In this document: positions 1-64,000 of the stretch, piece after piece
Position numbering within the stretch: the first letter of the stretch is position 1
Layout: the number at the start of each line of letters is the position of its first letter
Source of the DNA: an uncultured Gemmatimonadaceae bacterium
Lineage (GTDB): Bacteria > Gemmatimonadota > Gemmatimonadetes > Gemmatimonadales > Gemmatimonadaceae
Length of the DNA stretch: 64,000 nucleotides
Assembly: GCA_963829055.1 (NCBI GenBank)
Contig: CAWHHI010000016.1
Coordinates: 224,001 to 288,000, forward strand
Direction of reading: 5' to 3'
Notes under the pieces: generated by a model
Databases searched by the model: none
The model's input: only the letters and a program-made list of their open reading frames with translations
Told to the model about the DNA's origin: nothing
Program-made: the position numbers and the translations under genes

Positions 1-866
1 CCTCCGGGCGGCGCGAGAACGTTCCCGCGCGCGCGACGTTGGCGGAGCTCGACCTGACGAGTCCCGCGGCGGCGCAGCTCGTGCGCGACGGCCGTTTCGA
101 TGTCATCTCGCACCTCGCCGCGCAAATCGACGTGCGGAAGAGCGTCGCCGACCCGATGCACGACGCGACGATCAACATCGTCGGCACGCTGAACGTGGTG
201 GAGGCGGTGCGCGCGTCGGGGTACGCGACGCGAATCATTTTCTCGTCCACGGGCGGCGCGCTATACGGCGACTTCGTGACGCCTCCGAACATCGAGGACT
301 ATCCGAAGGATCCCGAATCGCCGTACGGCATCGCGAAGCTGAGCGCGGAGCTCTACCTCGCGTACTACGCGCGCCTGCATCGGATCGACACCGTCGCGCT
401 GCGCTACGCGAATGTGTACGGACCTCGTCAGGATCCGCACGGAGAGGCGGGTGTCGTCGCCATCTTCTGCAATCGTATCCTAACGAGACAACCACTCACC
501 GTGTTCGGCGATGGCTCACAGACGCGCGACTACGTGTTCGTGAAGGACGTCGCACGCGCGAACTTCGCGGCAGCGACACGCGATCTCCCGGCACCCGGAC
601 GGCTCGATGCGCGCGGATTCAACATCGGCACGGGCATCGAGACGTCGGTGATCGAGCTCGCGAACGCACTGCAGAAGAGCGCCAAGTCGGGCGTCCCGAT
701 CAACAATGCTCCAATGCGCCCGGGTGAGCAGCAGCGTTCCGCTGTCAGCATCGAGAAAGCGCAGCGTGTGCTGGGGTGGCAGCCGACAGTCGGGCTCCAC
801 GAGGGGCTCGAGGAAACCTTCGCCTTCTTCGCCGAGCGTTTCGGGCGGGAGCGTCAAACGACGTGA
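1..866 (+). CDS. NAD-dependent epimerase/dehydratase (UDP-glucose 4-epimerase-like), 5' end outside window
   Basis: SSTGGALYG, YGIAK (YxxxK), RYANVYGPRQ and GDGSQTRDYV motifs; frame is open back to the window edge. Confidence 0.85.
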   Translation, partial: SGRRENVPARATLAELDLTSPAAAQLVRDGRFDVISHLAAQIDVRKSVADPMHDATINIVGTLNVVEAVRASGYATRIIFSSTGGALYGDFVTPPNIEDYPKDPESPYGIAKLSAELYLAYYARLHRIDTVALRYANVYGPRQDPHGEAGVVAIFCNRILTRQPLTVFGDGSQTRDYVFVKDVARANFAAATRDLPAPGRLDARGFNIGTGIETSVIELANALQKSAKSGVPINNAPMRPGEQQRSAVSIEKAQRVLGWQPTVGLHEGLEETFAFFAERFGRERQTT

Positions 867-1582
867 TCGCGCCCGGCTACTTCCAGATCGGCAAGGCAAT
901 TCCCACGACCCCGTGGGAGATGGTCACGAACTCGTCGCTCGTGACGCAGATCGTGCTCGGACTGCTGGCGGTGTTATCGCTCCTCAGCTGGGGCGTGATG
1001 TTCGGCAAGTCGGTCGAGTTCCGACGCGTGCGAAAGGCGGCCGACGGGTTCATGCGCAGCTTCGATCGCGCGCAATCGCTCGACGAGGTCGCGACGCTCG
1101 CGAAGCACGCGACGCCAAGCCCGTTCACGCGCGTCTTCGAGCGCGCGGTGCAGTTCCTCACGCAGACGAAGCCCGCGCTCGCGGCGTCGTCGGAGCGCAC
1201 GGCGCGGCTGAGTGGCTCGCAGGTGGAGGCGCTGCGTCTCGTGCTCGATGCGCATACGAACAGTGAGCGCGACTCGCTGTCGCGGTTCATTCCCTGGCTC
1301 GCGACGATCGGGTCGGTCAGCCCGCTCATTGGGCTGCTCGGGACGGTGCTGGGCGTCATTTCGGCCTTCACCGGGATCGCGACACAGGGCTCAGGGAACA
1401 TTGCGGCGGTGGCGCCGGGTATTGGAGAAGCACTGATGGCGACGGCCGCGGCGCTCGCCGTGGCCATTCCCGCGGTGTTCGGGTACAACATCTTCGCGAA
1501 CCGGGTGAACCGGGTCGATAGTGAGCTCGAGGGCTTCGGCTCTGAGCTCATCGCGCTCATGGTTCGCGAAGGGAGGATCTAG
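863..1582 (+). CDS. tolQ: MotA/TolQ/ExbB proton channel protein
   Basis: LATIGSVSPLIGLLGTVLG and APGIGEALMATA motifs; GTG start overlaps upstream stop; first gene of tol-pal order. Confidence 0.9.
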   Translation: MIAPGYFQIGKAIPTTPWEMVTNSSLVTQIVLGLLAVLSLLSWGVMFGKSVEFRRVRKAADGFMRSFDRAQSLDEVATLAKHATPSPFTRVFERAVQFLTQTKPALAASSERTARLSGSQVEALRLVLDAHTNSERDSLSRFIPWLATIGSVSPLIGLLGTVLGVISAFTGIATQGSGNIAAVAPGIGEALMATAAALAVAIPAVFGYNIFANRVNRVDSELEGFGSELIALMVREGRI

Positions 1583-1587
1583 GGTTC

Positions 1588-2001
1588 ATGTCGCGTCGTC
1601 GTCGCGGTGAACGATCGCCGCTCAACGCCGAGATCAACGTGGTCAGCCTCATCGACGTGATGATGCTGCTCATGGTGATCTTCATGATCACCGCGCCGAT
1701 CATGCAGGGCGGTGTCGACGTTCGCCTGCCGACCGCTGATGCGAAGCCACTCGATCCGAAGGGCGGGCTGGTCGTGACGGTCGACAAGGCGGGACAGATC
1801 TTCGTCGATGAATCGCGTATGAGCTTCGATGCATTCCGCGCGTCCTTCAAGGCGCTCGCGGGGCGACGGAGCAGTCAGGGCGTGTATCTCCGCGCCGATG
1901 AAGCCGTGAACTACGGACAGGTCGTGCGCGTGCTTGCGGTGATGCGTCAGGCAGGGGTGGGCGATATCGGGCTCGTGGCGGAGCCGATGGGGGCGAAGTA
2001 G
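1588..2001 (+). CDS. tolR: TolR/ExbD biopolymer transport protein
   Basis: AEINVVSLIDVMMLLMVIFMITAP and LRADEAVNYG motifs. Confidence 0.9.
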   Translation: MSRRRRGERSPLNAEINVVSLIDVMMLLMVIFMITAPIMQGGVDVRLPTADAKPLDPKGGLVVTVDKAGQIFVDESRMSFDAFRASFKALAGRRSSQGVYLRADEAVNYGQVVRVLAVMRQAGVGDIGLVAEPMGAK

Positions 2002-2711
2002 TGCAGCGCGCTCCGAGCACCACGCGACTCGGTGGACCGCTCGGCATGTCCGTCGTGCTGCATGCGTCGCTCATCGCCGCGGCGATCTTCGTGCGGCCAG
2101 AGGCGCCGAAGGTGTTGCCTCCGGTGTACAAGGTGAATCTCATCGCGGCGCCGGCTGGGCCGCGCGCAATCGGTGAAGTCGCGCCGACACCCACGCCGCC
2201 GACGCCGACACCCGCCGCTCCACCGAAGCGCGCGGAAACGAATCCGCGCGACATGCCGACGCCGACGAAGCCGAAGCCAACGCCGCGAAAGCCGGCGGCG
2301 CCCGCGACGCCCACGCCGGAGGCGAAGAGCACGCCGAAGGACGTACCCGCGACGAAAGCGGGCGGCGGACCAGTGGGCGGTGCAGGCACCGACGTCGTCA
2401 ACGCGAAGACCGAGGGCGTTGAATTTCCGTATCCGGGGTACCTGAACAACATCGTCAGGCAGATCGCGCTCAGGTTCAAGCCGCGGAATCCGGGCGCCCT
2501 TCACGCCCAGGTGTTCTTCATCGTCAGGCGGGATGGGAGTATCGGCGAGTTCCGGTTTCTCACGAAGTCGGGCGTGTACGCATTCGATCTCGAGGCGCAG
2601 GGCGCAATCGAATCTGCGGGATCGGCGAAGGCATTTGGTGGGCTGCCCGACGGTTACGTGAACGACTTTCTGCCCGTAGTGTTTACCTTCGATCCTTCGT
2701 TGTTTCGTTGA
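2001..2711 (+). CDS. TolA/TonB C-terminal domain energy transducer
   Basis: N-terminal TM with SxxxH, Pro/Lys-rich linker, TonB_C-like end (KSGVYAFDLEA); lies between tolR and tolB. Confidence 0.8.
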   Translation: MQRAPSTTRLGGPLGMSVVLHASLIAAAIFVRPEAPKVLPPVYKVNLIAAPAGPRAIGEVAPTPTPPTPTPAAPPKRAETNPRDMPTPTKPKPTPRKPAAPATPTPEAKSTPKDVPATKAGGGPVGGAGTDVVNAKTEGVEFPYPGYLNNIVRQIALRFKPRNPGALHAQVFFIVRRDGSIGEFRFLTKSGVYAFDLEAQGAIESAGSAKAFGGLPDGYVNDFLPVVFTFDPSLFR

Positions 2712-4031
2712 TGACTCCACTGCTTCGCGCGGCGCTGCTCGGTGTCGCGCTCACGTTCGCGCCGTTCGTATGCGTTGCAGCGCAGGATTCGCTGCCGCCC
2801 GGCGTGCGTCTCGATCTCCGCTACAATCCCGGCACGAAGCCAGGCGTGCTCGTGTTGCGCGTCGCGGGAACGAACGGGGATTCGATCCGTGCGATCCTGC
2901 AGCGAGACTTCGATAACGGCGATCGCATCAACGTCGTCGCCGCCGAAGAGACGGGATTCCCCGACACGCCGACCGCGGGGAAGAACGGCAACTATCCGGT
3001 GTACGCGAAACTGGGTGCGCTCGCGCTCGTGCAGGCCACGCCCACCGCGAGCGGTTTGCACGTCGCGGTGCACGACGTCGCGCTCCAGAAGGTGGCCGGC
3101 GTTAGGGACTTCGTTCTCTCGGGCGCACCGAACTCGCGCGAGTGGCGCATGTCGGTGCACATGGCCTCCGACGAACTCGAGTCGTGGATCACTGGTGTGC
3201 GCGGCATTGCCGCGACGCGCGTTGCCTACGTGCAGGGTGTGCGCGGCAGCAAGCTGTTCATCGTCGATAGCGACGGTGCGTTTCCGACGCCCGTCGGGGA
3301 CGACGCTGGCGTGCTTTCGCCGGCGTGGCATCCGAAAGGGACGCACATCGCGTATTCGCTGGTCGGCGCGCGCGGATGTTGTCAGATCTTCGTCTACGAT
3401 CTCGCGTCAGGCAGCGCGCGGCAGATTTCCGCGGTCGGCGGCGGCTTGAACGCGACGCCGACGTTCTCGCCCGACGGCGGTGTGATTGTGTACACGCACG
3501 GCGAGGAGTCGGGGACGGACCTCTTCGCGACGACCGTGTTCGACCGCGGACCGGCTCGACGGATCACCGTTGGCCGCGGCTCCGACAACACGAGTCCCAC
3601 GTTCAGTCCCGATGGGCGACGATTGGCGTTCACATCGGGGCGACTTGGCCACCCGGAGGTTTATATTAGCGACGCCGACGGGACAAACGTCCAATGGCTG
3701 ACATCCTACAATACGGGCGATCAGAACTATCGATCGAATCCCGATTGGTCGCCCGACGGTCGATTGATCGCGTATCAGGCGCAGCAGACGGATGGTCGAT
3801 TTCAGTTGAGCACCATCTCGCTCCGTGACAAGAGCGTGAAACAGCTGACGAACGACGGGAGCAACGAAGATGCATCGTGGGCTCCTGACAGTCGTCATCT
3901 CGATTTTCTCGTCTACGCGGACGGGAACCAAGCAGCTCTTCGTCATCGACTCGGAGTCGGGTCGGTGGCGACAATTGACGCGGAACGGGGGTGTGCGTCT
4001 ACCTGCATGGTCGCCCCCGCTGACGCGGTAG
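2711..4031 (+). CDS. tolB: TolB beta-propeller protein (frameshift near 3901)
   Basis: Repeated PD40 motifs (PAWHPKG, PTFSPDG, PDWSPDG). After a one-base shift at ~3901 the frame reads IFSSTRTGTKQLFVID...PAWSPPLTR, stop at 4031. Confidence 0.88.
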
Positions 4032-4071
4032 ACCCACTCGTTCTTTTCCTGTAACCGTTTTCGGAGAGATC

Positions 4072-4668
4072 ATGCATCGCGCTTCACGAGCCCTAACCTT
4101 CTCGCTCATCGCCCTCGTTGCCCTTGGTGGCTGTAAGAAAAAGCCGCAGGTCGCACCGACTCCGGTGAACACGGCGCCGGCGCCGGCGCCGACGCCGACG
4201 CCGACGCCGCCACCGGAGACTGGCTGCAACGCCGCATGCCGCGATTCGATCGGGCGAGCCGAGGCGGACGCAAAGAATAAGGCAATCGAGACCGCCAGAG
4301 TCGCGCTGACGGCGACCGTCTACTTCGACCTCGATAAGTCCGACATCACCGATGACACCCGCACCAAGCTCGATGCGAAGGTCCCGGTGCTCACGCAGAA
4401 CGCGACGGTAAAGATCCGCATCGCTGGCCACACGGACAGCCGTGGCTCGGACGAGTACAACCTGGCGCTCGGACAGCGGCGCGCCGCGGCGGCCAAGCGT
4501 TACCTTACCGATCGTGGGATCGATGCGAGCCGCATCGAGATCGTCAGCTTTGGTGAGGAACGAGGCACGTGCAGCGACGAGGACGAATCGTGCTGGTCGC
4601 GCAATCGGCGCGACGAGTTCGAGATCACCGCTGGCCAGATTACCGCGGTGCAAACAACCAGCAGGTAG
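4072..4668 (+). CDS. pal: Peptidoglycan-associated lipoprotein (OmpA family)
   Basis: Lipobox LGGC; YFDLDKS, GHTDSRGSDEYNLALGQRRA, SFGEE and NRR motifs. Confidence 0.92.
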   Translation: MHRASRALTFSLIALVALGGCKKKPQVAPTPVNTAPAPAPTPTPTPPPETGCNAACRDSIGRAEADAKNKAIETARVALTATVYFDLDKSDITDDTRTKLDAKVPVLTQNATVKIRIAGHTDSRGSDEYNLALGQRRAAAAKRYLTDRGIDASRIEIVSFGEERGTCSDEDESCWSRNRRDEFEITAGQITAVQTTSR

Positions 4669-4670
4669 CA

Positions 4671-5459
4671 ATGATCCGTTTCACGACTCGGCTTGCACCC
4701 GTCGCGCTCGCGCTGGCGACGGGTGCCTGCTTCGCCACTCGGAGCGACGTCCGGATTCTCCAGGACGACCTCGCAACGACGCGGGCAGCGATGCTCAAAG
4801 CCGACTCCGCGCGCGCGACGCAGATTGCCCAGGTTGCCGCCACGCTGGGCGCGGTGACCGATTCCATCCGGTCCGCGAACGCCACGCTCGCAAAGTGGCA
4901 GGCGACCGTTCAGGGCGACCTGCGCGGTATCCAGGAGCAGCTGCTCCAGGTGCAGGAGCTGACCGGCCAGAGCCAGAACAAACTGAACGACCTGCGCGCG
5001 CAGATGGAGGATCGGGCGACGCAGCCAGCGCCGGGCTCCGTCGCTCCGACGCCCGGTGACTCTACCAAGCCGGCCGGCCCGGGTCCGGCCACGCTGTACA
5101 AGCTGTCGTTCGACCAGATGAGTCGTGGCAGTCACAGCACCGCCCGAAGCGGCTTCCAGGACCTGCTCACGCAGTATCCGACGTCCGACCTCGCGCCCGA
5201 CGCACAGTACTACATTGGGGAGACCTTCCAGGCAGAAGGGAACACGGCCGCGGCCGACTCGGTATTCACCCTGGTCGTCTCGACGTATCCGCGCGCCCCG
5301 CGTGCAGCAACCGCGCTGTACAAGCACGGACTCTTTCTCCAGAAAGCAAAGCGGGATCGTGAAGCACGACAGGCATTCCAGAGCGTCATCGACAAGTACC
5401 CACGGTCCGATGAGGCGGAGCTCGCCCGCGAGCGGCTCAGGTCGGGCGGCGGCGGCTAG
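4671..5459 (+). CDS. cpoB: Tol-Pal system protein CpoB/YbgF
   Basis: Lipoprotein-like signal, coiled coil, TPRs (YPTSDLAPDAQYYIGE); directly after pal. Confidence 0.85.
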   Translation: MIRFTTRLAPVALALATGACFATRSDVRILQDDLATTRAAMLKADSARATQIAQVAATLGAVTDSIRSANATLAKWQATVQGDLRGIQEQLLQVQELTGQSQNKLNDLRAQMEDRATQPAPGSVAPTPGDSTKPAGPGPATLYKLSFDQMSRGSHSTARSGFQDLLTQYPTSDLAPDAQYYIGETFQAEGNTAAADSVFTLVVSTYPRAPRAATALYKHGLFLQKAKRDREARQAFQSVIDKYPRSDEAELARERLRSGGGG

Positions 5460-5481
5460 CGTCGCGGGGTCGAGGCTGTAA

Positions 5482-6369
5482 ATGTCGCCAGGCAGCAATG
5501 CGGAGATGCCGTTCCTCGATCACCTCGAGGAACTTCGCTGGCGAATCATCTGGTCGCTCGTAGCGCTCATCGTCGGCGTCGGCGTTGCCTTCTTCATTCT
5601 GCAGCGCTTCGACATCTTCAAGTTCCTCGAAGGGCCGATCCTCCCGTACCTCGGCGGGAACAAGCTCAAATACACACACCCCGCTGACCCGTTCTCGGTG
5701 CTGATCACCGCATCGTTCAGCATCGGGATCGTGATGGCGCTGCCGGTGATCATCTACCAGGTGTGGGCGTTCCTCTCGCCGGCGCTGTACAAGCACGAGA
5801 AGCGGGTCGTCCTGCCGGTCATCTTCGGCGCCATCGTGCTGTTCGTCTGCGGCGTGGCGCTGTCGTTCTACGTCGTGCTGCCGCTCGCCATCGGCTGGCT
5901 CATGGGCATCGCGCAGCAGACCGACGCGCTCGAGCCCATGATCACGTACCGCGAGTATTTCAGCTTCGCCGTGAATATGTCGCTCGCGTTCGGCCTGTGC
6001 TTCGAGCTGCCGATCGTGATCCTGCTGCTGGCGACGCTGGGCCTGGTCACTCCGGAATTTCTGCGACGCTACCGGCGCCACGCACTCGTGCTGTGTGTGG
6101 TCACCGGAGCGCTGCTGTCGCCGGGCGACCTCATCTGGACGACGATGTTGCTCGCCGCGCCGTTGTACCTGTTGTATGAATTGAGCGTGATTCTGACGTC
6201 GATCGTCTACCGTCGCCGGAGAAAGCGCGCGGCCGCGCTGGCGGCCGAGGAGGCCGCCGCTGCCGCTGCGGAGGATGCAGGATCCCCGCGTCGACTCGAT
6301 AGCGAGCCGTGGGAAGGGGGCGGATCCTCGGATGAAGATGCCTCATCGGGGGCTGGGCGCGGGTCATGA
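5482..6369 (+). CDS. tatC: Twin-arginine translocase subunit TatC
   Basis: MPFLDHLEELRWR, YQVWAFLSPALYKHE, FELP and PLYLLYE motifs. Confidence 0.95.
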   Translation: MSPGSNAEMPFLDHLEELRWRIIWSLVALIVGVGVAFFILQRFDIFKFLEGPILPYLGGNKLKYTHPADPFSVLITASFSIGIVMALPVIIYQVWAFLSPALYKHEKRVVLPVIFGAIVLFVCGVALSFYVVLPLAIGWLMGIAQQTDALEPMITYREYFSFAVNMSLAFGLCFELPIVILLLATLGLVTPEFLRRYRRHALVLCVVTGALLSPGDLIWTTMLLAAPLYLLYELSVILTSIVYRRRRKRAAALAAEEAAAAAAEDAGSPRRLDSEPWEGGGSSDEDASSGAGRGS

Positions 6370-9365
6370 CGCCCGTAGTACGCGCAATCGTTAGGCTGCG
6401 GCGAGGCGCCGCCGCGGGCCTGCTGGCTGCCGCAACGCTCGCCCTTTCCACGCCTGCCGGCGCGCAGGTGCGTCGCGACACGACCACCCGCCGCGATTCG
6501 GTGCGCGCCCCGGGAGACACGATCCGTGCGCCCGGCGATTCGCTCAGGGCGGACAGCACGGCGAAGGTGAAGGTCGAGTGGGCGGAGCCCGACTCCGTGA
6601 TGTCGGAGCTGTTGTCGCGCGAGGGATATACGGCGACAAAATATCAGGGCCAACGCGTCGAGCTTCGCGCGAAGGACCGCACGATAAAGCTCGAGGGCAA
6701 AGCGGCGGTGGGGCGTCCGGACGCCGTGCTCATTGGTGATACCGTCGTCTACAACGACTCGCTCGATATCGTTACGGCGGCCGGCCGGGATACGACACAG
6801 GTCGTGCTGCAGGATCCGACGGGCGCGCAGGACGATATCCGTGCGCGGCGTATCGTCTACGACATCAATGCGCGGCGCGGCAAGGCGTTCGACGTCACGA
6901 CGTCGGTCAATAGTGGGCAGATCTGGGTGGTGCACGGGACGACCACCGCCTTTTCGAACGACAGCTCCGCCGCGAAGCGCAACGCGTTCTACGCGAAAGA
7001 CGGTTGGATCACGAGCTGTACCGACTCGACGCCGCACTACCACTTCGCCGCGAAGGAGATGAAGGTCATCTCCAAGGACGTGATGGTCGCGCGGCCAGCA
7101 GTGCTGTACATCGGGGACGTCCCGGTGTTCTGGCTGCCGTTCGTCTTTCAGGATCTTCGCTCGGGCCGGCGCAGCGGCATCATCCCGCCGCGGTTCGGCA
7201 TCAGCGACATCGTGCGCGGCACCTCGACCTATCGCCGGACCGTCGAGGATCTCGGCTACTACTTCGCGCTCAGCGACTACTACGACGCGCAGGTTGCGGT
7301 CGATTGGCGGAGCGACGCCGGCGCCACGCCCAGCGATCCCGGGTGGGTTCGCTGGAAGGGCAGTATGGACTACCGCTGGCTCGACCGGTTCATGAGTGGC
7401 GGCCTCGACGTGTCGTTCCTGGAGCAGAGCGACGGTCTCAAGAATCGCACCTACTCCTGGAGCCACGACCAGCAGTTCTCGCAGCGCAGTCGCCTAACGA
7501 TGAACCTGAACTACGTGTCGAGCACGACGATCCAGCGGCGCAACACCTTCAATCCGTACAATGCGCTGGCGACGATCGATTCGCGGCTGAACTATCAGCA
7601 GACGGTCGGCGCGTTCCAGCTTGGCATCGGTGGCTCACGCAAGCAGTACCCGGGACGCGATCAGGTCGATCAGGAATTCCCGAGCTTCAACCTCGCCAGC
7701 AAACCGATCAATTTCGGGAAATTGGTGACGTGGACGCCGAGTGTGCAATTGAACAGCCGGCAGTCGTTGCACATCGACCAGACGGGCTCGTTTCTGTACG
7801 CGTACACACCGGCCGCGAGCGGTATCGGCGTCGACAGCGTTCAGGTCGACCGCTCGACACGGCAGACGAGCGCGAGCTTCGACACGCCGATCAAGATCGG
7901 CGGCTTCACGTGGACGAACTCGTTCCGCTACTCGGACAACCTGAACGACTTCCCGTTCACGAAGATCGTCGTCAACCCACGCGACTCATCGAAGAAGCAG
8001 ACTATCACGTACGCACGCGATTTCGCGACGACGGTCGATTGGAGCACGGGCATCAACCTGCCCAGCCTCCTACAGGGAACCTGGAAGGTGACGCCGTCCG
8101 TCAGCTTCGAAAACGTCGACCCGCATCCGTTACTCTACCGGTCGCAATTCTCGAACGGAGAATTCGTCCGCCAGACGAAGCGGGTGCGATACGGCCTTTC
8201 GGCGTCACCCACGTTTTTCGGATTGTTCCCCGGCTTCGGCCCCGTCGAACGTTTTCGTCATTCGATCCAGCCCGTCGTCTCGTACAGCTACGCCGGAAAA
8301 TCAGACGTCAGCGATGCCTATCTCGAGGCGACGAACCAGACACGTCAGGGCTACATCGGGTCATTGGCGCAGAACATCGTGAGCCTAACGCTGGCGACGA
8401 ACATCGAAGCGAAGATGCGCGCGAAGAGCGACACGGTGCGTGACGAGGCGAAGACGCGAGTGAAGCTCCTGTCGCTCACGTTTACGCCGCTGGACTACGA
8501 CTTCCAGCGCGCCAAGGAGACTGGCGGCTCGGGGTTTGTCTCGGAACGGTTCGGTTACTCGGTGCGATCGGACCTGATCCCAGGGCTCGATTTCGGCGTG
8601 GACTACTCCCTCTTCAAGGGAAGCCCACGCACGAGCGACACGGCCGAATTCAACCCCTTCCGCGAGTCGGTGCGCGGTTCGATCACGCTGAACCGGCAGT
8701 CTGGTCTCGTCGGCGCGGTCGCGCGGTTGTTCGGCTACGACATGTCCGCACCGCAGCCGCCGCCAGTTGCAGCCGCGCCCTCACGCGACTCGTCGGAGAA
8801 TCGATCGGTCGCTCGACAGAAGATCGCCGGCAGCGTGAACACGGCGACTCGCATGCAGGAGCAGTTCAGAGGCGGGGGCTCGGGGTGGCAGGTCGATCTC
8901 ACGTACAGTGCACAGCGTTTCCGGCCCGTGGAGGGTGCGATCGTCGTGGACCCGCAGCAGCAGTGCGCCTATCTGCAGAACGTCGATCCGTTCGCGTACG
9001 ACCAGTGCATTCAGAAGTACACGACTACGCCTGGAGTGCAGGACCCGTACGCCCCGACGACAGGCGGCAGCCCGGTCTACCAGAGCCCGCCGACGCGAAA
9101 CATTCAGGCCTCGACGCGATTCAGCATAACGCCGAAATGGGCCATGCAGTGGACCACGAACTACGACTTCATTGCCGCTGAGTTCGGGATGCACACGGTG
9201 TCGCTCCGTCGCGAGATGCACGACTGGGACGCCATCTTCGCGTTCACGCAATCTCCTAACGGGAACTTCGCGTTCAACTTCTTCATCGCGCTGCGTGCCG
9301 AGCCGGATCTGAAGTTCAACTACGATCGGCGGAGCTATGGAAGGGCGCCCGGTTCATTCCAGTAA
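6366..9365 (+). CDS. Putative LPS assembly outer-membrane protein (LptD-like)
   Basis: Signal peptide; ITSCTDSTPHYHF and YIGDVPVFWLPF...RRSGII motifs of LptD; beta-strand-rich C-terminus. Confidence 0.75.
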   Translation: MTPVVRAIVRLRRGAAAGLLAAATLALSTPAGAQVRRDTTTRRDSVRAPGDTIRAPGDSLRADSTAKVKVEWAEPDSVMSELLSREGYTATKYQGQRVELRAKDRTIKLEGKAAVGRPDAVLIGDTVVYNDSLDIVTAAGRDTTQVVLQDPTGAQDDIRARRIVYDINARRGKAFDVTTSVNSGQIWVVHGTTTAFSNDSSAAKRNAFYAKDGWITSCTDSTPHYHFAAKEMKVISKDVMVARPAVLYIGDVPVFWLPFVFQDLRSGRRSGIIPPRFGISDIVRGTSTYRRTVEDLGYYFALSDYYDAQVAVDWRSDAGATPSDPGWVRWKGSMDYRWLDRFMSGGLDVSFLEQSDGLKNRTYSWSHDQQFSQRSRLTMNLNYVSSTTIQRRNTFNPYNALATIDSRLNYQQTVGAFQLGIGGSRKQYPGRDQVDQEFPSFNLASKPINFGKLVTWTPSVQLNSRQSLHIDQTGSFLYAYTPAASGIGVDSVQVDRSTRQTSASFDTPIKIGGFTWTNSFRYSDNLNDFPFTKIVVNPRDSSKKQTITYARDFATTVDWSTGINLPSLLQGTWKVTPSVSFENVDPHPLLYRSQFSNGEFVRQTKRVRYGLSASPTFFGLFPGFGPVERFRHSIQPVVSYSYAGKSDVSDAYLEATNQTRQGYIGSLAQNIVSLTLATNIEAKMRAKSDTVRDEAKTRVKLLSLTFTPLDYDFQRAKETGGSGFVSERFGYSVRSDLIPGLDFGVDYSLFKGSPRTSDTAEFNPFRESVRGSITLNRQSGLVGAVARLFGYDMSAPQPPPVAAAPSRDSSENRSVARQKIAGSVNTATRMQEQFRGGGSGWQVDLTYSAQRFRPVEGAIVVDPQQQCAYLQNVDPFAYDQCIQKYTTTPGVQDPYAPTTGGSPVYQSPPTRNIQASTRFSITPKWAMQWTTNYDFIAAEFGMHTVSLRREMHDWDAIFAFTQSPNGNFAFNFFIALRAEPDLKFNYDRRSYGRAPGSFQ

Positions 9366-9368
9366 CGG

Positions 9369-9477
9369 GCTATCAGCCATCTGCCGTCCGCCATCCGCAC
9401 AAACAGCGTAGCCCCTCCAGTGCGCTGGCGTGTAGAGGTGGCAAGCCCATGATGGCAGATCGACCATAGCTGATAGC
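9369..9477. repeat. Paired inverted heptamer tandem arrays (GCYRTCN x4 ... NNATNGC x4)
   Basis: GCTATCA GCCATCT GCCGTCC GCCATCC at 9369-9396; complementary TGATGGC AGATCGA CCATAGC TGATAGC at 9450-9477. Confidence 0.65.
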
Positions 9478-9516
9478 TCCCTTGTGATCCGTTGTCACCA
9501 CGCCGACATTCCGGCC

Positions 9517-11040
9517 ATGAATGACACTGTCGTTCTGGACGGCCGTTCGCTCACATTGGCCGACGTCGAGGCGGTCGCGCGCCGCGGCGCCAAAGTGTCC
9601 CTCGCAGGCGATGCGCGGGCGCGGATGCTTCGCGCCGCCGAGCACGTCGACCGTATCGTCCGGAACCGCGAAGTCGTTTACGGCGTGACGACGGGGTTCG
9701 GCAAACTTTCCGAGGTCGCGATTCCGCCGGAGCGGTTGGCGGAATTGCAGGTCAACCTCGTGCGCAGTCATGCGTCCGGCGTAGGCGCGACCCTCCCGCG
9801 TGAGGCAACCCGTGCCATGATGCTGCTTCGAGCGAACGTGCTCGCAAAGGGCTTCTCGGGTGCGCGTCCTCGCTTGCCGGATTTGCTCGTCGGGATGCTC
9901 AATGCCGGCCTGTGGCCGCCGATTCCGGAGCAGGGGAGTGTTGGCGCCAGCGGTGATCTCGCGCCACTCGCGCATCTCGGGCTTGCGCTCATCGGAGAAG
10001 GTGAGCTGCACTCCGCATCCGGCAGCGGCAAGGCCGACGACGTGCTGCGCGCGTTCGACATGGAGCCGGTGACGCTCGGTCCGAAGGAAGGGATCACGCT
10101 CATCAACGGCACGCAGGCGCACACCGCGATCGCCGCACTTGCTGTGTGCGATGCGCGAGCGCTGTGGATTGCCGCGCACGTCGCAGGCGCCATGTCACTG
10201 GAAGCGTTGCTCGGGACACCCGTGGCGTTCGACACGCGCATTCACGAGGTGCGCGGCCAGGCCGGTCAGCAGCGCTCGGCCTCACTGCTTCGCGACCTCC
10301 TCGTCGACAGCGAGATCCGCGAATCACACCGGCACGGCGATCCGCGTGTGCAGGACGCGTATTGCCTGCGTTGCATGCCGCAGGTGCATGGGCCGGTCGC
10401 GGACGCGATCGACTTCGCGGAGTCGCTCGTGGTGCGTGAGCTCAACGCGGCAACGGACAATCCACTGGTCTTCGAGAACGGCGAGCTGCTGAGCGGCGGC
10501 AACTTTCATGGGCAGGCCGTAGCCCTGGCGCTCGATGTCCTCGCGATCGTCATGACGAATCTCGCGACGATGTCCGAGCGCCGCATTGATCGCCTCGTAC
10601 ATCCAGACCTGAACCAGGGACTGCCGCCGTTCCTGACGAAGGACGCGGGAGTGTGCTCGGGCTTCATGATGGCCCAGGTGACAGCCGCCGCGCTCGCGAG
10701 CGAGTGCAAGGTGCTGTCGCATCCGGCGAGCGTGGACACGATTCCGACCGACGGAAGCAAAGAGGACGTCGTCCCCATGGCCATGGGCGCCGCGTGGAAG
10801 CTGCGCCGCGTGGTGCATAACGTGCAACACGTCATCGCGATCGAGCTGATGTGCGCTGCGCAGGGTGTCGAGTACCGGCGTCCGCTTCGTGCGGCGCGCA
10901 GCGTCGAGGACGCGGTCAGCCTCGTGCGCGAGCTCGTGTCGCCGCTGGCGGAGGATCGCGTGCTGGCGCCGGATATCGCCGCCCTTGCCCAAGCCGTCGC
11001 GGGTGGTCGTTTCACTGAAGTCGCCATGGCTACCGCATGA
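9517..11040 (+). CDS. hutH: Histidine ammonia-lyase
   Basis: [20 protein letters not shown] (MIO-forming ASG), QDAYCLRC and GGNFHG motifs. Confidence 0.96.
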
Positions 11041-12782
11041 CCACGCGCAGCGTCGCCCCCCGGGAAACCGCGATTGGCCGCGGCGCACGTCTCGTGACGG
11101 CGCCTCGCGGCAACGCGCTGTCGTGTAAAGGTTGGCAGCAGGAGGCCGCGCTCCGGATGCTGATGAACAATCTCGATCCGGAAGTCGCCGAGCGGCCCGA
11201 CGATCTCGTCGTGTACGGTGGGACGGGCCGCGCCGCGCGCTCGTGGGAAGCATTCGACGCGATTGTCACCGCGCTCCGCCGCCTCGAATCGGACGAGACG
11301 CTGCTGGTGCAGAGCGGGAAACCGGTCGCCGTCTTTCGGACGCACGCTGGTGCACCACGCGTGCTCATCGCCAACAGCAATCTCGTCGGCCGGTGGGCGA
11401 CGTGGGAGAAATTCCGCGAGCTCGAACGCCTCGGGCTGACGATGTATGGCCAGATGACGGCGGGGTCGTGGATCTATATCGGCACGCAGGGAATCCTGCA
11501 GGGCACGTACGAGACCTTCGGCGCCGTTGCACGACGTCACTTCGGAGGGTCGCTCGCCGGTCGCTTCGTGCTGACCGCGGGACTCGGCGGAATGGGCGGC
11601 GCGCAGCCGCTTGCCGCGACGCTCAACGGCGCCGCGTTCCTGGGGCTCGACGTCGAGGAGTCTCGCATCGACAAGCGGCTCGCGACAGGCTACCTCGACC
11701 GCAAGACGCGCGACCTGGACGAGGCACTCGTCTGGATCCGCGACGCCGTCGCGACCGGGCGGGCGCTGTCGGTCGGGCTCGTGGGCAACGCGGCCGATGT
11801 CCTGCCCGAGCTCGTTAGGCGTGGCGTGACGCCTGACGTCCTCACCGACCAGACGAGCGCTCACGACACGCTCAACGGCTACGTGCCGAGCGGCATCGCC
11901 GTGGGTGACGCCGCCGTGCTCCGGCAGGCCGCGCCTGACGAGTACATCGCGCGTGCCATCACATCGATCGTGACCCACGTGCAGGCGATGCTCGAGATGC
12001 AGCGCCGAGGTGCGGTGACGTTCGACTATGGCAACAATATCCGCACGGTGGCGCTCGATGCTGGAGTGCGTGACGCGTTCGACTTTCCCGGGTTCGTTCC
12101 GGAGTACGTCCGCCCGCTGTTCTGCGAGGGGAAGGGGCCGTTCCGGTGGGTTGCGCTCTCGGGCGATCCGGCGGACATCTATCGCACCGACGAATTGGTG
12201 CTCGAGTTGTTCCCTAACGATGCCCATTTGCGGCGATGGATCACGATGGCCCGCGAGAAGGTACATTTTCAGGGATTGCCGGCACGTATCTGCTGGCTGG
12301 GTCAGGGCGATCGTGCGAAGTTCGGGGTGGCCCTGAACGATCTCGTAGCCAAGGGCGAGCTCTCGGCGCCGATCGTGATCGGCCGTGATCACCTCGATAC
12401 CGGGAGCGTGGCGTCGCCATTCCGCGAGACGGAGGCAATGCAGGATGGCAGCGACGCGATCGCCGACTGGCCGATTCTCAACGCGCTGCTCAACGTCGCG
12501 AGCGGAGCGAGTTGGGTGTCGTTCCACCACGGCGGTGGGGTCGGGATCGGGAATTCGCTTCACGCCGGCCAGGTGATCGTGGCTGATGGCTCGGCGGAGA
12601 TGCGCGTGCGACTCGAACGCGTGTTGACGAACGACCCCGGCATCGGCGTTGCGCGCCATGCCGACGCTGGCTACACGAGCGCGATCGAGACCGCGTCGAG
12701 AGAAGGGATTCAGCTCCCAATGGTACCGGCCCAGGGCTCGCCGAGGGGGAACGGCGAGCCTGGGCCGGGTAACAGAACGTGA
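11037..12782 (+). CDS. hutU: Urocanate hydratase
   Basis: [34 protein letters not shown] and HHGGGVG motifs. Confidence 0.97.
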
Positions 12783-12860
12783 TACACGCACTCTCCAACC
12801 GCACGCTCGTTAGGCGAATCTAATCGGTTCCCAGTTCCCGGCTCCCCTTCCTGAGATCTC

Positions 12861-13832
12861 ATGCTTTCCGCCCGCTTCAAGCCGTATCACGTTCCGCTCT
12901 TCCTCGCGAAGTATGCCTGGTTGACGGCCCGACGCCGCCCGATCCTCGTCCACTTCGAGGTCACCATGCGGTGTAACGCGCGCTGCGGCTTCTGCGACTA
13001 CTGGAAGACGCCAGCGGAAGCGAAGGAGCACGAGCTGAAGAGCTTTGCCGACGCGGCGAAGTTCTTCAATCCGATGATGGTGACGTTCACGGGCGGTGAG
13101 CCGACGCTTCGAAAGGATCTCGAGGAGCTCGTGTCGGCCGTGAGCAAGGCGATCAATCTCAAGTACATCACGATGATCACGCACGGCGCGATGCTCACGC
13201 CCGATCGCGCGTGGGACTTGTGGCAGGCGGGAATCAACCAGTTCAACATCTCGCTCGACTATCTCGACGGGCGCCACGATACCGCTCGCGGTATTCCGGG
13301 GCTGACGGCGAAGATCTTCAGGAACGCCGCCGCGATGCGTGATCGTGGCATCGACTCGATTCGCTTCAACGCCGTGATCAAGGACGACAACCTCGATCAG
13401 ATCCTGCCCATCGCGCAGAAGGCGGCGGAGCTCAAGTGCGGCGTGAATTTCAGCGTCTACACCGCCGCGAAGAACGGCAACACCGAGCATTTGCTGCGCG
13501 ATGAGCAGCTGGACGCCATCGACAAGCTCGTCGCCGATCTGCTCGCGTTCAAGCGACGCAAGCGCGGCATCATCACGAACTCCGACTACTACATCGAGCA
13601 GATTCCGCGCTACGTGCGCGGCGAGATGAAGGAGCCGTGTCAGTCGGGCCTCCGGACGATTCACATCGATCCCACGGGTCACGTGAAGCGCTGCCCCGAC
13701 TTCCCGGTGGACTTCCACTGGTCGGAGTTCAAGCAGTACGAGCCGATCGACTGTAACGCGTGTTACTACGCGTGCCGTGGCGAGGCACAGGCACCACTCC
13801 GCCTGTCGCGTGTGCGAGATGTGATGGCGTGA
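12861..13832 (+). CDS. Radical SAM protein with C-terminal SPASM/twitch-like Cys cluster, function unknown
   Basis: CNARCGFC (CxxxCxxC), TGGEP, ISLD; C-terminal CQSG..IDPTGHVKRC..CNACYYAC. Confidence 0.88.
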   Translation: MLSARFKPYHVPLFLAKYAWLTARRRPILVHFEVTMRCNARCGFCDYWKTPAEAKEHELKSFADAAKFFNPMMVTFTGGEPTLRKDLEELVSAVSKAINLKYITMITHGAMLTPDRAWDLWQAGINQFNISLDYLDGRHDTARGIPGLTAKIFRNAAAMRDRGIDSIRFNAVIKDDNLDQILPIAQKAAELKCGVNFSVYTAAKNGNTEHLLRDEQLDAIDKLVADLLAFKRRKRGIITNSDYYIEQIPRYVRGEMKEPCQSGLRTIHIDPTGHVKRCPDFPVDFHWSEFKQYEPIDCNACYYACRGEAQAPLRLSRVRDVMA

Positions 13833-13953
13833 GGCCTGAGGACTGGGGACTCGAGACTGGGGACCCGGGACACCAACCAACGGACCACGCGGTGGAAGCA
13901 GGCGACCGTGATGCGCCGCGCCGCGAGTCACCAGTCCCAGGCCCCCAGTCCCT
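13831..13953. repeat. Paired inverted GGGGACT-type heptamer arrays
   Basis: GAGGCCT GAGGACT GGGGACT CGAGACT GGGGACC CGGGACA at 13831-13872; AGTCACC AGTCCCA GGCCCCC AGTCCCT at 13926-13953. Confidence 0.75.
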
Positions 13954-15214
13954 GTTGTTCGTCAACGCGTCGCAGGTAGTCACGTGCAGCGGCCCTCCAC
14001 GTGCGCGACGCGGACGTGAGATGGATGACGCCGGGGTTGTGACGGGCGTCTCAGTCGCGGTTGTTGCAGATCGCATCACGGCCGTGGGCCCGACGAAGGA
14101 GCTCGAACGAACGTACGTCGAGGCCAGGCGAGTCGACTGCGGCGGCCGCGTGCTCACTCCTGGGCTGGTCGACTCGCACACGCACGCGATTTTCGGCAAA
14201 CCGCGTTTCGAGGAACAGGAGCTTCGCGCCTCGGGCCTCGATTACATGGAGATCGCCCGTCGGGGTGGGGGAATTCATTCCTCCGTGCGCGATCTCCGTA
14301 GTCGGACCGCAGACGAGCTCCTCGATCTTGCCGTGCCACGACTCCGCCGCCTCGCCGCGCACGGCGTGACGACGGTTGAAGTCAAATCCGGCTATGGGCT
14401 TACGCCGGAGGACGAGCTCAAATCGCTTCACGTCATCCGGCGGCTCGCCGAGCGGCTCCCGATGCGGCTCGTGCCAACATGGCTCGGCGCTCATGAGATT
14501 CCGCTCGAATTCCGCGAACTTCCGGAAGGTCGTTCCGAATATGTTCGCTTGCTCGTCTCAACGATGCTCCCCGGCATCGTGTCGGGGAGGCTCGCCCGTT
14601 TTGCGGATGTATTCTGCGAACCGGGAGTGTTCACGATCGACGAGGCGAGAACGATTCTCACTGCAGCGCGATCCGGCGGCCTGGGGCTCAAGCTTCACGC
14701 CGACGAGTTGCGTCCGTCAGGAGGAGCGGAGCTCGCCGCTGAAATCGGCGCAACATCGGCCGATCACCTCGCCGCCATCTCGGAATCCGGAATCCGCGTG
14801 CTCGCCGCGTCCAACACAGTTGCCACGCTGCTTCCTGGAACCATGCTTTTCCTCGGCAAGGAGAAGCAGGCACCAGCGCGCGCGCTCGTCGATGCCGGAG
14901 CGGCTGTTGCGCTGGCGACGGATTTCAATCCCGGAACGTCGCCGACGACGAACTTTCCGCTCATCATGACGCTTGGCGTGAGTCAGCTGCGCCTAACGGT
15001 GGCCGAAGCGATGATCGCGGCGACAGTCAACGGCGCAGCCGCCCTGTCCCTGGCCGATCAGGTGGGGCAGATCGCACCGGGGTACTCGGCAGATCTGGCG
15101 CTCTTCGACGCGACCGATGTTCGCGAGCTTCCATACTGGTACGGAGATCAACGATGCGTGGGGACCTGGGTTCGGGGCCGTGCTTGTCATCCCTCTACCG
15201 TCGGGACACTTTGA
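13892..15214 (+). CDS. hutI: Imidazolonepropionase (start approximate)
   Basis: PGLVDSHTH, EVKSGYGL, DVFCE, KLHADEL and ATDFNPG motifs. Confidence 0.94.
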   Translation: MEAGDRDAPRRESPVPGPQSLLFVNASQVVTCSGPPRARRGREMDDAGVVTGVSVAVVADRITAVGPTKELERTYVEARRVDCGGRVLTPGLVDSHTHAIFGKPRFEEQELRASGLDYMEIARRGGGIHSSVRDLRSRTADELLDLAVPRLRRLAAHGVTTVEVKSGYGLTPEDELKSLHVIRRLAERLPMRLVPTWLGAHEIPLEFRELPEGRSEYVRLLVSTMLPGIVSGRLARFADVFCEPGVFTIDEARTILTAARSGGLGLKLHADELRPSGGAELAAEIGATSADHLAAISESGIRVLAASNTVATLLPGTMLFLGKEKQAPARALVDAGAAVALATDFNPGTSPTTNFPLIMTLGVSQLRLTVAEAMIAATVNGAAALSLADQVGQIAPGYSADLALFDATDVRELPYWYGDQRCVGTWVRGRACHPSTVGTL

Positions 15215-15269
15215 GCCGCCGCGGCCGCGCCGGACAGTCCGGCACTGACAGACGGATTCTCACGCGCTG

Positions 15270-18200
15270 ATGTCCGCAAACGCCGCGAAGCTGAAGAAGC
15301 GAGCCGTCGAGCTCGAACAGAAGAAACAGTTCGACAAGGCCCTCGCACTCTACATCCAGTTCCTGCAGGAGAGCGACGGCGCGTTGGACGACGTCGACGT
15401 CCCGCTGTACAACCGCGTGGGCGACCTCATGCTCCGCACGGGCAACGCGGCCGACGCGCTGAGTTACTACGAGAAGGCGGTCGATCTCTACGCCGAGCGA
15501 GGCTTTCTCAATAACGCGATCGCGCTCTGCAACAAGGTTCTACGACAGTCTCCGGGGCGCGCGTCGATCTACTACAAGCTCGGCAAGATCAGCGCGACGA
15601 AGGGCTTCAAGAGCGACGCGAAGAAGAACTTCCTCGAGTACGCCGACCGCATGCAGAAAGCGGGGCAGATCGACGAGGCATTCCGCGCGCTCAAGGAGTT
15701 CGCCGATTTATGCCCGGATCAGGATGACATCCGGCTCATGCTGGCGGAGCAGCTGACGAAGGAGAACCGGCACGACGAGGCGCTCGAGCAGCTGCAGAAG
15801 CTGCACGACAAGCTCGATAGCGAGGGCCGATCCGCCGAGGCGCGCGCCACGGTCGATCGCATGAAGTCGATCGATCCGGAAGCCGTCCCTCGCGTGTCGG
15901 GCACCTATCGCGCGCAGAAGTCACCTAATCTCATTTTCCTCGACACGTCGTTCGAGCAGGCATCCCGCGGTCGCCAGGCGGAGGCACCAACGCCGCCACC
16001 ACGAGCGGCCGCGCCGCCGGCCGGCCGTCAGGTGAGCGATCCAGACCTCGTCATACTGACGCTCGGGGATCAGCCCGACGCTCCAGCGTCTCCGGTGCAT
16101 AACGCGGCGGTTGCCGACGCGTTCGCTCTGGACATCGCCGGCCTCGACGCGCCTAACGACGAAGCGCTCGACGCGCAGGCGTTGCCGCTGCTGGACGTAG
16201 GCGGCGACGTCGACATGCCGTCGGCCGCGGCGGATCTCGAGCAGCAGGTGGTGATCGCGACGGTCGCGACGCCGCAGGAAGCGCCAGCGATCGTGTCGCT
16301 CGACTTCGATGTGGCGCCAGACGCCACCGTGTCGATTCCGCCCGCGGCCGTGGTGATCGAGACGTCAGAAGTGACGCTCACGGTCCGACACGTTCGCGAT
16401 CGACGCCCAGGCGGCCCCGGCGCCGGTCGACCTCGTCCTGGACCAGCCGACCTACGATGTCTGGTCCGCCGCTCAGCATCGACTACGCGGGCGACCTGCA
16501 TACGAGCACCGACGCACCGTCCGAAACGAGCCTCGAGGACCTGTTCGACTTCAGGGCGCCACCACGCTCCGACAACGACGTGGTCGTCGACGCCTCGTTG
16601 GCGAGCCTGGACCCCGACGTCTCGTTCCCCTCGTTCGACCTCGACGACCTTCCGTCGGCCGACGACATCACGTCGGGCGGAAGCCTCGCCGCCGCCCTCG
16701 GTGCCACCGACACGTTAGGCGCCGGGCTGGATGATCTCGACCTGTCAACGCCGGACGAGCCGCACGCGCCGGAGGACGCCACCGAGACGATCCAGATCGA
16801 GGCTTTGCGAATCGACGCGGTAGCCGAGCCAGCACGTGTCGAGGCTCCTACGTACGAATTGGCGGCGCAACCGTCCGCTGGTTCGGCCGACCTCGACGTC
16901 GATTGGCCGGTAGCAAGGTCTGTAGAACCATCCGCGCCGGCTGGCGATGACCTCGTCGAGGAATTCGCCATGACCGACGAGCCGTCGCTTGCTGCTCACC
17001 CAGCGCCAACAGAGGCGGTTGACACGCTGGACGACGCGGCGCTTCCGGAGATCGTGGAGGACCTCGCGGAACCAGTCGCGATCGAGGCGATTGCCGTCAT
17101 CGAAGTCCCGGCGGTTGAAGACACCATCGAGACGACGGTCGATGTCTCCGTGCAGGATCTCGTCGAAGAATCGCTCGTCGACGCCGCCGCCGAGCTGACT
17201 CGTTCCGAGGTGTCTCTCGACGCGGCGGAAGCATCGAGCCTAACGCCGACACCGACTGACGTCGAAGTCCAGTCTCTTCGTGTCGCGGTCGAGGCATCGA
17301 GCCAGACACCGCCAGCCGTCGCGATCGAGCCTGACGTACACGCAGAGCCCGAGCCGGAGCGCCTCGCCGGCTGGGAAGTGCAGCGCGCCCACGCAGAACG
17401 ACTGCTCGAAGCAGGCGATCGAGGCGCGGGCGTCCAGGCACTCGAGCAGGTGGCGGTGGATCTGGAACGGATCGGCGATCTCGAGCGCGCACTCACCATC
17501 GTCGATGAGCTGATTCGTCTCACGCCGGACTCGATTCGCCACCACCAGAAGCGGGTCGAGCTCGCGTTCCGCTCGAATCACCGGGCCAAGCTGATCGACG
17601 CGTACATCGAGCTGGGCGACGTGCTGTTCCGCTCCGGCGAGGAACGGAAAGCCCGCGCCGTCTACCAGCGGGTTCTCGAGCTGGCGCCCGACGATCCGCG
17701 AGCACGGGCCGCTGTGGAGTCCGTCGCGTCGATGTCGCCGCCGAGTGGCTCCGGCGCCATCGCGGCCATCGGATCGACGCCCGCCGACGCTCGTGTGCCG
17801 AACCCGCCGGCTCGTCCGCACCCGCGCGATGGCCACATGCCGTATCAGCCGGGACCGGGCGCCGGACCGCGGCAAGCGGGCGGGATAGCCTCGCCGCCAC
17901 CGACGCGCAAGCCGTCGCCGCTCGATCGCAGCGCCGCCTCGAACGGCGAGTTCGTCGACCTGGGCGAATGGCTGCGCTCCGGGGAAAGCCCGAAATCGAC
18001 CCGGATGGTGGCCGAGGAGAAGCCGCCGACAGGGGACGAGCAGGCTGACTTCCAGGAGATGCTCAAGCGGTTCAAACAGGGCGTGGCCGAGAACGTCGAG
18101 GAGGAGGACTACGAGAGCCATTACGACCTCGGTGTCGCCTACAAGGAAATGGGCCTCATGGATGAAGCTGTTGCCGAATTCCAGAAGGCCCTGAGAGGCA

Positions 18201-18475
18201 CCGCCAACCGCGTACGCGCCTACGAGGCCCTCGGCCAGTGCTTCGTGGAGAAGGAGCAGTATCACGTCGCTGCGTCGGTCCTGTCCCGCGCCATAGCGCT
18301 TGGCGAGGGAGACGACCATCATCTCGTCGGCGTGCTGTATCTTCTAGGGCGGGCGACCGAGGCGTTGAGCAAATACGGCGACGCACTCGATTATTATCAA
18401 CGCGTGTTCGCAGTCGACATTGAGTTCCGCGATGTGGCAGAACGGATCAGCGCGATCGAAGGAAAGGCGACTTGA
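15270..18475 (+). CDS. Large TPR protein with long acidic low-complexity linker (frameshift(s) at ~16380-16460)
   Basis: N-terminal TPRs in ORF 15270-16718; C-terminal TPRs including SHYDLGVAYKEMGL in ORF 16457-18475; acidic composition continuous across the frame change. Confidence 0.75.
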
Positions 18476-19476
18476 CCGCACGAGCCAACAGCTCACCACC
18501 GCTAGCCGACACACTCCGGCACATTCAGACCCCCGTCCAGGAGGGGCTGCGCGGAGTCATCGACGAGATGTGGCGAATCGTTGCCACAGACAATCCGCTC
18601 GTTACCGACGTCAACGCGCACCTGCTGCTCGCGAAGGGCAAGATGGTGCGCCCGACGCTGCTCCTGCTGGCAAGCCACGTTGACGGCGCGTCCGAGCCCC
18701 GCGCAACCACGCTCGCCGGTGTAGCCGAGCTGATCCACCTCGCGACGCTGGTGCACGACGACGCCGTCGACCATTCGGTGATGCGACGAGGCCGTCCGAC
18801 GATCAACGCCCTGTTCAGCCACCAGGTGTCCGTGATCATGGGCGATTTCCTCTACTCGCGTGCGCTCTCGGAGCTGGTGCGCCTTGGTGACATGGAGCCG
18901 CTGGCGGTGTTCACCGCGGCTTCGAACGCGCTGACGCTGGGCGAGATGCGCCAGCTCTCGGCGCTGGACGCGCTGGCGTTCACGGAGTCGGACTACGACA
19001 CGCTGATCGAGTCGAAGACCGCATCCCTGTTCGCTGCGGCCTGCGAGGTTGGTGCTGTCTGCGGCGCGCGACGCCACCGCGCTGCTCTCACGCGATTCGG
19101 CCAGCGCCTCGGCATGGCGTTCCAGGTCGCTGATGACCTGCTCGACTATACCGAGGCCCAGGAGACAACGGGCAAGCCAACCGGACTCGACCTTCGCGAG
19201 CACAAGGTCACGCTCCCGCTGATCTCTGCGCTGCGTACGATGTCCCCGGGTGCGCGGCGTCGCGTCGACGCACTGTTCGCCAATCCAGACCCGGACGACG
19301 CCTTGATCGCCGAGGTCGTCGAGATCGTGCGCGAGGAGGGTGGGCTCGAGTACGCGCGGCGTCGAGGCGAGGACTTCGCTCAGGAAGCCGAGGAGGCGCT
19401 GAGCGAGCTTCCCGAGAGCCCGTACCGGAGCTCGCTGGCGGAAGCGATCGGCTACGTCATGGACAGGCGGTCCTGA
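18472..19476 (+). CDS. Long-chain polyprenyl diphosphate synthase
   Basis: GKMVRP, LATLVHDDAVD (FARM), FQVADDLLD (SARM); Ala five residues before FARM suggests a long-chain product. Confidence 0.92.
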   Translation: MTARANSSPPLADTLRHIQTPVQEGLRGVIDEMWRIVATDNPLVTDVNAHLLLAKGKMVRPTLLLLASHVDGASEPRATTLAGVAELIHLATLVHDDAVDHSVMRRGRPTINALFSHQVSVIMGDFLYSRALSELVRLGDMEPLAVFTAASNALTLGEMRQLSALDALAFTESDYDTLIESKTASLFAAACEVGAVCGARRHRAALTRFGQRLGMAFQVADDLLDYTEAQETTGKPTGLDLREHKVTLPLISALRTMSPGARRRVDALFANPDPDDALIAEVVEIVREEGGLEYARRRGEDFAQEAEEALSELPESPYRSSLAEAIGYVMDRRS

Positions 19477-19772
19477 TGGCGAGTCGGAACTCGCCGACTC
19501 GCGGCTCGTCGCGGCACCGACCGCTGTTCCACGGTGTAATATTGGCAATCGGGTTCATCGTGGGCGGCTTCATGACCCAGTTCGCCAGGAAATTCCTCCC
19601 GATAGGTGCCGTTAAGGAGTTCCTGACAACCGGGGTGACGCCATCGGTTGGCCCTCTGCCTATCGATCTCGTTATCTTGAAGTTCGCCATCGGGCCGATA
19701 GCGCTGGACGTGTCGTTGCTGAGCCTCGTCGGTGTGCTCATCGCCTATCTCATTGCGCGGTCGCTGTTCTAG
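19476..19772 (+). CDS. Small membrane protein (DUF4321-like)
   Basis: Two hydrophobic segments and DLVILKFAIG pattern; translationally coupled to upstream gene. Confidence 0.65.
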   Translation: MASRNSPTRGSSRHRPLFHGVILAIGFIVGGFMTQFARKFLPIGAVKEFLTTGVTPSVGPLPIDLVILKFAIGPIALDVSLLSLVGVLIAYLIARSLF

Positions 19773-19780
19773 GAGACGAT

Positions 19781-20056
19781 ATGAATTTCGGGAACATGGG
19801 GTTCATGGAGATCCTCCTCATCCTCGTCGTCGTTCTCCTGCTGTTTGGCGCGAAGCGCCTACCGGAGATCGGGTCGTCGATGGGCAAGGGAATCCGCGAG
19901 TTCAAGAAGAGCATCACGGATGTCGATCGCTCGCTTCGTGAGCCGGAGCGAGACGCGCGGGTCGAGCGCGACTACGCGGCCGACCGCCTGCAGAACTCTG
20001 CGCGCGACGTGCAGCAAGAGGAAGCGCGCCCCGAGCCGAAGCGGCTGCTCAACTAA
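19781..20056 (+). CDS. tatA: Twin-arginine translocase TatA/E subunit
   Basis: EILLILVVVLLLFGAKRLPEIGSSMGKGIREFKK; AGGAG RBS. Confidence 0.95.
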   Translation: MNFGNMGFMEILLILVVVLLLFGAKRLPEIGSSMGKGIREFKKSITDVDRSLREPERDARVERDYAADRLQNSARDVQQEEARPEPKRLLN

Positions 20057-20074
20057 TCGAACGGAAGAAAGCGA

Positions 20075-20119
20075 AATCCCCCGGTCGCGATCTGAGAACA
20101 GATACGCGACCGGGGGATT
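20075..20119. terminator. Strong hairpin between convergent tatA and SurA/PpiD gene (probable terminator)
   Basis: AATCCCCCGGTCGCG..TCTG-AGAA-CAGA..CGCGACCGGGGGATT inverted repeat. Confidence 0.75.
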
Positions 20120-20161
20120 CGTCGTTAGGTGGGGCGGCCATCCCGCCGCCGCGGCGCGTCG

Positions 20162-21988
20162 TTAGGTGGTCTGACGCGCGGCCTGCGCCAGATCTTTCCG
20201 CCGGTCGTCCAGCTTGGCGTCCGCACGAAGTTGCTGCAGGAACGCCTGAATGCGCTGCTGCCGCATTCCCTGCACGAGTTGCTGCCGCTGGATCGTCTTC
20301 TGCTTTTCCCACTCGGCACGGTCCGCATCGACCCGGCGGTCGACGCGCAGCACCACGACGCCATCCTGCGTCCGGATCGGGTTGCTGACCACTCCGATCG
20401 GCAACGAGAACGCGGCGCCAATGGCTTCGTTCAGTCGGCCCATGCCCGGCACAAACCCGCCGCGAGTGAACGCGTCGCTGCTCGTGACCTTCAGATTCTT
20501 CTGCGTCGCCGCGGCTTCGAGCGTCGATGCGGAGGCGGCGGTGGCGAATTCCTTCGCCTGCGCCACGAGGCGGTCCAGCTTCTTCTCAGTCGTCAGCGTT
20601 CGCTTGATGTCCTCGCGTGCAGCCTCGAGCGATGGCAAACCGCCGGGCGTGACGGAGTCGAGCTTCGCGAGAACGTAGCCGGCATCAGAGTCGAACAGCT
20701 CACTCGTTGCACCTGGTTTGACGCCGGAGAACGCCCACGCGCTCACGCTCGGGACGTACTGGCCGGCGATCGTCAGCGCCTCGCCTTCGACGGCAATGCC
20801 GTGCTGCGGCGTGAGCTTGAGGACCTTGGCGGCACTGTCGAAGCGCTGCGGCGTGTCCTGCAATGCGGCAATGTTCGCGAGCGAATCGGCTTTCCGATCC
20901 GTGCGACTGGCTGACGAATCGCTCTGCTGGAACTTGAGCAGGATGTGTCGAACCGCGATGGTGTCTGCCTTCTTCTCATCGACTTTGATGAGGTGAAGGC
21001 CAAACTGCGTCTCGACCGGCTCGGAGACTTGCCCCGGTGTCAGCGCGTACGCTGCCTTTTCGAAAGTGTCGACGAAACGACCGCGCGCGCCGCGACCGAG
21101 AAATCCGCCCTGCGCGCCGGAGATCGTGTCGGCCGACTCGCGCTTCGCTACGTCTTCGAACTTGGCGCCCTTCGTGATCTCATCGCGCAACGCGAGCGCG
21201 CGCGCGCGCACGGCGGCGGAGTCAGCGGCGGTGATCTGACGGGGCACCGACAAAACGGAGACGACGGCACGCCCCGGACGAGAGAGCTCCTTCTTGTGCG
21301 AGTCGTAGTACGCGCGAATGTCGGCGTCGGAGACCGTGATGCCGGAGTCCGGGATCGTCGCGGGATCGAAGCTTACGAAGCTGACCTTCGACGAGTCGTG
21401 CTGGTCGCGATAGGCGCGCCAGAGCTCATCGTCCGTGACGAAGACTTCGCTGGCGACCTGCTCGTACAGCTTCGCCTTGGGAATTTCGGAGCGGTAGTAA
21501 TTCTCGAGCTGGAAGTACAATCCCTGCTGGCGCGCGGCGGCGCTCTTCAGGAACCGCTGATACTTCTCGAGATCGAAGCGACCGTCAGTCTGCAGCTCGG
21601 GCGACTGCATGAACTGCGGCGGTGGACTGAACTGCGCCGCCTGGACGATTTCCTCGTCTGTGACGCGGATTCCACGCCGCTTGTATTCCTGATCAAGTAA
21701 AATCGACTGCACGAGCTGGTCGAACACTTCACCGCGAATCTGTTCTTCTTCATCGAGCGTCAACGACCGGCCGCGGCCTTCCTGCTCCTGCTGAATTCGT
21801 TGCTGAGCGGCCTGCATCCAAGTCGTATAGGGGATCTCGTCACCGTTGACCTTGGCAACGGCGGTTCCAGTTGTCACACGAGCGCGTCCAAGCAGTCCCG
21901 ACGTCTCGGTAAACAGGAACACGCCAATGAACACGACGACGATGAAGATCCAGATGTATTTCGCGGAGCTCCGCATTGATTGCAGCAC
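20162..21988 (-). CDS. SurA/PpiD-type peptidyl-prolyl isomerase chaperone
   Basis: MLQSMRSS + TM anchor, VAKVNGDEI SurA N-domain, parvulin motifs (FEDVAKRES, PVETQFGLHLIKV, VRHIL). Confidence 0.88.
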   Translation of the reverse strand: MLQSMRSSAKYIWIFIVVVFIGVFLFTETSGLLGRARVTTGTAVAKVNGDEIPYTTWMQAAQQRIQQEQEGRGRSLTLDEEEQIRGEVFDQLVQSILLDQEYKRRGIRVTDEEIVQAAQFSPPPQFMQSPELQTDGRFDLEKYQRFLKSAAARQQGLYFQLENYYRSEIPKAKLYEQVASEVFVTDDELWRAYRDQHDSSKVSFVSFDPATIPDSGITVSDADIRAYYDSHKKELSRPGRAVVSVLSVPRQITAADSAAVRARALALRDEITKGAKFEDVAKRESADTISGAQGGFLGRGARGRFVDTFEKAAYALTPGQVSEPVETQFGLHLIKVDEKKADTIAVRHILLKFQQSDSSASRTDRKADSLANIAALQDTPQRFDSAAKVLKLTPQHGIAVEGEALTIAGQYVPSVSAWAFSGVKPGATSELFDSDAGYVLAKLDSVTPGGLPSLEAAREDIKRTLTTEKKLDRLVAQAKEFATAASASTLEAAATQKNLKVTSSDAFTRGGFVPGMGRLNEAIGAAFSLPIGVVSNPIRTQDGVVVLRVDRRVDADRAEWEKQKTIQRQQLVQGMRQQRIQAFLQQLRADAKLDDRRKDLAQAARQTT

Positions 21989-22107
21989 GGCGCGTTACTC
22001 CTGATCGTAAAGACAGGGTGTGTCGGGCGACGAAAAACGGGGTGAGGACAGGACGCGAATAGTAGGCGCTGGCAGCAGCTAAAATCAAGAGAGAGTGTCA
22101 CTTCTGA

Positions 22108-22135
22108 TTGACTTGGGTCGTCAGAAGAATATACT
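22108..22135 (+). promoter_or_regulatory. Sigma70-type promoter TTGACT-N16-TATACT for the TPR/aroQ operon
   Basis: Near-consensus -35 and -10 hexamers in the divergent intergenic region. Confidence 0.6.
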
Positions 22136-22183
22136 TCGAACGGTCTCGCCGCCCGGATCGCGCGGCGTCCCAGAGGGCAATGA

Positions 22184-24511
22184 ATGGCTAGCACCGCCCG
22201 GCTCGACGAGCTGAAGAAAAAATTCGACGAGAACCCGCGACGCTACTTCGCCCCACTGGCGAACGAGCACCGCAAGTCCGGTGATCTGGACCAGGCAATC
22301 TCGCTCTGTCGAGCCCATCTTCCGCTGCAACCCGCGCACATCAGCGGTCATATCGTTCTCGCCCAGGCCTTGTTCGAGGCCGGGAGCGTCGATGAGTCTC
22401 GCGACATCTTCCTCGCTGCTCTCGGACTCGATCCCGAGAACCTGATCGCGCTTCGCTACCTCGGCGACATCGCACGGGAAACGAACGATGTGGACACGGC
22501 ACGTTCCTGGTACCAGCGCGTGCTCGAAGTTGATCCGCGCAACGACGAGATCGTGCAGATGGTTCGCGACCTCGATGCGCCGCGACCAGTCGTCGCCGAG
22601 CCGGACGTCGCGCCCGAGCCAGAAGCTGCTACACCGACCTCCGTCGCACCGGTACCGCAGACTCCGCTGGCGGAAGATCCGCGTTACGCGCCGTTGTCGA
22701 TGGAGAACTTCGAAGTCGGCGCAGAAGACCACGCGCAGTCAGACGCTGCACCGACGGTAGACCTGCCGATGCTCGACACGGCGGACATCGATCCATTCGA
22801 TCTGCATCCGTCGGCGAGCGCGGAATCACTCTTCGAGGTGGCCCCAGACGCGGCCAGCGAAGACTTCTTCCTCACCGAGCTGTCGGGCGTGGACGCGCAC
22901 GAAGACGTGGGCGAACCGGCCGAAGCGCAGTCGGACAACGTGTGGTCAACCGCGCCTGCCGAGGCGCCGCCGGCAGCGCCATCGCCTGCTGCCGAAACAG
23001 AAGCCGCAGCGTTCGAAGAGGGAGCATTCTACGTCGACGAGGCGCCCGGCGTGCCCGCGGGTGCGAACGAGCCATCGTCGGTGCATGCGCCGAACGCCGA
23101 AGAGGCTGCGACGATCACGGCGTCAGCGACGCCGGTCGTGCACGCCGCTCCAATCGACGACGAAGCGTTCGACGCGTTTGAAGTGCCGTCCGCCGAAGCA
23201 ACGGAGGTCGTGCATAACGCCGAAGCCGTCCAGATGGCCGAAGGCGCGCATAACGCGGACGCTGATAGTCACAGGGACAGCGATCATAACGCGGAAGCGA
23301 TGGCGCTGTTCGCGGACAGCGACACCGCCGAGTCGCAACTGCCTGCGGGGGCTGTCGACGAAGCGTTCGGGCTCGAAGTCATGGAGTTCGTGCCGCCGTC
23401 GAGCGGACTGCCGTCGGCCGTCGGCGAGCTCACGTCCGCTCACGAGTTGTCGAGCGATGCCGACCCGTTGGTTGGCCGCAACCCGGAGCTGGCGTCGGTC
23501 GAGCAGGCGAGTACACCTGCCGCGTTCGTGACGGAGACGATGGCGGAGCTGTACCTGCAGCAGGGATTCAGGAACGAAGCGCTCGCGGTGTATCGCGAGT
23601 TGCTGGCGCGCAACCCGACGGACGCGAGCTTGCGTGAGCGCGTCGAGCAGATCGAGAACGGTTCCATGTCGAGCATCGGCATGGCCACGCTCTCGGAGAA
23701 CGTCGTCGACTCCGCGCTCAAGCGACAGGCGGGCCGCTCGTCGCGTTCCGTCCGGTCGTTCTTCGCTTCGCTCGCCAGCCGGCGGGCGCCACGGAGCGCG
23801 GGGCACGAGCACGAGCCGGCCGACGCGAGTTCCACCGAGCCAGAGGCGTTCGACGTCGAGCAGACTGACACGTCCGAGGCGGTGGCCATGTCCGATCTCG
23901 CGCAGCCGTCCGAGCCGGCCGCGGAGATCGTTCAACCGGCCGAGCCGCAGCGCGTCACTCAGCTGTCGGCGGCGGAGACGTTGGCGTCGTTCGACCCCTT
24001 CGCGGACACGATGGAAATGCCGACGGAACCGTCCGCCATGCCGAACTCCGTCGCGCCTAACGCCACGCCGGCCGAGGAATCGAGTGTCGTGCCGGAAATC
24101 GACTACGTAGCCGAGTCGTTCGCTCCGCCAACGGCGGAAGCCGAACCGACGGCGGCGGGCCGCTCGCTCGAGGACCTGTTCCCGGACACGCCAGTCACGC
24201 CACGCACCGAGGCGGCCGCCCAGGCATTCGCGACGGCGTTTGGGCGCGATGAGCCGCAAGGTCGTCCGACGCGCGCGGCGAGCAACGAGCTATCGCTCGA
24301 TCACGTCTTCCGTGGTGCGCCAGAGGGCGGTCCGCCGGCGGACGGCGGCTTCTCCTTCGACCAGTTCTTCTCCGATTCGCGGCCCGCGGGCGGTGGCGAC
24401 GTCGCAGCGGCCCCGATCTCGGCGCCACATCACGGGCGCGGTGGGCCGCCGAACGACGCGCACGACATCGAACAGTTCACCGCCTGGCTCGAAGGCCTCA
24501 AGAAGAAGTGA
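22184..24511 (+). CDS. TPR protein with long acidic linker
   Basis: N-terminal TPRs (FAPLANEHRKSG), internal TETMAELYLQQG TPR, C-terminal FTAWLEGLKKK. Confidence 0.8.
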   Translation: MASTARLDELKKKFDENPRRYFAPLANEHRKSGDLDQAISLCRAHLPLQPAHISGHIVLAQALFEAGSVDESRDIFLAALGLDPENLIALRYLGDIARETNDVDTARSWYQRVLEVDPRNDEIVQMVRDLDAPRPVVAEPDVAPEPEAATPTSVAPVPQTPLAEDPRYAPLSMENFEVGAEDHAQSDAAPTVDLPMLDTADIDPFDLHPSASAESLFEVAPDAASEDFFLTELSGVDAHEDVGEPAEAQSDNVWSTAPAEAPPAAPSPAAETEAAAFEEGAFYVDEAPGVPAGANEPSSVHAPNAEEAATITASATPVVHAAPIDDEAFDAFEVPSAEATEVVHNAEAVQMAEGAHNADADSHRDSDHNAEAMALFADSDTAESQLPAGAVDEAFGLEVMEFVPPSSGLPSAVGELTSAHELSSDADPLVGRNPELASVEQASTPAAFVTETMAELYLQQGFRNEALAVYRELLARNPTDASLRERVEQIENGSMSSIGMATLSENVVDSALKRQAGRSSRSVRSFFASLASRRAPRSAGHEHEPADASSTEPEAFDVEQTDTSEAVAMSDLAQPSEPAAEIVQPAEPQRVTQLSAAETLASFDPFADTMEMPTEPSAMPNSVAPNATPAEESSVVPEIDYVAESFAPPTAEAEPTAAGRSLEDLFPDTPVTPRTEAAAQAFATAFGRDEPQGRPTRAASNELSLDHVFRGAPEGGPPADGGFSFDQFFSDSRPAGGGDVAAAPISAPHHGRGGPPNDAHDIEQFTAWLEGLKKK

Positions 24512-24948
24512 GGATCGCTGTCCTCAACGGGCCGAACCTGAATCTGCTCGGCACACGCGAACCGGCGATCTACGGCAGCACAACGCTGGCGCAGATCGAG
24601 GCGCGGCTGCGCGACGTGGGGCGCGAGCTCCACGTCGACGTCGAGTGCCAGCAGCATAACGGGGAAGGCGCGCTGATCGACGCGATCCAGGCGCTCCGCG
24701 GAAACACGGACGCGGCGATCATCAACGCCGGCGCGTACAGCCACACGAGCCTGGCGATTCGCGATGCGTTCGCGGCCGTGGAGATACCGTTCGTGGAAGT
24801 GCACCTAACGAACATCTACGCGCGCGAGCCCGAGCGTCGTCACTCGACGTTGGCGTCGGGCGCGCGTGCGGTTCTCGTCGGCTTCGGCGCTGTGGGCTAC
24901 GAGCTCGCCCTCCGCGGCCTCGCCGCGACGCTGCCGTCGCGTGTCTGA
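24508..24948 (+). CDS. aroQ: Type II 3-dehydroquinate dehydratase
   Basis: LNGPNLNLLGTREPAIYG, INAGAYSHTS and EVHLTN motifs. Confidence 0.96.
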   Translation: MRIAVLNGPNLNLLGTREPAIYGSTTLAQIEARLRDVGRELHVDVECQQHNGEGALIDAIQALRGNTDAAIINAGAYSHTSLAIRDAFAAVEIPFVEVHLTNIYAREPERRHSTLASGARAVLVGFGAVGYELALRGLAATLPSRV

Positions 24949-26029
24949 TCGACGCGCCCAGCGCCTCGCCGCGCTCGTCGATTCGCTGAGCGTCGCCCAT
25001 CTCGATGGGCTGCTCGTCACGAGCCTGCCGAGCATCCGCTACCTCACCGGCTTTTCGGGTACGAGCGCGCTGTTGTTCGTCAGCGCCCGTGACGTCCTGC
25101 TGATCACGGACTTCCGCTATCAGACCCAGGTGCGCACCGAGGTCGGCGATCTCGCGCGCGTCGCTGTCGAAGGACAGAGCCTGTGGTCGGGGCTGTGGCA
25201 GTTTCTCGCGCACGCGCCGTACGTGGAGGTGGCCGGCTTCGAATCCGCGCACCTCATGCATCGCGATTTTCAGCGTCTGGTCGAAGCCGGCCCACGACCG
25301 CGATGGCGCGCGACGACCGATCTCGTGGAGGCCCTGCGCGAACGCAAAGACGCTGACGAGGTCGAGCAGATTCGCGAGGCTGCCGCGATGGCGACGGGCG
25401 CACTCGAGAAGACGCTCCCGGCGATTCGTGTGGGCATGACGGAGCTCGAGGTTGCCGGCGTGCTCGAGAAGTGTCTTCGCGACGCAGGAAGCGAGGCGTT
25501 CCCGTTTCCGTCGATTGTCGCGTCGGGTGAGCGATCCGCGCTCCCGCACGCGCGATCGTCTTCGCGGCGAATCGGTGACGGTGAGTTTCTCCTCATGGAT
25601 TTTGGCGCCGCCTCGAACGGATACTGTGCCAATGTCACCCGTACAGTAGTCATTGGGAAAGCAACCGATGAGCAGCGTGCCGTCTACGCTGTGGTACGGC
25701 AGGCGAACGAGCTGGCTGCAGGCGAGGTCCGTGCTGGATTACGGGGGCGAGAGGCGGATGCGCTCGCGCGTGACTACATTGAGCGCTGTGGGTACGGTGA
25801 GGAGTTCGGCCACGGGCTCGGGCACGGGTTAGGGATCGAAGTGCACGAAGCTCCGCGGCTCGCACGGACTGCCGATGGAGTGTTGTCGTCTGGCGCGGTC
25901 GTAACGATCGAGCCGGGCATCTATCGGCCGGGCTGGGGAGGCGTTCGCATCGAGGATGACGTGCACCTCGCGGCGGATGGTCCCGAGCTCCTCACGCAGT
26001 TCACCCACGAGCTTCTGGAGCTCGCGTGA
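24941..26029 (+). CDS. Xaa-Pro aminopeptidase (M24 family)
   Basis: YLTGFSG, TDFRY, HGLGHGLGIEVHE, TIEPGIY and GVRIEDD motifs. Confidence 0.92.
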   Translation: MSDRRAQRLAALVDSLSVAHLDGLLVTSLPSIRYLTGFSGTSALLFVSARDVLLITDFRYQTQVRTEVGDLARVAVEGQSLWSGLWQFLAHAPYVEVAGFESAHLMHRDFQRLVEAGPRPRWRATTDLVEALRERKDADEVEQIREAAAMATGALEKTLPAIRVGMTELEVAGVLEKCLRDAGSEAFPFPSIVASGERSALPHARSSSRRIGDGEFLLMDFGAASNGYCANVTRTVVIGKATDEQRAVYAVVRQANELAAGEVRAGLRGREADALARDYIERCGYGEEFGHGLGHGLGIEVHEAPRLARTADGVLSSGAVVTIEPGIYRPGWGGVRIEDDVHLAADGPELLTQFTHELLELA

Positions 26030-26061
26030 ACCCGGAAGGGAGCCACTCGTCCATTAGGGAT

Positions 26062-26574
26062 ATGATCGACTTACGCTACGTCAAGAAGCTCATCGAGATG
26101 ATGGATGGATCCTCTGTCGATTCGGTGGAGATCACCAGCGACAAGGGCATGAAGATCCGTATCTCGAAGACACCGCAGCAGCGCGGCACGGTGCAGATCC
26201 CAACGCCTGTGCCAATGCCCGCGCTTCTTCCGGCGGCCGTGCCGACGCAGTCCCGCACGACGCCGGCGGATGGCATGCCTTCGGTGTCGGAGAGCGAGGC
26301 GCCGCCGCGTGCGGAGGCGCCCAAGACGAAGCTGTTGGAAGTGAAATCGCCGATGGTCGGCACGTACTACGGAGCGCCGGAACCGGGCGCGAAGCCGTAC
26401 GTCGCTGTGGGTTCCCGGATCGCCAAGGGACAGATCCTCTGCATCATCGAGGCGATGAAGATCATGAACGAGATCGAGTCGGAGTTCTCTGGCGTCGTCA
26501 CGGAAGTCGCGGCTCAGGACGCGCACCCCGTCGAGTACGGGCAAGTGCTCTTCAGGATAGATCCCAATGGCTAA
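26062..26574 (+). CDS. accB: Acetyl-CoA carboxylase biotin carboxyl carrier protein
   Basis: KSPMVGT and IIEAMKIMNEI biotinylation motif. Confidence 0.95.
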   Translation: MIDLRYVKKLIEMMDGSSVDSVEITSDKGMKIRISKTPQQRGTVQIPTPVPMPALLPAAVPTQSRTTPADGMPSVSESEAPPRAEAPKTKLLEVKSPMVGTYYGAPEPGAKPYVAVGSRIAKGQILCIIEAMKIMNEIESEFSGVVTEVAAQDAHPVEYGQVLFRIDPNG

Positions 26575-27739
26575 TCCGGTCGTGCAGGACCAGGAAGCGG
26601 CAGCACCACAACCGCGTGCCGCGTTCAACTTCAAGGCGATCCTGCAGCAGATGGTGCAGCTGAACGCCTCCGACCTTCACCTGAAGGTCGGGCGTCCACC
26701 AACGCTTCGCGTGAACGGAGACCTGTCGCCGCTTCCGTTGCCGGCGCTCCGCCCCGAGGACCTCACGGCCCTCGCGAAAGAGCTGATGACGCCGAAGCAG
26801 GTGAAGGAATTCAGCGAGTATCGCGAGGCGGACTTCGCGACCGGCGTCCCGGGCATCGGGCGCTTCCGCGTCAACGCCTATCAGCAGCGCGGGACCATCG
26901 CGTTCGCGCTCCGAACCATCCCGCACACCGCGAAGACGGTCGGTGAGTTGAACCTGCCGGCTGTCGTCGAGGAGATCTCGATGCGTCCGCGCGGGCTCGT
27001 GCTCGTCACGGGCATCACCGGTTCCGGCAAGTCGACGGCGTTGGCGTCGATGATCCAGCACGTCAACGAGCGCCGCTACGCGAACATCATCACGATCGAA
27101 GATCCGATCGAGTTCCTGCACCGCGACAACCGCTGCCACATCAATCAGCGCGAGGTCGGAACGGACACCGGCAGCTTCGCGCAGGCGTTGCGCCGCGTGC
27201 TGCGTCAGGATCCCGACGTCATTCTGCTCGGTGAGATTCGAGACCTCGATACGCTCGAGACGGCGCTCAAGGCCGCCGACACGGGCCACCTCGTGTTCTC
27301 CACGCTGCACACGACGGACGCGACGCAGACGATCAACCGCGTGCTGTCCTTCTACCCGCCTCACCAGCAGTCGGAAGTCCGCTTCGCGCTGTCGACGGCG
27401 CTGGCCGCGGTCATCTCGCTCCGACTGGTGCCGCGCGCCGACCGACCAGGCCGCGTGCCCGCAGCCGAAGTGCTGATCAACACTGCTGCGGTGCGCGAGC
27501 AGATTCGCGATCTCAACGCGACGCTCAACATTCCGGACCTGATCAAGGAAGGACAGTCGCAGTACGGGATGCAGAGCTTCGACCAGTCGCTCATGCAGTG
27601 GTACACGAAGGGGGTCATCTCGTACGAGAGCGCCCTGTTCTACGCCAGCAATCCGAGCGAGTTCGCTCTGCGCGTGCAAGGCGTGGCCGGGTCCAGCGAC
27701 ACGAGCTGGGACGGATTCCAGACCGGGACGGCGCCGTGA
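26567..27739 (+). CDS. PilT/PilU-family type IV pilus retraction ATPase
   Basis: ASDLHL, RFRVNAY, GITGSGKST, TIEDPIE, LRQDPDVILLGEIRD, GHLVFSTLHT, GMQSFDQ; AIRNLIRE replaced by AVREQIRD. Confidence 0.92.
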   Translation: MANPVVQDQEAAAPQPRAAFNFKAILQQMVQLNASDLHLKVGRPPTLRVNGDLSPLPLPALRPEDLTALAKELMTPKQVKEFSEYREADFATGVPGIGRFRVNAYQQRGTIAFALRTIPHTAKTVGELNLPAVVEEISMRPRGLVLVTGITGSGKSTALASMIQHVNERRYANIITIEDPIEFLHRDNRCHINQREVGTDTGSFAQALRRVLRQDPDVILLGEIRDLDTLETALKAADTGHLVFSTLHTTDATQTINRVLSFYPPHQQSEVRFALSTALAAVISLRLVPRADRPGRVPAAEVLINTAAVREQIRDLNATLNIPDLIKEGQSQYGMQSFDQSLMQWYTKGVISYESALFYASNPSEFALRVQGVAGSSDTSWDGFQTGTAP

Positions 27740-27868
27740 GTTGAACGCGCCCCGGCGCCGCTGCATGTTCTGGATCCACCTGATCACTGCGAACCGACTG
27801 CCGTCGAGCGTAAGTTTACCGCTCGCGGCGCACTCGGCCGCTTACCACCAGGCCGACGGCTCCGCTGC

Positions 27869-29225
27869 ATGTTCAAGAAAATTCTGATCGCGAATCGGGG
27901 AGAGATCGCGCTCCGCGTCATCCGTGCCTGCCGCGAGCTCGGTATCGAGACCGTGGCCGTGTACTCGGAGGCTGACCGCGAGTCGCTCCATGTACGCTTC
28001 GCCGATGACGACGTGTGCATCGGCCCGCCGCCAGCGCGCGATTCCTATCTCAAGATTCCGCGACTGATCGCGGCGGCCGAGATCACCGGCGCCGACGCGA
28101 TCCACCCGGGCTACGGCTTCCTGGCGGAGAATGCGGAATTCGCAGAAACGTGTCAGGCGTCGAACATCATGTTCATCGGCCCGACGGCCGAACAGATCCG
28201 CGTGATGGGCGACAAGGCATCGGCGCGCGCGGCAATGGCCGCCGTTGGCGTCCCGATCATTCCTGGGCACACCGGGGCCCGTCGAGGACTCCGACGAGGC
28301 GCTGGGCTTCGCGCGCGAGATCGGATTTCCCGTCATCATCAAGGCGGCAGCCGGCGGCGGCGGCAAGGGCATGCGCGTCGCGAAGGACGCAGACGACTTC
28401 GCGCGGTCGTTTCAGCTCGCCCGATCCGAAGCGCTATCGGCGTTCGGCAACGGCGACGTCTATGTCGAGAAGTACCTCTCGCGGCCGCGCCACGTGGAGT
28501 TCCAGATCCTCGGCGATCGGCACGGCAACGTGATTCATCTCGGTGAGCGCGACTGCTCCGTGCAACGACGCCACCAGAAGCTGATCGAGGAAGCGCCGAG
28601 TCCCGCGGTGACGCCGGATCTGCGACAGCGGATGGGCGATGCGGCAGTCCGCGGCGCGAAGGCAATCGACTACGTCGGAGCGGGAACGATCGAGATGCTG
28701 CTCGACGAGGATGGCTCGTTCTTCTTCATGGAGATGAACACGCGCATCCAGGTCGAGCATCCGGTGACCGAGATGCTGACGGGGATCGATCTCGTGAAGG
28801 AGCAGATTCGCGTAGCGGCCGGTGAGCCGTTGTCGGTACTCGAGCTGCCAGTGCTCCGGGGCCATGTGGTCGAGTGTCGCATCAATGCCGAAGATCCGAG
28901 CCGGAACTTCCAGCCGTCACCGGGCAAGATCGAGGCGTTCCATCCGCCCGGCGGGCCCGGCGTGCGTCTCGATACACACGTGTACGCGGGCTACACCGTG
29001 CCTCCGTATTACGACTCGCTGCTGGCGAAGCTCATCTGCCAGGGGCGCGATCGTGAAGAGGCCATCACGCGCATGCGCGTCGCGCTCGACAGCTTCATCA
29101 TCGAGGGGGTCACGACCACTGCGCCGTTCCTCGGCCGCGTGATGGAGCATCCGAAGTTCCGCGCCGGGGATGTCGACACGAAGTTTCTCGAGCGCGAAAG
29201 TCAGCTCATGAAGGAGCCGACGTAG
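27869..29225 (+). CDS. accC: Acetyl-CoA carboxylase biotin carboxylase (frameshift at ~28266)
   Basis: [24 protein letters not shown], then [17 protein letters not shown] and YDSLLAK in the next frame; extra G in a GGG run. Confidence 0.95.
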
Positions 29226-29972
29226 TGCGCGTCGATGTCATCTTCGGCGGCCACCGAGATGACCGCCGCGGATATTCACGGACGCGTCGTGCTCGTCATC
29301 GATGTGCTTCGTGCCTCGACGACGGTCGCTGTTGCGCTGTCAAACGGCGCCAGAGCCGTTATTCCGTTCGAGAGCTCCGATGAGGTCATCAATCGCGCCA
29401 AGCAATTCGAGCGGTCGGACGTGCTGCTGGCGGGCGAGCGGAAGATGCGCGCGATCCCCGGGTTCGACCTCGGCAACTCACCGCTCGAATACACGCGCGA
29501 GACGGTCGAAGGGAAGACCGTGTTGCTCACGACGACGAACGGCACGGTGGCCCTCGTCGGTGTGCAGGGCGCGCGCAATGTCATCGTCGCGTCGTACGTG
29601 AACTATTCCGCCGTCGCCGCGATGATCCGTGCGGCTGCGCGCGGCGCGGCGGACGTCGCGATCGTGTGCGCGGGCCGCGACCGACAGTTCGCCCTCGAGG
29701 ATGCCGCATGTGCTGGTCGATTCGCGCGGACCGTCAACCGCCGCCTCGCCAGCGTCCGTTTGAACGATGCCGCGCAGGCGTGCACATTGATCGACAAGCG
29801 TTACGGTGACGGACTGGATCGTCTATTCGAGGACTCGGAGCACGGCCGCGCACTCGCGGAAGCCGGTTTCTCGGCGGATCTCGCCGTGTGCGGTGAAGTG
29901 GATGCCCATCCGGTGATTCCGATCTACCAGGACCGCCAGATCACCAAGCTCGGACCAGACCGGGAGCGGTAA
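29225..29972 (+). CDS. comB: 2-phosphosulfolactate phosphatase family protein (frameshift near 29250)
   Basis: VIDVLRASTT, GER, FDLGNSP, TTNGT and ED motifs; GTG at 29225 gives VRVDVIFG in another frame. Confidence 0.85.
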
Positions 29973-29977
29973 GTCCC

Positions 29978-32386
29978 GTGGGTAACACGTCGCTCAAGCG
30001 CGAGATCGCCGGGATCGCGCTGCTGTTGTTTGCACTCTTTCTCGCCGGCGCGTTTCTCGTCCCGCCTGAGGCTGCGGTGTACTCGTGCACGTCGGCCCAC
30101 GGAATCTTCGGGCCGGTGGGTGCGTGTTTGCGCAGCTGGTCGCGCGACCTGATCGGCATCCCCGCCGCGCTGCTCGTCCCGCTCATTCCCGCCGTCCATG
30201 CGCTGCGGCTGTTCGGCCGCATGGAGTCGGACACGGACCGATCGTGGCTCGTGTTTCTGATCGGCGTTGTGGTCATCCTGCCGGTCGCGTTAGGCCTGGC
30301 GCGCGCGGTTCCGCCAGGCGAGCTCGATGCGGCAGCGGGGCTGTGGGGCGGGTTCTTCTCGACGTACGCGGCGAAGGCGTTCGGGACGGTCGGTGCGTGG
30401 CTGATGCTGGCGTTGGCGGGAAGTGCGCTGGCGGCGGCGACGCTGCGGTGGAACCCTATTCGAGCGATAGTGGGGCATGCGCCTTCGGCGTCGGGAATAG
30501 GGAATCGGGAATCGGGAATCGGGGCTGCTGAGCCGGTTGCTGGCGCACCTGAAAAGGCGAAACGGCGCCGCGGGAAAAAAGGCGAGCTGCTCGCTGGGAC
30601 GGCTGCCGACGTGGCGACCACGCTGGCCCCGACGCCCGAGGAGATGCCCGCGATCGATCCGACGCTCATGCGCGACAGTGAGCGTGATCGCGACGAGGCC
30701 GACGGCGACGTGGACATCCCGTTCCGTGACCGGAAGAAACGCGAAAAGAAAACCAAGGTGGACGTCGCGACGGAGCATGCAGAGCGCATCGCGGCCGAGA
30801 TCGATGCGACCGCTGTCGCGATCGACATTGCCGGCGATGAGCTGCCGCCCACTGACATTCTCACGCCGCCGCCGCCGCGCAACGTGGAGATCGGCAAGCG
30901 CGAGCTGGACCTCATGGGCTCGAAGCTCATGGACGCGCTCCGCACGTTCCGCGTGGAAGGCGAGCTCGTAGGGCGCACGACCGGGCCCGTCGTCACGCAG
31001 TACGAGATCGAGCCGGCGCCGGGCGTGAAGGTGCGGCAGTTCGCGAACCTCGCCAACGATCTCGCGCTCGCGATGCGCGCGCCGAGCATTCGCGTCGTCG
31101 CGCCGATCCCTGGGCGTGGTGCGGTCGGCGTCGAGGTGCCGAATCCGACGGCCGAGATGGTCGTGTTCCGTGAGCTGATCGAGTCGCGGGATTTCCAGAG
31201 CGCCCGCGCGGCACTGCCGATCGCGTTAGGCAAGGACCTCGAGGGCAAGCCGGTCGTCGCGGACCTCGCGAAGATGCCGCACCTGCTGATCGCTGGCGCC
31301 ACGGGATCGGGCAAATCGGTGTGCGTCAACACGCTCATCACGAGCCTCGTCTACCGCCACACGCCGCGCACGCTGCGCTTCCTGATGGTCGACCCGAAGA
31401 TGGTCGAGCTGTCGGTGTACAACGTGCTCCCGCATCTGCGCCACAAGGTGGTGACGGACAACCGCGACGCGGCGGCGACGCTCAAGTGGGCGGTGCTCGA
31501 GATGCAGGAGCGCTACGAGCTGCTGGCGGCGAATGGCGCCCGCAACATCCAGGACTTCAACCGCAAGGTCACGGAGGGCGCGAAGCTGAAGGCGCCCAAG
31601 GATCAGGCTGCGGCGCTCGGCAACCCCGACTACGTCGGTGGCATCCTGCCGTACGTCGTCGTGATCATCGACGAGCTCGCCGACCTCATGATGACGGTGC
31701 AGGGCGAGGTGGAGACGCCGCTCGCCATGCTCGCGCAGAAGGCGCGCGCGATCGGCATTCACCTCATTCTCGCGACGCAGCGGCCGAGCGTGAACGTCAT
31801 CACGGGTCTCATCAAGGCGAATTTCCCGAGCCGCATTGCGTTCCGCGTGGCGTCACAGGTCGACAGCCGCACGATTCTCGACGGGATGGGAGCAGAGTCG
31901 TTGTTAGGCAACGGTGACATGCTGTTCATCCCGCCGGGCAAGTCTGAGCCGTCGCGGCTGCAGGGTGCGTTCATCTCGAGCGAGGACACCGAGCGCCTCA
32001 TGGGATGGTACGAGGCGAAGCGCGACGCGCGCCGGGCGGCGTTGGCCGCGCAGGGACTCGTCGTGGAGGAGCCGGTGTCGACAGAGCCGGACATTCTCGA
32101 GACGATCCGCGCTCGCGAGGCAGCCGACAAGCTGGGCGACGACGATGGCGAGATCGACGATGCGGATCGCGACAAGTTGTTCCGCGAAGCGGCGGAGGTC
32201 GTGATCCAGCATCAGCAAGGCTCGACGTCGCTGCTGCAGCGTCGGCTTGGCGTTGGCTACGGACGCGCGGCGCGGATCATCGATCAGCTGCACGCGGCGG
32301 GTATTCTCGGACCGCCTAACGGGTCCAAGCCACGCGAGATTCTGAGCGGGCTCGAGGATCTCGACAGGATTTGCGGGCCACGCTGA
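29978..32386 (+). CDS. ftsK: DNA translocase FtsK
   Basis: N-terminal TM domain, PHLLIAGATGSGKS, DPKMVEL, IDELADLMM, ATQRPS, gamma domain (SLLQRRLGVGYGRAAR). Confidence 0.96.
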   Translation: MGNTSLKREIAGIALLLFALFLAGAFLVPPEAAVYSCTSAHGIFGPVGACLRSWSRDLIGIPAALLVPLIPAVHALRLFGRMESDTDRSWLVFLIGVVVILPVALGLARAVPPGELDAAAGLWGGFFSTYAAKAFGTVGAWLMLALAGSALAAATLRWNPIRAIVGHAPSASGIGNRESGIGAAEPVAGAPEKAKRRRGKKGELLAGTAADVATTLAPTPEEMPAIDPTLMRDSERDRDEADGDVDIPFRDRKKREKKTKVDVATEHAERIAAEIDATAVAIDIAGDELPPTDILTPPPPRNVEIGKRELDLMGSKLMDALRTFRVEGELVGRTTGPVVTQYEIEPAPGVKVRQFANLANDLALAMRAPSIRVVAPIPGRGAVGVEVPNPTAEMVVFRELIESRDFQSARAALPIALGKDLEGKPVVADLAKMPHLLIAGATGSGKSVCVNTLITSLVYRHTPRTLRFLMVDPKMVELSVYNVLPHLRHKVVTDNRDAAATLKWAVLEMQERYELLAANGARNIQDFNRKVTEGAKLKAPKDQAAALGNPDYVGGILPYVVVIIDELADLMMTVQGEVETPLAMLAQKARAIGIHLILATQRPSVNVITGLIKANFPSRIAFRVASQVDSRTILDGMGAESLLGNGDMLFIPPGKSEPSRLQGAFISSEDTERLMGWYEAKRDARRAALAAQGLVVEEPVSTEPDILETIRAREAADKLGDDDGEIDDADRDKLFREAAEVVIQHQQGSTSLLQRRLGVGYGRAARIIDQLHAAGILGPPNGSKPREILSGLEDLDRICGPR
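30493..30523 (+). repeat. GGGAAT(C/A) heptamer tandem array inside the ftsK linker
   Basis: GGGAATA GGGAATC GGGAATC GGGAATC GGG, encoding GIGNRESGIG. Confidence 0.85.
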
Positions 32387-32396
32387 CCGGCCGAGA

Positions 32397-33827
32397 TCAG
32401 TCGGGTATCGACGCGGCGCCGGACTCTACCGGTCGATCACAGCGGATCGAGAGAGCGACGGCGCGGTCCAGAAGACGCGCGAGCGCCTCTGCCTGGCGGG
32501 GCTGACTGTAGCGCGCGATCTCACTCCTGTCGCCCGTGTAGGCGAGTGGCAGGCCGCGTTCCCACGTCCGCAACCATGCTTCGAGCACCGCCGCGATGCC
32601 TTCTACCGAGTCTGCGGTGACGCCGGCGCGCGTGCGCTCGAGCAGCGCATCACCCCAACCACCGGGGTCGCTGGGCAACGCAAGAATCGGCCTGCCGGCG
32701 TTCAGGTACTCGAACGTCTTCGCGGGAAAGCTGAGGGTGCCCTCGGCCGCGGTTGGTGCGGTGCAGTTGAACAGCACGAGCCCGTCCGCGCCACGTTGCA
32801 GGCGCAGGGCATCCGCGGGCGGCAGACGGTCGATGAACACGCATGCGCGGGCCGCGTCAGGGAACCGGCTAAGGCTCGCCTCGAGGGTGCGATCGCATCC
32901 GGTACCTGCGAACGTGACCTCGATCGGCGGCGGATTAGTGCCGCGCGCGGCGACCACCCGATCGAGCGCTTCGAAGAACAACTCCGGTCGCTGGTCACCC
33001 GGGTATACGGAGCCCGTGTACGCGAGACGCAAGCGGTCGTGACGTTCCGGCTCGACTAGCGGCTGCTCGGCCGGATCGAAGCCGACCATCACGACTTCTC
33101 CGTCCACCGCATAGGTTCGCTGCACGTAGCCGAGCATCGCCGGTGTGATGGCTCCCGCGGCTGCCGCCTGGCTCATCCACCGTCGATGCTGGCGATCCGC
33201 ATACGGTCGCCACGCTGCGCGACGCTGTCGCTCGAGGTGGAAGCTGTACAGATCGTCGAACTGCGCGACCCAAGGCACACCGGTGACACGGGCGATTTCG
33301 GACCCGACGACGTGCGCGCTCGCCGGCGGGCACAGGCTGCAGATTGCGTCGATCGACTCGTCCCGAATGACGCCGACGCCCGCGTCGACAGCCGCATCCA
33401 CCCAGCCGCGAAACGGATCCGGAAAATCACCGAACGCGGGCGAGAAGAGCGACAGCGCGCGACGCGCGACGCTCCGCGGGGAGAACGAAGTCTCGGTCGC
33501 GTCGTGACGCGTGCTGCCGTCGTTGCTGCGCATCGACGCGTCGTACACGCCGCCCAGCCGCTGATGGAGGCGCCTCAGTGCGTTGTCGCGTGTGCGGTAT
33601 GGAGTGCGAATGACGTTCACACCGGGGATCTCGTCGAGCGCCTGCGGATACGACGCGAGCGTGTAGGCACGGCGATCCTCCGGCGCGATATCGGTCATCC
33701 AGTTCTTGGTGAGAACGACAGGCTGCCATCCGGCCGCCGGCAGATACTTGCACAGCTTCAGCGCACGACGCGCACTGACGTCGTACTGCGGCGGGAACGT
33801 ATAGGTGACGAGGAGAACCTTTCGCAC
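32397..33827 (-). CDS. Glycosyltransferase (GT4-like)
   Basis: VRKVLLVTYTFPP start, YTGSVY, PAKTFEYLNAGRPIL. Confidence 0.82.
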   Translation of the reverse strand: MRKVLLVTYTFPPQYDVSARRALKLCKYLPAAGWQPVVLTKNWMTDIAPEDRRAYTLASYPQALDEIPGVNVIRTPYRTRDNALRRLHQRLGGVYDASMRSNDGSTRHDATETSFSPRSVARRALSLFSPAFGDFPDPFRGWVDAAVDAGVGVIRDESIDAICSLCPPASAHVVGSEIARVTGVPWVAQFDDLYSFHLERQRRAAWRPYADRQHRRWMSQAAAAGAITPAMLGYVQRTYAVDGEVVMVGFDPAEQPLVEPERHDRLRLAYTGSVYPGDQRPELFFEALDRVVAARGTNPPPIEVTFAGTGCDRTLEASLSRFPDAARACVFIDRLPPADALRLQRGADGLVLFNCTAPTAAEGTLSFPAKTFEYLNAGRPILALPSDPGGWGDALLERTRAGVTADSVEGIAAVLEAWLRTWERGLPLAYTGDRSEIARYSQPRQAEALARLLDRAVALSIRCDRPVESGAASIPD

Positions 33828-33862
33828 GCGGCGCGCGCTCCGGCGCTGATCTGGCGACCGCG

Positions 33863-35149
33863 TTAGGCGGGAGTGGGCGCGAGCAGCTGTTCGTCGATGC
33901 CGAGAAACTCGGCGAACCGCCGGCGGAATACGTGCATGCCCAACTCTTCGCGGAGCACCCGTGGGATCGCGTCCGCGGCTCGCGCGTGGAACTCCGCGTC
34001 GGTGGCCGTCGTGCGCAACGCCTCGACAATGACGGCCGCGTCGAGCGAGTGACACGCGACCCCCACGGGCCAGCGTGCGAGAAACCGCGCCGGCGTCGAT
34101 TGCCGCGGTCCGTGAAACAGGATCGGTCGCCCTGCGGCAAGGTAGAGCGACACCTTGTTCGGAAACGATAGCTCGACGCCCGGCCGACACGCTTCGTCGA
34201 ACCAGTAGGGTACGTAGCACACGTCGCAGTCCGACAGAATCGCCACGGCGTCCGTCGTGGAGTGCCAGCCGAGGAATTCGACGCGCGCGGGTCCGGTCGC
34301 GCGCACCTCGAGACTCGCGGCGAGCATGCGCACAATCACGTCGCGGCCGTCGATGCGCCAGCCGATCGTCCCAAGCGCGGACATCAACGCTTCCCACTCA
34401 CGACGCGCGTACAAGCTCCCCGCATACCCAATGACGAACGGTTCGTCCGGGCGCCGCATGCCGGTGGGGCGAACCCATTGCGATTCGGGGAGCCCGTGAA
34501 TCATTGGCGTGCACGGCGTTCCGTACGACTGCTCATACGCCGCCTTCATCTCCGGAGACGCCACCGCAGTGCGGACCGAGCTCCGAACGGCTTCAGCGAA
34601 GCGGCCCATCGTGCGCTCGAGCGCGGCGCCGTCGATGCCCCAGTAGTGCGGCAGGAAGTAGTCGGGCGCGTCCCACACGGTCGTCACCAATGGCACGCCC
34701 ACGCGCTTCGCGAGTCGGGCGGCGACGTTGATCAGCGTCGGATTCGCGAGCGGGATCCAGAGCAACTCCGCCCTCACCTCGCGCGCGAACGTCGCGATCT
34801 GCTCGATGAGCCGCGGGAGGTGGCGACGATCGACGTACGCGTCGAACACGCCGCGCGTGGAGTGCTGCACGCGACGGCCCCATCGATTGAAGCCACGCTC
34901 CGGGACGGCGTCGAGCGTTAGGCGTGGCGTGTGCGCCAGTGTCGCTGGCCACGCACCGGTACCGCCGCCGGGAAGGATCGCGAAGGCAAGTTTGTCCGCG
35001 GGGTAGAGCAGGCAAAGGTCCCGCAGAAACACGCCCCCGACGCCTTCGGGCACCGGCGCCACGGGCGACACGATCAGAATGCGTGGTGCCTGGGAGACGC
35101 TCGCTACGCGCGATGAGTCGCGACCCGACACGACCGACGCCACTGTCAC
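33863..35149 (-). CDS. Glycosyltransferase (GT-B/GT4-like)
   Basis: IGYAGSLY and SFPNKVSLYLAAGRPILFHGP motifs. Confidence 0.78.
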   Translation of the reverse strand: MTVASVVSGRDSSRVASVSQAPRILIVSPVAPVPEGVGGVFLRDLCLLYPADKLAFAILPGGGTGAWPATLAHTPRLTLDAVPERGFNRWGRRVQHSTRGVFDAYVDRRHLPRLIEQIATFAREVRAELLWIPLANPTLINVAARLAKRVGVPLVTTVWDAPDYFLPHYWGIDGAALERTMGRFAEAVRSSVRTAVASPEMKAAYEQSYGTPCTPMIHGLPESQWVRPTGMRRPDEPFVIGYAGSLYARREWEALMSALGTIGWRIDGRDVIVRMLAASLEVRATGPARVEFLGWHSTTDAVAILSDCDVCYVPYWFDEACRPGVELSFPNKVSLYLAAGRPILFHGPRQSTPARFLARWPVGVACHSLDAAVIVEALRTTATDAEFHARAADAIPRVLREELGMHVFRRRFAEFLGIDEQLLAPTPA

Positions 35150-36231
35150 GCGAGACGCTCGCCGAGCAGTACGTTCGCCACCGTGTCACTCACGGCAGGC
35201 GCGAGGTACTCCGGTGGCACGACCCAGTTTCTCTCGCGCGTCATCGCCGCCCGGACCGCGCGCGTGATGCGGTCCGGGTCAACGCCAGCGATGATGTTGC
35301 TCCCGCACTCGACCGTTTCGGGTCGCTCCGTGACATCGCGCGTGGTCACGTTCGCGACGCGCAGGATGCAACACTCCTCCTGAACAGTGCCGCTGTCGGT
35401 CAGCACGCAGGCGGCGTCGCGCTCGAGTGCGACGAAGTCGAACAGTCCCAACGGGGGAAGCACACGCAGGCCCGCCACCAGCCCGGTCATGCCGAATGCC
35501 TCGAGACGACTCTTCGTACGGGGATGCATGCTCACGACGATCGGCAACGCATGCTCCTCGCCCACTCGCCGCAGCGCGTCTGCCAGCTGACGTAGCCGCT
35601 CGGGCACATCGACATTCTCGGCTCTGTGTGCCGTGACGAGAAAGTAGCCGCCGCGCTCGACGCCGATACGCGCGTGAACGTCGGACGCGTCGATGCATGG
35701 CTCGTAGTGCCGCAGCACCTCGAGGATCGGATTGCCGGTCACGATCACGCGCTGTGACGCGATCCCTTCGCGCAGCAGGTTCGCGCGGCTTCGCTCCGTA
35801 TAGGGGAGGAGCACGTCACTCGAGTGATCGATGATCCGGCGGTTCACCTCTTCGGGCACGCGATCGTCGAAGCAGCGGTTGCCGGCCTCCATGTGATACA
35901 CCGGTACGCCCATCCGCTTGGCGACAACGGCTGCCAGGCCGCTGTTCGTGTCGCCAAGAATCAGCAACCGGTCTGGCCGGTGCTCCCGAATCGCGCGCTC
36001 GGTGCCCGTCAGTATCTGACCCGCCTGCTCCCCGAACGAGTCCGCGCGCACGCCTAACGAAACGTCAGGCGCGCGGACGTCGAGGTCGCGGAAGAACACG
36101 TCGCTGAGCGACGGGTCGAAGTTCTGGCCCGTGTGCACGAGCACGTGGTCGCACGACGCATCCAGCTTCGGGATGAGCCGTGAGAGGCGGATGATCTCGG
36201 GACGCGTCCCGAGCACGGTCATGACCTTCAT
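35146..36231 (-). CDS. UDP-N-acetylhexosamine 2-epimerase, non-hydrolysing (FnlC/WbjD/QnlB-like)
   Basis: GTRPEIIRL, HTGQNFD, GDTNS, HMEAGNRCFD, TDSGTVQEE and TERPE motifs. Confidence 0.92.
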   Translation of the reverse strand: MKVMTVLGTRPEIIRLSRLIPKLDASCDHVLVHTGQNFDPSLSDVFFRDLDVRAPDVSLGVRADSFGEQAGQILTGTERAIREHRPDRLLILGDTNSGLAAVVAKRMGVPVYHMEAGNRCFDDRVPEEVNRRIIDHSSDVLLPYTERSRANLLREGIASQRVIVTGNPILEVLRHYEPCIDASDVHARIGVERGGYFLVTAHRAENVDVPERLRQLADALRRVGEEHALPIVVSMHPRTKSRLEAFGMTGLVAGLRVLPPLGLFDFVALERDAACVLTDSGTVQEECCILRVANVTTRDVTERPETVECGSNIIAGVDPDRITRAVRAAMTRERNWVVPPEYLAPAVSDTVANVLLGERLA

Positions 36232-37313
36232 CGCAACAGCTCGACGCCCTCGTCGGCCGAGTTGCCGGCGAACATCAACTGCTGTCGCGTGAGAAGTCCG
36301 ACGACGTCGTCGTAGCTCATCACCTCGTTACCTGAGCTGTACTCACCGGGCAGCGCCGCCAGTGGCTCGTCGTCACCCTCGTGAAGCTCTGGCAGCACGG
36401 GACGAATGGCGTAGAAGCGACCGCGGTCCACGCTGCGATGGCATTCCTCTTCGGAAATGAGGATCTCATGGACCTTTTCGCCGGGCCGTATGCCCGTCAC
36501 CACTGTCTCGATGTCTCGCGGCCCGACGAGCGCGCGAGCGACGTCGACGACCTTTGCCGACGGGACGCGTGGAATGTACGTCTCTCCGCGACGACCGCCG
36601 CGCATCACGGCGAACACGGTGTCCACCGCCTCCTCGAGCGAGAGCAGGAAGCGTGTCATGTCCGTCGTCGTGATGGTTACTGGACCGCCGCTCCGGATCT
36701 GCTCGTGAAAGAGCGGGATCACCGACCCACGCGACGCGAGCACGTTGCCGTACCTGACGCACACGAAGCGCGTGTCGGGGCACGTGAGATTCGCCGACGT
36801 GAACACGCGCTCCTGGATCGCCTTGGTCATGCCCATGACGTTGACGGGCTTGCAGGCCTTGTCGGTGCTCACGCCGACGACCGTGTCGATCTGCAGTCCA
36901 TTCTCGCGAATGGCCCGAATGATGTTCTCCGGCCCCGTGATGTTCGTCTGGACGGCCTCGTACGGGAAATACTCGCACGTCGGCACCTGCTTGAGCGCGG
37001 CAGCATTCACGACCACGTCCGCGGTGCGCAGCACGGACGCGACGGAGTGGTAGTCGCGCACGTCGCCGATCACGAACGTCAGCAGCTCGTTGAAGTTGCG
37101 GTACACGATCTCGTCGGTCGCGACGACGCGATTCTTGTAGTGCAGCCGCATGTCGTGCTGCTTCGCTTCGTCGCGCGAGAACACGGTGATGCGCTTCGGC
37201 CGGCCCATCTCGCCGCCTAACAGGCGACGACACAGGACCTTGCCGAGGGAGCCGGTGCCCCCGGTGACTACGATATGCTTGCCGTCGAGCGGTCGCGTGC
37301 GTTCGAGATCCAC
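36228..37313 (-). CDS. UDP-GlcNAc 4,6-dehydratase/epimerase (FnlA/WbjB/CapE-like)
   Basis: TGGTGSLG, FSRDEAKQ, AAALKQVP, STDKA, NVMGMTK, RYGNVLASRGSVIP and GIRPGEK motifs. Confidence 0.9.
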   Translation of the reverse strand: MDLERTRPLDGKHIVVTGGTGSLGKVLCRRLLGGEMGRPKRITVFSRDEAKQHDMRLHYKNRVVATDEIVYRNFNELLTFVIGDVRDYHSVASVLRTADVVVNAAALKQVPTCEYFPYEAVQTNITGPENIIRAIRENGLQIDTVVGVSTDKACKPVNVMGMTKAIQERVFTSANLTCPDTRFVCVRYGNVLASRGSVIPLFHEQIRSGGPVTITTTDMTRFLLSLEEAVDTVFAVMRGGRRGETYIPRVPSAKVVDVARALVGPRDIETVVTGIRPGEKVHEILISEEECHRSVDRGRFYAIRPVLPELHEGDDEPLAALPGEYSSGNEVMSYDDVVGLLTRQQLMFAGNSADEGVELLR

Positions 37314-38191
37314 TGATGGTTCCAGGTGTCGTAAGGCGTGGGGTCTGCCGCCAGCTCGGCGACCATGGTCGCCCACGATGGCGGGCGATACCCCGTCGCG
37401 TTCATGAAGCGAGTTGCGTCGAGGGTGCGATCGCAGACGAACGACTCGTCGGCTTCGAGCGTGGTGCCGAGGCCTAACGCATCGTTCACGAGCGTCAGCA
37501 GGTCGTACTTCGCTATCGGTTCGCCAGCAACGTGCCAGACGCCGCGGAGGTCGCGATGGTGCTCGGCGATGTCCGCGAGCACGCGCGAAAGCTCGAGCGT
37601 CGTGAGGCCACTGAACCGCGCGCGCGTGAAGCCGGGAACGGTCTGCCCGCGACGCGACAGGAACCACTCTACCAGCCCGCGCGACGACCCGATCTCGCGG
37701 CCTACCATCGACGTCCGCACCGTCAGGCAGGCGTCGTGATCGACTTCGCCGAGCAGCTTGCTGCGACCGTACAGGTCCTTCGCGTCAGGCACGTCGGCCT
37801 CGGCATAGTTGCCGCGAGCGCCGGAAAACACGCAGTCGGTGCTGAGGTGAATCAGGCGCGCACCGGCTCTGGCGCACCGCGCGGCGAGTCGGTGTGGCAG
37901 CAGCGCGTTCACCGCGATGGTGCCTACGGCATCCTCGGCCTCTCGGCGCTGCTTGACGATTCCCACGGCATTCAGCACGACGTCGGGACGTGCAACGGAA
38001 AACGCGCGCTCGATATCGGCGTCTTGCGACGCGTCCACGCGATCGATGACGCGGCGCTCGTCGAACCACTCGAGACTCGCGTAGTCCGCGTATGGTCGCC
38101 GGACGGCAACGAAGGCTTCCATGCGACCGTCGAGCTCCCGCCACAGGCGGTGACCGAGCATGCCCGCGCCGCCGAGGACGAGCGCCCTCAC
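37268..38191 (-). CDS. RmlD-like NDP-4-keto-6-deoxyhexose reductase
   Basis: LGGAGMLG, HLSTDCVFSG, YGRSK; no C-terminal cupin. Confidence 0.88.
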   Translation of the reverse strand: MRALVLGGAGMLGHRLWRELDGRMEAFVAVRRPYADYASLEWFDERRVIDRVDASQDADIERAFSVARPDVVLNAVGIVKQRREAEDAVGTIAVNALLPHRLAARCARAGARLIHLSTDCVFSGARGNYAEADVPDAKDLYGRSKLLGEVDHDACLTVRTSMVGREIGSSRGLVEWFLSRRGQTVPGFTRARFSGLTTLELSRVLADIAEHHRDLRGVWHVAGEPIAKYDLLTLVNDALGLGTTLEADESFVCDRTLDATRFMNATGYRPPSWATMVAELAADPTPYDTWNHQWISNARDRSTASIS

Positions 38192-39501
38192 GTAGCACTC
38201 CGGGAGGCCAGTGTCTCGTACAGTTTGACGACCCGCGGGCGGATCGTGGCGCGATCCGCGAGGTCGTGCACGAGCGCCAGGTTGCGTTCCGCCGCACTGT
38301 CGACGAGCGCGTCGTCCGTCATCGCCCTAACGAGCGCCTGCCCGATCTCGTCAGGGTAGAGATTCCGAGCGAACAGCACGTTCGACTCATCGCGCACGAG
38401 CGGGCGGATCGTGTCGAGCGGCGAGAGCACGGGGAAGGCACCGGTGGCCATTGCCTCGAACATCGAGTTCGGCGTCCCGTCCACCAGCGATGGCGCGAGC
38501 ATCACGCGCGCTCGGCCCATCAACTGCAGGATCTCGTGACGGGGAATCCGCTCATCGATCCGGCACGACGCTTTGATCTCGGGTGGCAGCGCGTGGAACC
38601 ACATGCGCGTCTCGCGCTCCATCGCCAGCATGTGAATCTCGCACGGCGGCAGGCGATCCCAGTTGCGCACCAGCGCCTCGAACACAGGCAGTGCCTTCGA
38701 CCACGGACACTCGTACGCCTTGGGCCAGAGAATCACCGAGCGACTCGACGGCAGACCGCTGGAATATGTGCGGAGCGCGTCGATGTCCACACCGCCGGTA
38801 CCGGGTACCGTGCCGATCGGACACAGTTGCTCGGCGTGGACGCCCATCGCACGCGCGATGTCGAAGTTGATCTGATTGTCACTCACCAAACAGTCCGCGG
38901 CGCGCATGACGGTCGCCACGCGAGACGCACGATCGGTGTCGAAGCGCGCGAGCGCGAGGTCGGATCCGCCGCGCGTCTGCGCGAGCCAGCGGCCGACTGA
39001 TGCCAAGCCGTGATCCTGCCGGGTGTCGTAGTAGAACTCACCAGCGGGATCGATGCCGAGCGTGTGCACGACATCCGGCTTCCAGTCGCGGATCACCTGG
39101 GCGAGCCAGCGCTGCTCGATTGCTCGAGCACTCGAGACAAGCCGAGCATACACGCGCTTCGGCGCGCGCGCGATGCGAGCTGCCGCGTAGAGGCGACGCC
39201 GCGTCTGCGCGTCGAGTCGTCGGGACGTCGTCGCGGTCACGTACGTACGAACCGGCCACTCGTCAGGTGGCACACCTCCGGGCAGCGCGAACAGCCTGAC
39301 GTTGAGCTCCGAGCCGGCGAGGAGATCGATCCACGCGTGCGTGTGCGTACTGTCCGCGGGTCCGACGAATAGCACGCGAGGGCGACCAGGATAGGGGTCG
39401 TCATCGAAGCGTCGGGGCGCAGGCCAGGCGGCGCTCGTGCCCGCTGGGGTGCGAGTCGAGCTCGCGTTATGTCCGGGCACTGTCGCGGACACGGATGTCA
39501 T
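38188..39501 (-). CDS. Glycosyltransferase (GT4-like)
   Basis: STHTHAW, PSLVDGTPNSMFEAMATG motif. Confidence 0.8.
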   Translation of the reverse strand: MTSVSATVPGHNASSTRTPAGTSAAWPAPRRFDDDPYPGRPRVLFVGPADSTHTHAWIDLLAGSELNVRLFALPGGVPPDEWPVRTYVTATTSRRLDAQTRRRLYAAARIARAPKRVYARLVSSARAIEQRWLAQVIRDWKPDVVHTLGIDPAGEFYYDTRQDHGLASVGRWLAQTRGGSDLALARFDTDRASRVATVMRAADCLVSDNQINFDIARAMGVHAEQLCPIGTVPGTGGVDIDALRTYSSGLPSSRSVILWPKAYECPWSKALPVFEALVRNWDRLPPCEIHMLAMERETRMWFHALPPEIKASCRIDERIPRHEILQLMGRARVMLAPSLVDGTPNSMFEAMATGAFPVLSPLDTIRPLVRDESNVLFARNLYPDEIGQALVRAMTDDALVDSAAERNLALVHDLADRATIRPRVVKLYETLASRSAT

Positions 39502-41531
39502 CGCGCACCGTCGGCGATCGCGGCCGTCGCGACGTCGCGGAGCGGCTCGACGGGTGTAGCGTTAGGTGGTAAGCACGCGTCGCCCGCGGTGCCCACCGGC
39601 GCGTCCAGCACCTCGCGGCACCACAGCTCCAGCATCATGAGGAGCCACGGTTCTGACCATCCCGTGTCGCCTCGCCGGAAACGATTCGCGATCGTGGAGA
39701 CGACGTCTGCATCGAGCAGCCCACGGGACGACACCGCACGTGGGTCGAGCGCGTCATCCATGACATCGCGCAACGGACCGCGCAGCCAGGCGTCGAACGG
39801 CATGGCGAAGCCGCGCTTGGGTTGGACGTCGAAGTTCGGCGGCAGCCAGCGTCGACCGACGTCGATCAGTACGCGCTTCGCTCCGGAATCACGGTAGGTG
39901 CGGCCGTAGGGGTCGGCACCGTGGACATCACCGAGCTTGGCCGAGTCGGGCAGCGAGAGCGCCGTGTCTACGACGACTGGATCGAGATACGGAACGCGCA
40001 CCTCGAGCGAGTGAGCCATCGACACGGCGTCGATGTCGCGTAGCAGCTGGTTCGTCAGGTAGCCGCGCGTCGCGAGTGCAGTGACGCGCTCGATCGCTGA
40101 CCCGCGGGCGAGCTCGTCGAGCGGCGCCAGGTCGCGATGGGGCGGGGCACCTGCACCCGCGGCTGCAGCGACACCCGGCGTCAACAACCGTGCAGCGCCC
40201 ACGGGACCGAAGATCTGATACGTCTCACCATACGCGCCGATGAAGCTGCCGCGCCGCCAGCGATGGATCCTGCCACCGCCGCGCCGCCGCAGCAGTCCGT
40301 CGAATGCCTGATGGCGCACCGCGGCCGCGACCATCGACCGCGCGAGGCCGCGCCACGGCTCACGCGCCAGGCGCTCCGTCTCCTGTGCCATCGTGATGAA
40401 CCACGGATAGCCTGCGAACAGCTCGTCGCCGCCGGTACCCGAGACGGCTACCGTCACGTCTCGTCTTGCCGCCAGCGACACGAAGTAGCTGTTCACACCG
40501 TCCACGCTCGGTTGATCGAGCGCGCGCGCGATCGCGGTGATTCGGTCGCGAACATCGTCGCCACGCACGACGGACGTCGTATGTTGCGTCCCGAGGTGGC
40601 GCGCCATCCGCTCGGCGTCACCGCTCTCGTCGATGTCGTCGGCCGCGCCGGCGAAACCGACAGAGAACGTGCGTACCGGCGTGCCTAACGCCTTAGTCAT
40701 GATCGCGACGAGGATCGAGGAGTCGACCCCCCCGCTCAGGAACGCGCCGAGCGGCACGTCGCTCACGAGCTGCAGTCGCGCGGATTCCTCGAGCGCCTCG
40801 GCCACCGCCTCGACATGTTCCGCATACGGCCGGGCACGAAGCCCCGGACGCCGGTCCGTGTCGAGCGCCCAGTAGCGCTCCACGCGCATGGCACCGCGCT
40901 CGACTACCAGTCGGTGACCGGGTAGCAGCGCCTTCACGCCGCCGATCATGGTGCGCGGCTGTAGCACGGAGCCGTACGTGAGCAGCGTGCGCAATGCGGT
41001 GGCGTCGATACGTGCCGCGACGAGCCCGCTCGCGAGCAACGCCTTGAGCTCCGACGCGAACACCAGCCGCCCGCCGGCCTCGGCGTACAGCACCGGTTTG
41101 ATGCCCATGTGATCGCGCGCGAGCACGAAGCGCTCGTGGCCCGGTCCGCGACGCGCATCCCAGAGCGCCAGCGCGAACATGCCGCGCAACCTGGTAACGA
41201 AGTCGTCACCGAATCGCTCGTACAGGCGCAACACGACTTCGGTGTCGGACGTGGAGCGAAACCGCACGCCGCTCGCCTCGAGCACTCGACGCTGCTCGGC
41301 GAAGTTGTACACCTCGCCATTGTACACGATGCGAATGGCTGCGTCGTCGGTGGCCATTGGTTGATGGCCGGCTGCGCTGAGATCGAGAACGGCCAGCCGC
41401 GCCATCCCGAGTGACGCGCTCTCGCCGGCCCAGGTGCCGCTATCGTCCGGGCCGCGATGGCGCATCGCCCCGACCATCGCGTGCAGTGCACGATCGGCGC
41501 GCGTCCCGACGAAGCCGCAGATTCCGCACAT
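39498..41531 (-). CDS. asnB: Asparagine synthase-like glutamine amidotransferase
   Basis: MCGICG, HRGPDD, YNGEVYN, SDTEV, LSGGVDSS, SGTGGDELF and SLEVRVP motifs. Confidence 0.92.
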   Translation of the reverse strand: MCGICGFVGTRADRALHAMVGAMRHRGPDDSGTWAGESASLGMARLAVLDLSAAGHQPMATDDAAIRIVYNGEVYNFAEQRRVLEASGVRFRSTSDTEVVLRLYERFGDDFVTRLRGMFALALWDARRGPGHERFVLARDHMGIKPVLYAEAGGRLVFASELKALLASGLVAARIDATALRTLLTYGSVLQPRTMIGGVKALLPGHRLVVERGAMRVERYWALDTDRRPGLRARPYAEHVEAVAEALEESARLQLVSDVPLGAFLSGGVDSSILVAIMTKALGTPVRTFSVGFAGAADDIDESGDAERMARHLGTQHTTSVVRGDDVRDRITAIARALDQPSVDGVNSYFVSLAARRDVTVAVSGTGGDELFAGYPWFITMAQETERLAREPWRGLARSMVAAAVRHQAFDGLLRRRGGGRIHRWRRGSFIGAYGETYQIFGPVGAARLLTPGVAAAAGAGAPPHRDLAPLDELARGSAIERVTALATRGYLTNQLLRDIDAVSMAHSLEVRVPYLDPVVVDTALSLPDSAKLGDVHGADPYGRTYRDSGAKRVLIDVGRRWLPPNFDVQPKRGFAMPFDAWLRGPLRDVMDDALDPRAVSSRGLLDADVVSTIANRFRRGDTGWSEPWLLMMLELWCREVLDAPVGTAGDACLPPNATPVEPLRDVATAAIADGAR

Positions 41532-41533
41532 GA

Positions 41534-42529
41534 TCAGCCGGCTCCGCGAGCACGAGCCTCGACGCCGTTCCCGCCGACTTCTACCTCGACGTTCGCGAGA
41601 CCGAGCGACGTGAGCGTGTGGCGGATCTCCTCCGGACCGCGCAGGTGCTTGTACCGATCGGTGAGTGTGTCGTGCGTGTCGAGCAGCGCCCACTCCGAGA
41701 GCAGCTCGGCGCCGAGCTCGGGGTACGCCTCGTAGTAGTCCACGACGGGCGATACGCGGCCCAGATAGCGACGAAGGCGACCGAATCCGCGACGCCGGCG
41801 CCACAGCACGCGATGGACCGGCAGCAGCGCCCGTGTCGTACCTAACGCCAGGCGCCGCGCCTGCTCGGGCGGAAGCCGAAGCAACAGGTCGCGCAGCACC
41901 TTGCGCGGCGCCGTCACCGGGTAGTCGCGCGAGTAGTGGTCGAGCACGAGTAACCCACCCGGCTTCACATACCGCGCGAGCGCGGCCATCGTGTTCTCCG
42001 GCTCCGGCGTATGCTGGACTACGCCCAGACAGATGACGATATCGAACGCGTGACTCCTGACCGGCAGGCTCCGAATGTCGGCCTGACAGACGAAGTAGCC
42101 GGAAGAGGTGCCGCAGTTCGCGTAGTTGGCTTCGACGGCGGCGGAGAGGTCCGCGGCGATGACGCGCGCACCCGCGTCGAGTAGAATCTCGGTGAACCGG
42201 CCGGCACCACACCCAGCCTCCAATACCGTCCTGTCGCGAACCACGTCGAGCGAGCCGCCGAGGCACCGCGTCAGGCGGTCGCGCGAGATGGTGGTGCCGG
42301 TGTGGGAGTCGAGCTGTGAGCGGCGGAAATGCGTCCACTGCCAGCCGAATGCCGCCGCATAATTGTCCGATGATACGAAGCGCGGAATGCCTCGCACCAC
42401 CGGCACGCGGCAGCCCGAGGTGCAGATCAAGGCTGTCGCCCGCTCGACGTCGTCTCCGTCAGAGAAGCCGCCGCCAAGGGCGAACGGCTCGCTGTGCGGC
42501 AGGCAACGCAGCTCGGGCGGGATGCGCAT
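41534..42529 (-). CDS. Class I SAM-dependent methyltransferase with Trm112-like N-terminus
   Basis: VPVVRGIPRF, FGWQW, LEAGCGAGRF, GVVQHTP and VKPGG motifs. Confidence 0.85.
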   Translation of the reverse strand: MRIPPELRCLPHSEPFALGGGFSDGDDVERATALICTSGCRVPVVRGIPRFVSSDNYAAAFGWQWTHFRRSQLDSHTGTTISRDRLTRCLGGSLDVVRDRTVLEAGCGAGRFTEILLDAGARVIAADLSAAVEANYANCGTSSGYFVCQADIRSLPVRSHAFDIVICLGVVQHTPEPENTMAALARYVKPGGLLVLDHYSRDYPVTAPRKVLRDLLLRLPPEQARRLALGTTRALLPVHRVLWRRRRGFGRLRRYLGRVSPVVDYYEAYPELGAELLSEWALLDTHDTLTDRYKHLRGPEEIRHTLTSLGLANVEVEVGGNGVEARARGAG

Positions 42530-42544
42530 GTGGTGTCTCGATGC

Positions 42545-43933
42545 CTAACGGGACGCGCCGGCCGCCGCCCGCCCGAGCGGCGTATCGCCGCCGGTGGCCG
42601 GCGGCGCATTGGCGGCCGTGGCCGAGATGACGACGCTATGCTGGAACGCGCACAGGTACGATCCCGGGAATTGCTCCGAGTGTTGCATCTGCTGCGGATC
42701 GGGTTCCACCTCGAGCGTCGCGGCGTACAGGATGCCGTCGATGTCCTCGATGTTGCCACGGCCCATCCAGAGACCGACGAGGTAGGTCCCGGGCTTGAGA
42801 CGCACGTCGTCCAGCGCGAAATCCACGCGCGCTTCATCGCCTGCGTGCATCGACACGAATCGGCCTTGCATCGCGGTGTTCGCGTCCACGAGGCGATAGC
42901 CGCTCGCGTCGTAGATCGTGATGCCAACATTGGCACTCTCGACCGCCGCCGTCGCCACGATTCGTGTCTCGATGCGGAGCCGACTTCCGGGGCACATCAT
43001 CTCGCGCGTCGTTCCGTCACGACGCTCGGGCACGAAGCGCAGCGATACGAACCTCGCTTTGCCCGACCCGAAATGCTCCGCGCTCGACAGGTCGCTCGTC
43101 TCCGTCGGCGCGGCCGCGAGCGTCGCCTGATAGCGCGCCGCGACGCTCATGGGATCGGAGTCGAGCAGGAGACGGCCGGCATCGAGCAGTAGCGCCCGAG
43201 AGCATAACGAGACGACGGCGCCCATGTTGTGGCTCACGAAAAGCACGGTGCGGCCATGTCGCGCGACCGTTCCCATCTTGCCGAGGCACTTCTTCTGGAA
43301 GGCGGCGTCGCCCACGGCGAGGACTTCGTCGACGACGAGAATATCGGGCTCGAGGTGCGCTGCGACGGAGAACGCCAGCCGCATGTACATGCCGCTCGAG
43401 TAATGCTTCACCTGCGTATCGATGAACCGCTCCACCTCGGCGAAGTCCACGATCTCGTCGAACTTCGACGCGATTTCCGTGCGTCGCATGCCGAGAATGG
43501 CACCGCTCAGGAAGACGTTCTCACGGCCGGTGAGGTCGGGATGGAAGCCCGTTCCTACCTCGAGGAGCGAGCCGACTCGCCCCTCGAGGTCGATGGTGCC
43601 AGTGGTGGGCTCGACGATGCGCGACAGGATCTTGAGCAGCGTGCTCTTGCCGGACCCGTTGCGACCGATGATGCCTACGACCTCGCCGTGGGCGACGTCG
43701 AACGAGACATCGGTGAGCGCCCAGAAGCGCTCGTTGGGCGTCCGCGGGCCCCGGCGTCCGAAACTCTGCGCAGCGCCGCGCATCCCATCGACCAGCGCCT
43801 CGCGGATCGTGCGATACCTCGCTCGGGAGCCGAGTTGATACTGCTTGCCCAACCCAGAGACACGGATCGCGGGACCTTCCGCATCGTTGTGGGGGGGCAA
43901 AGTCATTCGCGTGTCTGTCGGATCAGACGACAT
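42545..43933 (-). CDS. wzt: Polysaccharide ABC transporter ATP-binding subunit with C-terminal Wzt_C domain (start 43906 or 43933)
   Basis: GRNGSGKST, LEVGTGFHP, YSSGMYMRLAF, DEVLAVGD, VSH; ~170 aa C-terminal extension. Confidence 0.92.
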   Translation of the reverse strand: MSSDPTDTRMTLPPHNDAEGPAIRVSGLGKQYQLGSRARYRTIREALVDGMRGAAQSFGRRGPRTPNERFWALTDVSFDVAHGEVVGIIGRNGSGKSTLLKILSRIVEPTTGTIDLEGRVGSLLEVGTGFHPDLTGRENVFLSGAILGMRRTEIASKFDEIVDFAEVERFIDTQVKHYSSGMYMRLAFSVAAHLEPDILVVDEVLAVGDAAFQKKCLGKMGTVARHGRTVLFVSHNMGAVVSLCSRALLLDAGRLLLDSDPMSVAARYQATLAAAPTETSDLSSAEHFGSGKARFVSLRFVPERRDGTTREMMCPGSRLRIETRIVATAAVESANVGITIYDASGYRLVDANTAMQGRFVSMHAGDEARVDFALDDVRLKPGTYLVGLWMGRGNIEDIDGILYAATLEVEPDPQQMQHSEQFPGSYLCAFQHSVVISATAANAPPATGGDTPLGRAAAGASR

Positions 43934-44772
43934 CGGCGAACGTGCGCTCCATGCGGCGGAAGAAGAACGCGCCTCCAATGAGCAGCGCGACGGCGGCGAG
44001 CGCCGACACCAGCACCATCGGTCCTGGTCGCGTGGCGGTGCCCAGGAGCGCCCAGCGGAACCCTTCCACGACGCCCACCATCGGGTTGAGCGCGTAAACT
44101 ACGCGCCATTTTTCGGGTAGGAGGCTGCTCGGGTATGCGATGGGAGTCGCGAACATCCAGAGCTGGGTCAGGAACGGAACGACGTGGCGGACGTCGCGGA
44201 ACTCGACGTTCAGGGCCGAGAGCCAGAGCCCAACGCCTAGCGCCGTAATGAACGCGAGCGCGGCGAAGAACGGGAGCCACACGACCTGAACCGTGGGCGT
44301 GACGCCGTACCACCACATGAGCCCGAACAGCACGGGAAACGCGAGTGCGAAGTCGACCAGGCCCGCGAGGACCGTCGCGAGCGGAATCGTGAGGCGCGGG
44401 AAGTAGACCTTCGTGATCAGGTTCGCGCTGCCCACGAGGCTATTCGAGGCCATAGTCAGGCCGGTCGCGAAGAACGTCCACGGCACGAGCGCGGTGTAGG
44501 CGAACAGCGAGTACGGCACGCCATCCGAGGGCACCTTGGCGAGGCGCCCAAAAAACAGCGCGAATACGAGCATCGTCAGCAGCGGCTGGAGCACCGCCCA
44601 GGCGACCCCGAGTACGGTCTGCTTGTAGCGAACCTTGAGGTCTCGCCAGACGAGGAAGAACAGCAGCTCGCGGTAGGCGAAGACCTCACTCAGGCGCAGG
44701 GCTACCCAACCACGGGTAGGCTCGAATGCGCAGCGTGTGCGGCGTGTGCGGCCGAATCGATGTGTGGGTCAC
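43923..44772 (-). CDS. wzm: Polysaccharide ABC transporter permease (frameshift near 44725)
   Basis: YRELLFFLVWRDLKVRYKQTVLGVAWAVLQPL upstream of the track ORF; LITKVYFPR and LNPM motifs. Confidence 0.9.
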
Positions 44773-44816
44773 CGTCGGCGCGGGATCGCAAGCGTCGTAC
44801 CGGATGAGCCAGAAGC

Positions 44817-44872
44817 GGGAATAGGGAATCGGCAATAGGGAATCGAATAGCGGGAACAGGGAACGGGGAACC
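44817..44872 (+). repeat. GGGAAT/GGGAAC heptamer array (8 units in register)
   Basis: GGGAATA GGGAATC GGCAATA GGGAATC GAATAGC GGGAACA GGGAACG GGGAACC. Confidence 0.8.
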
Positions 44873-44953
44873 GAGGACTTCCCTGCGTTCGGGTGATGCG
44901 ACTCAGGTTCGATCGATGGCGTTCGTTGCTGCCGGGCTCCCTAGGTTCGCCCC

Positions 44954-45328
44954 ATGTCCGCGGCGCGGCAGGAATTCGGCGAGGTTGGGGAGCGGGTGGC
45001 GGAGCGGTGGCTTCGACAGCGCGGGTGGCGCGTGCTGCAACGCCGGTTTCGGAACGGCCATCGCGACATCGATCTGGTAGCGGAGAAGGACGGGACGGTG
45101 GCCTTCGTCGAGGTGAAGGCGCGTCGCGGATATCAGTTCGGCGATCCAGTCGAGGCGGTGCACTGGCGGAAGCAGCGGGAGTTGGCCCGGTCGGCGGCGG
45201 TCTGGATCGACCGGCACGGGCGCCCGAACGACAGCTATCGCTTCGACGTGATCGGGGTGCTGATGGAGGGGAACTCGGTTCGCGTCAAGCACGTAGAAAA
45301 CGCCTTCATGGTGCGCTCGCGCGCTTGA
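44954..45328 (+). CDS. yraN: YraN family putative endonuclease
   Basis: GEVGE, IDLVA, FVEVKAR and RFDVI motifs. Confidence 0.92.
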   Translation: MSAARQEFGEVGERVAERWLRQRGWRVLQRRFRNGHRDIDLVAEKDGTVAFVEVKARRGYQFGDPVEAVHWRKQRELARSAAVWIDRHGRPNDSYRFDVIGVLMEGNSVRVKHVENAFMVRSRA

Positions 45329-45436
45329 GTTTTCGTGGTTCTCTTCGTATTTTCTTCGGGTATCGGATGGCTCCCCTCGCGGCGTAGATTCTGGGCCGTG
45401 GCCAGAGCGTCAAACGTCAACACAATGGGTGGATGA

Positions 45437-46483
45437 ATGGCTACTGCTGCGCAGCAAGACGATCGGAAGAAGGCGTTGAATCTGGCCATCGCGCAGATCG
45501 AGAAGAGTTGCGGCAAGGGATCCATCATGAAGATGGGCGCCGAATCGGCGCGCGTTCGCATTGATGCGATCCCGACGGGCGCGATCAATCTCGATGCGGC
45601 GATCGGTATTGGTGGAATTCCTCGCGGTCGTGTCACTGAGATATACGGCCCCGAGTCCAGCGGTAAGACGACGTTGTGCTTACACGTCGTTGCGAATGCA
45701 CAGAAGGCGGGCGGTGTTGCCGCGTTCATCGATGCCGAGCATGCGCTCGATATCGATTATGCGAAGAAGCTCGGCGTGGATGTCGAGAGTCTCCTCGTCT
45801 CGCAGCCCGATACGGGCGAGCAGGCGCTGGAGATCTGTGAGATCCTCGTGCGCTCGGGCGCTATCGACGTCGTCGTGATCGACTCGGTTGCCGCGCTGGT
45901 GCCGAAGGCGGAAATCGAAGGCGAGATGGGTGAGTCGCATATGGGCTTGCAGGCGCGGCTCATGAGCCAGGCGCTGCGCAAGCTCACTGGCTCGATCGCT
46001 CGGTCCAAGACGTCCGTCATCTTCATCAACCAGTTGCGTGAGAAGATCGGCGTGATGTTCGGCAATCCCGAGACGACCACCGGTGGTAAGGCGCTCAAGT
46101 TCTATGCGTCGGTGCGTCTCGACATTCGCCGCATCGGTCCGGTGAAGGAGAAGGAGGACGTCATCGGGTCGCACGTGCGCGTGAAGGTCGTGAAGAACAA
46201 GGTGGCGCCGCCGTTCAAGCAGGCCGAGTTCGATATCATGTACGCCGAGGGAATCAGCCACGCGAGCCTGGTGCTCGACATTGCTGCCGAGGCGGGGATC
46301 ATCGACAAGGCTGGTGCGTGGTATAGCTACGGCACGCAGCGTATTGGGCAGGGCCGAGAGAACGCGAAGATGTATCTGAAGGACAACCCGGTGCTGATGG
46401 CTGAAGTCGAGGAGAAGGTGAAGGGCATTCTCGGCATGAAGGCGGATACGCAGGTCGATCCGGACGTCGTGGTCGACGACTGA
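45437..46483 (+). CDS. recA: Recombinase RecA
   Basis: [31 protein letters not shown] and KNKVAPPF motifs. Confidence 0.99.
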
Positions 46484-46509
46484 GCGAAGTAGCACTCGCT
46501 CCGGAGTTC

Positions 46510-46590
46510 GAGCCGGAGGGTCGTTCTTTGGATGAGTCGGTGCCCGGATCACCGTCGCGTTCAGAGGGCAATCCTCCGGCTCTTTCCTTT
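46510..46590 (+). terminator. Long hairpin with U-rich tail downstream of recA
   Basis: 25-bp stem 46510-46534/46558-46582 followed by TTTCCTTT. Confidence 0.7.
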
Positions 46591-46593
46591 GGT

Positions 46594-46712
46594 GTCATCC
46601 CGAGCAGACCGCGAGGGATCTTCTCGAACGTTCTTGTGGCCTGGCTGGCCACGATGAAATCACATGAGATCCCTCATCTGCCCGCTGCGCGGGCTCCCGC
46701 GCTCGGGATGAC
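46594..46712. repeat. REP-like nested palindromic element (GTCATCCCGAGC...GCTCGGGATGAC)
   Basis: Perfect 12-bp terminal inverted repeat plus inner GAGGGATCT/AGATCCCTC pair. Confidence 0.75.
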
Positions 46713-46726
46713 CAGCAGACGTAGCC

Positions 46727-50397
<3,671 letters not shown>

Positions 50398-50421
50398 GGA
50401 CGGGGACGTGAGCGTGCGCTC

Positions 50422-50751
50422 GTGACGGAGCACCAGCCAGTGTCCGCCTGGCTGCGCGCGCGCACGCCCGTGCCGCCGCCGCAGCTCATTGCGCGCATCG
50501 AGGCGATGACGGCCGGGGTCGCCGGCCGCGATGCCTCCGCCGACGTGTTCCTCGCAGCCGCCGAAGCGGCGATGGGCGGGTTGCTGCGCGACGGGTGCCT
50601 AACGCGCGAGAGCGCGCTCGACCTGCTCGCCATTGACGCCCTCGTCACGTACGCGTTCGAGGCTGCGGCGGATGACCCGGAACGCCTCGAAGACCGCGCG
50701 GCACGCGCGCTGTCACGCGTGTCGGCCCTCGCTGCGCCGTATCCGGCGTGA
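50422..50751 (+). CDS. Hypothetical protein
   Basis: 109-aa ORF filling the gap, stop overlapping next start; RESALDLLAIDALVTYAFE looks like a conserved helix. Confidence 0.65.
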   Translation: MTEHQPVSAWLRARTPVPPPQLIARIEAMTAGVAGRDASADVFLAAAEAAMGGLLRDGCLTRESALDLLAIDALVTYAFEAAADDPERLEDRAARALSRVSALAAPYPA

Positions 50752-51488
50752 GCGTGCGGACGCCGGCTCGGCTCCCATTCGACCGGCGCGGCGGGCTCAT
50801 CGTGCTCGTCGATCCCGGCCGGTCGACGCCGGATGACGCGTTAGGCCTCGCGACCCGAGCGGCGACGTCGGACGCGTGCGGGTTTCTCATCGGCGACAGC
50901 CTCGGGGGCGGCGCGAATCTGGCCGCGCATGTCGCGGCGATGCGCGCGGGTGCACCCGGCTTGCCGATTGTGCAGTTCCCGGCTTCCGCCGCGGAGCTCA
51001 GCGCTGATGTGGACGCCGTGCTGTTTCTCGCGCTGCTGTCAGGAAGAAATCCACGGTACCTCATCGACGAGCAGGTGCGTGCGGTGCCGTTCTTCGTTCG
51101 GCACCCCGAGGTGGCCGCGATCAGTACCGCGTATCTGCTCGTGGAAGGTGGCCGAACGAGCTCGGTGGAGCAGGCGACTCGCACGCAGCCGCTCGCGGCG
51201 GATGCGCCCGACGTAGTTGCTGCACACGTCAGGGCCGCGCAGCTCATGGGCATGTACGCGACGTATCTCGAGGCAGGCAGCGGCGCCGCGAGGCCCGTCT
51301 CGGCACACGTGATCGCGGCCGCTCGCGAGGCGACCGACGGACCGCTGCTCGTCGGAGGCGGCATCACGAGCGCCACCGCGGCGCGGGAAGCGCGCGATGC
51401 GGGCGCCGACTACGTCGTGATCGGGACACTCTTCGAGCGCGTCCCGTCGGTCGCCGTCCAGCCACTCGCCAGCGCCGCCCGCGCGTGA
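50748..51488 (+). CDS. Geranylgeranylglyceryl/heptaprenylglyceryl phosphate synthase family (GGGPS/PcrB)
   Basis: LVDP, FLALLSGRNPRYLI, TAYLLVEGG, YLEAGSGA, VGGGI and GADYVVIGT motifs. Confidence 0.85.
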   Translation: MSVRTPARLPFDRRGGLIVLVDPGRSTPDDALGLATRAATSDACGFLIGDSLGGGANLAAHVAAMRAGAPGLPIVQFPASAAELSADVDAVLFLALLSGRNPRYLIDEQVRAVPFFVRHPEVAAISTAYLLVEGGRTSSVEQATRTQPLAADAPDVVAAHVRAAQLMGMYATYLEAGSGAARPVSAHVIAAAREATDGPLLVGGGITSATAAREARDAGADYVVIGTLFERVPSVAVQPLASAARA

Positions 51489-52240
51489 TCGACATTCACT
51501 CGCATCTGCTGCCGGGCGTCGACGACGGATCGGCGGACGTCGCGACATTTGTCGGGGTGCTGGAGCGGTTCGCGCGCCACGGACTCGAGGTGTTGGTCTG
51601 TACGCCGCATCTTGCGGCATCCGACGCGGGGCGAGCGCCGTATGAGCACCATCGCGACCTGCTGAAGACGCTCGTGGCGGCGGCGCCCCCGAAGCCGGAG
51701 TTGCGGCTCGGCTGGGAGATCATGCTCGATCGTCCCGGCTGTGACCTGAGCGCACCGGAGCTCTCGCTGGGCGGTGCGAAGGCGGTGCTCGTGGAATTTC
51801 CCCGGGCGTACCTTCCCGTGGGAACGACCGACGAGCTCGATCGCATCAGGCGCGGAGGCATCGTTCCGGTGGTTGCGCACCCGGAGCGCTACTACGGGTG
51901 CACGCTCGACACCGTGCGCGCGTGGCGCGATGCTGGAGCCGTGATCCAGACGGACGCGACGATGTTGCTGGCGCGCGGACCGATGACCGAGCTCGCGAAG
52001 TCATTGCTCGAAGCAGGGCTGATCGACTGTCTGGCGAGCGATAATCACGGCGACCGGCGTTCTCTCGCCGCGGCGCGTGTCTGGTTGGAGGAGATGGGAG
52101 CGACCGAGCATGCGCAGGTGTTGACCCATGGGAACGCCGCGCGAGTGTTGGCGGACCAACCGACGATCCCCGTTCCGCCGCTGCCACTCGCGCGCGGAAT
52201 GATCCACCGCCTGCGCGAGCTGTTGTTCGGGCGTCGATGA
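51485..52240 (+). CDS. CpsB/CapC-type PHP-family phosphatase
   Basis: MIDIHSHLLPGVDDG, TPH, AHPERY and ASDNH motifs. Confidence 0.9.
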   Translation: MIDIHSHLLPGVDDGSADVATFVGVLERFARHGLEVLVCTPHLAASDAGRAPYEHHRDLLKTLVAAAPPKPELRLGWEIMLDRPGCDLSAPELSLGGAKAVLVEFPRAYLPVGTTDELDRIRRGGIVPVVAHPERYYGCTLDTVRAWRDAGAVIQTDATMLLARGPMTELAKSLLEAGLIDCLASDNHGDRRSLAAARVWLEEMGATEHAQVLTHGNAARVLADQPTIPVPPLPLARGMIHRLRELLFGRR

Positions 52241-52282
52241 CAAATACGACAGCTACGGACCGCTTCGACGAGGAGGATCACG

Positions 52283-52853
52283 ATGAGAGAGCAGATCGTG
52301 CAGCGCCTTCGCGACCTGGCGGCGACCGCGACCGATGCCGCGGAGCGGATCGGCCCCGACGCGGAGCGGGCGGGTACGATGATGCGCGACGTCGTGCGCC
52401 GCGGCGGGACGCTGTTCTTCTGCGGAAACGGTGGGAGCGCTGCCGACGCGCAGCACATGGCGACGGAGTACGTCGTGCGGTACATGAAGAACCGGCGGCC
52501 GCTGGCGGCTGTTGCGCTCACAACGGACACGTCACTGCTCACGGCGATGGGAAACGACTTCGGGTTCGATGAGATCTTCTCGCGTCAGGTGGACGCGCTC
52601 GTGACCGATCGCGATCTGCTCATCATCCACTCGACGAGTGGCAACTCGCCTAACGTGGTCAAGGCGGCCGAGGCGGCGCGCCGCAAGGGTGCGGGCGTCG
52701 TGGCATTCTCATCGCGCGACGGTGGGGCACTGCGCGCCGATCGCCGATCATTCGGTGATCGTGCCGACGGACCGCACGGACCGCGCACAGGAGATCCACC
52801 TCTGCATCGAGCACGCGATCTGCGAAGTGATCGAAGCGGGGCTCGACTCATGA
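52283..52853 (+). CDS. gmhA: D-sedoheptulose-7-phosphate isomerase (SIS; frameshift near 52737)
   Basis: CGNGGSAADAQH, NDFGFDEIFSRQV, STSGNSPNV, then QEIHLCIEH in a shifted frame. Confidence 0.88.
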
Positions 52854-53603
52854 TCTCTCTCCGTGGAAGGCGTGCGCTCGTGACTGGCGGCTCGCGCGGC
52901 ATTGGTGCGGCGACGGCACTCTTGCTCGCGGAGTGTGGTGCGGACGTCGGTATCGGGTACCGGTCGCGTCAGCCGGAGGCCGACGGAGATCGTGCAGCGA
53001 CTCGCGAGCCGGGGTGTCAAAGCATTCGCGCACGCGGCCGATCTGTCGGGCCTAGCCGGGACCGCATCGCTCTTCGAGCGCGCAGAGCGTGAGTTCGGCG
53101 GTCTCGACATCTTCGTCGGCAACGCCGGAATCTGGCCGCCGCAGGACGTCGCGCTGGCGGAGATGACCGACGAGCACTGGCGACGCACGATGAGCGAAAA
53201 CGTCGACGCGATGTTCTACACGACGCGCGCGGCGGCCCGCATGCTGGAGCGTGGCGGTCGCATCGTGCTCGTGTCGAGCACCGCGGGTCAGCGCGGTGAA
53301 GCGTACCACGCCGACTACGCGGCGTCCAAAGGCGCGATGATCTCGCTCGTGAAGTCGGTCGCCGTGGAACTCGGCGGACGAGACATCACCGTCAACGCGG
53401 TCGCACCGGGCTGGGTGGACACGGAGATGGTGGCCGACGCGATAGGCGACCGCCGCGAGGCGATCGCGGCCGCCATTCCCATCGGGCGTGTAGCAACGCC
53501 CAAGGACATCGCCGGCCCGATCGTGTTCCTATGCTCGGAGCACGCTCGTCACATCACCGGCGAGATCTTGAACGTGAACGGCGGCAGCGTCCTGTGTGGC
53601 TGA
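52850..53603 (+). CDS. SDR oxidoreductase (FabG-like; frameshift near 52985)
   Basis: TGGSRGIG, NAG, YAASK, VNAVAPG and ITGEILNVNGG motifs. Confidence 0.88.
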
Positions 53604-53638
53604 TCGTGTCGCACGGCGCGTTAGGCGCGCCAGGCCTG

Positions 53639-54073
53639 TTATCCGGCGGTCGTATTCGCCGTGCTCACGCTACCCGACGAGCTCAGCTGCCAACGCTGGA
53701 AGCAGTTCCACCCGAACTCGTCCGCGGCGCGGATCTGATCAGGGAACCCGAAGCAGTCCACCCACCCTTCCTGCTCGGCCCGCCAGCGGCAGTCCCAGGC
53801 GAACTCGATGACGCGAGACTCGCCGTTGCCTTCGACGACAAGCGTCCCAACGAAATCCGAGCAGCCCGACCGGCCGTCAATGCGCAGGCGATCGACGACC
53901 CATTCGGGGTGCGCGTGGAGCAGCTGGTTGATGAGGCGGATCACCTTGATGCGCGGAACTGGCCGCATCAGGGTGATCGAGGGCGCTTCAGTGCGCTTGG
54001 CGAACGCGACGACATCGGCTTTGAAACGTTCGGTCGCGAACGAACGCTCGATGATCTGGGTGTCTATCGGCAC
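53639..54073 (-). CDS. Hypothetical protein
   Basis: 144-aa ORF with aromatic/Cys motifs (SGCSDF, WDCRW, WVDCFGFPDQ) and a TATATT box 6 nt before the GTG. Confidence 0.7.
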   Translation of the reverse strand: MPIDTQIIERSFATERFKADVVAFAKRTEAPSITLMRPVPRIKVIRLINQLLHAHPEWVVDRLRIDGRSGCSDFVGTLVVEGNGESRVIEFAWDCRWRAEQEGWVDCFGFPDQIRAADEFGWNCFQRWQLSSSGSVSTANTTAG

Positions 54074-54175
54074 GGGCGGAATATATCGAGATGTTCCCTG
54101 GTTTCTGGGGGTTCACGCTGCCCCGAGAAGGACGAAACTGACTGTTGGGTCGGCACACGTCCGTCGGGGCATCCC

Positions 54176-55510
54176 GTGGCTACGTTAGCCATTCCGCGCG
54201 CCGTCCGACTCATCGCCGAGCGGCTCGACAACGCAGGGTACGAGACGTGGTGCGTTGGTGGCGCCGTGAGGGACGCCATGCTCGGCCATCCGCACCTCGA
54301 TTGGGATCTCGCGACCGCGGCGACGCCGCAGCAAGTTCAGAAGGTCTTCCGCCGTACGGTCCCGGTCGGTATCGACTTCGGTACGGTTGGCGTGCTGGAC
54401 GATGCCGGGGTCATGCACGAGGTAACGACCTTCCGTCGTGACGTCGACACGGACGGGCGCCACGCGGTGGTCGAGTTCGGCGCGTCGCTCGACGACGACC
54501 TGGCGCGCCGCGACCTCACGATCAACGCGATCGCCGTGTCGCCCAAGACCGGGGAGATCCGTGATCCGTTCGGCGGACAGCTCGATCTCGAGCGTCGGAT
54601 CGTGCGGGCCGTCGGCGCTCCGGACGAGCGTATGCGCGAGGATCGGCTGCGCGCGCTGCGGGCGATCCGGTTCGCGTCGCGTCTCGATTTCTCGATCGAG
54701 CCGACGACGTGGGAGGCGATCGCGCGGAGTGCGCCGCATCTGTCTCGTCTCTCGCGCGAACGCGTCAAGCAGGAGATCGAGAAGACGATGGAGCAGGTGC
54801 GCTGCCCGAGCCGAGCGTTCGCCATGTGGCGATCGAGCGGAGCGCTCGCGTCGCTCGTACCGCCGCTCGCCAACCAGCCCGAGATCGCGTTTGCGGCGGC
54901 GGACCACGTGCCGTTGCCGGGCGCTACGCGGCGGCCGGATCGAGTCGATGCTCGCCGCATCCACCGTTTGCTTTCGCTCTTTCTCGATTTGCCCGCGGCT
55001 ACCGTTCGGTCGGCGTTGCACGACCTGCGGTTCTCGAACGCCGACGTGCGGAACATGTCGAAGCTCGCCGAGCACTGGGTCGGGCTGTTCACTCGCGTAA
55101 CGGACATGCTCGGCCAGGTCGGGCCGCCTGACGACGCCGTCATTCGGCGCTGGGCCGCCACGACCGGGAGGACGCAGCTCGCTGCGTTTCTGCGCCTCGC
55201 GGAAGCCCGGTGGGCCGCCATGCGGGCGGCGGGCGAGCGCGCACCAACGCGCGAGCGCGCGGGAAGCGTGTATCGTCGCGCGCTGCGGATCGCGTATCGC
55301 GATCCGATCGAGCTCGCGGATCTGCAGGTCGATGGGGAGGACCTGCAGCGTGAGGGAATCGCGCGCGGCCCCGCGCTCGGTAAGATTCTACGCGCGCTGC
55401 TGGACTGGGTCGTGGACGATCCAGCGCGCAACACGCGAGAGACGCTCATGGGTCGCGCCGCGCAATTCGCGCGCGACAGCGAGCGCGCACCGAGCGACGC
55501 GCAACGTTAG
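54176..55510 (+). CDS. CCA tRNA nucleotidyltransferase / poly(A) polymerase family
   Basis: VGGAVRD, DWDLAT, EVTTFR, DLARRDLTINA and EDRLRALR motifs. Confidence 0.92.
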   Translation: MATLAIPRAVRLIAERLDNAGYETWCVGGAVRDAMLGHPHLDWDLATAATPQQVQKVFRRTVPVGIDFGTVGVLDDAGVMHEVTTFRRDVDTDGRHAVVEFGASLDDDLARRDLTINAIAVSPKTGEIRDPFGGQLDLERRIVRAVGAPDERMREDRLRALRAIRFASRLDFSIEPTTWEAIARSAPHLSRLSRERVKQEIEKTMEQVRCPSRAFAMWRSSGALASLVPPLANQPEIAFAAADHVPLPGATRRPDRVDARRIHRLLSLFLDLPAATVRSALHDLRFSNADVRNMSKLAEHWVGLFTRVTDMLGQVGPPDDAVIRRWAATTGRTQLAAFLRLAEARWAAMRAAGERAPTRERAGSVYRRALRIAYRDPIELADLQVDGEDLQREGIARGPALGKILRALLDWVVDDPARNTRETLMGRAAQFARDSERAPSDAQR

Positions 55511-55521
55511 GCCAAGCGATC

Positions 55522-56049
55522 ATGTTCTTTCGAGGACGACAACCCGAGGGCTCGGTCTGGCGGCGGTTCCGCGCTGGGACCGACGGCTTCTCGTTCATTC
55601 ACGAAGACGAGTACTACGCGGCGCACGTGGCGGCGAACGCGGAGCGCGTCGTCGATCTCTTTCACGCGCTCACGGAGCATCTGCCGCCCGCGGTCGACGT
55701 CGCGCTCGAGGACGTGCGATCGGGATTGTCGTGGAAGGGAGAGAACATCGCGCTTCCTGACGTGCGCGAGGTCATCGCGCGCATGAAGTCGCCGCTGTCG
55801 ACGTTCGGGGGCGTGGAGTTCGCCGTCTACACGAGCGAGGATCAGCTCACGCTCAACCCGCACCTCGAGCTGTTCATCTACGCGCGAACCGATCAGTGGT
55901 TCTACATCCTGCAGGGGAAAGGGCTCGAGGAACGGCGCATGGTGCGCACGCGGAGTTGGCGACTCACCCGGACTGAGTTTGCGCCGGCGCCCGATCTGGT
56001 GAATGCGGTGGCCGCAGCAGCGGAGCGCCTCGCACTCACGAGCGCGTGA
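55522..56049 (+). CDS. Hypothetical protein
   Basis: 175-aa ORF with typical codon use, coupled to the next gene. Confidence 0.7.
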   Translation: MFFRGRQPEGSVWRRFRAGTDGFSFIHEDEYYAAHVAANAERVVDLFHALTEHLPPAVDVALEDVRSGLSWKGENIALPDVREVIARMKSPLSTFGGVEFAVYTSEDQLTLNPHLELFIYARTDQWFYILQGKGLEERRMVRTRSWRLTRTEFAPAPDLVNAVAAAAERLALTSA

Positions 56050-56764
56050 ACATCGGACCAGTCCTGTTCGCACTCATCGCGGCGTCGGCGAACGTGCTCG
56101 GCGCCGTTGCCGTTACGTCGCGGGCGCGCTGGAGCATGCGAGCGCTCGACGTGATGGTGGCGCTGTCCGCGGGCTTCATGATCGCCGTGTCGCTCGGCGA
56201 ACTGCTGCCGGAATCGATCGAGCGTGGTGGACGCGCCGCGGCGCTGGCCGCGCTCGCCGGCTATCTGCTCGTCCACCTCACGCAGCACACGTTCGCGCGA
56301 CATTTCCACTTCGGCGAGGAGACGCACGAGGTCACGACCTCGGTCAGCGCGTCGGCGCTGGTCGGGTTGTTGCTTCACACGTTCTTCGACGGCGTGGCGA
56401 TCGCGAGCGGATTCGCGGTGAGCCCGTCACTCGGCTTCCTCGTATTCATGGCGATTCTGCTGCACAAGCTTCCTGAAGGACTGGCGATCTCGAGCCTGTT
56501 TCTCGCGGCAGGCGCGGGGCGCCGCGCGGCGCTCGGCGCCGCGACCGCGCTGGGCGTCGCGACCGTGGTCGGGCGTGCTGCTGACGGAATACCTAACGGG
56601 GCTCCGCGACATGGGACTCGCGATCGCCGCGGGCGTGACGCTCTACGTGGCGGCGTCGAACCTCGTTCCGGAGTTTCAGTCGAAGCTCGGGTGGCGCATG
56701 CCCGTCAGCTTCTTCGCTGGGTGCGCGCTGTACTTCGCGGCGCGACATGGTCGCGCTTCCATGA
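56046..56764 (+). CDS. ZIP family metal transporter (frameshifts near 56572 and 56745)
   Basis: HFHFGEETH, HTFFDGVAI, HKLPEG, then LYVAASNLVPE in the next frame. Confidence 0.85.
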
Positions 56765-58208
56765 CGCCGCGCCCATCGCGCGGATCTGGACCCGGCGGAG
56801 GAGAGGTCGTCGCTCTTCTCGCGCGCGGAGGCCGCGCAACCGCTCGCGGCGCGCTTGCGACCGCGCACGCTCGACGAGTACGTCGGGCAAGACGCACATC
56901 CTCGGGCCGGGCAAGTCGCTGCGGCAGGCGATCGAGAACGGCTCGGTCGGCTCGGTGATCTTCTGGGGACCGCCCGGCTCCGGAAAGACGACGCTCGGCC
57001 GGCTCATCGCCGCGGCCACGAATCGCACGTTCGCGCCGTTCAGCGCGGTGAGCGAGGGCGTGCCGCGCATTCGTCAGATTCTCGCCGAAGCGCGCCAGCG
57101 ACTCGAGGACGGCGGCAACCGCACGGTCCTGTTCATCGACGAGATTCACCGGCTCAACAAGGCGCAGCAGGACAGCCTGCTGCCCGCGTGTCGAGGACGG
57201 CACGGTCACGCTCATCGGCGCGACGACGGAGAACCCGAGCTTCGAGATCAACGGGGCGTTGCTCTCGCGAAGGCGAGTGTTCGTGCTGAAGGCGCTGAGC
57301 ACGACCGATCTTCGCGCGCTGCATGTCGCGCGCGTTGTCGGACACCGAACGCGGCATCGCGAATCGCAACGTCAGCGGTCGACGACGATGCGCTCGACGT
57401 CATCGCGGCGGAAGCCGACGGCGATGCGCGTCGCGCGCTGACGGTGCTCGAAGCATCGGCGGATTACGTCGGCGACGGCGGGCACGTCACGACAGCCGTC
57501 GCGCGTGAGGCGATGCAGCTGCGCTTCGCGCGTCACGACAAGAGCGGCGAAGAGCACTTCAACCTGCTCAGCGCGTATCACAAGTCGCTGCGTGGCAGCG
57601 ATCCGCAGGGCGCGCTGTACTGGATGGCGCGAATGATCGAGGGCGGCGAGGATCCGATGACGATCTTCCGACGCGCGATCGCGATGGCGGCCGAGGACGT
57701 CGGGCTCGCCGATCCGGAGGCGCTGAAGCTCGCGGTCGCGGCGCGTGATGCATATCACATGTTAGGCGCGCCCGAGGGATATCTGCCGCTCGCGCAGATG
57801 ACCATCTACCTCGCGACCGCGCCGAAATCGAACAGCTCGAAGGCGGCGCTCGGTGCGGCGCTGGAAGCCGCGCGGCAATCGCCCGCGGCGGGCGTGCCGC
57901 ATGCACATTCGGAACGCGCCGACCGCGCTGATGAAGGAGCTCGGGTACAATCGCGGGTACCAGTACGCGCACGATTCCGCGGAGGCGTACATTCCGCAGG
58001 AGTACCTGCCGGACGAGCTGCGTGGCGCGCAGTTCTACGAGCCCGGGCCGTTCGGGTTCGAGAAGGAGATCGCGAAACGACTGGCGTGGTGGCAATCGCT
58101 GCGGGATCGCGCGACCACGCGCGAGTCAGTCAGCGCCGGCGGCGGATCGGGCCGAACCAGCGGAGGGCGGAGCAGGGCGGGAACCCGACAAGGAGTCGGG
58201 GTAGATAA
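56761..58208 (+). CDS. rarA: Replication-associated recombination protein A (multiple frameshifts; end approximate)
   Basis: [63 protein letters not shown] and MKELGY motifs. Confidence 0.9.
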
Positions 58209-58257
58209 GCGTAGTGGCTCAGCTGAGCCGTGCCCAATACCTCAGAGGAAACGAACG

Positions 58258-58765
58258 ATGCGTATTCGAAATATCAGTGTCGTCGCGCTTGCGATGATCG
58301 GCGCGGTCGGCTGCGCGACGCTCGGCAAGGCGACGTTCAAGGAGCCGGTCGTGCACTTCCAGGATGCGCGCGATCACCGGGCTCGGCCTCACCGGCGGCT
58401 CGCTCGAAGTGAAGCTGAGCCTCTACAATCCGAACAGCTTCAAGCTCGACGGGACGCGCCTAACGTACAAGCTGATGGTCGACTCGGTGACGTTCGGCAC
58501 CGGCGCTCTCGCGGACCGGTTCACGGTGCAGGAGAAGGACTCGACGATCGTCACGCTGCCGCTCCAGTTCACGTACGCCGGCGTTGGCGCAGCCGGGCGT
58601 CAGCTGATGAACACGGGGGCGGTGAACTATCGCGTCCTCGGCGACGTCACGGTCGGTACGCCGCTCGGCAACTTCACGCGGCCGTACGATCAGACGGGAA
58701 GGTTCTCGCACGCTGAGTGCGGAGAGGCAATTAGCACGCATCAGGGCATGGGAGCAGGCAATTAG
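58258..58765 (+). CDS. LEA type 2 / WHy domain lipoprotein (frameshift near 58368; end uncertain)
   Basis: Lipobox AVGC; LSLYNPNSFKL motif. Confidence 0.78.
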
Positions 58766-58780
58766 CGCCATCGGGGCATG
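58721..58780 (+). repeat. Imperfect 30-bp tandem duplication
   Basis: GGAGAGGCAATTAGCACGCATCAGGGCATG followed by GGAGCAGGCAATTAGCGCCATCGGGGCATG. Confidence 0.7.
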
Positions 58781-58830
58781 GCTGATGGCCGTTAGCTTTT
58801 ACACATTCACTGAATCTTTGGAGCGTTGCT

Positions 58831-60225
58831 ATTCCTCGCGATCTGATCACACTCACGCCGCCCATCGAACGTGCGCTGCTCATCGGTGCACCGCGAAAGC
58901 GCACGGCCGCGCGGCACCACGTTGACGAACATCTCGAAGAGCTCGAGCAGCTCGCGGATACCGCCGGTGCCGTCGTCGTCGGGTCGCTCACGCAGCAGAT
59001 CGATCGCCCGAATCCCGCGACCTATCTCGGCAAGGGAAAGATCGAGGAGCTCGGGACGCTCATCGGCGAGACCGAAGCGTCGCTCATCATCTTCGACGAC
59101 GAGCTCACACCCGCGCAGGGGAAGAACATCGAGGACGCGACCGGCAAGCGCGTGATGGATCGCGCCGAGTTGATCCTCGACATCTTCGCGACGCGGGCGC
59201 GGTCGAGCGAAGCCAAGATGCAGGTGGAGCTCGCGCAGCTGGAGTACATGCTCCCGCGCCTCACGCGGATGTGGACCCACCTCGAGAAATTCCGCGGCGG
59301 CATCGGCATGCGCGGCCCTGGTGAAACGCAGCTCGAGACGGACCGCCGGCTCATCAACCATCGCATCAAGCTGCTCAAGGAGCGACTCGGCGACGTTACG
59401 CGGGCGCGCGAGATCCAGCGTCAGGGCCGTCGGGACTCGTTCCGCGCCTCGCTCGTCGGTTACACGAACGCCGGCAAGTCCTCGATTCTTCGTGGGTTGT
59501 CGGGCGCAGGTGATGTGTTCGTCGAGGATCGATTGTTCGCGACGCTCGACCCGCTGACGCGTGAGGTCGAGCTCGGCGAGAACAACAACGTGATGCTCAC
59601 GGATACTGTCGGTTTCATTCGGAAGCTGCCTCACCATCTCGTGGCGTCGTTCCGCGCGACGCTCGAAGAAGTTCGCGATGCCGACGTGCTCCTGCACGTA
59701 ATCGACGCGAGCCACCCGCAGTGGGAGGAGCAGCGGCAAGTCGTGAACGGCGTGTTGGACGAGCTCGGAGTTCACGACAAGCCTGTGCTTCACGTCTTCA
59801 ACAAGATCGACCGGCTGTCGGCCGAGATGCTGTTGCCGCTCGAGGAGCGCATCACGAATCTTCTGCCGAACTCGGTGTTCGTGTCGACGCTCGCCGACGG
59901 CGGACTCGAGCCGCTGCGTCGTGCGCTGCTCGTAAAGACGCGTGCGCTGCGGCCGATCATGGAAATTCGGCTCGGAGTCGGCGAAGGACGCCTGCTCGCG
60001 GAGATCCACCGGCTCGGCGAAGTCGTCGATCAGACGACCGACGGCGCGGAGCTCGTGCTGCGCGCGCGGGTCGACGAAGCGCTCGCGGGCCGACTGCGAC
60101 GAGCGGGCGCCGGCGTCAGTTCGACCAATGGGAGGCCCGATGGTGGCGCGGCGAACGTCGTGGCAGGCGACCGACTGACTGATCGACTTGCCCCGACCCG
60201 CACGACGGCCCGTTCGACGAGTTGA
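58831..60225 (+). CDS. hflX: Ribosome-splitting GTPase HflX (probable non-canonical start)
   Basis: ERALLIG, LEELEQLADTAG, TYLGKGK, GPGETQLE, GYTNAGKS, LFATLD, DTVGFI and NKID all in one frame from 58831. Confidence 0.95.
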   Translation: MPRDLITLTPPIERALLIGAPRKRTAARHHVDEHLEELEQLADTAGAVVVGSLTQQIDRPNPATYLGKGKIEELGTLIGETEASLIIFDDELTPAQGKNIEDATGKRVMDRAELILDIFATRARSSEAKMQVELAQLEYMLPRLTRMWTHLEKFRGGIGMRGPGETQLETDRRLINHRIKLLKERLGDVTRAREIQRQGRRDSFRASLVGYTNAGKSSILRGLSGAGDVFVEDRLFATLDPLTREVELGENNNVMLTDTVGFIRKLPHHLVASFRATLEEVRDADVLLHVIDASHPQWEEQRQVVNGVLDELGVHDKPVLHVFNKIDRLSAEMLLPLEERITNLLPNSVFVSTLADGGLEPLRRALLVKTRALRPIMEIRLGVGEGRLLAEIHRLGEVVDQTTDGAELVLRARVDEALAGRLRRAGAGVSSTNGRPDGGAANVVAGDRLTDRLAPTRTTARSTS

Positions 60226-60255
60226 GTTAATACCGTAACGCGAAACAGAGGAACT

Positions 60256-60271
60256 CGGCACCAGTCTTGCT
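60256..60271 (+). promoter_or_regulatory. Candidate sigma54 (-24/-12) promoter
   Basis: CGGCAC-CAGTC-TTGCT with exact GG-N10-GC spacing, upstream of wecA. Confidence 0.55.
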
Positions 60272-60405
60272 TTTTCGAAGAACCAACAGCAAGCGGCTAA
60301 GGTCATCGAGGCCGGGAGTGGGGCAGAGAAGGTCTGCCCCAGCACCCGTGCCGATCAATTCTGTGCGGGCGCGAGCCATCAGGCGCGTCAGGAGCACCCG
60401 GACTC

Positions 60406-62118
60406 TTGTTGTCGCAGAAGCCTGAGATTCCGCTCTACCTGTTCGGACTCGCCGTCGCCGTCTGTTCGTCCGCGGCTCTGACGTTCGCCGTGCGCGAGTT
60501 CGCGCGCCGCGCGGGGTTGGTCGATCCGATTGGAGACCGGAAGGTCCACGTCAACCCGGTTCCTCGCATCGGCGGCGTCGCCATCGTGCTGGCGGTGGCG
60601 CTGGCCATGACCGCGGTGATGACGTTCTTCGGAGAGCACGTCCTCGCCGAGAACGGGCGAGGGCTCGTGACCGTCATCGGCGGCGCGCTTGCGGTGCATC
60701 TCGTTGGCCTCGTCGATGACGTCCGTCCGATGCGCGCGCGCTGGAAGTTCGTGGCGCAGATCGCGATCGCGTGTGGTGTCTTCATCGCCGGTGTGCGTGT
60801 CTCGACGCTCTCGCTGCCGTTCGTCGGCATCGTGAACCTCGGCGGCATCATCGGGATGCTCTTCACCGTCGTGTGGTTCGTGGGCATCACGAACGCCTTC
60901 AATCTGATCGATGGACTCGATGGGCTCGCGGCAGGTGCGGCGCTGTTCGCGTTGTCCACCATGTTCGTCGTCGCGAGCTACAACGGGCTCGTCGGGCCTG
61001 CGACGGTCACGATCATTCTCGCCGGCGCGACGGTCGGATTCCTCTGCTTCAACTTTCACCCCGCGTCGATCTTTCTCGGTGATTCGGGAAGTCTGTTCCT
61101 CGGCTTCATGCTGGCCGGCATCGGCTTGTTAGGCTCGCAGAAGTCGCCGACGGTGATCGCGGTCGCCATCCCGATCGTGTCGCTCGGGCTCCCGGTGCTC
61201 GATACGACCCTTGCCGTCGCGCGGAGGTTCCTGCGTGGCCAACCCATCTTCAGCGCCGATCGCGCGCACATTCATCACCGCCTGCTGTCGTTAGGGCATT
61301 CACCTCGTCGCGTCGCGCTGCTGCTGTACTCCGCGTGCGCGCTGCTCGGGTTAGGCGGAATGCTGCTCGTGAACGATTCCGCGTACGTGGCCGTGGTGCT
61401 GGTCGTGATCGGCCTCGGTGCCGGACTCGCCGTGCAGCGGTTGCGCTACTACGAGTTCGAGGAGCTCGCTCGTGTGTTGAAGCGTGGGGTGCACCAGCGG
61501 AAGAACATCGGCCGTAACGTTCGCATTCGTGAGGCGAGCCTGCGCGTGTCGGACATGACCGATCTCGATCGCGTGTTCGAAACCCTCGAGACGACGTTCG
61601 AGCAGGACGAATTCGAGTGTGCCGAAGTCCGGCTCCGACATTCGTTCATCGGCGAGGCCCCGGCGACGGACATGTACCGTCGTCTCGACGACGACGTGCC
61701 GGTGTGGGCGTGGCATCGGGCGGACGTCACACTCGCGGCGTGCTGGGAAATCCGGCTGCCGTTCCTCGCGCCGACAGGCGAGCGTATCGGGTCGCTGGTG
61801 CTGTGGCAGGATCGTCGCGGCGACGACGTGAGTCTGGCCGACATGCACGCGATCGCTCATGATCTCCTCACCGCCATCGAGCAGAAGCTGCTCGACTTGT
61901 GGGAGCCGTGGTCCGAGGCGTCCGAAGCCGCCGTCGCGGTCGCGGGTGATCGTTCGGTGTCGGGTGACCGCGGTGTTGGCATCCCGCGCTCCGTCGAACG
62001 GACGGCGCTCGCGATCGAGAAGGACCGAGCGGGTGGCGCGAAAGGGGAGAACGGCGGCACGCGCTCGCCCCACACGGCGTCGGGCGGGTTCAAGCTGCGG
62101 TCCGCTCCGCTCCCGTAA
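60406..62118 (+). CDS. WecA/MraY-family undecaprenyl-phosphate HexNAc-1-P transferase with C-terminal extension
   Basis: RKVHVNPVPRIGG, GLVDD, NAFNLIDGLDGL, FLGDSGS and DRAHIHHRL motifs. Confidence 0.9.
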   Translation: MLSQKPEIPLYLFGLAVAVCSSAALTFAVREFARRAGLVDPIGDRKVHVNPVPRIGGVAIVLAVALAMTAVMTFFGEHVLAENGRGLVTVIGGALAVHLVGLVDDVRPMRARWKFVAQIAIACGVFIAGVRVSTLSLPFVGIVNLGGIIGMLFTVVWFVGITNAFNLIDGLDGLAAGAALFALSTMFVVASYNGLVGPATVTIILAGATVGFLCFNFHPASIFLGDSGSLFLGFMLAGIGLLGSQKSPTVIAVAIPIVSLGLPVLDTTLAVARRFLRGQPIFSADRAHIHHRLLSLGHSPRRVALLLYSACALLGLGGMLLVNDSAYVAVVLVVIGLGAGLAVQRLRYYEFEELARVLKRGVHQRKNIGRNVRIREASLRVSDMTDLDRVFETLETTFEQDEFECAEVRLRHSFIGEAPATDMYRRLDDDVPVWAWHRADVTLAACWEIRLPFLAPTGERIGSLVLWQDRRGDDVSLADMHAIAHDLLTAIEQKLLDLWEPWSEASEAAVAVAGDRSVSGDRGVGIPRSVERTALAIEKDRAGGAKGENGGTRSPHTASGGFKLRSAPLP

Positions 62119-62128
62119 CGCGTCCTCT

Positions 62129-63171
62129 GTGCGCCCCCCGACGCAAGGCCCCGGCCAGGCGGGACCGCGTCGTCACGACGCCGTTACGGGACTCGTGTCC
62201 GTCGTCGTGCCGGCATTCAACGCGGAACAATGGATCGCGGACACATTGCGCAGCATTCGCTCACAGTCCTACCGTACCCTCGAGATCATCGTCGCCGACG
62301 ACGGGTCGACGGACACGACGGCGCAGATCGCAGCGGCATCCGGCGCGATCGTCGTGCCGAGGTGGTGGAACCGGGCCGGGTGGCGCGCGAAATACGGGCA
62401 TGGCCGAAGCTCGCGGCGAGTTCATCCAGTTTCTCGATGCGGACGACCTCCTGGCGCCCGCGAAGATCGCGCGCCAGGTCGCGGTGCTGATGGAATCGGG
62501 CAGTGACGTCGCCTGGGAGCCCTTCAACATGCTCATCCCCGGTGCGGCGCCTAACGCGCCGTTCATCGTCGGTCGCGCGCGTGTCGCCAGACCTCGGCGC
62601 CGACCTCGCAGCATCACTCCTCACGACGCGCGGCTTCACGCAGATCGGCGCGCTCCTGGTCCGGCGTTCCGAGCGCACCGACGCGACGTGGTTCGAGGCC
62701 GGCCGCGAGGTCGTCGAGGACGTGCGGTACATGGTGGCACTCGCGCTGGCTGGTGCGCGTTTCGTGTCGAGTGAATCCGACGAGCTGGGCTTGCTCTACC
62801 GTCAGCACACCGGCCCGCGATACTCGGCGCGTCCGACCGCGTCGTTCGCGCGAGGGTGCGCGCTGAACGCCGAATGGGCGGAGGACTACTGGATGGCACA
62901 CGGCGGACTGACGCCCGCACGCCGTGCCGCACTGTGCGAGGCGTATGCTTTCGCCGCTCGGCAACTCGCGCCAGAGGATCCGGTCGCGTTCCAACGGGCC
63001 GCAAGCCGCGGCCTCGCGTTCGGTGACGAGTTCACGAGGCAGCTGCCCGCGCGCGTGCGCTGGTTGTCGCGCCTGGTTGGCTACCCGCGCGCGGAATCGA
63101 TCGCGTCCACGTGGCGCCGAGTGCGGCACGACCGACGTAACGACGTCGCCGAGCCGAGGGATGCCCAGTGA
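62129..63171 (+). CDS. GT2 glycosyltransferase (frameshifts near 62360-62395 and 62588)
   Basis: VSVVVPAFN, DDGSTD and FLDADD in successive frames. Confidence 0.82.
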
Positions 63172-64000
63172 GAATCGTCCACGTCCCGTTCGGATACTAC
63201 CCCAATGTCGTGGGGGGCACCGAGGTCTACGTCGCCGAGTTGGCGCGCGGCCTCCGGTCGCGCGGCGTCGAAAGCGTAGTCGCGGCGCCGGCCACCCGCG
63301 CAGGCAACGAACGGTACGCGCACGATGGTGTTCCCGTGCGGCGGTTCACCGTGGACCAGAGCGCGAACGTCGGGGACGTCTACGGCGAAGGTGACGCCGT
63401 TGCCGCGGAGGCCATCGGCGGCATCCTCGATGACGTCCGAGCCGACATCCTGCACCTGCACGCCTTCACACGCGCGGCGTCGCTTCGTGCCGCGCGCGTG
63501 GCGCGACGCCAGGGGGTCGCCGTGGTGTTCACGTATCACACCCCGACCGCGAGCTGCGTGCGCGGCACACTCCTGCACGACGGACACGAGCCCTGCGACG
63601 GCTCGCTCATCGCACAGCAATGCACGGCGTGCCTGCTGGAGAGCCGAGGAGTGCCTCTCGCCGTTCGCGAAGCGCTGTCGCGCGTACCGGCACCGTTAGG
63701 CGCCACCGTCGGATCTACGGGCGTGTCAGGGCGGTGGGCGACGGCGCTACGTGCTCGCGAGCTCACCACGGCGAGACACGACGCGTTCCGGCAACTGCTG
63801 CGGGAAGCGGACGCCGTCGTCGCGGTATGCGAGTGGGTGCGCAGCCTACTCATCCGCGCTGGTGCCATGCCGTCACGCTTGATAGTGTCGAGGCAGGGAA
63901 CTCCGCATCGGCCGCTGCCTGCGCGCGACCCACGTGCCGTCGGAGGGCCGCTCCGACTCGCATTCGTTGGGCGTCTTCATCCCGCGAAAGGCGTGCACGT
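63168..64000 (+). CDS. GT4 glycosyltransferase, runs off window end
   Basis: GTG start overlapping upstream stop; MRIVHVPFGYYPNVVGGTEVYV, RPDILHLH, FVGRLHPAKG. Confidence 0.82.
   Translation, partial: MRIVHVPFGYYPNVVGGTEVYVAELARGLRSRGVESVVAAPATRAGNERYAHDGVPVRRFTVDQSANVGDVYGEGDAVAAEAIGGILDDVRADILHLHAFTRAASLRAARVARRQGVAVVFTYHTPTASCVRGTLLHDGHEPCDGSLIAQQCTACLLESRGVPLAVREALSRVPAPLGATVGSTGVSGRWATALRARELTTARHDAFRQLLREADAVVAVCEWVRSLLIRAGAMPSRLIVSRQGTPHRPLPARDPRAVGGPLRLAFVGRLHPAKGVH

What the first reader, a model, noticed from the sequence alone, without database searches (positions are those of the whole stretch)
479..63700. Highly iterated non-palindromic heptamer CCTAACG/CGTTAGG throughout core genes
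Seen, counted by eye, about 40 exact copies. CCTAACG at 479, 7493, 8384, 9255, 14992, 16152, 17239, 24056, 24804, 32315, 36053, 37473, 38326, 40684, 41841, 42544, 48142, 49875, 50598, 52649, 56592, 58459, 62550. CGTTAGG at 6389, 11813, 12808, 16713, 20123, 20160, 30288, 31224, 33861, 34916, 39560, 50348, 50839, 53619, 55505, 61289, 63694. About three quarters extend to GCCTAACG. One-off variants also occur (CCTAAC[A/C] ~7, CATAACG ~8). A rough base-composition expectation is ~7 copies. The motif often imposes CTA/TTA Leu codons that are otherwise rare here (ftsK, alaS, aroQ). It is on both strands (~23:17), so it does not look polarised like Chi or KOPS. Inference: a genome-wide signal analogous to cyanobacterial HIP1 or Neisseria/Pasteurellaceae DNA uptake sequences, for example an uptake tag, a methyltransferase/repair-driven motif or a nucleoid-protein site. 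I know of no description of it for this lineage.
Basis: partly seen in the sequence, partly recalled or inferred. Interest (0 to 1): 0.9.

Follow-up and report, generated by a model that had tools for sequence, protein, structure and literature searches.

The report
Hyper-abundant self-word in Gemmatimonadaceae genomes
A soil bacterium of the family Gemmatimonadaceae, and many but not all of its relatives, carry the short DNA word (G)CCTAACG about once per kilobase through ordinary genes on both strands against their own codon habits, a pattern best known from the DNA-uptake tags of Neisseria and Haemophilus, and the word is spelled like the core recombination site of integron gene cassettes.

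Summary
The window holds 42 exact CCTAACG (25 on +, 17 on -) against about 3 expected. The whole 7.78-Mb genome holds 6,391. GCCTAACG (5,004 copies) is the most over-represented 8-mer: about 49x an order-2 Markov model and about 260x a motif-masked model. Inside genes it is 12-21x codon-aware nulls, occupies every stop-free frame, and accounts for 57% of all TTA codons.

It has no flanking conservation, no replication or gene-strand polarity, and is spaced more evenly than chance. Sites are conserved within the genus (59% against 24% for control 7-mers) but mostly sit elsewhere in another genus.

By my count, 62 of 301 Gemmatimonadaceae genomes (15 of 68 genera) hold 1,000 or more copies. Most others hold fewer than 70, and one genus is split. 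Five motif-poor genera, sampled at 80 kb each, have no alternative word.

My best reading is a DUS/USS-like self tag kept up by biased DNA uptake or recombination. Type IV pilus, ComEA, ComEC, integron integrase, methyltransferases, RecC and VirB4 do not track the word. It is identical to this order's integron attC inverse core. I found no published description.

The parts
479..485 (+). CCTAACG copy (TCCTAACG), epimerase/dehydratase gene, read CTA-ACG (Leu-Thr)
6389..6395 (-). copy (GCCTAACG), lptD, read GTT-AGG
7493..7499 (+). copy (GCCTAACG), lptD, read CTA-ACG
8384..8390 (+). copy (GCCTAACG), lptD, read CTA-ACG
9255..9261 (+). copy (TCCTAACG), lptD, read CCT-AAC
11813..11819 (-). copy (GCCTAACG), hutU, read GTT-AGG
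12808..12814 (-). copy (GCCTAACG), between hutU and radical-SAM gene
14992..14998 (+). copy (GCCTAACG), amidohydrolase, read CTA-ACG
16152..16158 (+). copy (GCCTAACG), TPR gene, read CCT-AAC
16713..16719 (-). copy (GCCTAACG), supplies TAG stop of TPR gene 15270-16718
17239..17245 (+). copy (GCCTAACG), TPR gene, read CTA-ACG
20123..20129 (-). copy (ACCTAACG), intergenic
20160..20166 (-). copy (ACCTAACG), supplies TAA stop of surA-like gene
24056..24062 (+). copy (GCCTAACG), TPR gene, read CCT-AAC
24804..24810 (+). copy (ACCTAACG), aroQ, read CTA-ACG; identical in 3 of 4 congeners
30288..30294 (-). copy (GCCTAACG), ftsK, read TTA-GG; identical in 3 of 4 congeners
31224..31230 (-). copy (GCCTAACG), ftsK, read TTA-GG; identical in 4 of 4 congeners
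32315..32321 (+). copy (GCCTAACG), ftsK, read CCT-AAC; 2 of 4 congeners have GCCGAACG
33861..33867 (-). copy (GCCTAACG), supplies TAA stop of unknown gene 33863-35149
34916..34922 (-). copy (GCCTAACG), unknown gene, read CTA-ACG
36053..36059 (+). copy (GCCTAACG), UDP-GlcNAc 2-epimerase, read TTA-GG
37473..37479 (+). copy (GCCTAACG), rmlD-like, read TTA-GG
38326..38332 (+). copy (CCCTAACG), glycosyltransferase, read GTT-AGG
39560..39566 (-). copy (ACCTAACG), asnB, read CCT-AAC
40684..40690 (+). copy (GCCTAACG), asnB, read TTA-GG
41841..41847 (+). copy (ACCTAACG), small-molecule methyltransferase gene, read TTA-GG
42544..42550 (+). copy (GCCTAACG), supplies TAG stop of ABC Wzt gene
48142..48148 (+). 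copy (CCCTAACG), alaS, read CTA-ACG
49875..49881 (+). copy (GCCTAACG), alaS (frame uncertain: gene split by assembly indels)
50348..50354 (-). copy (GCCTAACG), alaS, read TTA-GG
50598..50604 (+). copy (GCCTAACG), unknown gene, read CTA-ACG
50839..50845 (-). copy (GCCTAACG), pcrB-like, read TTA-GG
52649..52655 (+). copy (GCCTAACG), SIS-domain gene, read CCT-AAC
53619..53625 (-). copy (GCCTAACG), intergenic/uncalled
55505..55511 (-). copy (GCCTAACG), supplies TAG stop of cca
56592..56598 (+). copy (ACCTAACG), zip/rarA region, read CCT-AAC
58459..58465 (+). copy (GCCTAACG), LEA_2 gene, read CTA-ACG
61289..61295 (-). copy (CCCTAACG), glycosyl transferase 4, read TTA-GG
62550..62556 (+). copy (GCCTAACG), unknown gene, read CTA-ACG
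63694..63700 (-). copy (GCCTAACG), intergenic/uncalled

Best explanation
(G/A)CCTAAC(G) is a DNA-level 'self' word. It is not a protein motif, a mobile-element remnant or a compositional effect. Shown here: it is created by point substitutions inside ordinary genes. It is kept in place over genus-level divergence. It accumulates independently at different positions in different genera. It is spaced about one per kilobase on both strands. Inferred: the process that maintains it works like the molecular drive behind the DNA uptake sequences of Neisseriaceae and Pasteurellaceae. A still unidentified reader protein in the natural-transformation route (type IV pilus, ComEA, ComEC, RecA) prefers fragments that carry the word. 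Alleles that carry it are then imported and recombined more often, and so spread through the population. That the word equals the integron attC inverse core may mean the same reader also favours import of gene cassettes. This last step is speculation.
For: - **Abundance.** 6,391 CCTAACG and 5,004 GCCTAACG lie in 7.78 Mb. GCCTAACG is the top 8-mer under order-1, -2 and -3 Markov models. A motif-masked order-3 model expects 19.
- **A DNA-level signal.** In 4,211 well-scored genes there are 3,640 copies, against 289 after synonymous shuffling and 170 after resampling codons. All four stop-free frames are used: 1,600 / 1,269 / 830 / 564. 491 gene ends use its TAA or TAG. 57% of all TTA codons lie in it.
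- **A bare word.** No information lies outside positions -2 to +5 of the logo.
- **Strand balance.** There is no meaningful link to GC skew (526/570 and 839/814; a weak bin-level rho of -0.17) and none to gene strand.
- **Spacing.** Gaps under 200 bp occur at 0.28-0.59 of expectation; gaps of 400-1,600 bp at 1.24-1.28.
- **Conservation.** Against congener G001 (78.5% identity), 122 of 208 sites are identical, against 23.4% of control 7-mers. Non-conserved sites mostly differ at 2 or more bases. Against another genus (G014), only 12 of 47 and 12 of 127 are shared, against 13% for controls.
- **Lineage pattern.** Counts are bimodal across 301 family genomes, and genus g56 is split.
- **Two long stretches lacking the word.** 48 kb and 37 kb; the first opens with a primase-like gene.
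- **Transformation hardware.** PilQ/M/N/O and pilins, ComEC, a ComEA-type HHH domain and RecA in the window.
Against: - No reader was found. ComEC (40 of 41), ComEA HHH_3 (45 of 45) and PilM (45 of 45) are equally present in motif-poor genomes. The pilins and pilus-cluster proteins I tested exist in both halves of the split genus.
- Nothing here shows uptake bias or even competence.
- Motif-poor relatives show no 'dialect' word, unlike Neisseriaceae (recalled).
- One-off core variants are only about 1.5x enriched. My recollection is that uptake sequences carry more near-matches.
- There are no inverted pairs of the terminator kind.
- The word is 7-8 bp, shorter than DUS or USS.
- The exact match to the integron core is unexplained by a plain uptake model.
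Confidence: 0.45

Rival explanations
1. A methylation-linked word, like HIP1 in cyanobacteria. A DNA methyltransferase marks CCTAAC, and a methylation-dependent process (transformation, repair or self-recognition) keeps the word abundant.
For: A roughly 1,060-aa Type IIG-like protein (Eco57I / MmeI_Mtase / N6_Mtase domains; best PADLOC match REase_MTase_IIG) is a single-copy gene in 43 of 44 family genomes. From memory, enzymes of this class read asymmetric 6-7-bp words. HIP1 is reported to enhance transformation in a methylation-dependent way (PMC13756078, abstract seen).
Against: The Type IIG-like gene is just as present in motif-poor genomes. Its tree follows the genera, and 0 alignment columns separate motif-rich from motif-poor rows. 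G000 has no PF01555, PF02384 or PF00145 match (the genome is 86% complete). The D12 methyltransferase occurs in 9 of 25 motif-rich against 14 of 20 motif-poor genomes. No modification data could be obtained, because all runs were held as contigs.
Confidence: 0.17
2. A binding or recognition site for a chromosome-maintenance protein. Candidates are a nucleoid-associated protein, or a Chi-like signal that tells a helicase-nuclease that the DNA is 'self'. Selection in cis, not transfer bias, would maintain it.
For: Even spacing, balance between strands, positional conservation and absence from two long stretches of DNA would also follow from selection for a regularly spaced site. Random two-ended breaks would need both orientations equally (inference).
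Against: There is no replication-linked polarity, unlike every Chi or KOPS that I recall. RecC was found in only 4 of 45 genomes, 1 motif-rich and 3 motif-poor. A 50- to 260-fold excess is far beyond what I recall for Chi. Sites turn over almost completely between genera, which is odd for sites with local function. AddAB/AdnAB were not tested.
Confidence: 0.15
3. An integron-related signal. The word is the double-stranded form of the attC/attI R-box, read by an integron integrase or a relative, for example as secondary recombination sites.
For: GCCTAAC / GTTAGGC fits RYYYAAC / GTTRRRY (PMC3053210, passages seen). In motif-poor genomes of a sister family, the few GCCTAACG copies are the first 8 bases of attC sites, in same-strand arrays spaced 500-600 bp. 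G000 has its own intI with an adjacent array whose attC sites start with the same 8-mer. The preference at position 1, G > A >> C, T, fits 'R'. A chance match to RYYYAACN has a prior of about 0.2% (my calculation).
Against: IntI over the cut-off occurs in 15 of 25 motif-rich and 14 of 20 motif-poor genomes. The bulk of sites have no palindrome and no partner site: '+ then -' pairs at 50-150 bp number 70, against 60-82 for the other three orientations. Sites arise by substitution within conserved genes, not by insertion. The Y-degenerate cores GTCTAACG, GCTTAACG and GCCCAACG are not enriched, at 1.0x, 2.3x and 0.65x. Thousands of integrase targets inside genes would be harmful (inference).
Confidence: 0.08
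4. No function: a by-product of composition, codon usage, a repeated element, or an assembly or polishing artefact.
For: The maximal-order Markov model does not flag the 7-mer, but only because its 5- and 6-mer sub-words are themselves almost entirely motif copies. The G000 assembly does carry indel errors: alaS is split over 3 frames.
Against: Enrichment is 12-21x over codon-aware nulls and about 260x over a masked model. There are no conserved flanks. The same word occurs in 62 of 301 independently assembled genomes, while close relatives of like G+C have almost none. Contigs from four unrelated public runs cover the stretch.
Confidence: 0.01

Closest known systems
DNA uptake sequences: DUS of Neisseriaceae and USS of Pasteurellaceae (together 'DUES', PMC1939737; PMC3458573, PMC2346458: listing and abstract starts seen)
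   Same: A short non-palindromic word at about 1 per kb. It sits on both strands equally and inside genes in several frames against codon habit. It is evenly spaced, shared by related species, lacking from two long stretches of the genome, and found in organisms that hold pilus and ComEC transformation genes.
   Different: It is 7-8 bp rather than 9-12 (recalled). Uptake bias is untested and no ComP-like receptor was found. There are no dialects: relatives either have this exact word or none. There are no terminator-like inverted pairs. Near-matches are barely enriched. The phylum is different (Gemmatimonadota).
HIP1 (GCGATCGC) of cyanobacteria (PMC13756078, abstract seen)
   Same: A hyper-abundant octamer with quasi-regular spacing, evolutionary conservation of sites, phylum- or family-wide but patchy distribution, and a suspected role in transformation.
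   Different: HIP1 is a palindrome with two known cognate methylases and a reported T4SS correlation. Here the word is asymmetric. No methyltransferase tracks it. VirB4 was not found in 5 of 5 genomes of the split genus.
Integron attC inverse core / core site (RYYYAAC / GTTRRRY; PMC3053210, passages seen)
   Same: The spelling is identical. GCCTAACG opens the attC sites of this order's cassette arrays, including G000's own.
   Different: attC sites are 57-141-bp imperfect palindromes with a paired core, in one orientation, downstream of cassettes. More than 99% of the copies here are isolated 8-mers inside core genes on both strands, and they are uncorrelated with intI.
Chi sites and KOPS/AIMS (recalled)
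   Same: Over-represented 5-8-mers of the core genome.
   Different: Those are strongly skewed to the leading strand and only a few-fold enriched (recalled). This word is strand-balanced and 50-260-fold enriched. RecC is almost absent from the family.

Membership tests
DNA uptake sequence (DUS/USS) | Short word hyper-abundant genome-wide (about 1 per kb), far above composition | tested here: met
   6,391 copies, 0.82/kb; top 8-mer under order 1-3 Markov models; 19 expected under the masked model
DNA uptake sequence (DUS/USS) | Both strands equal; no replication polarity | tested here: met
   3,154 against 3,237; 526/570 and 839/814 by sign of GC skew
DNA uptake sequence (DUS/USS) | Lies within genes in several frames, overriding codon preference | tested here: met
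   Frames 1,600/1,269/830/564; 12-21x codon-aware nulls; 57% of TTA codons
DNA uptake sequence (DUS/USS) | Spacing more even than random | tested here: met
   Gaps under 200 bp at 0.28-0.59 of expectation
DNA uptake sequence (DUS/USS) | Organism has a DNA-uptake apparatus | tested here: met
   PilQ/M/N/O, pilins, ComEC, ComEA-type domain, RecA, but equally in motif-poor relatives
DNA uptake sequence (DUS/USS) | Competent cells take up word-bearing DNA preferentially | not testable with these tools
   Needs uptake or transformation assays
DNA uptake sequence (DUS/USS) | A dedicated receptor (ComP-type minor pilin in Neisseria; recalled) co-distributed with the word | tested here: inconclusive
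   Four pilin or pilus-cluster proteins tested. None separates motif-rich from motif-poor g56 genomes. No proteome-wide profile was possible
DNA uptake sequence (DUS/USS) | Related lineages carry variant 'dialects' (Neisseriaceae; recalled) | tested here: not met
   Same logo in G001 and G014. Five motif-poor genera show no other hyper-abundant k-mer in 80 kb each
HIP1-type highly iterated palindrome | Palindromic word | tested here: not met
   CCTAACG is not its own reverse complement (sequence)
HIP1-type highly iterated palindrome | Cognate DNA methyltransferase(s) co-distributed with the word | tested here: not met
   No PF01555, PF02384 or PF00145 in G000. Type IIG-like gene universal. D12 in 9 of 25 against 14 of 20. 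Actual methylation not testable
Integron attC site | Inverse core RYYYAAC and core GTTRRRY | tested here: met
   GCCTAAC / GTTAGGC fit (PMC3053210 passages)
Integron attC site | Paired cores flanking an imperfect palindrome of 57-141 bp, in same-orientation arrays next to intI | tested here: not met
   True only for the array at G000:C20:200430-207189. Genome-wide there is no flank information and no excess of inverted pairs at 50-150 bp
Integron attC site | Depends on an integron integrase | tested here: not met
   IntI over the cut-off in 15 of 25 motif-rich and 14 of 20 motif-poor genomes
Chi / KOPS | Orientation skew co-directional with replication | tested here: not met
   No meaningful link to GC skew in 145 bins (weak rho -0.17)
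Chi / KOPS | Cognate RecBCD-type reader | tested here: not met
   RecC in 4 of 45 genomes; AddAB not tested
REP/MITE or other dispersed repeat | Conserved sequence beyond the core | tested here: not met
   Flank information 0.10 bits or less outside the 8-mer

The most novel reading that the evidence does not exclude
The word is the recognition tag of a so far unknown DNA-import or self-recognition system. The specificity of that system is locked onto the universal integron core (GCCTAAC/GTTAGGC). Under this reading, these soil bacteria preferentially import both conspecific DNA and free integron cassettes. The constraint of reading the invariant attC core would explain why the word shows no dialect drift across 15 or more genera. 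Natural transformation is already known to feed single-stranded cassettes to chromosomal integrons in Vibrio (PMC12614218, abstract seen). A sequence-specific uptake filter tuned to attC would be a new link between transformation and integrons.
Probability: 0.12. Interest if true: 0.92.

Novelty: new variant of a known kind. Interest (0 to 1): 0.8.

Why it matters
From memory, sequence-tagged self-recognition of DNA is established in only two proteobacterial families, and is now suspected for HIP1 in cyanobacteria. A third, very clean case in an abundant but barely cultured soil phylum would show that the phenomenon is more general.

It would also offer a natural experiment.

The identity with the integron core raises a testable idea: DNA uptake and cassette capture may be coupled.

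In practice, the word is a sharp marker for binning and for spotting stretches of differing origin in Gemmatimonadaceae genomes. It also distorts codon statistics: most TTA codons exist only because of it.

Tried and rejected
- **Maximal-order Markov ranking.** It did not flag the word, because its sub-words are almost all motif copies. Lower-order and masked models were used instead.
- **Literature by sequence string.** It returned only primers and telomere papers.
- **Candidate readers tested by co-distribution, all rejected as determinants:**
  - integron integrase
  - ComEC
  - ComEA-type HHH_3
  - PilM
  - RecC
  - Eco57I-domain Type IIG-like protein
  - D12 methyltransferase
  - VirB4 (5 genomes only)
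  - two orphan pilins and two unannotated pilus-cluster proteins
- **G000's Type IIG-like gene and D12 gene.** Both read in several frames. Since alaS is split likewise, I take these as assembly indels, not pseudogenes.
- **The two motif-free stretches.** I expected a prophage or plasmid. They mostly hold housekeeping-type genes, often truncated, behind a D5_N primase-like gene. Their origin (integrated element, or a mis-joined piece of another Gemmatimonadaceae genome) is unresolved.
- **Reads.** All 24 runs were held as contigs, so no modification signal, read-level error pattern or population frequency could be read. Of 816 differences, only 40 were printed. None falls within a motif copy, but that is too few to test conservation.
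- **Dialect search.** It covers only 80 kb per genome, so a word rarer than about 0.1 per kb would be missed.
- **Not tried.** AddAB/AdnAB, Vsr, Tad pili, relaxases, and any proteome-wide phylogenetic profile.

Full report
**1. The observation**

One search finds 42 exact copies of CCTAACG in the 64-kb window, 25 on the + strand and 17 on the - strand. One hundred dinucleotide-preserving shuffles give 2.88 (sd 1.63), and none gives more than 8. It missed 3100 (-) and 12213 (+).

29 of 42 copies extend to GCCTAACG. The variant counts it gave (CCTAACA/C about 7, CATAACG about 8) match, at 7 and 9.

The window has 65-68% G+C and encodes core functions: tolQ/exbD/tonB, pal, tatC, lptD, hutH, hutU, surA, aroQ, accB, accC, a pilT-like ATPase, ftsK, recA, alaS, cca, rarA and hflX.

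In my frame table:
- 11 copies are read CTA-ACG
- 9 are read TTA-GG
- 9 are read CCT-AAC
- 4 are read GTT-AGG
- 5 supply a stop codon (3 TAG, 2 TAA)
- 4 lie outside called genes

**2. Genome-wide picture**

The window is G000:C16:224001-288000 of a 7.78-Mb, 20-contig genome with 66-67% G+C. The genome is 85.9% complete with 4% contamination. Titles of the nearest public records place it in the Gemmatimonadaceae, phylum Gemmatimonadota.

*Abundance.*
- The genome holds 3,154 + 3,237 = 6,391 CCTAACG, 0.82 per kb.
- GCCTAACG has 5,004 copies. It is the most over-represented 8-mer under order-1, -2 and -3 Markov models, at 38x, 49x and 19x.
- If all copies are masked before the order-3 model is built, the expectation drops to 19.
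- About 80% of all CTAA tetramers in the genome (7,103 CCTAAC of 8,933 CTAA) belong to the word.

*Shape of the word.*
- The logo is G 0.75 / A 0.13 / C 0.09 at position 1, then an invariant-looking CCTAAC, then G 0.87 / A 0.07.
- There is no information beyond these positions.
- One-off variants of the six core positions are near expectation, 1.5x overall. The exception is GCATAACG, with 583 copies (11x).

*Coding context.* I used my own crude gene caller: 7,243 genes covering 78% of the genome. This is an underestimate, because the assembly carries frameshifts.
- 4,754 copies lie in called genes and 1,637 outside.
- Within genes all stop-free frames are used: xCG-TTA-GG 1,600; CCT-AAC-G 1,269; C-CTA-ACG 830; C-GTT-AGG 564.
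- 491 genes end on the word's TAA (263) or TAG (228).
- In 4,211 well-scored genes there are 3,640 copies. Shuffling synonymous codons within each gene leaves 289. This null is conservative, since it keeps the rare codons the word itself contributes. Shuffling codon order leaves 162. Resampling from non-motif codon usage leaves 170.
- 57% of all TTA codons and 20% of CTA codons sit in the word.

This is a DNA-level signal that overrides codon preference.

*Strand and spacing.*
- There is no meaningful link between strand and GC skew: 526/570 in positive-skew bins, 839/814 in negative-skew bins, and only a weak bin-level rho of -0.17. There is none with gene orientation (rho -0.02). Heterogeneity among 145 bins of 50 kb is not significant.
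- Neighbouring copies are in random relative orientation: 1,774 / 1,889 / 1,710 / 1,710.
- Short gaps are rare: 0.28, 0.30, 0.40 and 0.59 of the exponential expectation for gaps under 25, 25-50, 50-100 and 100-200 bp. Gaps of 400-1,600 bp are in excess, at 1.24-1.28.

*Stretches without the word.* Eight gaps exceed 9 kb, against 1.8 expected. The two largest are C6:6854-55038 and C11:7377-44055. The first begins with a D5_N primase-like gene. Both hold housekeeping-type genes, many of them truncated, including a second ftsK. Whether they are integrated foreign DNA or mis-joined pieces of another genome is open.

**3. Relatives**

*Family survey.* I surveyed 301 genomes of the family, in 68 genera, each at least 80% complete. 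The distribution is bimodal. These are anonymised genus labels, and kin are not independent.
- By my hand count of that table, 62 genomes in 15 genera hold 1,000 or more GCCTAACG. The genera are g1, g9, g16, g36, g44, g47, g48, g55, g56, g62, g69, g73, g74, g77 and g80. The maximum is 7,821 in 6.1 Mb.
- Most other genomes hold fewer than 70, below the reversed-word control. A minority are intermediate, at 2-5x the control.
- Genus g56 is split. Six species have 3,244-4,141 copies and four have 4-66.
- The motif-poor tallies include the unpublished genomes G013, G053, G099, G246, G261 and G283. No other claim rests on them.

*Phylum survey.* Across 201 genomes of the phylum, nothing outside the family is enriched except one genus of a sister family (g104, up to 1,061 copies). 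One search also shows modest cases in a third family (g26, g28). That table includes the unpublished G013, G356, G383 and G452, all with low counts.

*Same word, no dialects.* G001 (a congener) and G014 (another genus, 2.0 CCTAAC per kb) have the same logo. Five motif-poor genera, sampled at 80 kb each, show no other hyper-abundant k-mer. So there are no dialects, only presence or absence of one word.

**4. Site evolution**

*Within the genus.* I aligned 348 kb between G000 and congener G001, at 78.5% identity.
- 122 of 208 G000 sites (59%) and 122 of 202 G001 sites (60%) are identical in the partner.
- The figure is 23-24% for all 7-mers and 25% for 7-mers of the same composition.
- Non-conserved sites are rarely one step away: 20 of 86, against 44% of non-identical control windows. 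The usual alternatives are CCGAGCG and CCTGACG, that is, the preferred-codon spellings.
- In the window's own 20-kb sample the same pattern is seen across four congeners.

*Protein level.* Of 58 gained or lost sites in well-called genes, 34 coincide with an amino-acid difference, against 45% of control windows that differ. The word is therefore not confined to silent positions.

*Between genera.* Against G014 (71% identity), only 12 of 47 G000 sites and 12 of 127 G014 sites are shared, against 13% for controls.

The high density in different genera is therefore not inherited site by site. It is produced and maintained by a process that is still active, or was until recently, in each lineage.

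**5. The integron coincidence**

In motif-poor genomes of a sister family, the few GCCTAACG copies cluster on one strand with a spacing of 500-600 bp. Reading them shows canonical attC sites. GCCTAAC is the inverse core, followed by an imperfect palindrome of about 80 bp that ends in GTTAGGC. This matches the published definition RYYYAAC...GTTRRRY (PMC3053210, passages read).

G000 has its own integron integrase at C20:208041-208958, scoring 265.7 bits against a cut-off of 265. Next to it lies an array of about nine same-strand sites that begin (G/A)CCTAACG.

A random 8-mer has a prior of about 0.2% of falling in RYYYAACN on either strand (my arithmetic). The match therefore deserves attention.

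Against a direct integrase role:
- IntI over the cut-off occurs in 15 of 25 motif-rich and 14 of 20 motif-poor genomes (similar).
- The bulk of copies have neither a palindrome nor a partner.
- Copies arise by substitution inside conserved genes.
- Other cores allowed by the consensus are not enriched.

**6. Search for a reader**

| Candidate | Result |
|---|---|
| PF01555, PF02384, PF00145 methyltransferases | no match in G000 |
| D12-class methyltransferase | 9 of 25 motif-rich, 14 of 20 motif-poor |
| Type IIG-like protein (~1,060 aa; Eco57I / MmeI_Mtase domains) | 43 of 44 genomes, single copy |
| RecC | 4 of 45 |
| VirB4 | 0 of 5 genomes of genus g56 |
| ComEC | 40 of 41 |
| ComEA-type HHH_3 | 45 of 45 |
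| PilM | 45 of 45 |

- The tree of the Type IIG-like protein follows the genera, and no alignment column separates motif-rich from motif-poor rows. One row, G308, was a wrongly picked ORF and should be ignored.
- G000 has a full pilus cluster (PilQ/P?/O/N/M and pilins) plus three orphan pilins.
- The four pilus proteins I could test have relatives in both halves of g56, or no full-length relative there at all.

It may be a small or fast-evolving protein, or an allele difference.

**7. Independent data**

The 10-kb test stretch is held, at half or more of its sampled words, by 14 of the 24 listed runs. In all, 20 runs from 15 studies of soil, rhizosphere and sediment hold it or a part of it. 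Contigs of four runs from different studies cover the 20-kb stretch at 90-99+% likeness. All data were contigs, so no read-level or modification evidence could be had.

**8. Interpretation**

The set of properties is the signature I recall for DNA uptake sequences, and now for HIP1:
- a bare 7-8-mer at about 1 per kb
- both strands and all frames
- spacing more even than chance
- conservation within a genus, with turnover between genera
- lacking from two long stretches of the genome
- all-or-none distribution among close relatives

HIP1 has recently been argued to be an uptake signal (PMC13756078, abstract read).

I therefore commit to a DUS/USS-like self tag maintained by biased uptake or recombination, at a confidence of about 0.45. 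The rivals are:
- a methylation-linked signal (0.17)
- a chromosome-maintenance or Chi-like site (0.15)
- an integrase-related signal (0.08)
- no function (0.01)

The remainder goes to mechanisms not thought of.

Shown: the statistics, the evolutionary pattern, the distribution, the presence of transformation genes and the integron identity. Inferred: uptake bias, drive, and any link to cassettes.

**9. Novelty**

Three literature searches found no description of this word or of any uptake-like sequence in Gemmatimonadota:
- the sequence strings
- Gemmatimonad* with uptake, competence, over-representation or methylation motif
- Gemmatimonadota with integron, transformation, k-mer or oligonucleotide

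The library lacks most subscription journals.

Earlier AI notes of this same scan report the same word in at least four other Gemmatimonadaceae genomes, with the same tentative reading. They are not independent evidence.

- the family-wide bimodal survey, with the within-genus split
- the absence of dialects
- the site-turnover measurements
- the negative co-distribution results for ten candidate readers

**10. Caveats**

- Gene calls are my own and crude.
- G000 carries assembly indels; alaS is split over three frames.
- Genome labels are anonymised and kin are not independent.
- Completeness is 70-100%, so single absences prove little.
- What I say about DUS, USS, Chi and the MmeI family beyond the cited abstracts is recalled, not tested.

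Noticed in passing
window 30487-30524 (inside ftsK linker): A short tandem of the heptamer GGGAATC (about 4-5 units). 30-45-bp matches to it occur at dozens of places in each congener genome, some as longer 21-bp-period runs. The word AATCGGGAA is about 2x over-represented genome-wide. This is a second, microsatellite-like dispersed element of the genus.
   Followed up: partly
G000:C6:6854-55038 and G000:C11:7377-44055: Two stretches of 48 kb and 37 kb with no CCTAAC at all. The first opens with a D5_N/RFX primase-like gene. Both carry housekeeping-type genes, many truncated, including a second ftsK. They could be an integrated element or a chimeric join from a motif-poor relative (contamination is 4%).
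   Followed up: partly
G000:C20:200430-208958: A chromosomal integron: intI (265.7 bits, just at the cut-off) with an attI-like inverted pair at 207951/207972 and about nine same-strand attC-type sites. Integron integrases are very common in this order: over the cut-off in 24 of 41 relatives.
   Followed up: partly
G000:C8:73551-78414; intact orthologue L114:16140-19322 (G001): A roughly 1,060-aa Type IIG-like restriction-modification/methyltransferase protein is conserved as a single-copy gene in 43 of 44 Gemmatimonadaceae genomes, with a tree that follows the genera. That is unusual for a restriction-modification gene. In G000 it reads in several frames and runs into an SNF2-helicase ORF.
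   Followed up: partly
window 47576-50397 (alaS): alaS is split over three overlapping reading frames. With the similarly split methyltransferase genes, this points to indel errors in this assembly. It also explains the low coding fraction of my gene calls.
   Followed up: no
genus g56: The motif-rich and motif-poor halves of g56 are two well-separated subclades: 57-59% identity in the Type IIG-like protein. A Tex-like protein of about 800 aa with an HHH_3 domain was seen only in the four motif-poor species of that genus, though it occurs in motif-rich genomes of other genera.
   Followed up: no
window 26567-27739: A pilT/T2SSE-type ATPase gene sits between accB and accC in the window.
   Followed up: no
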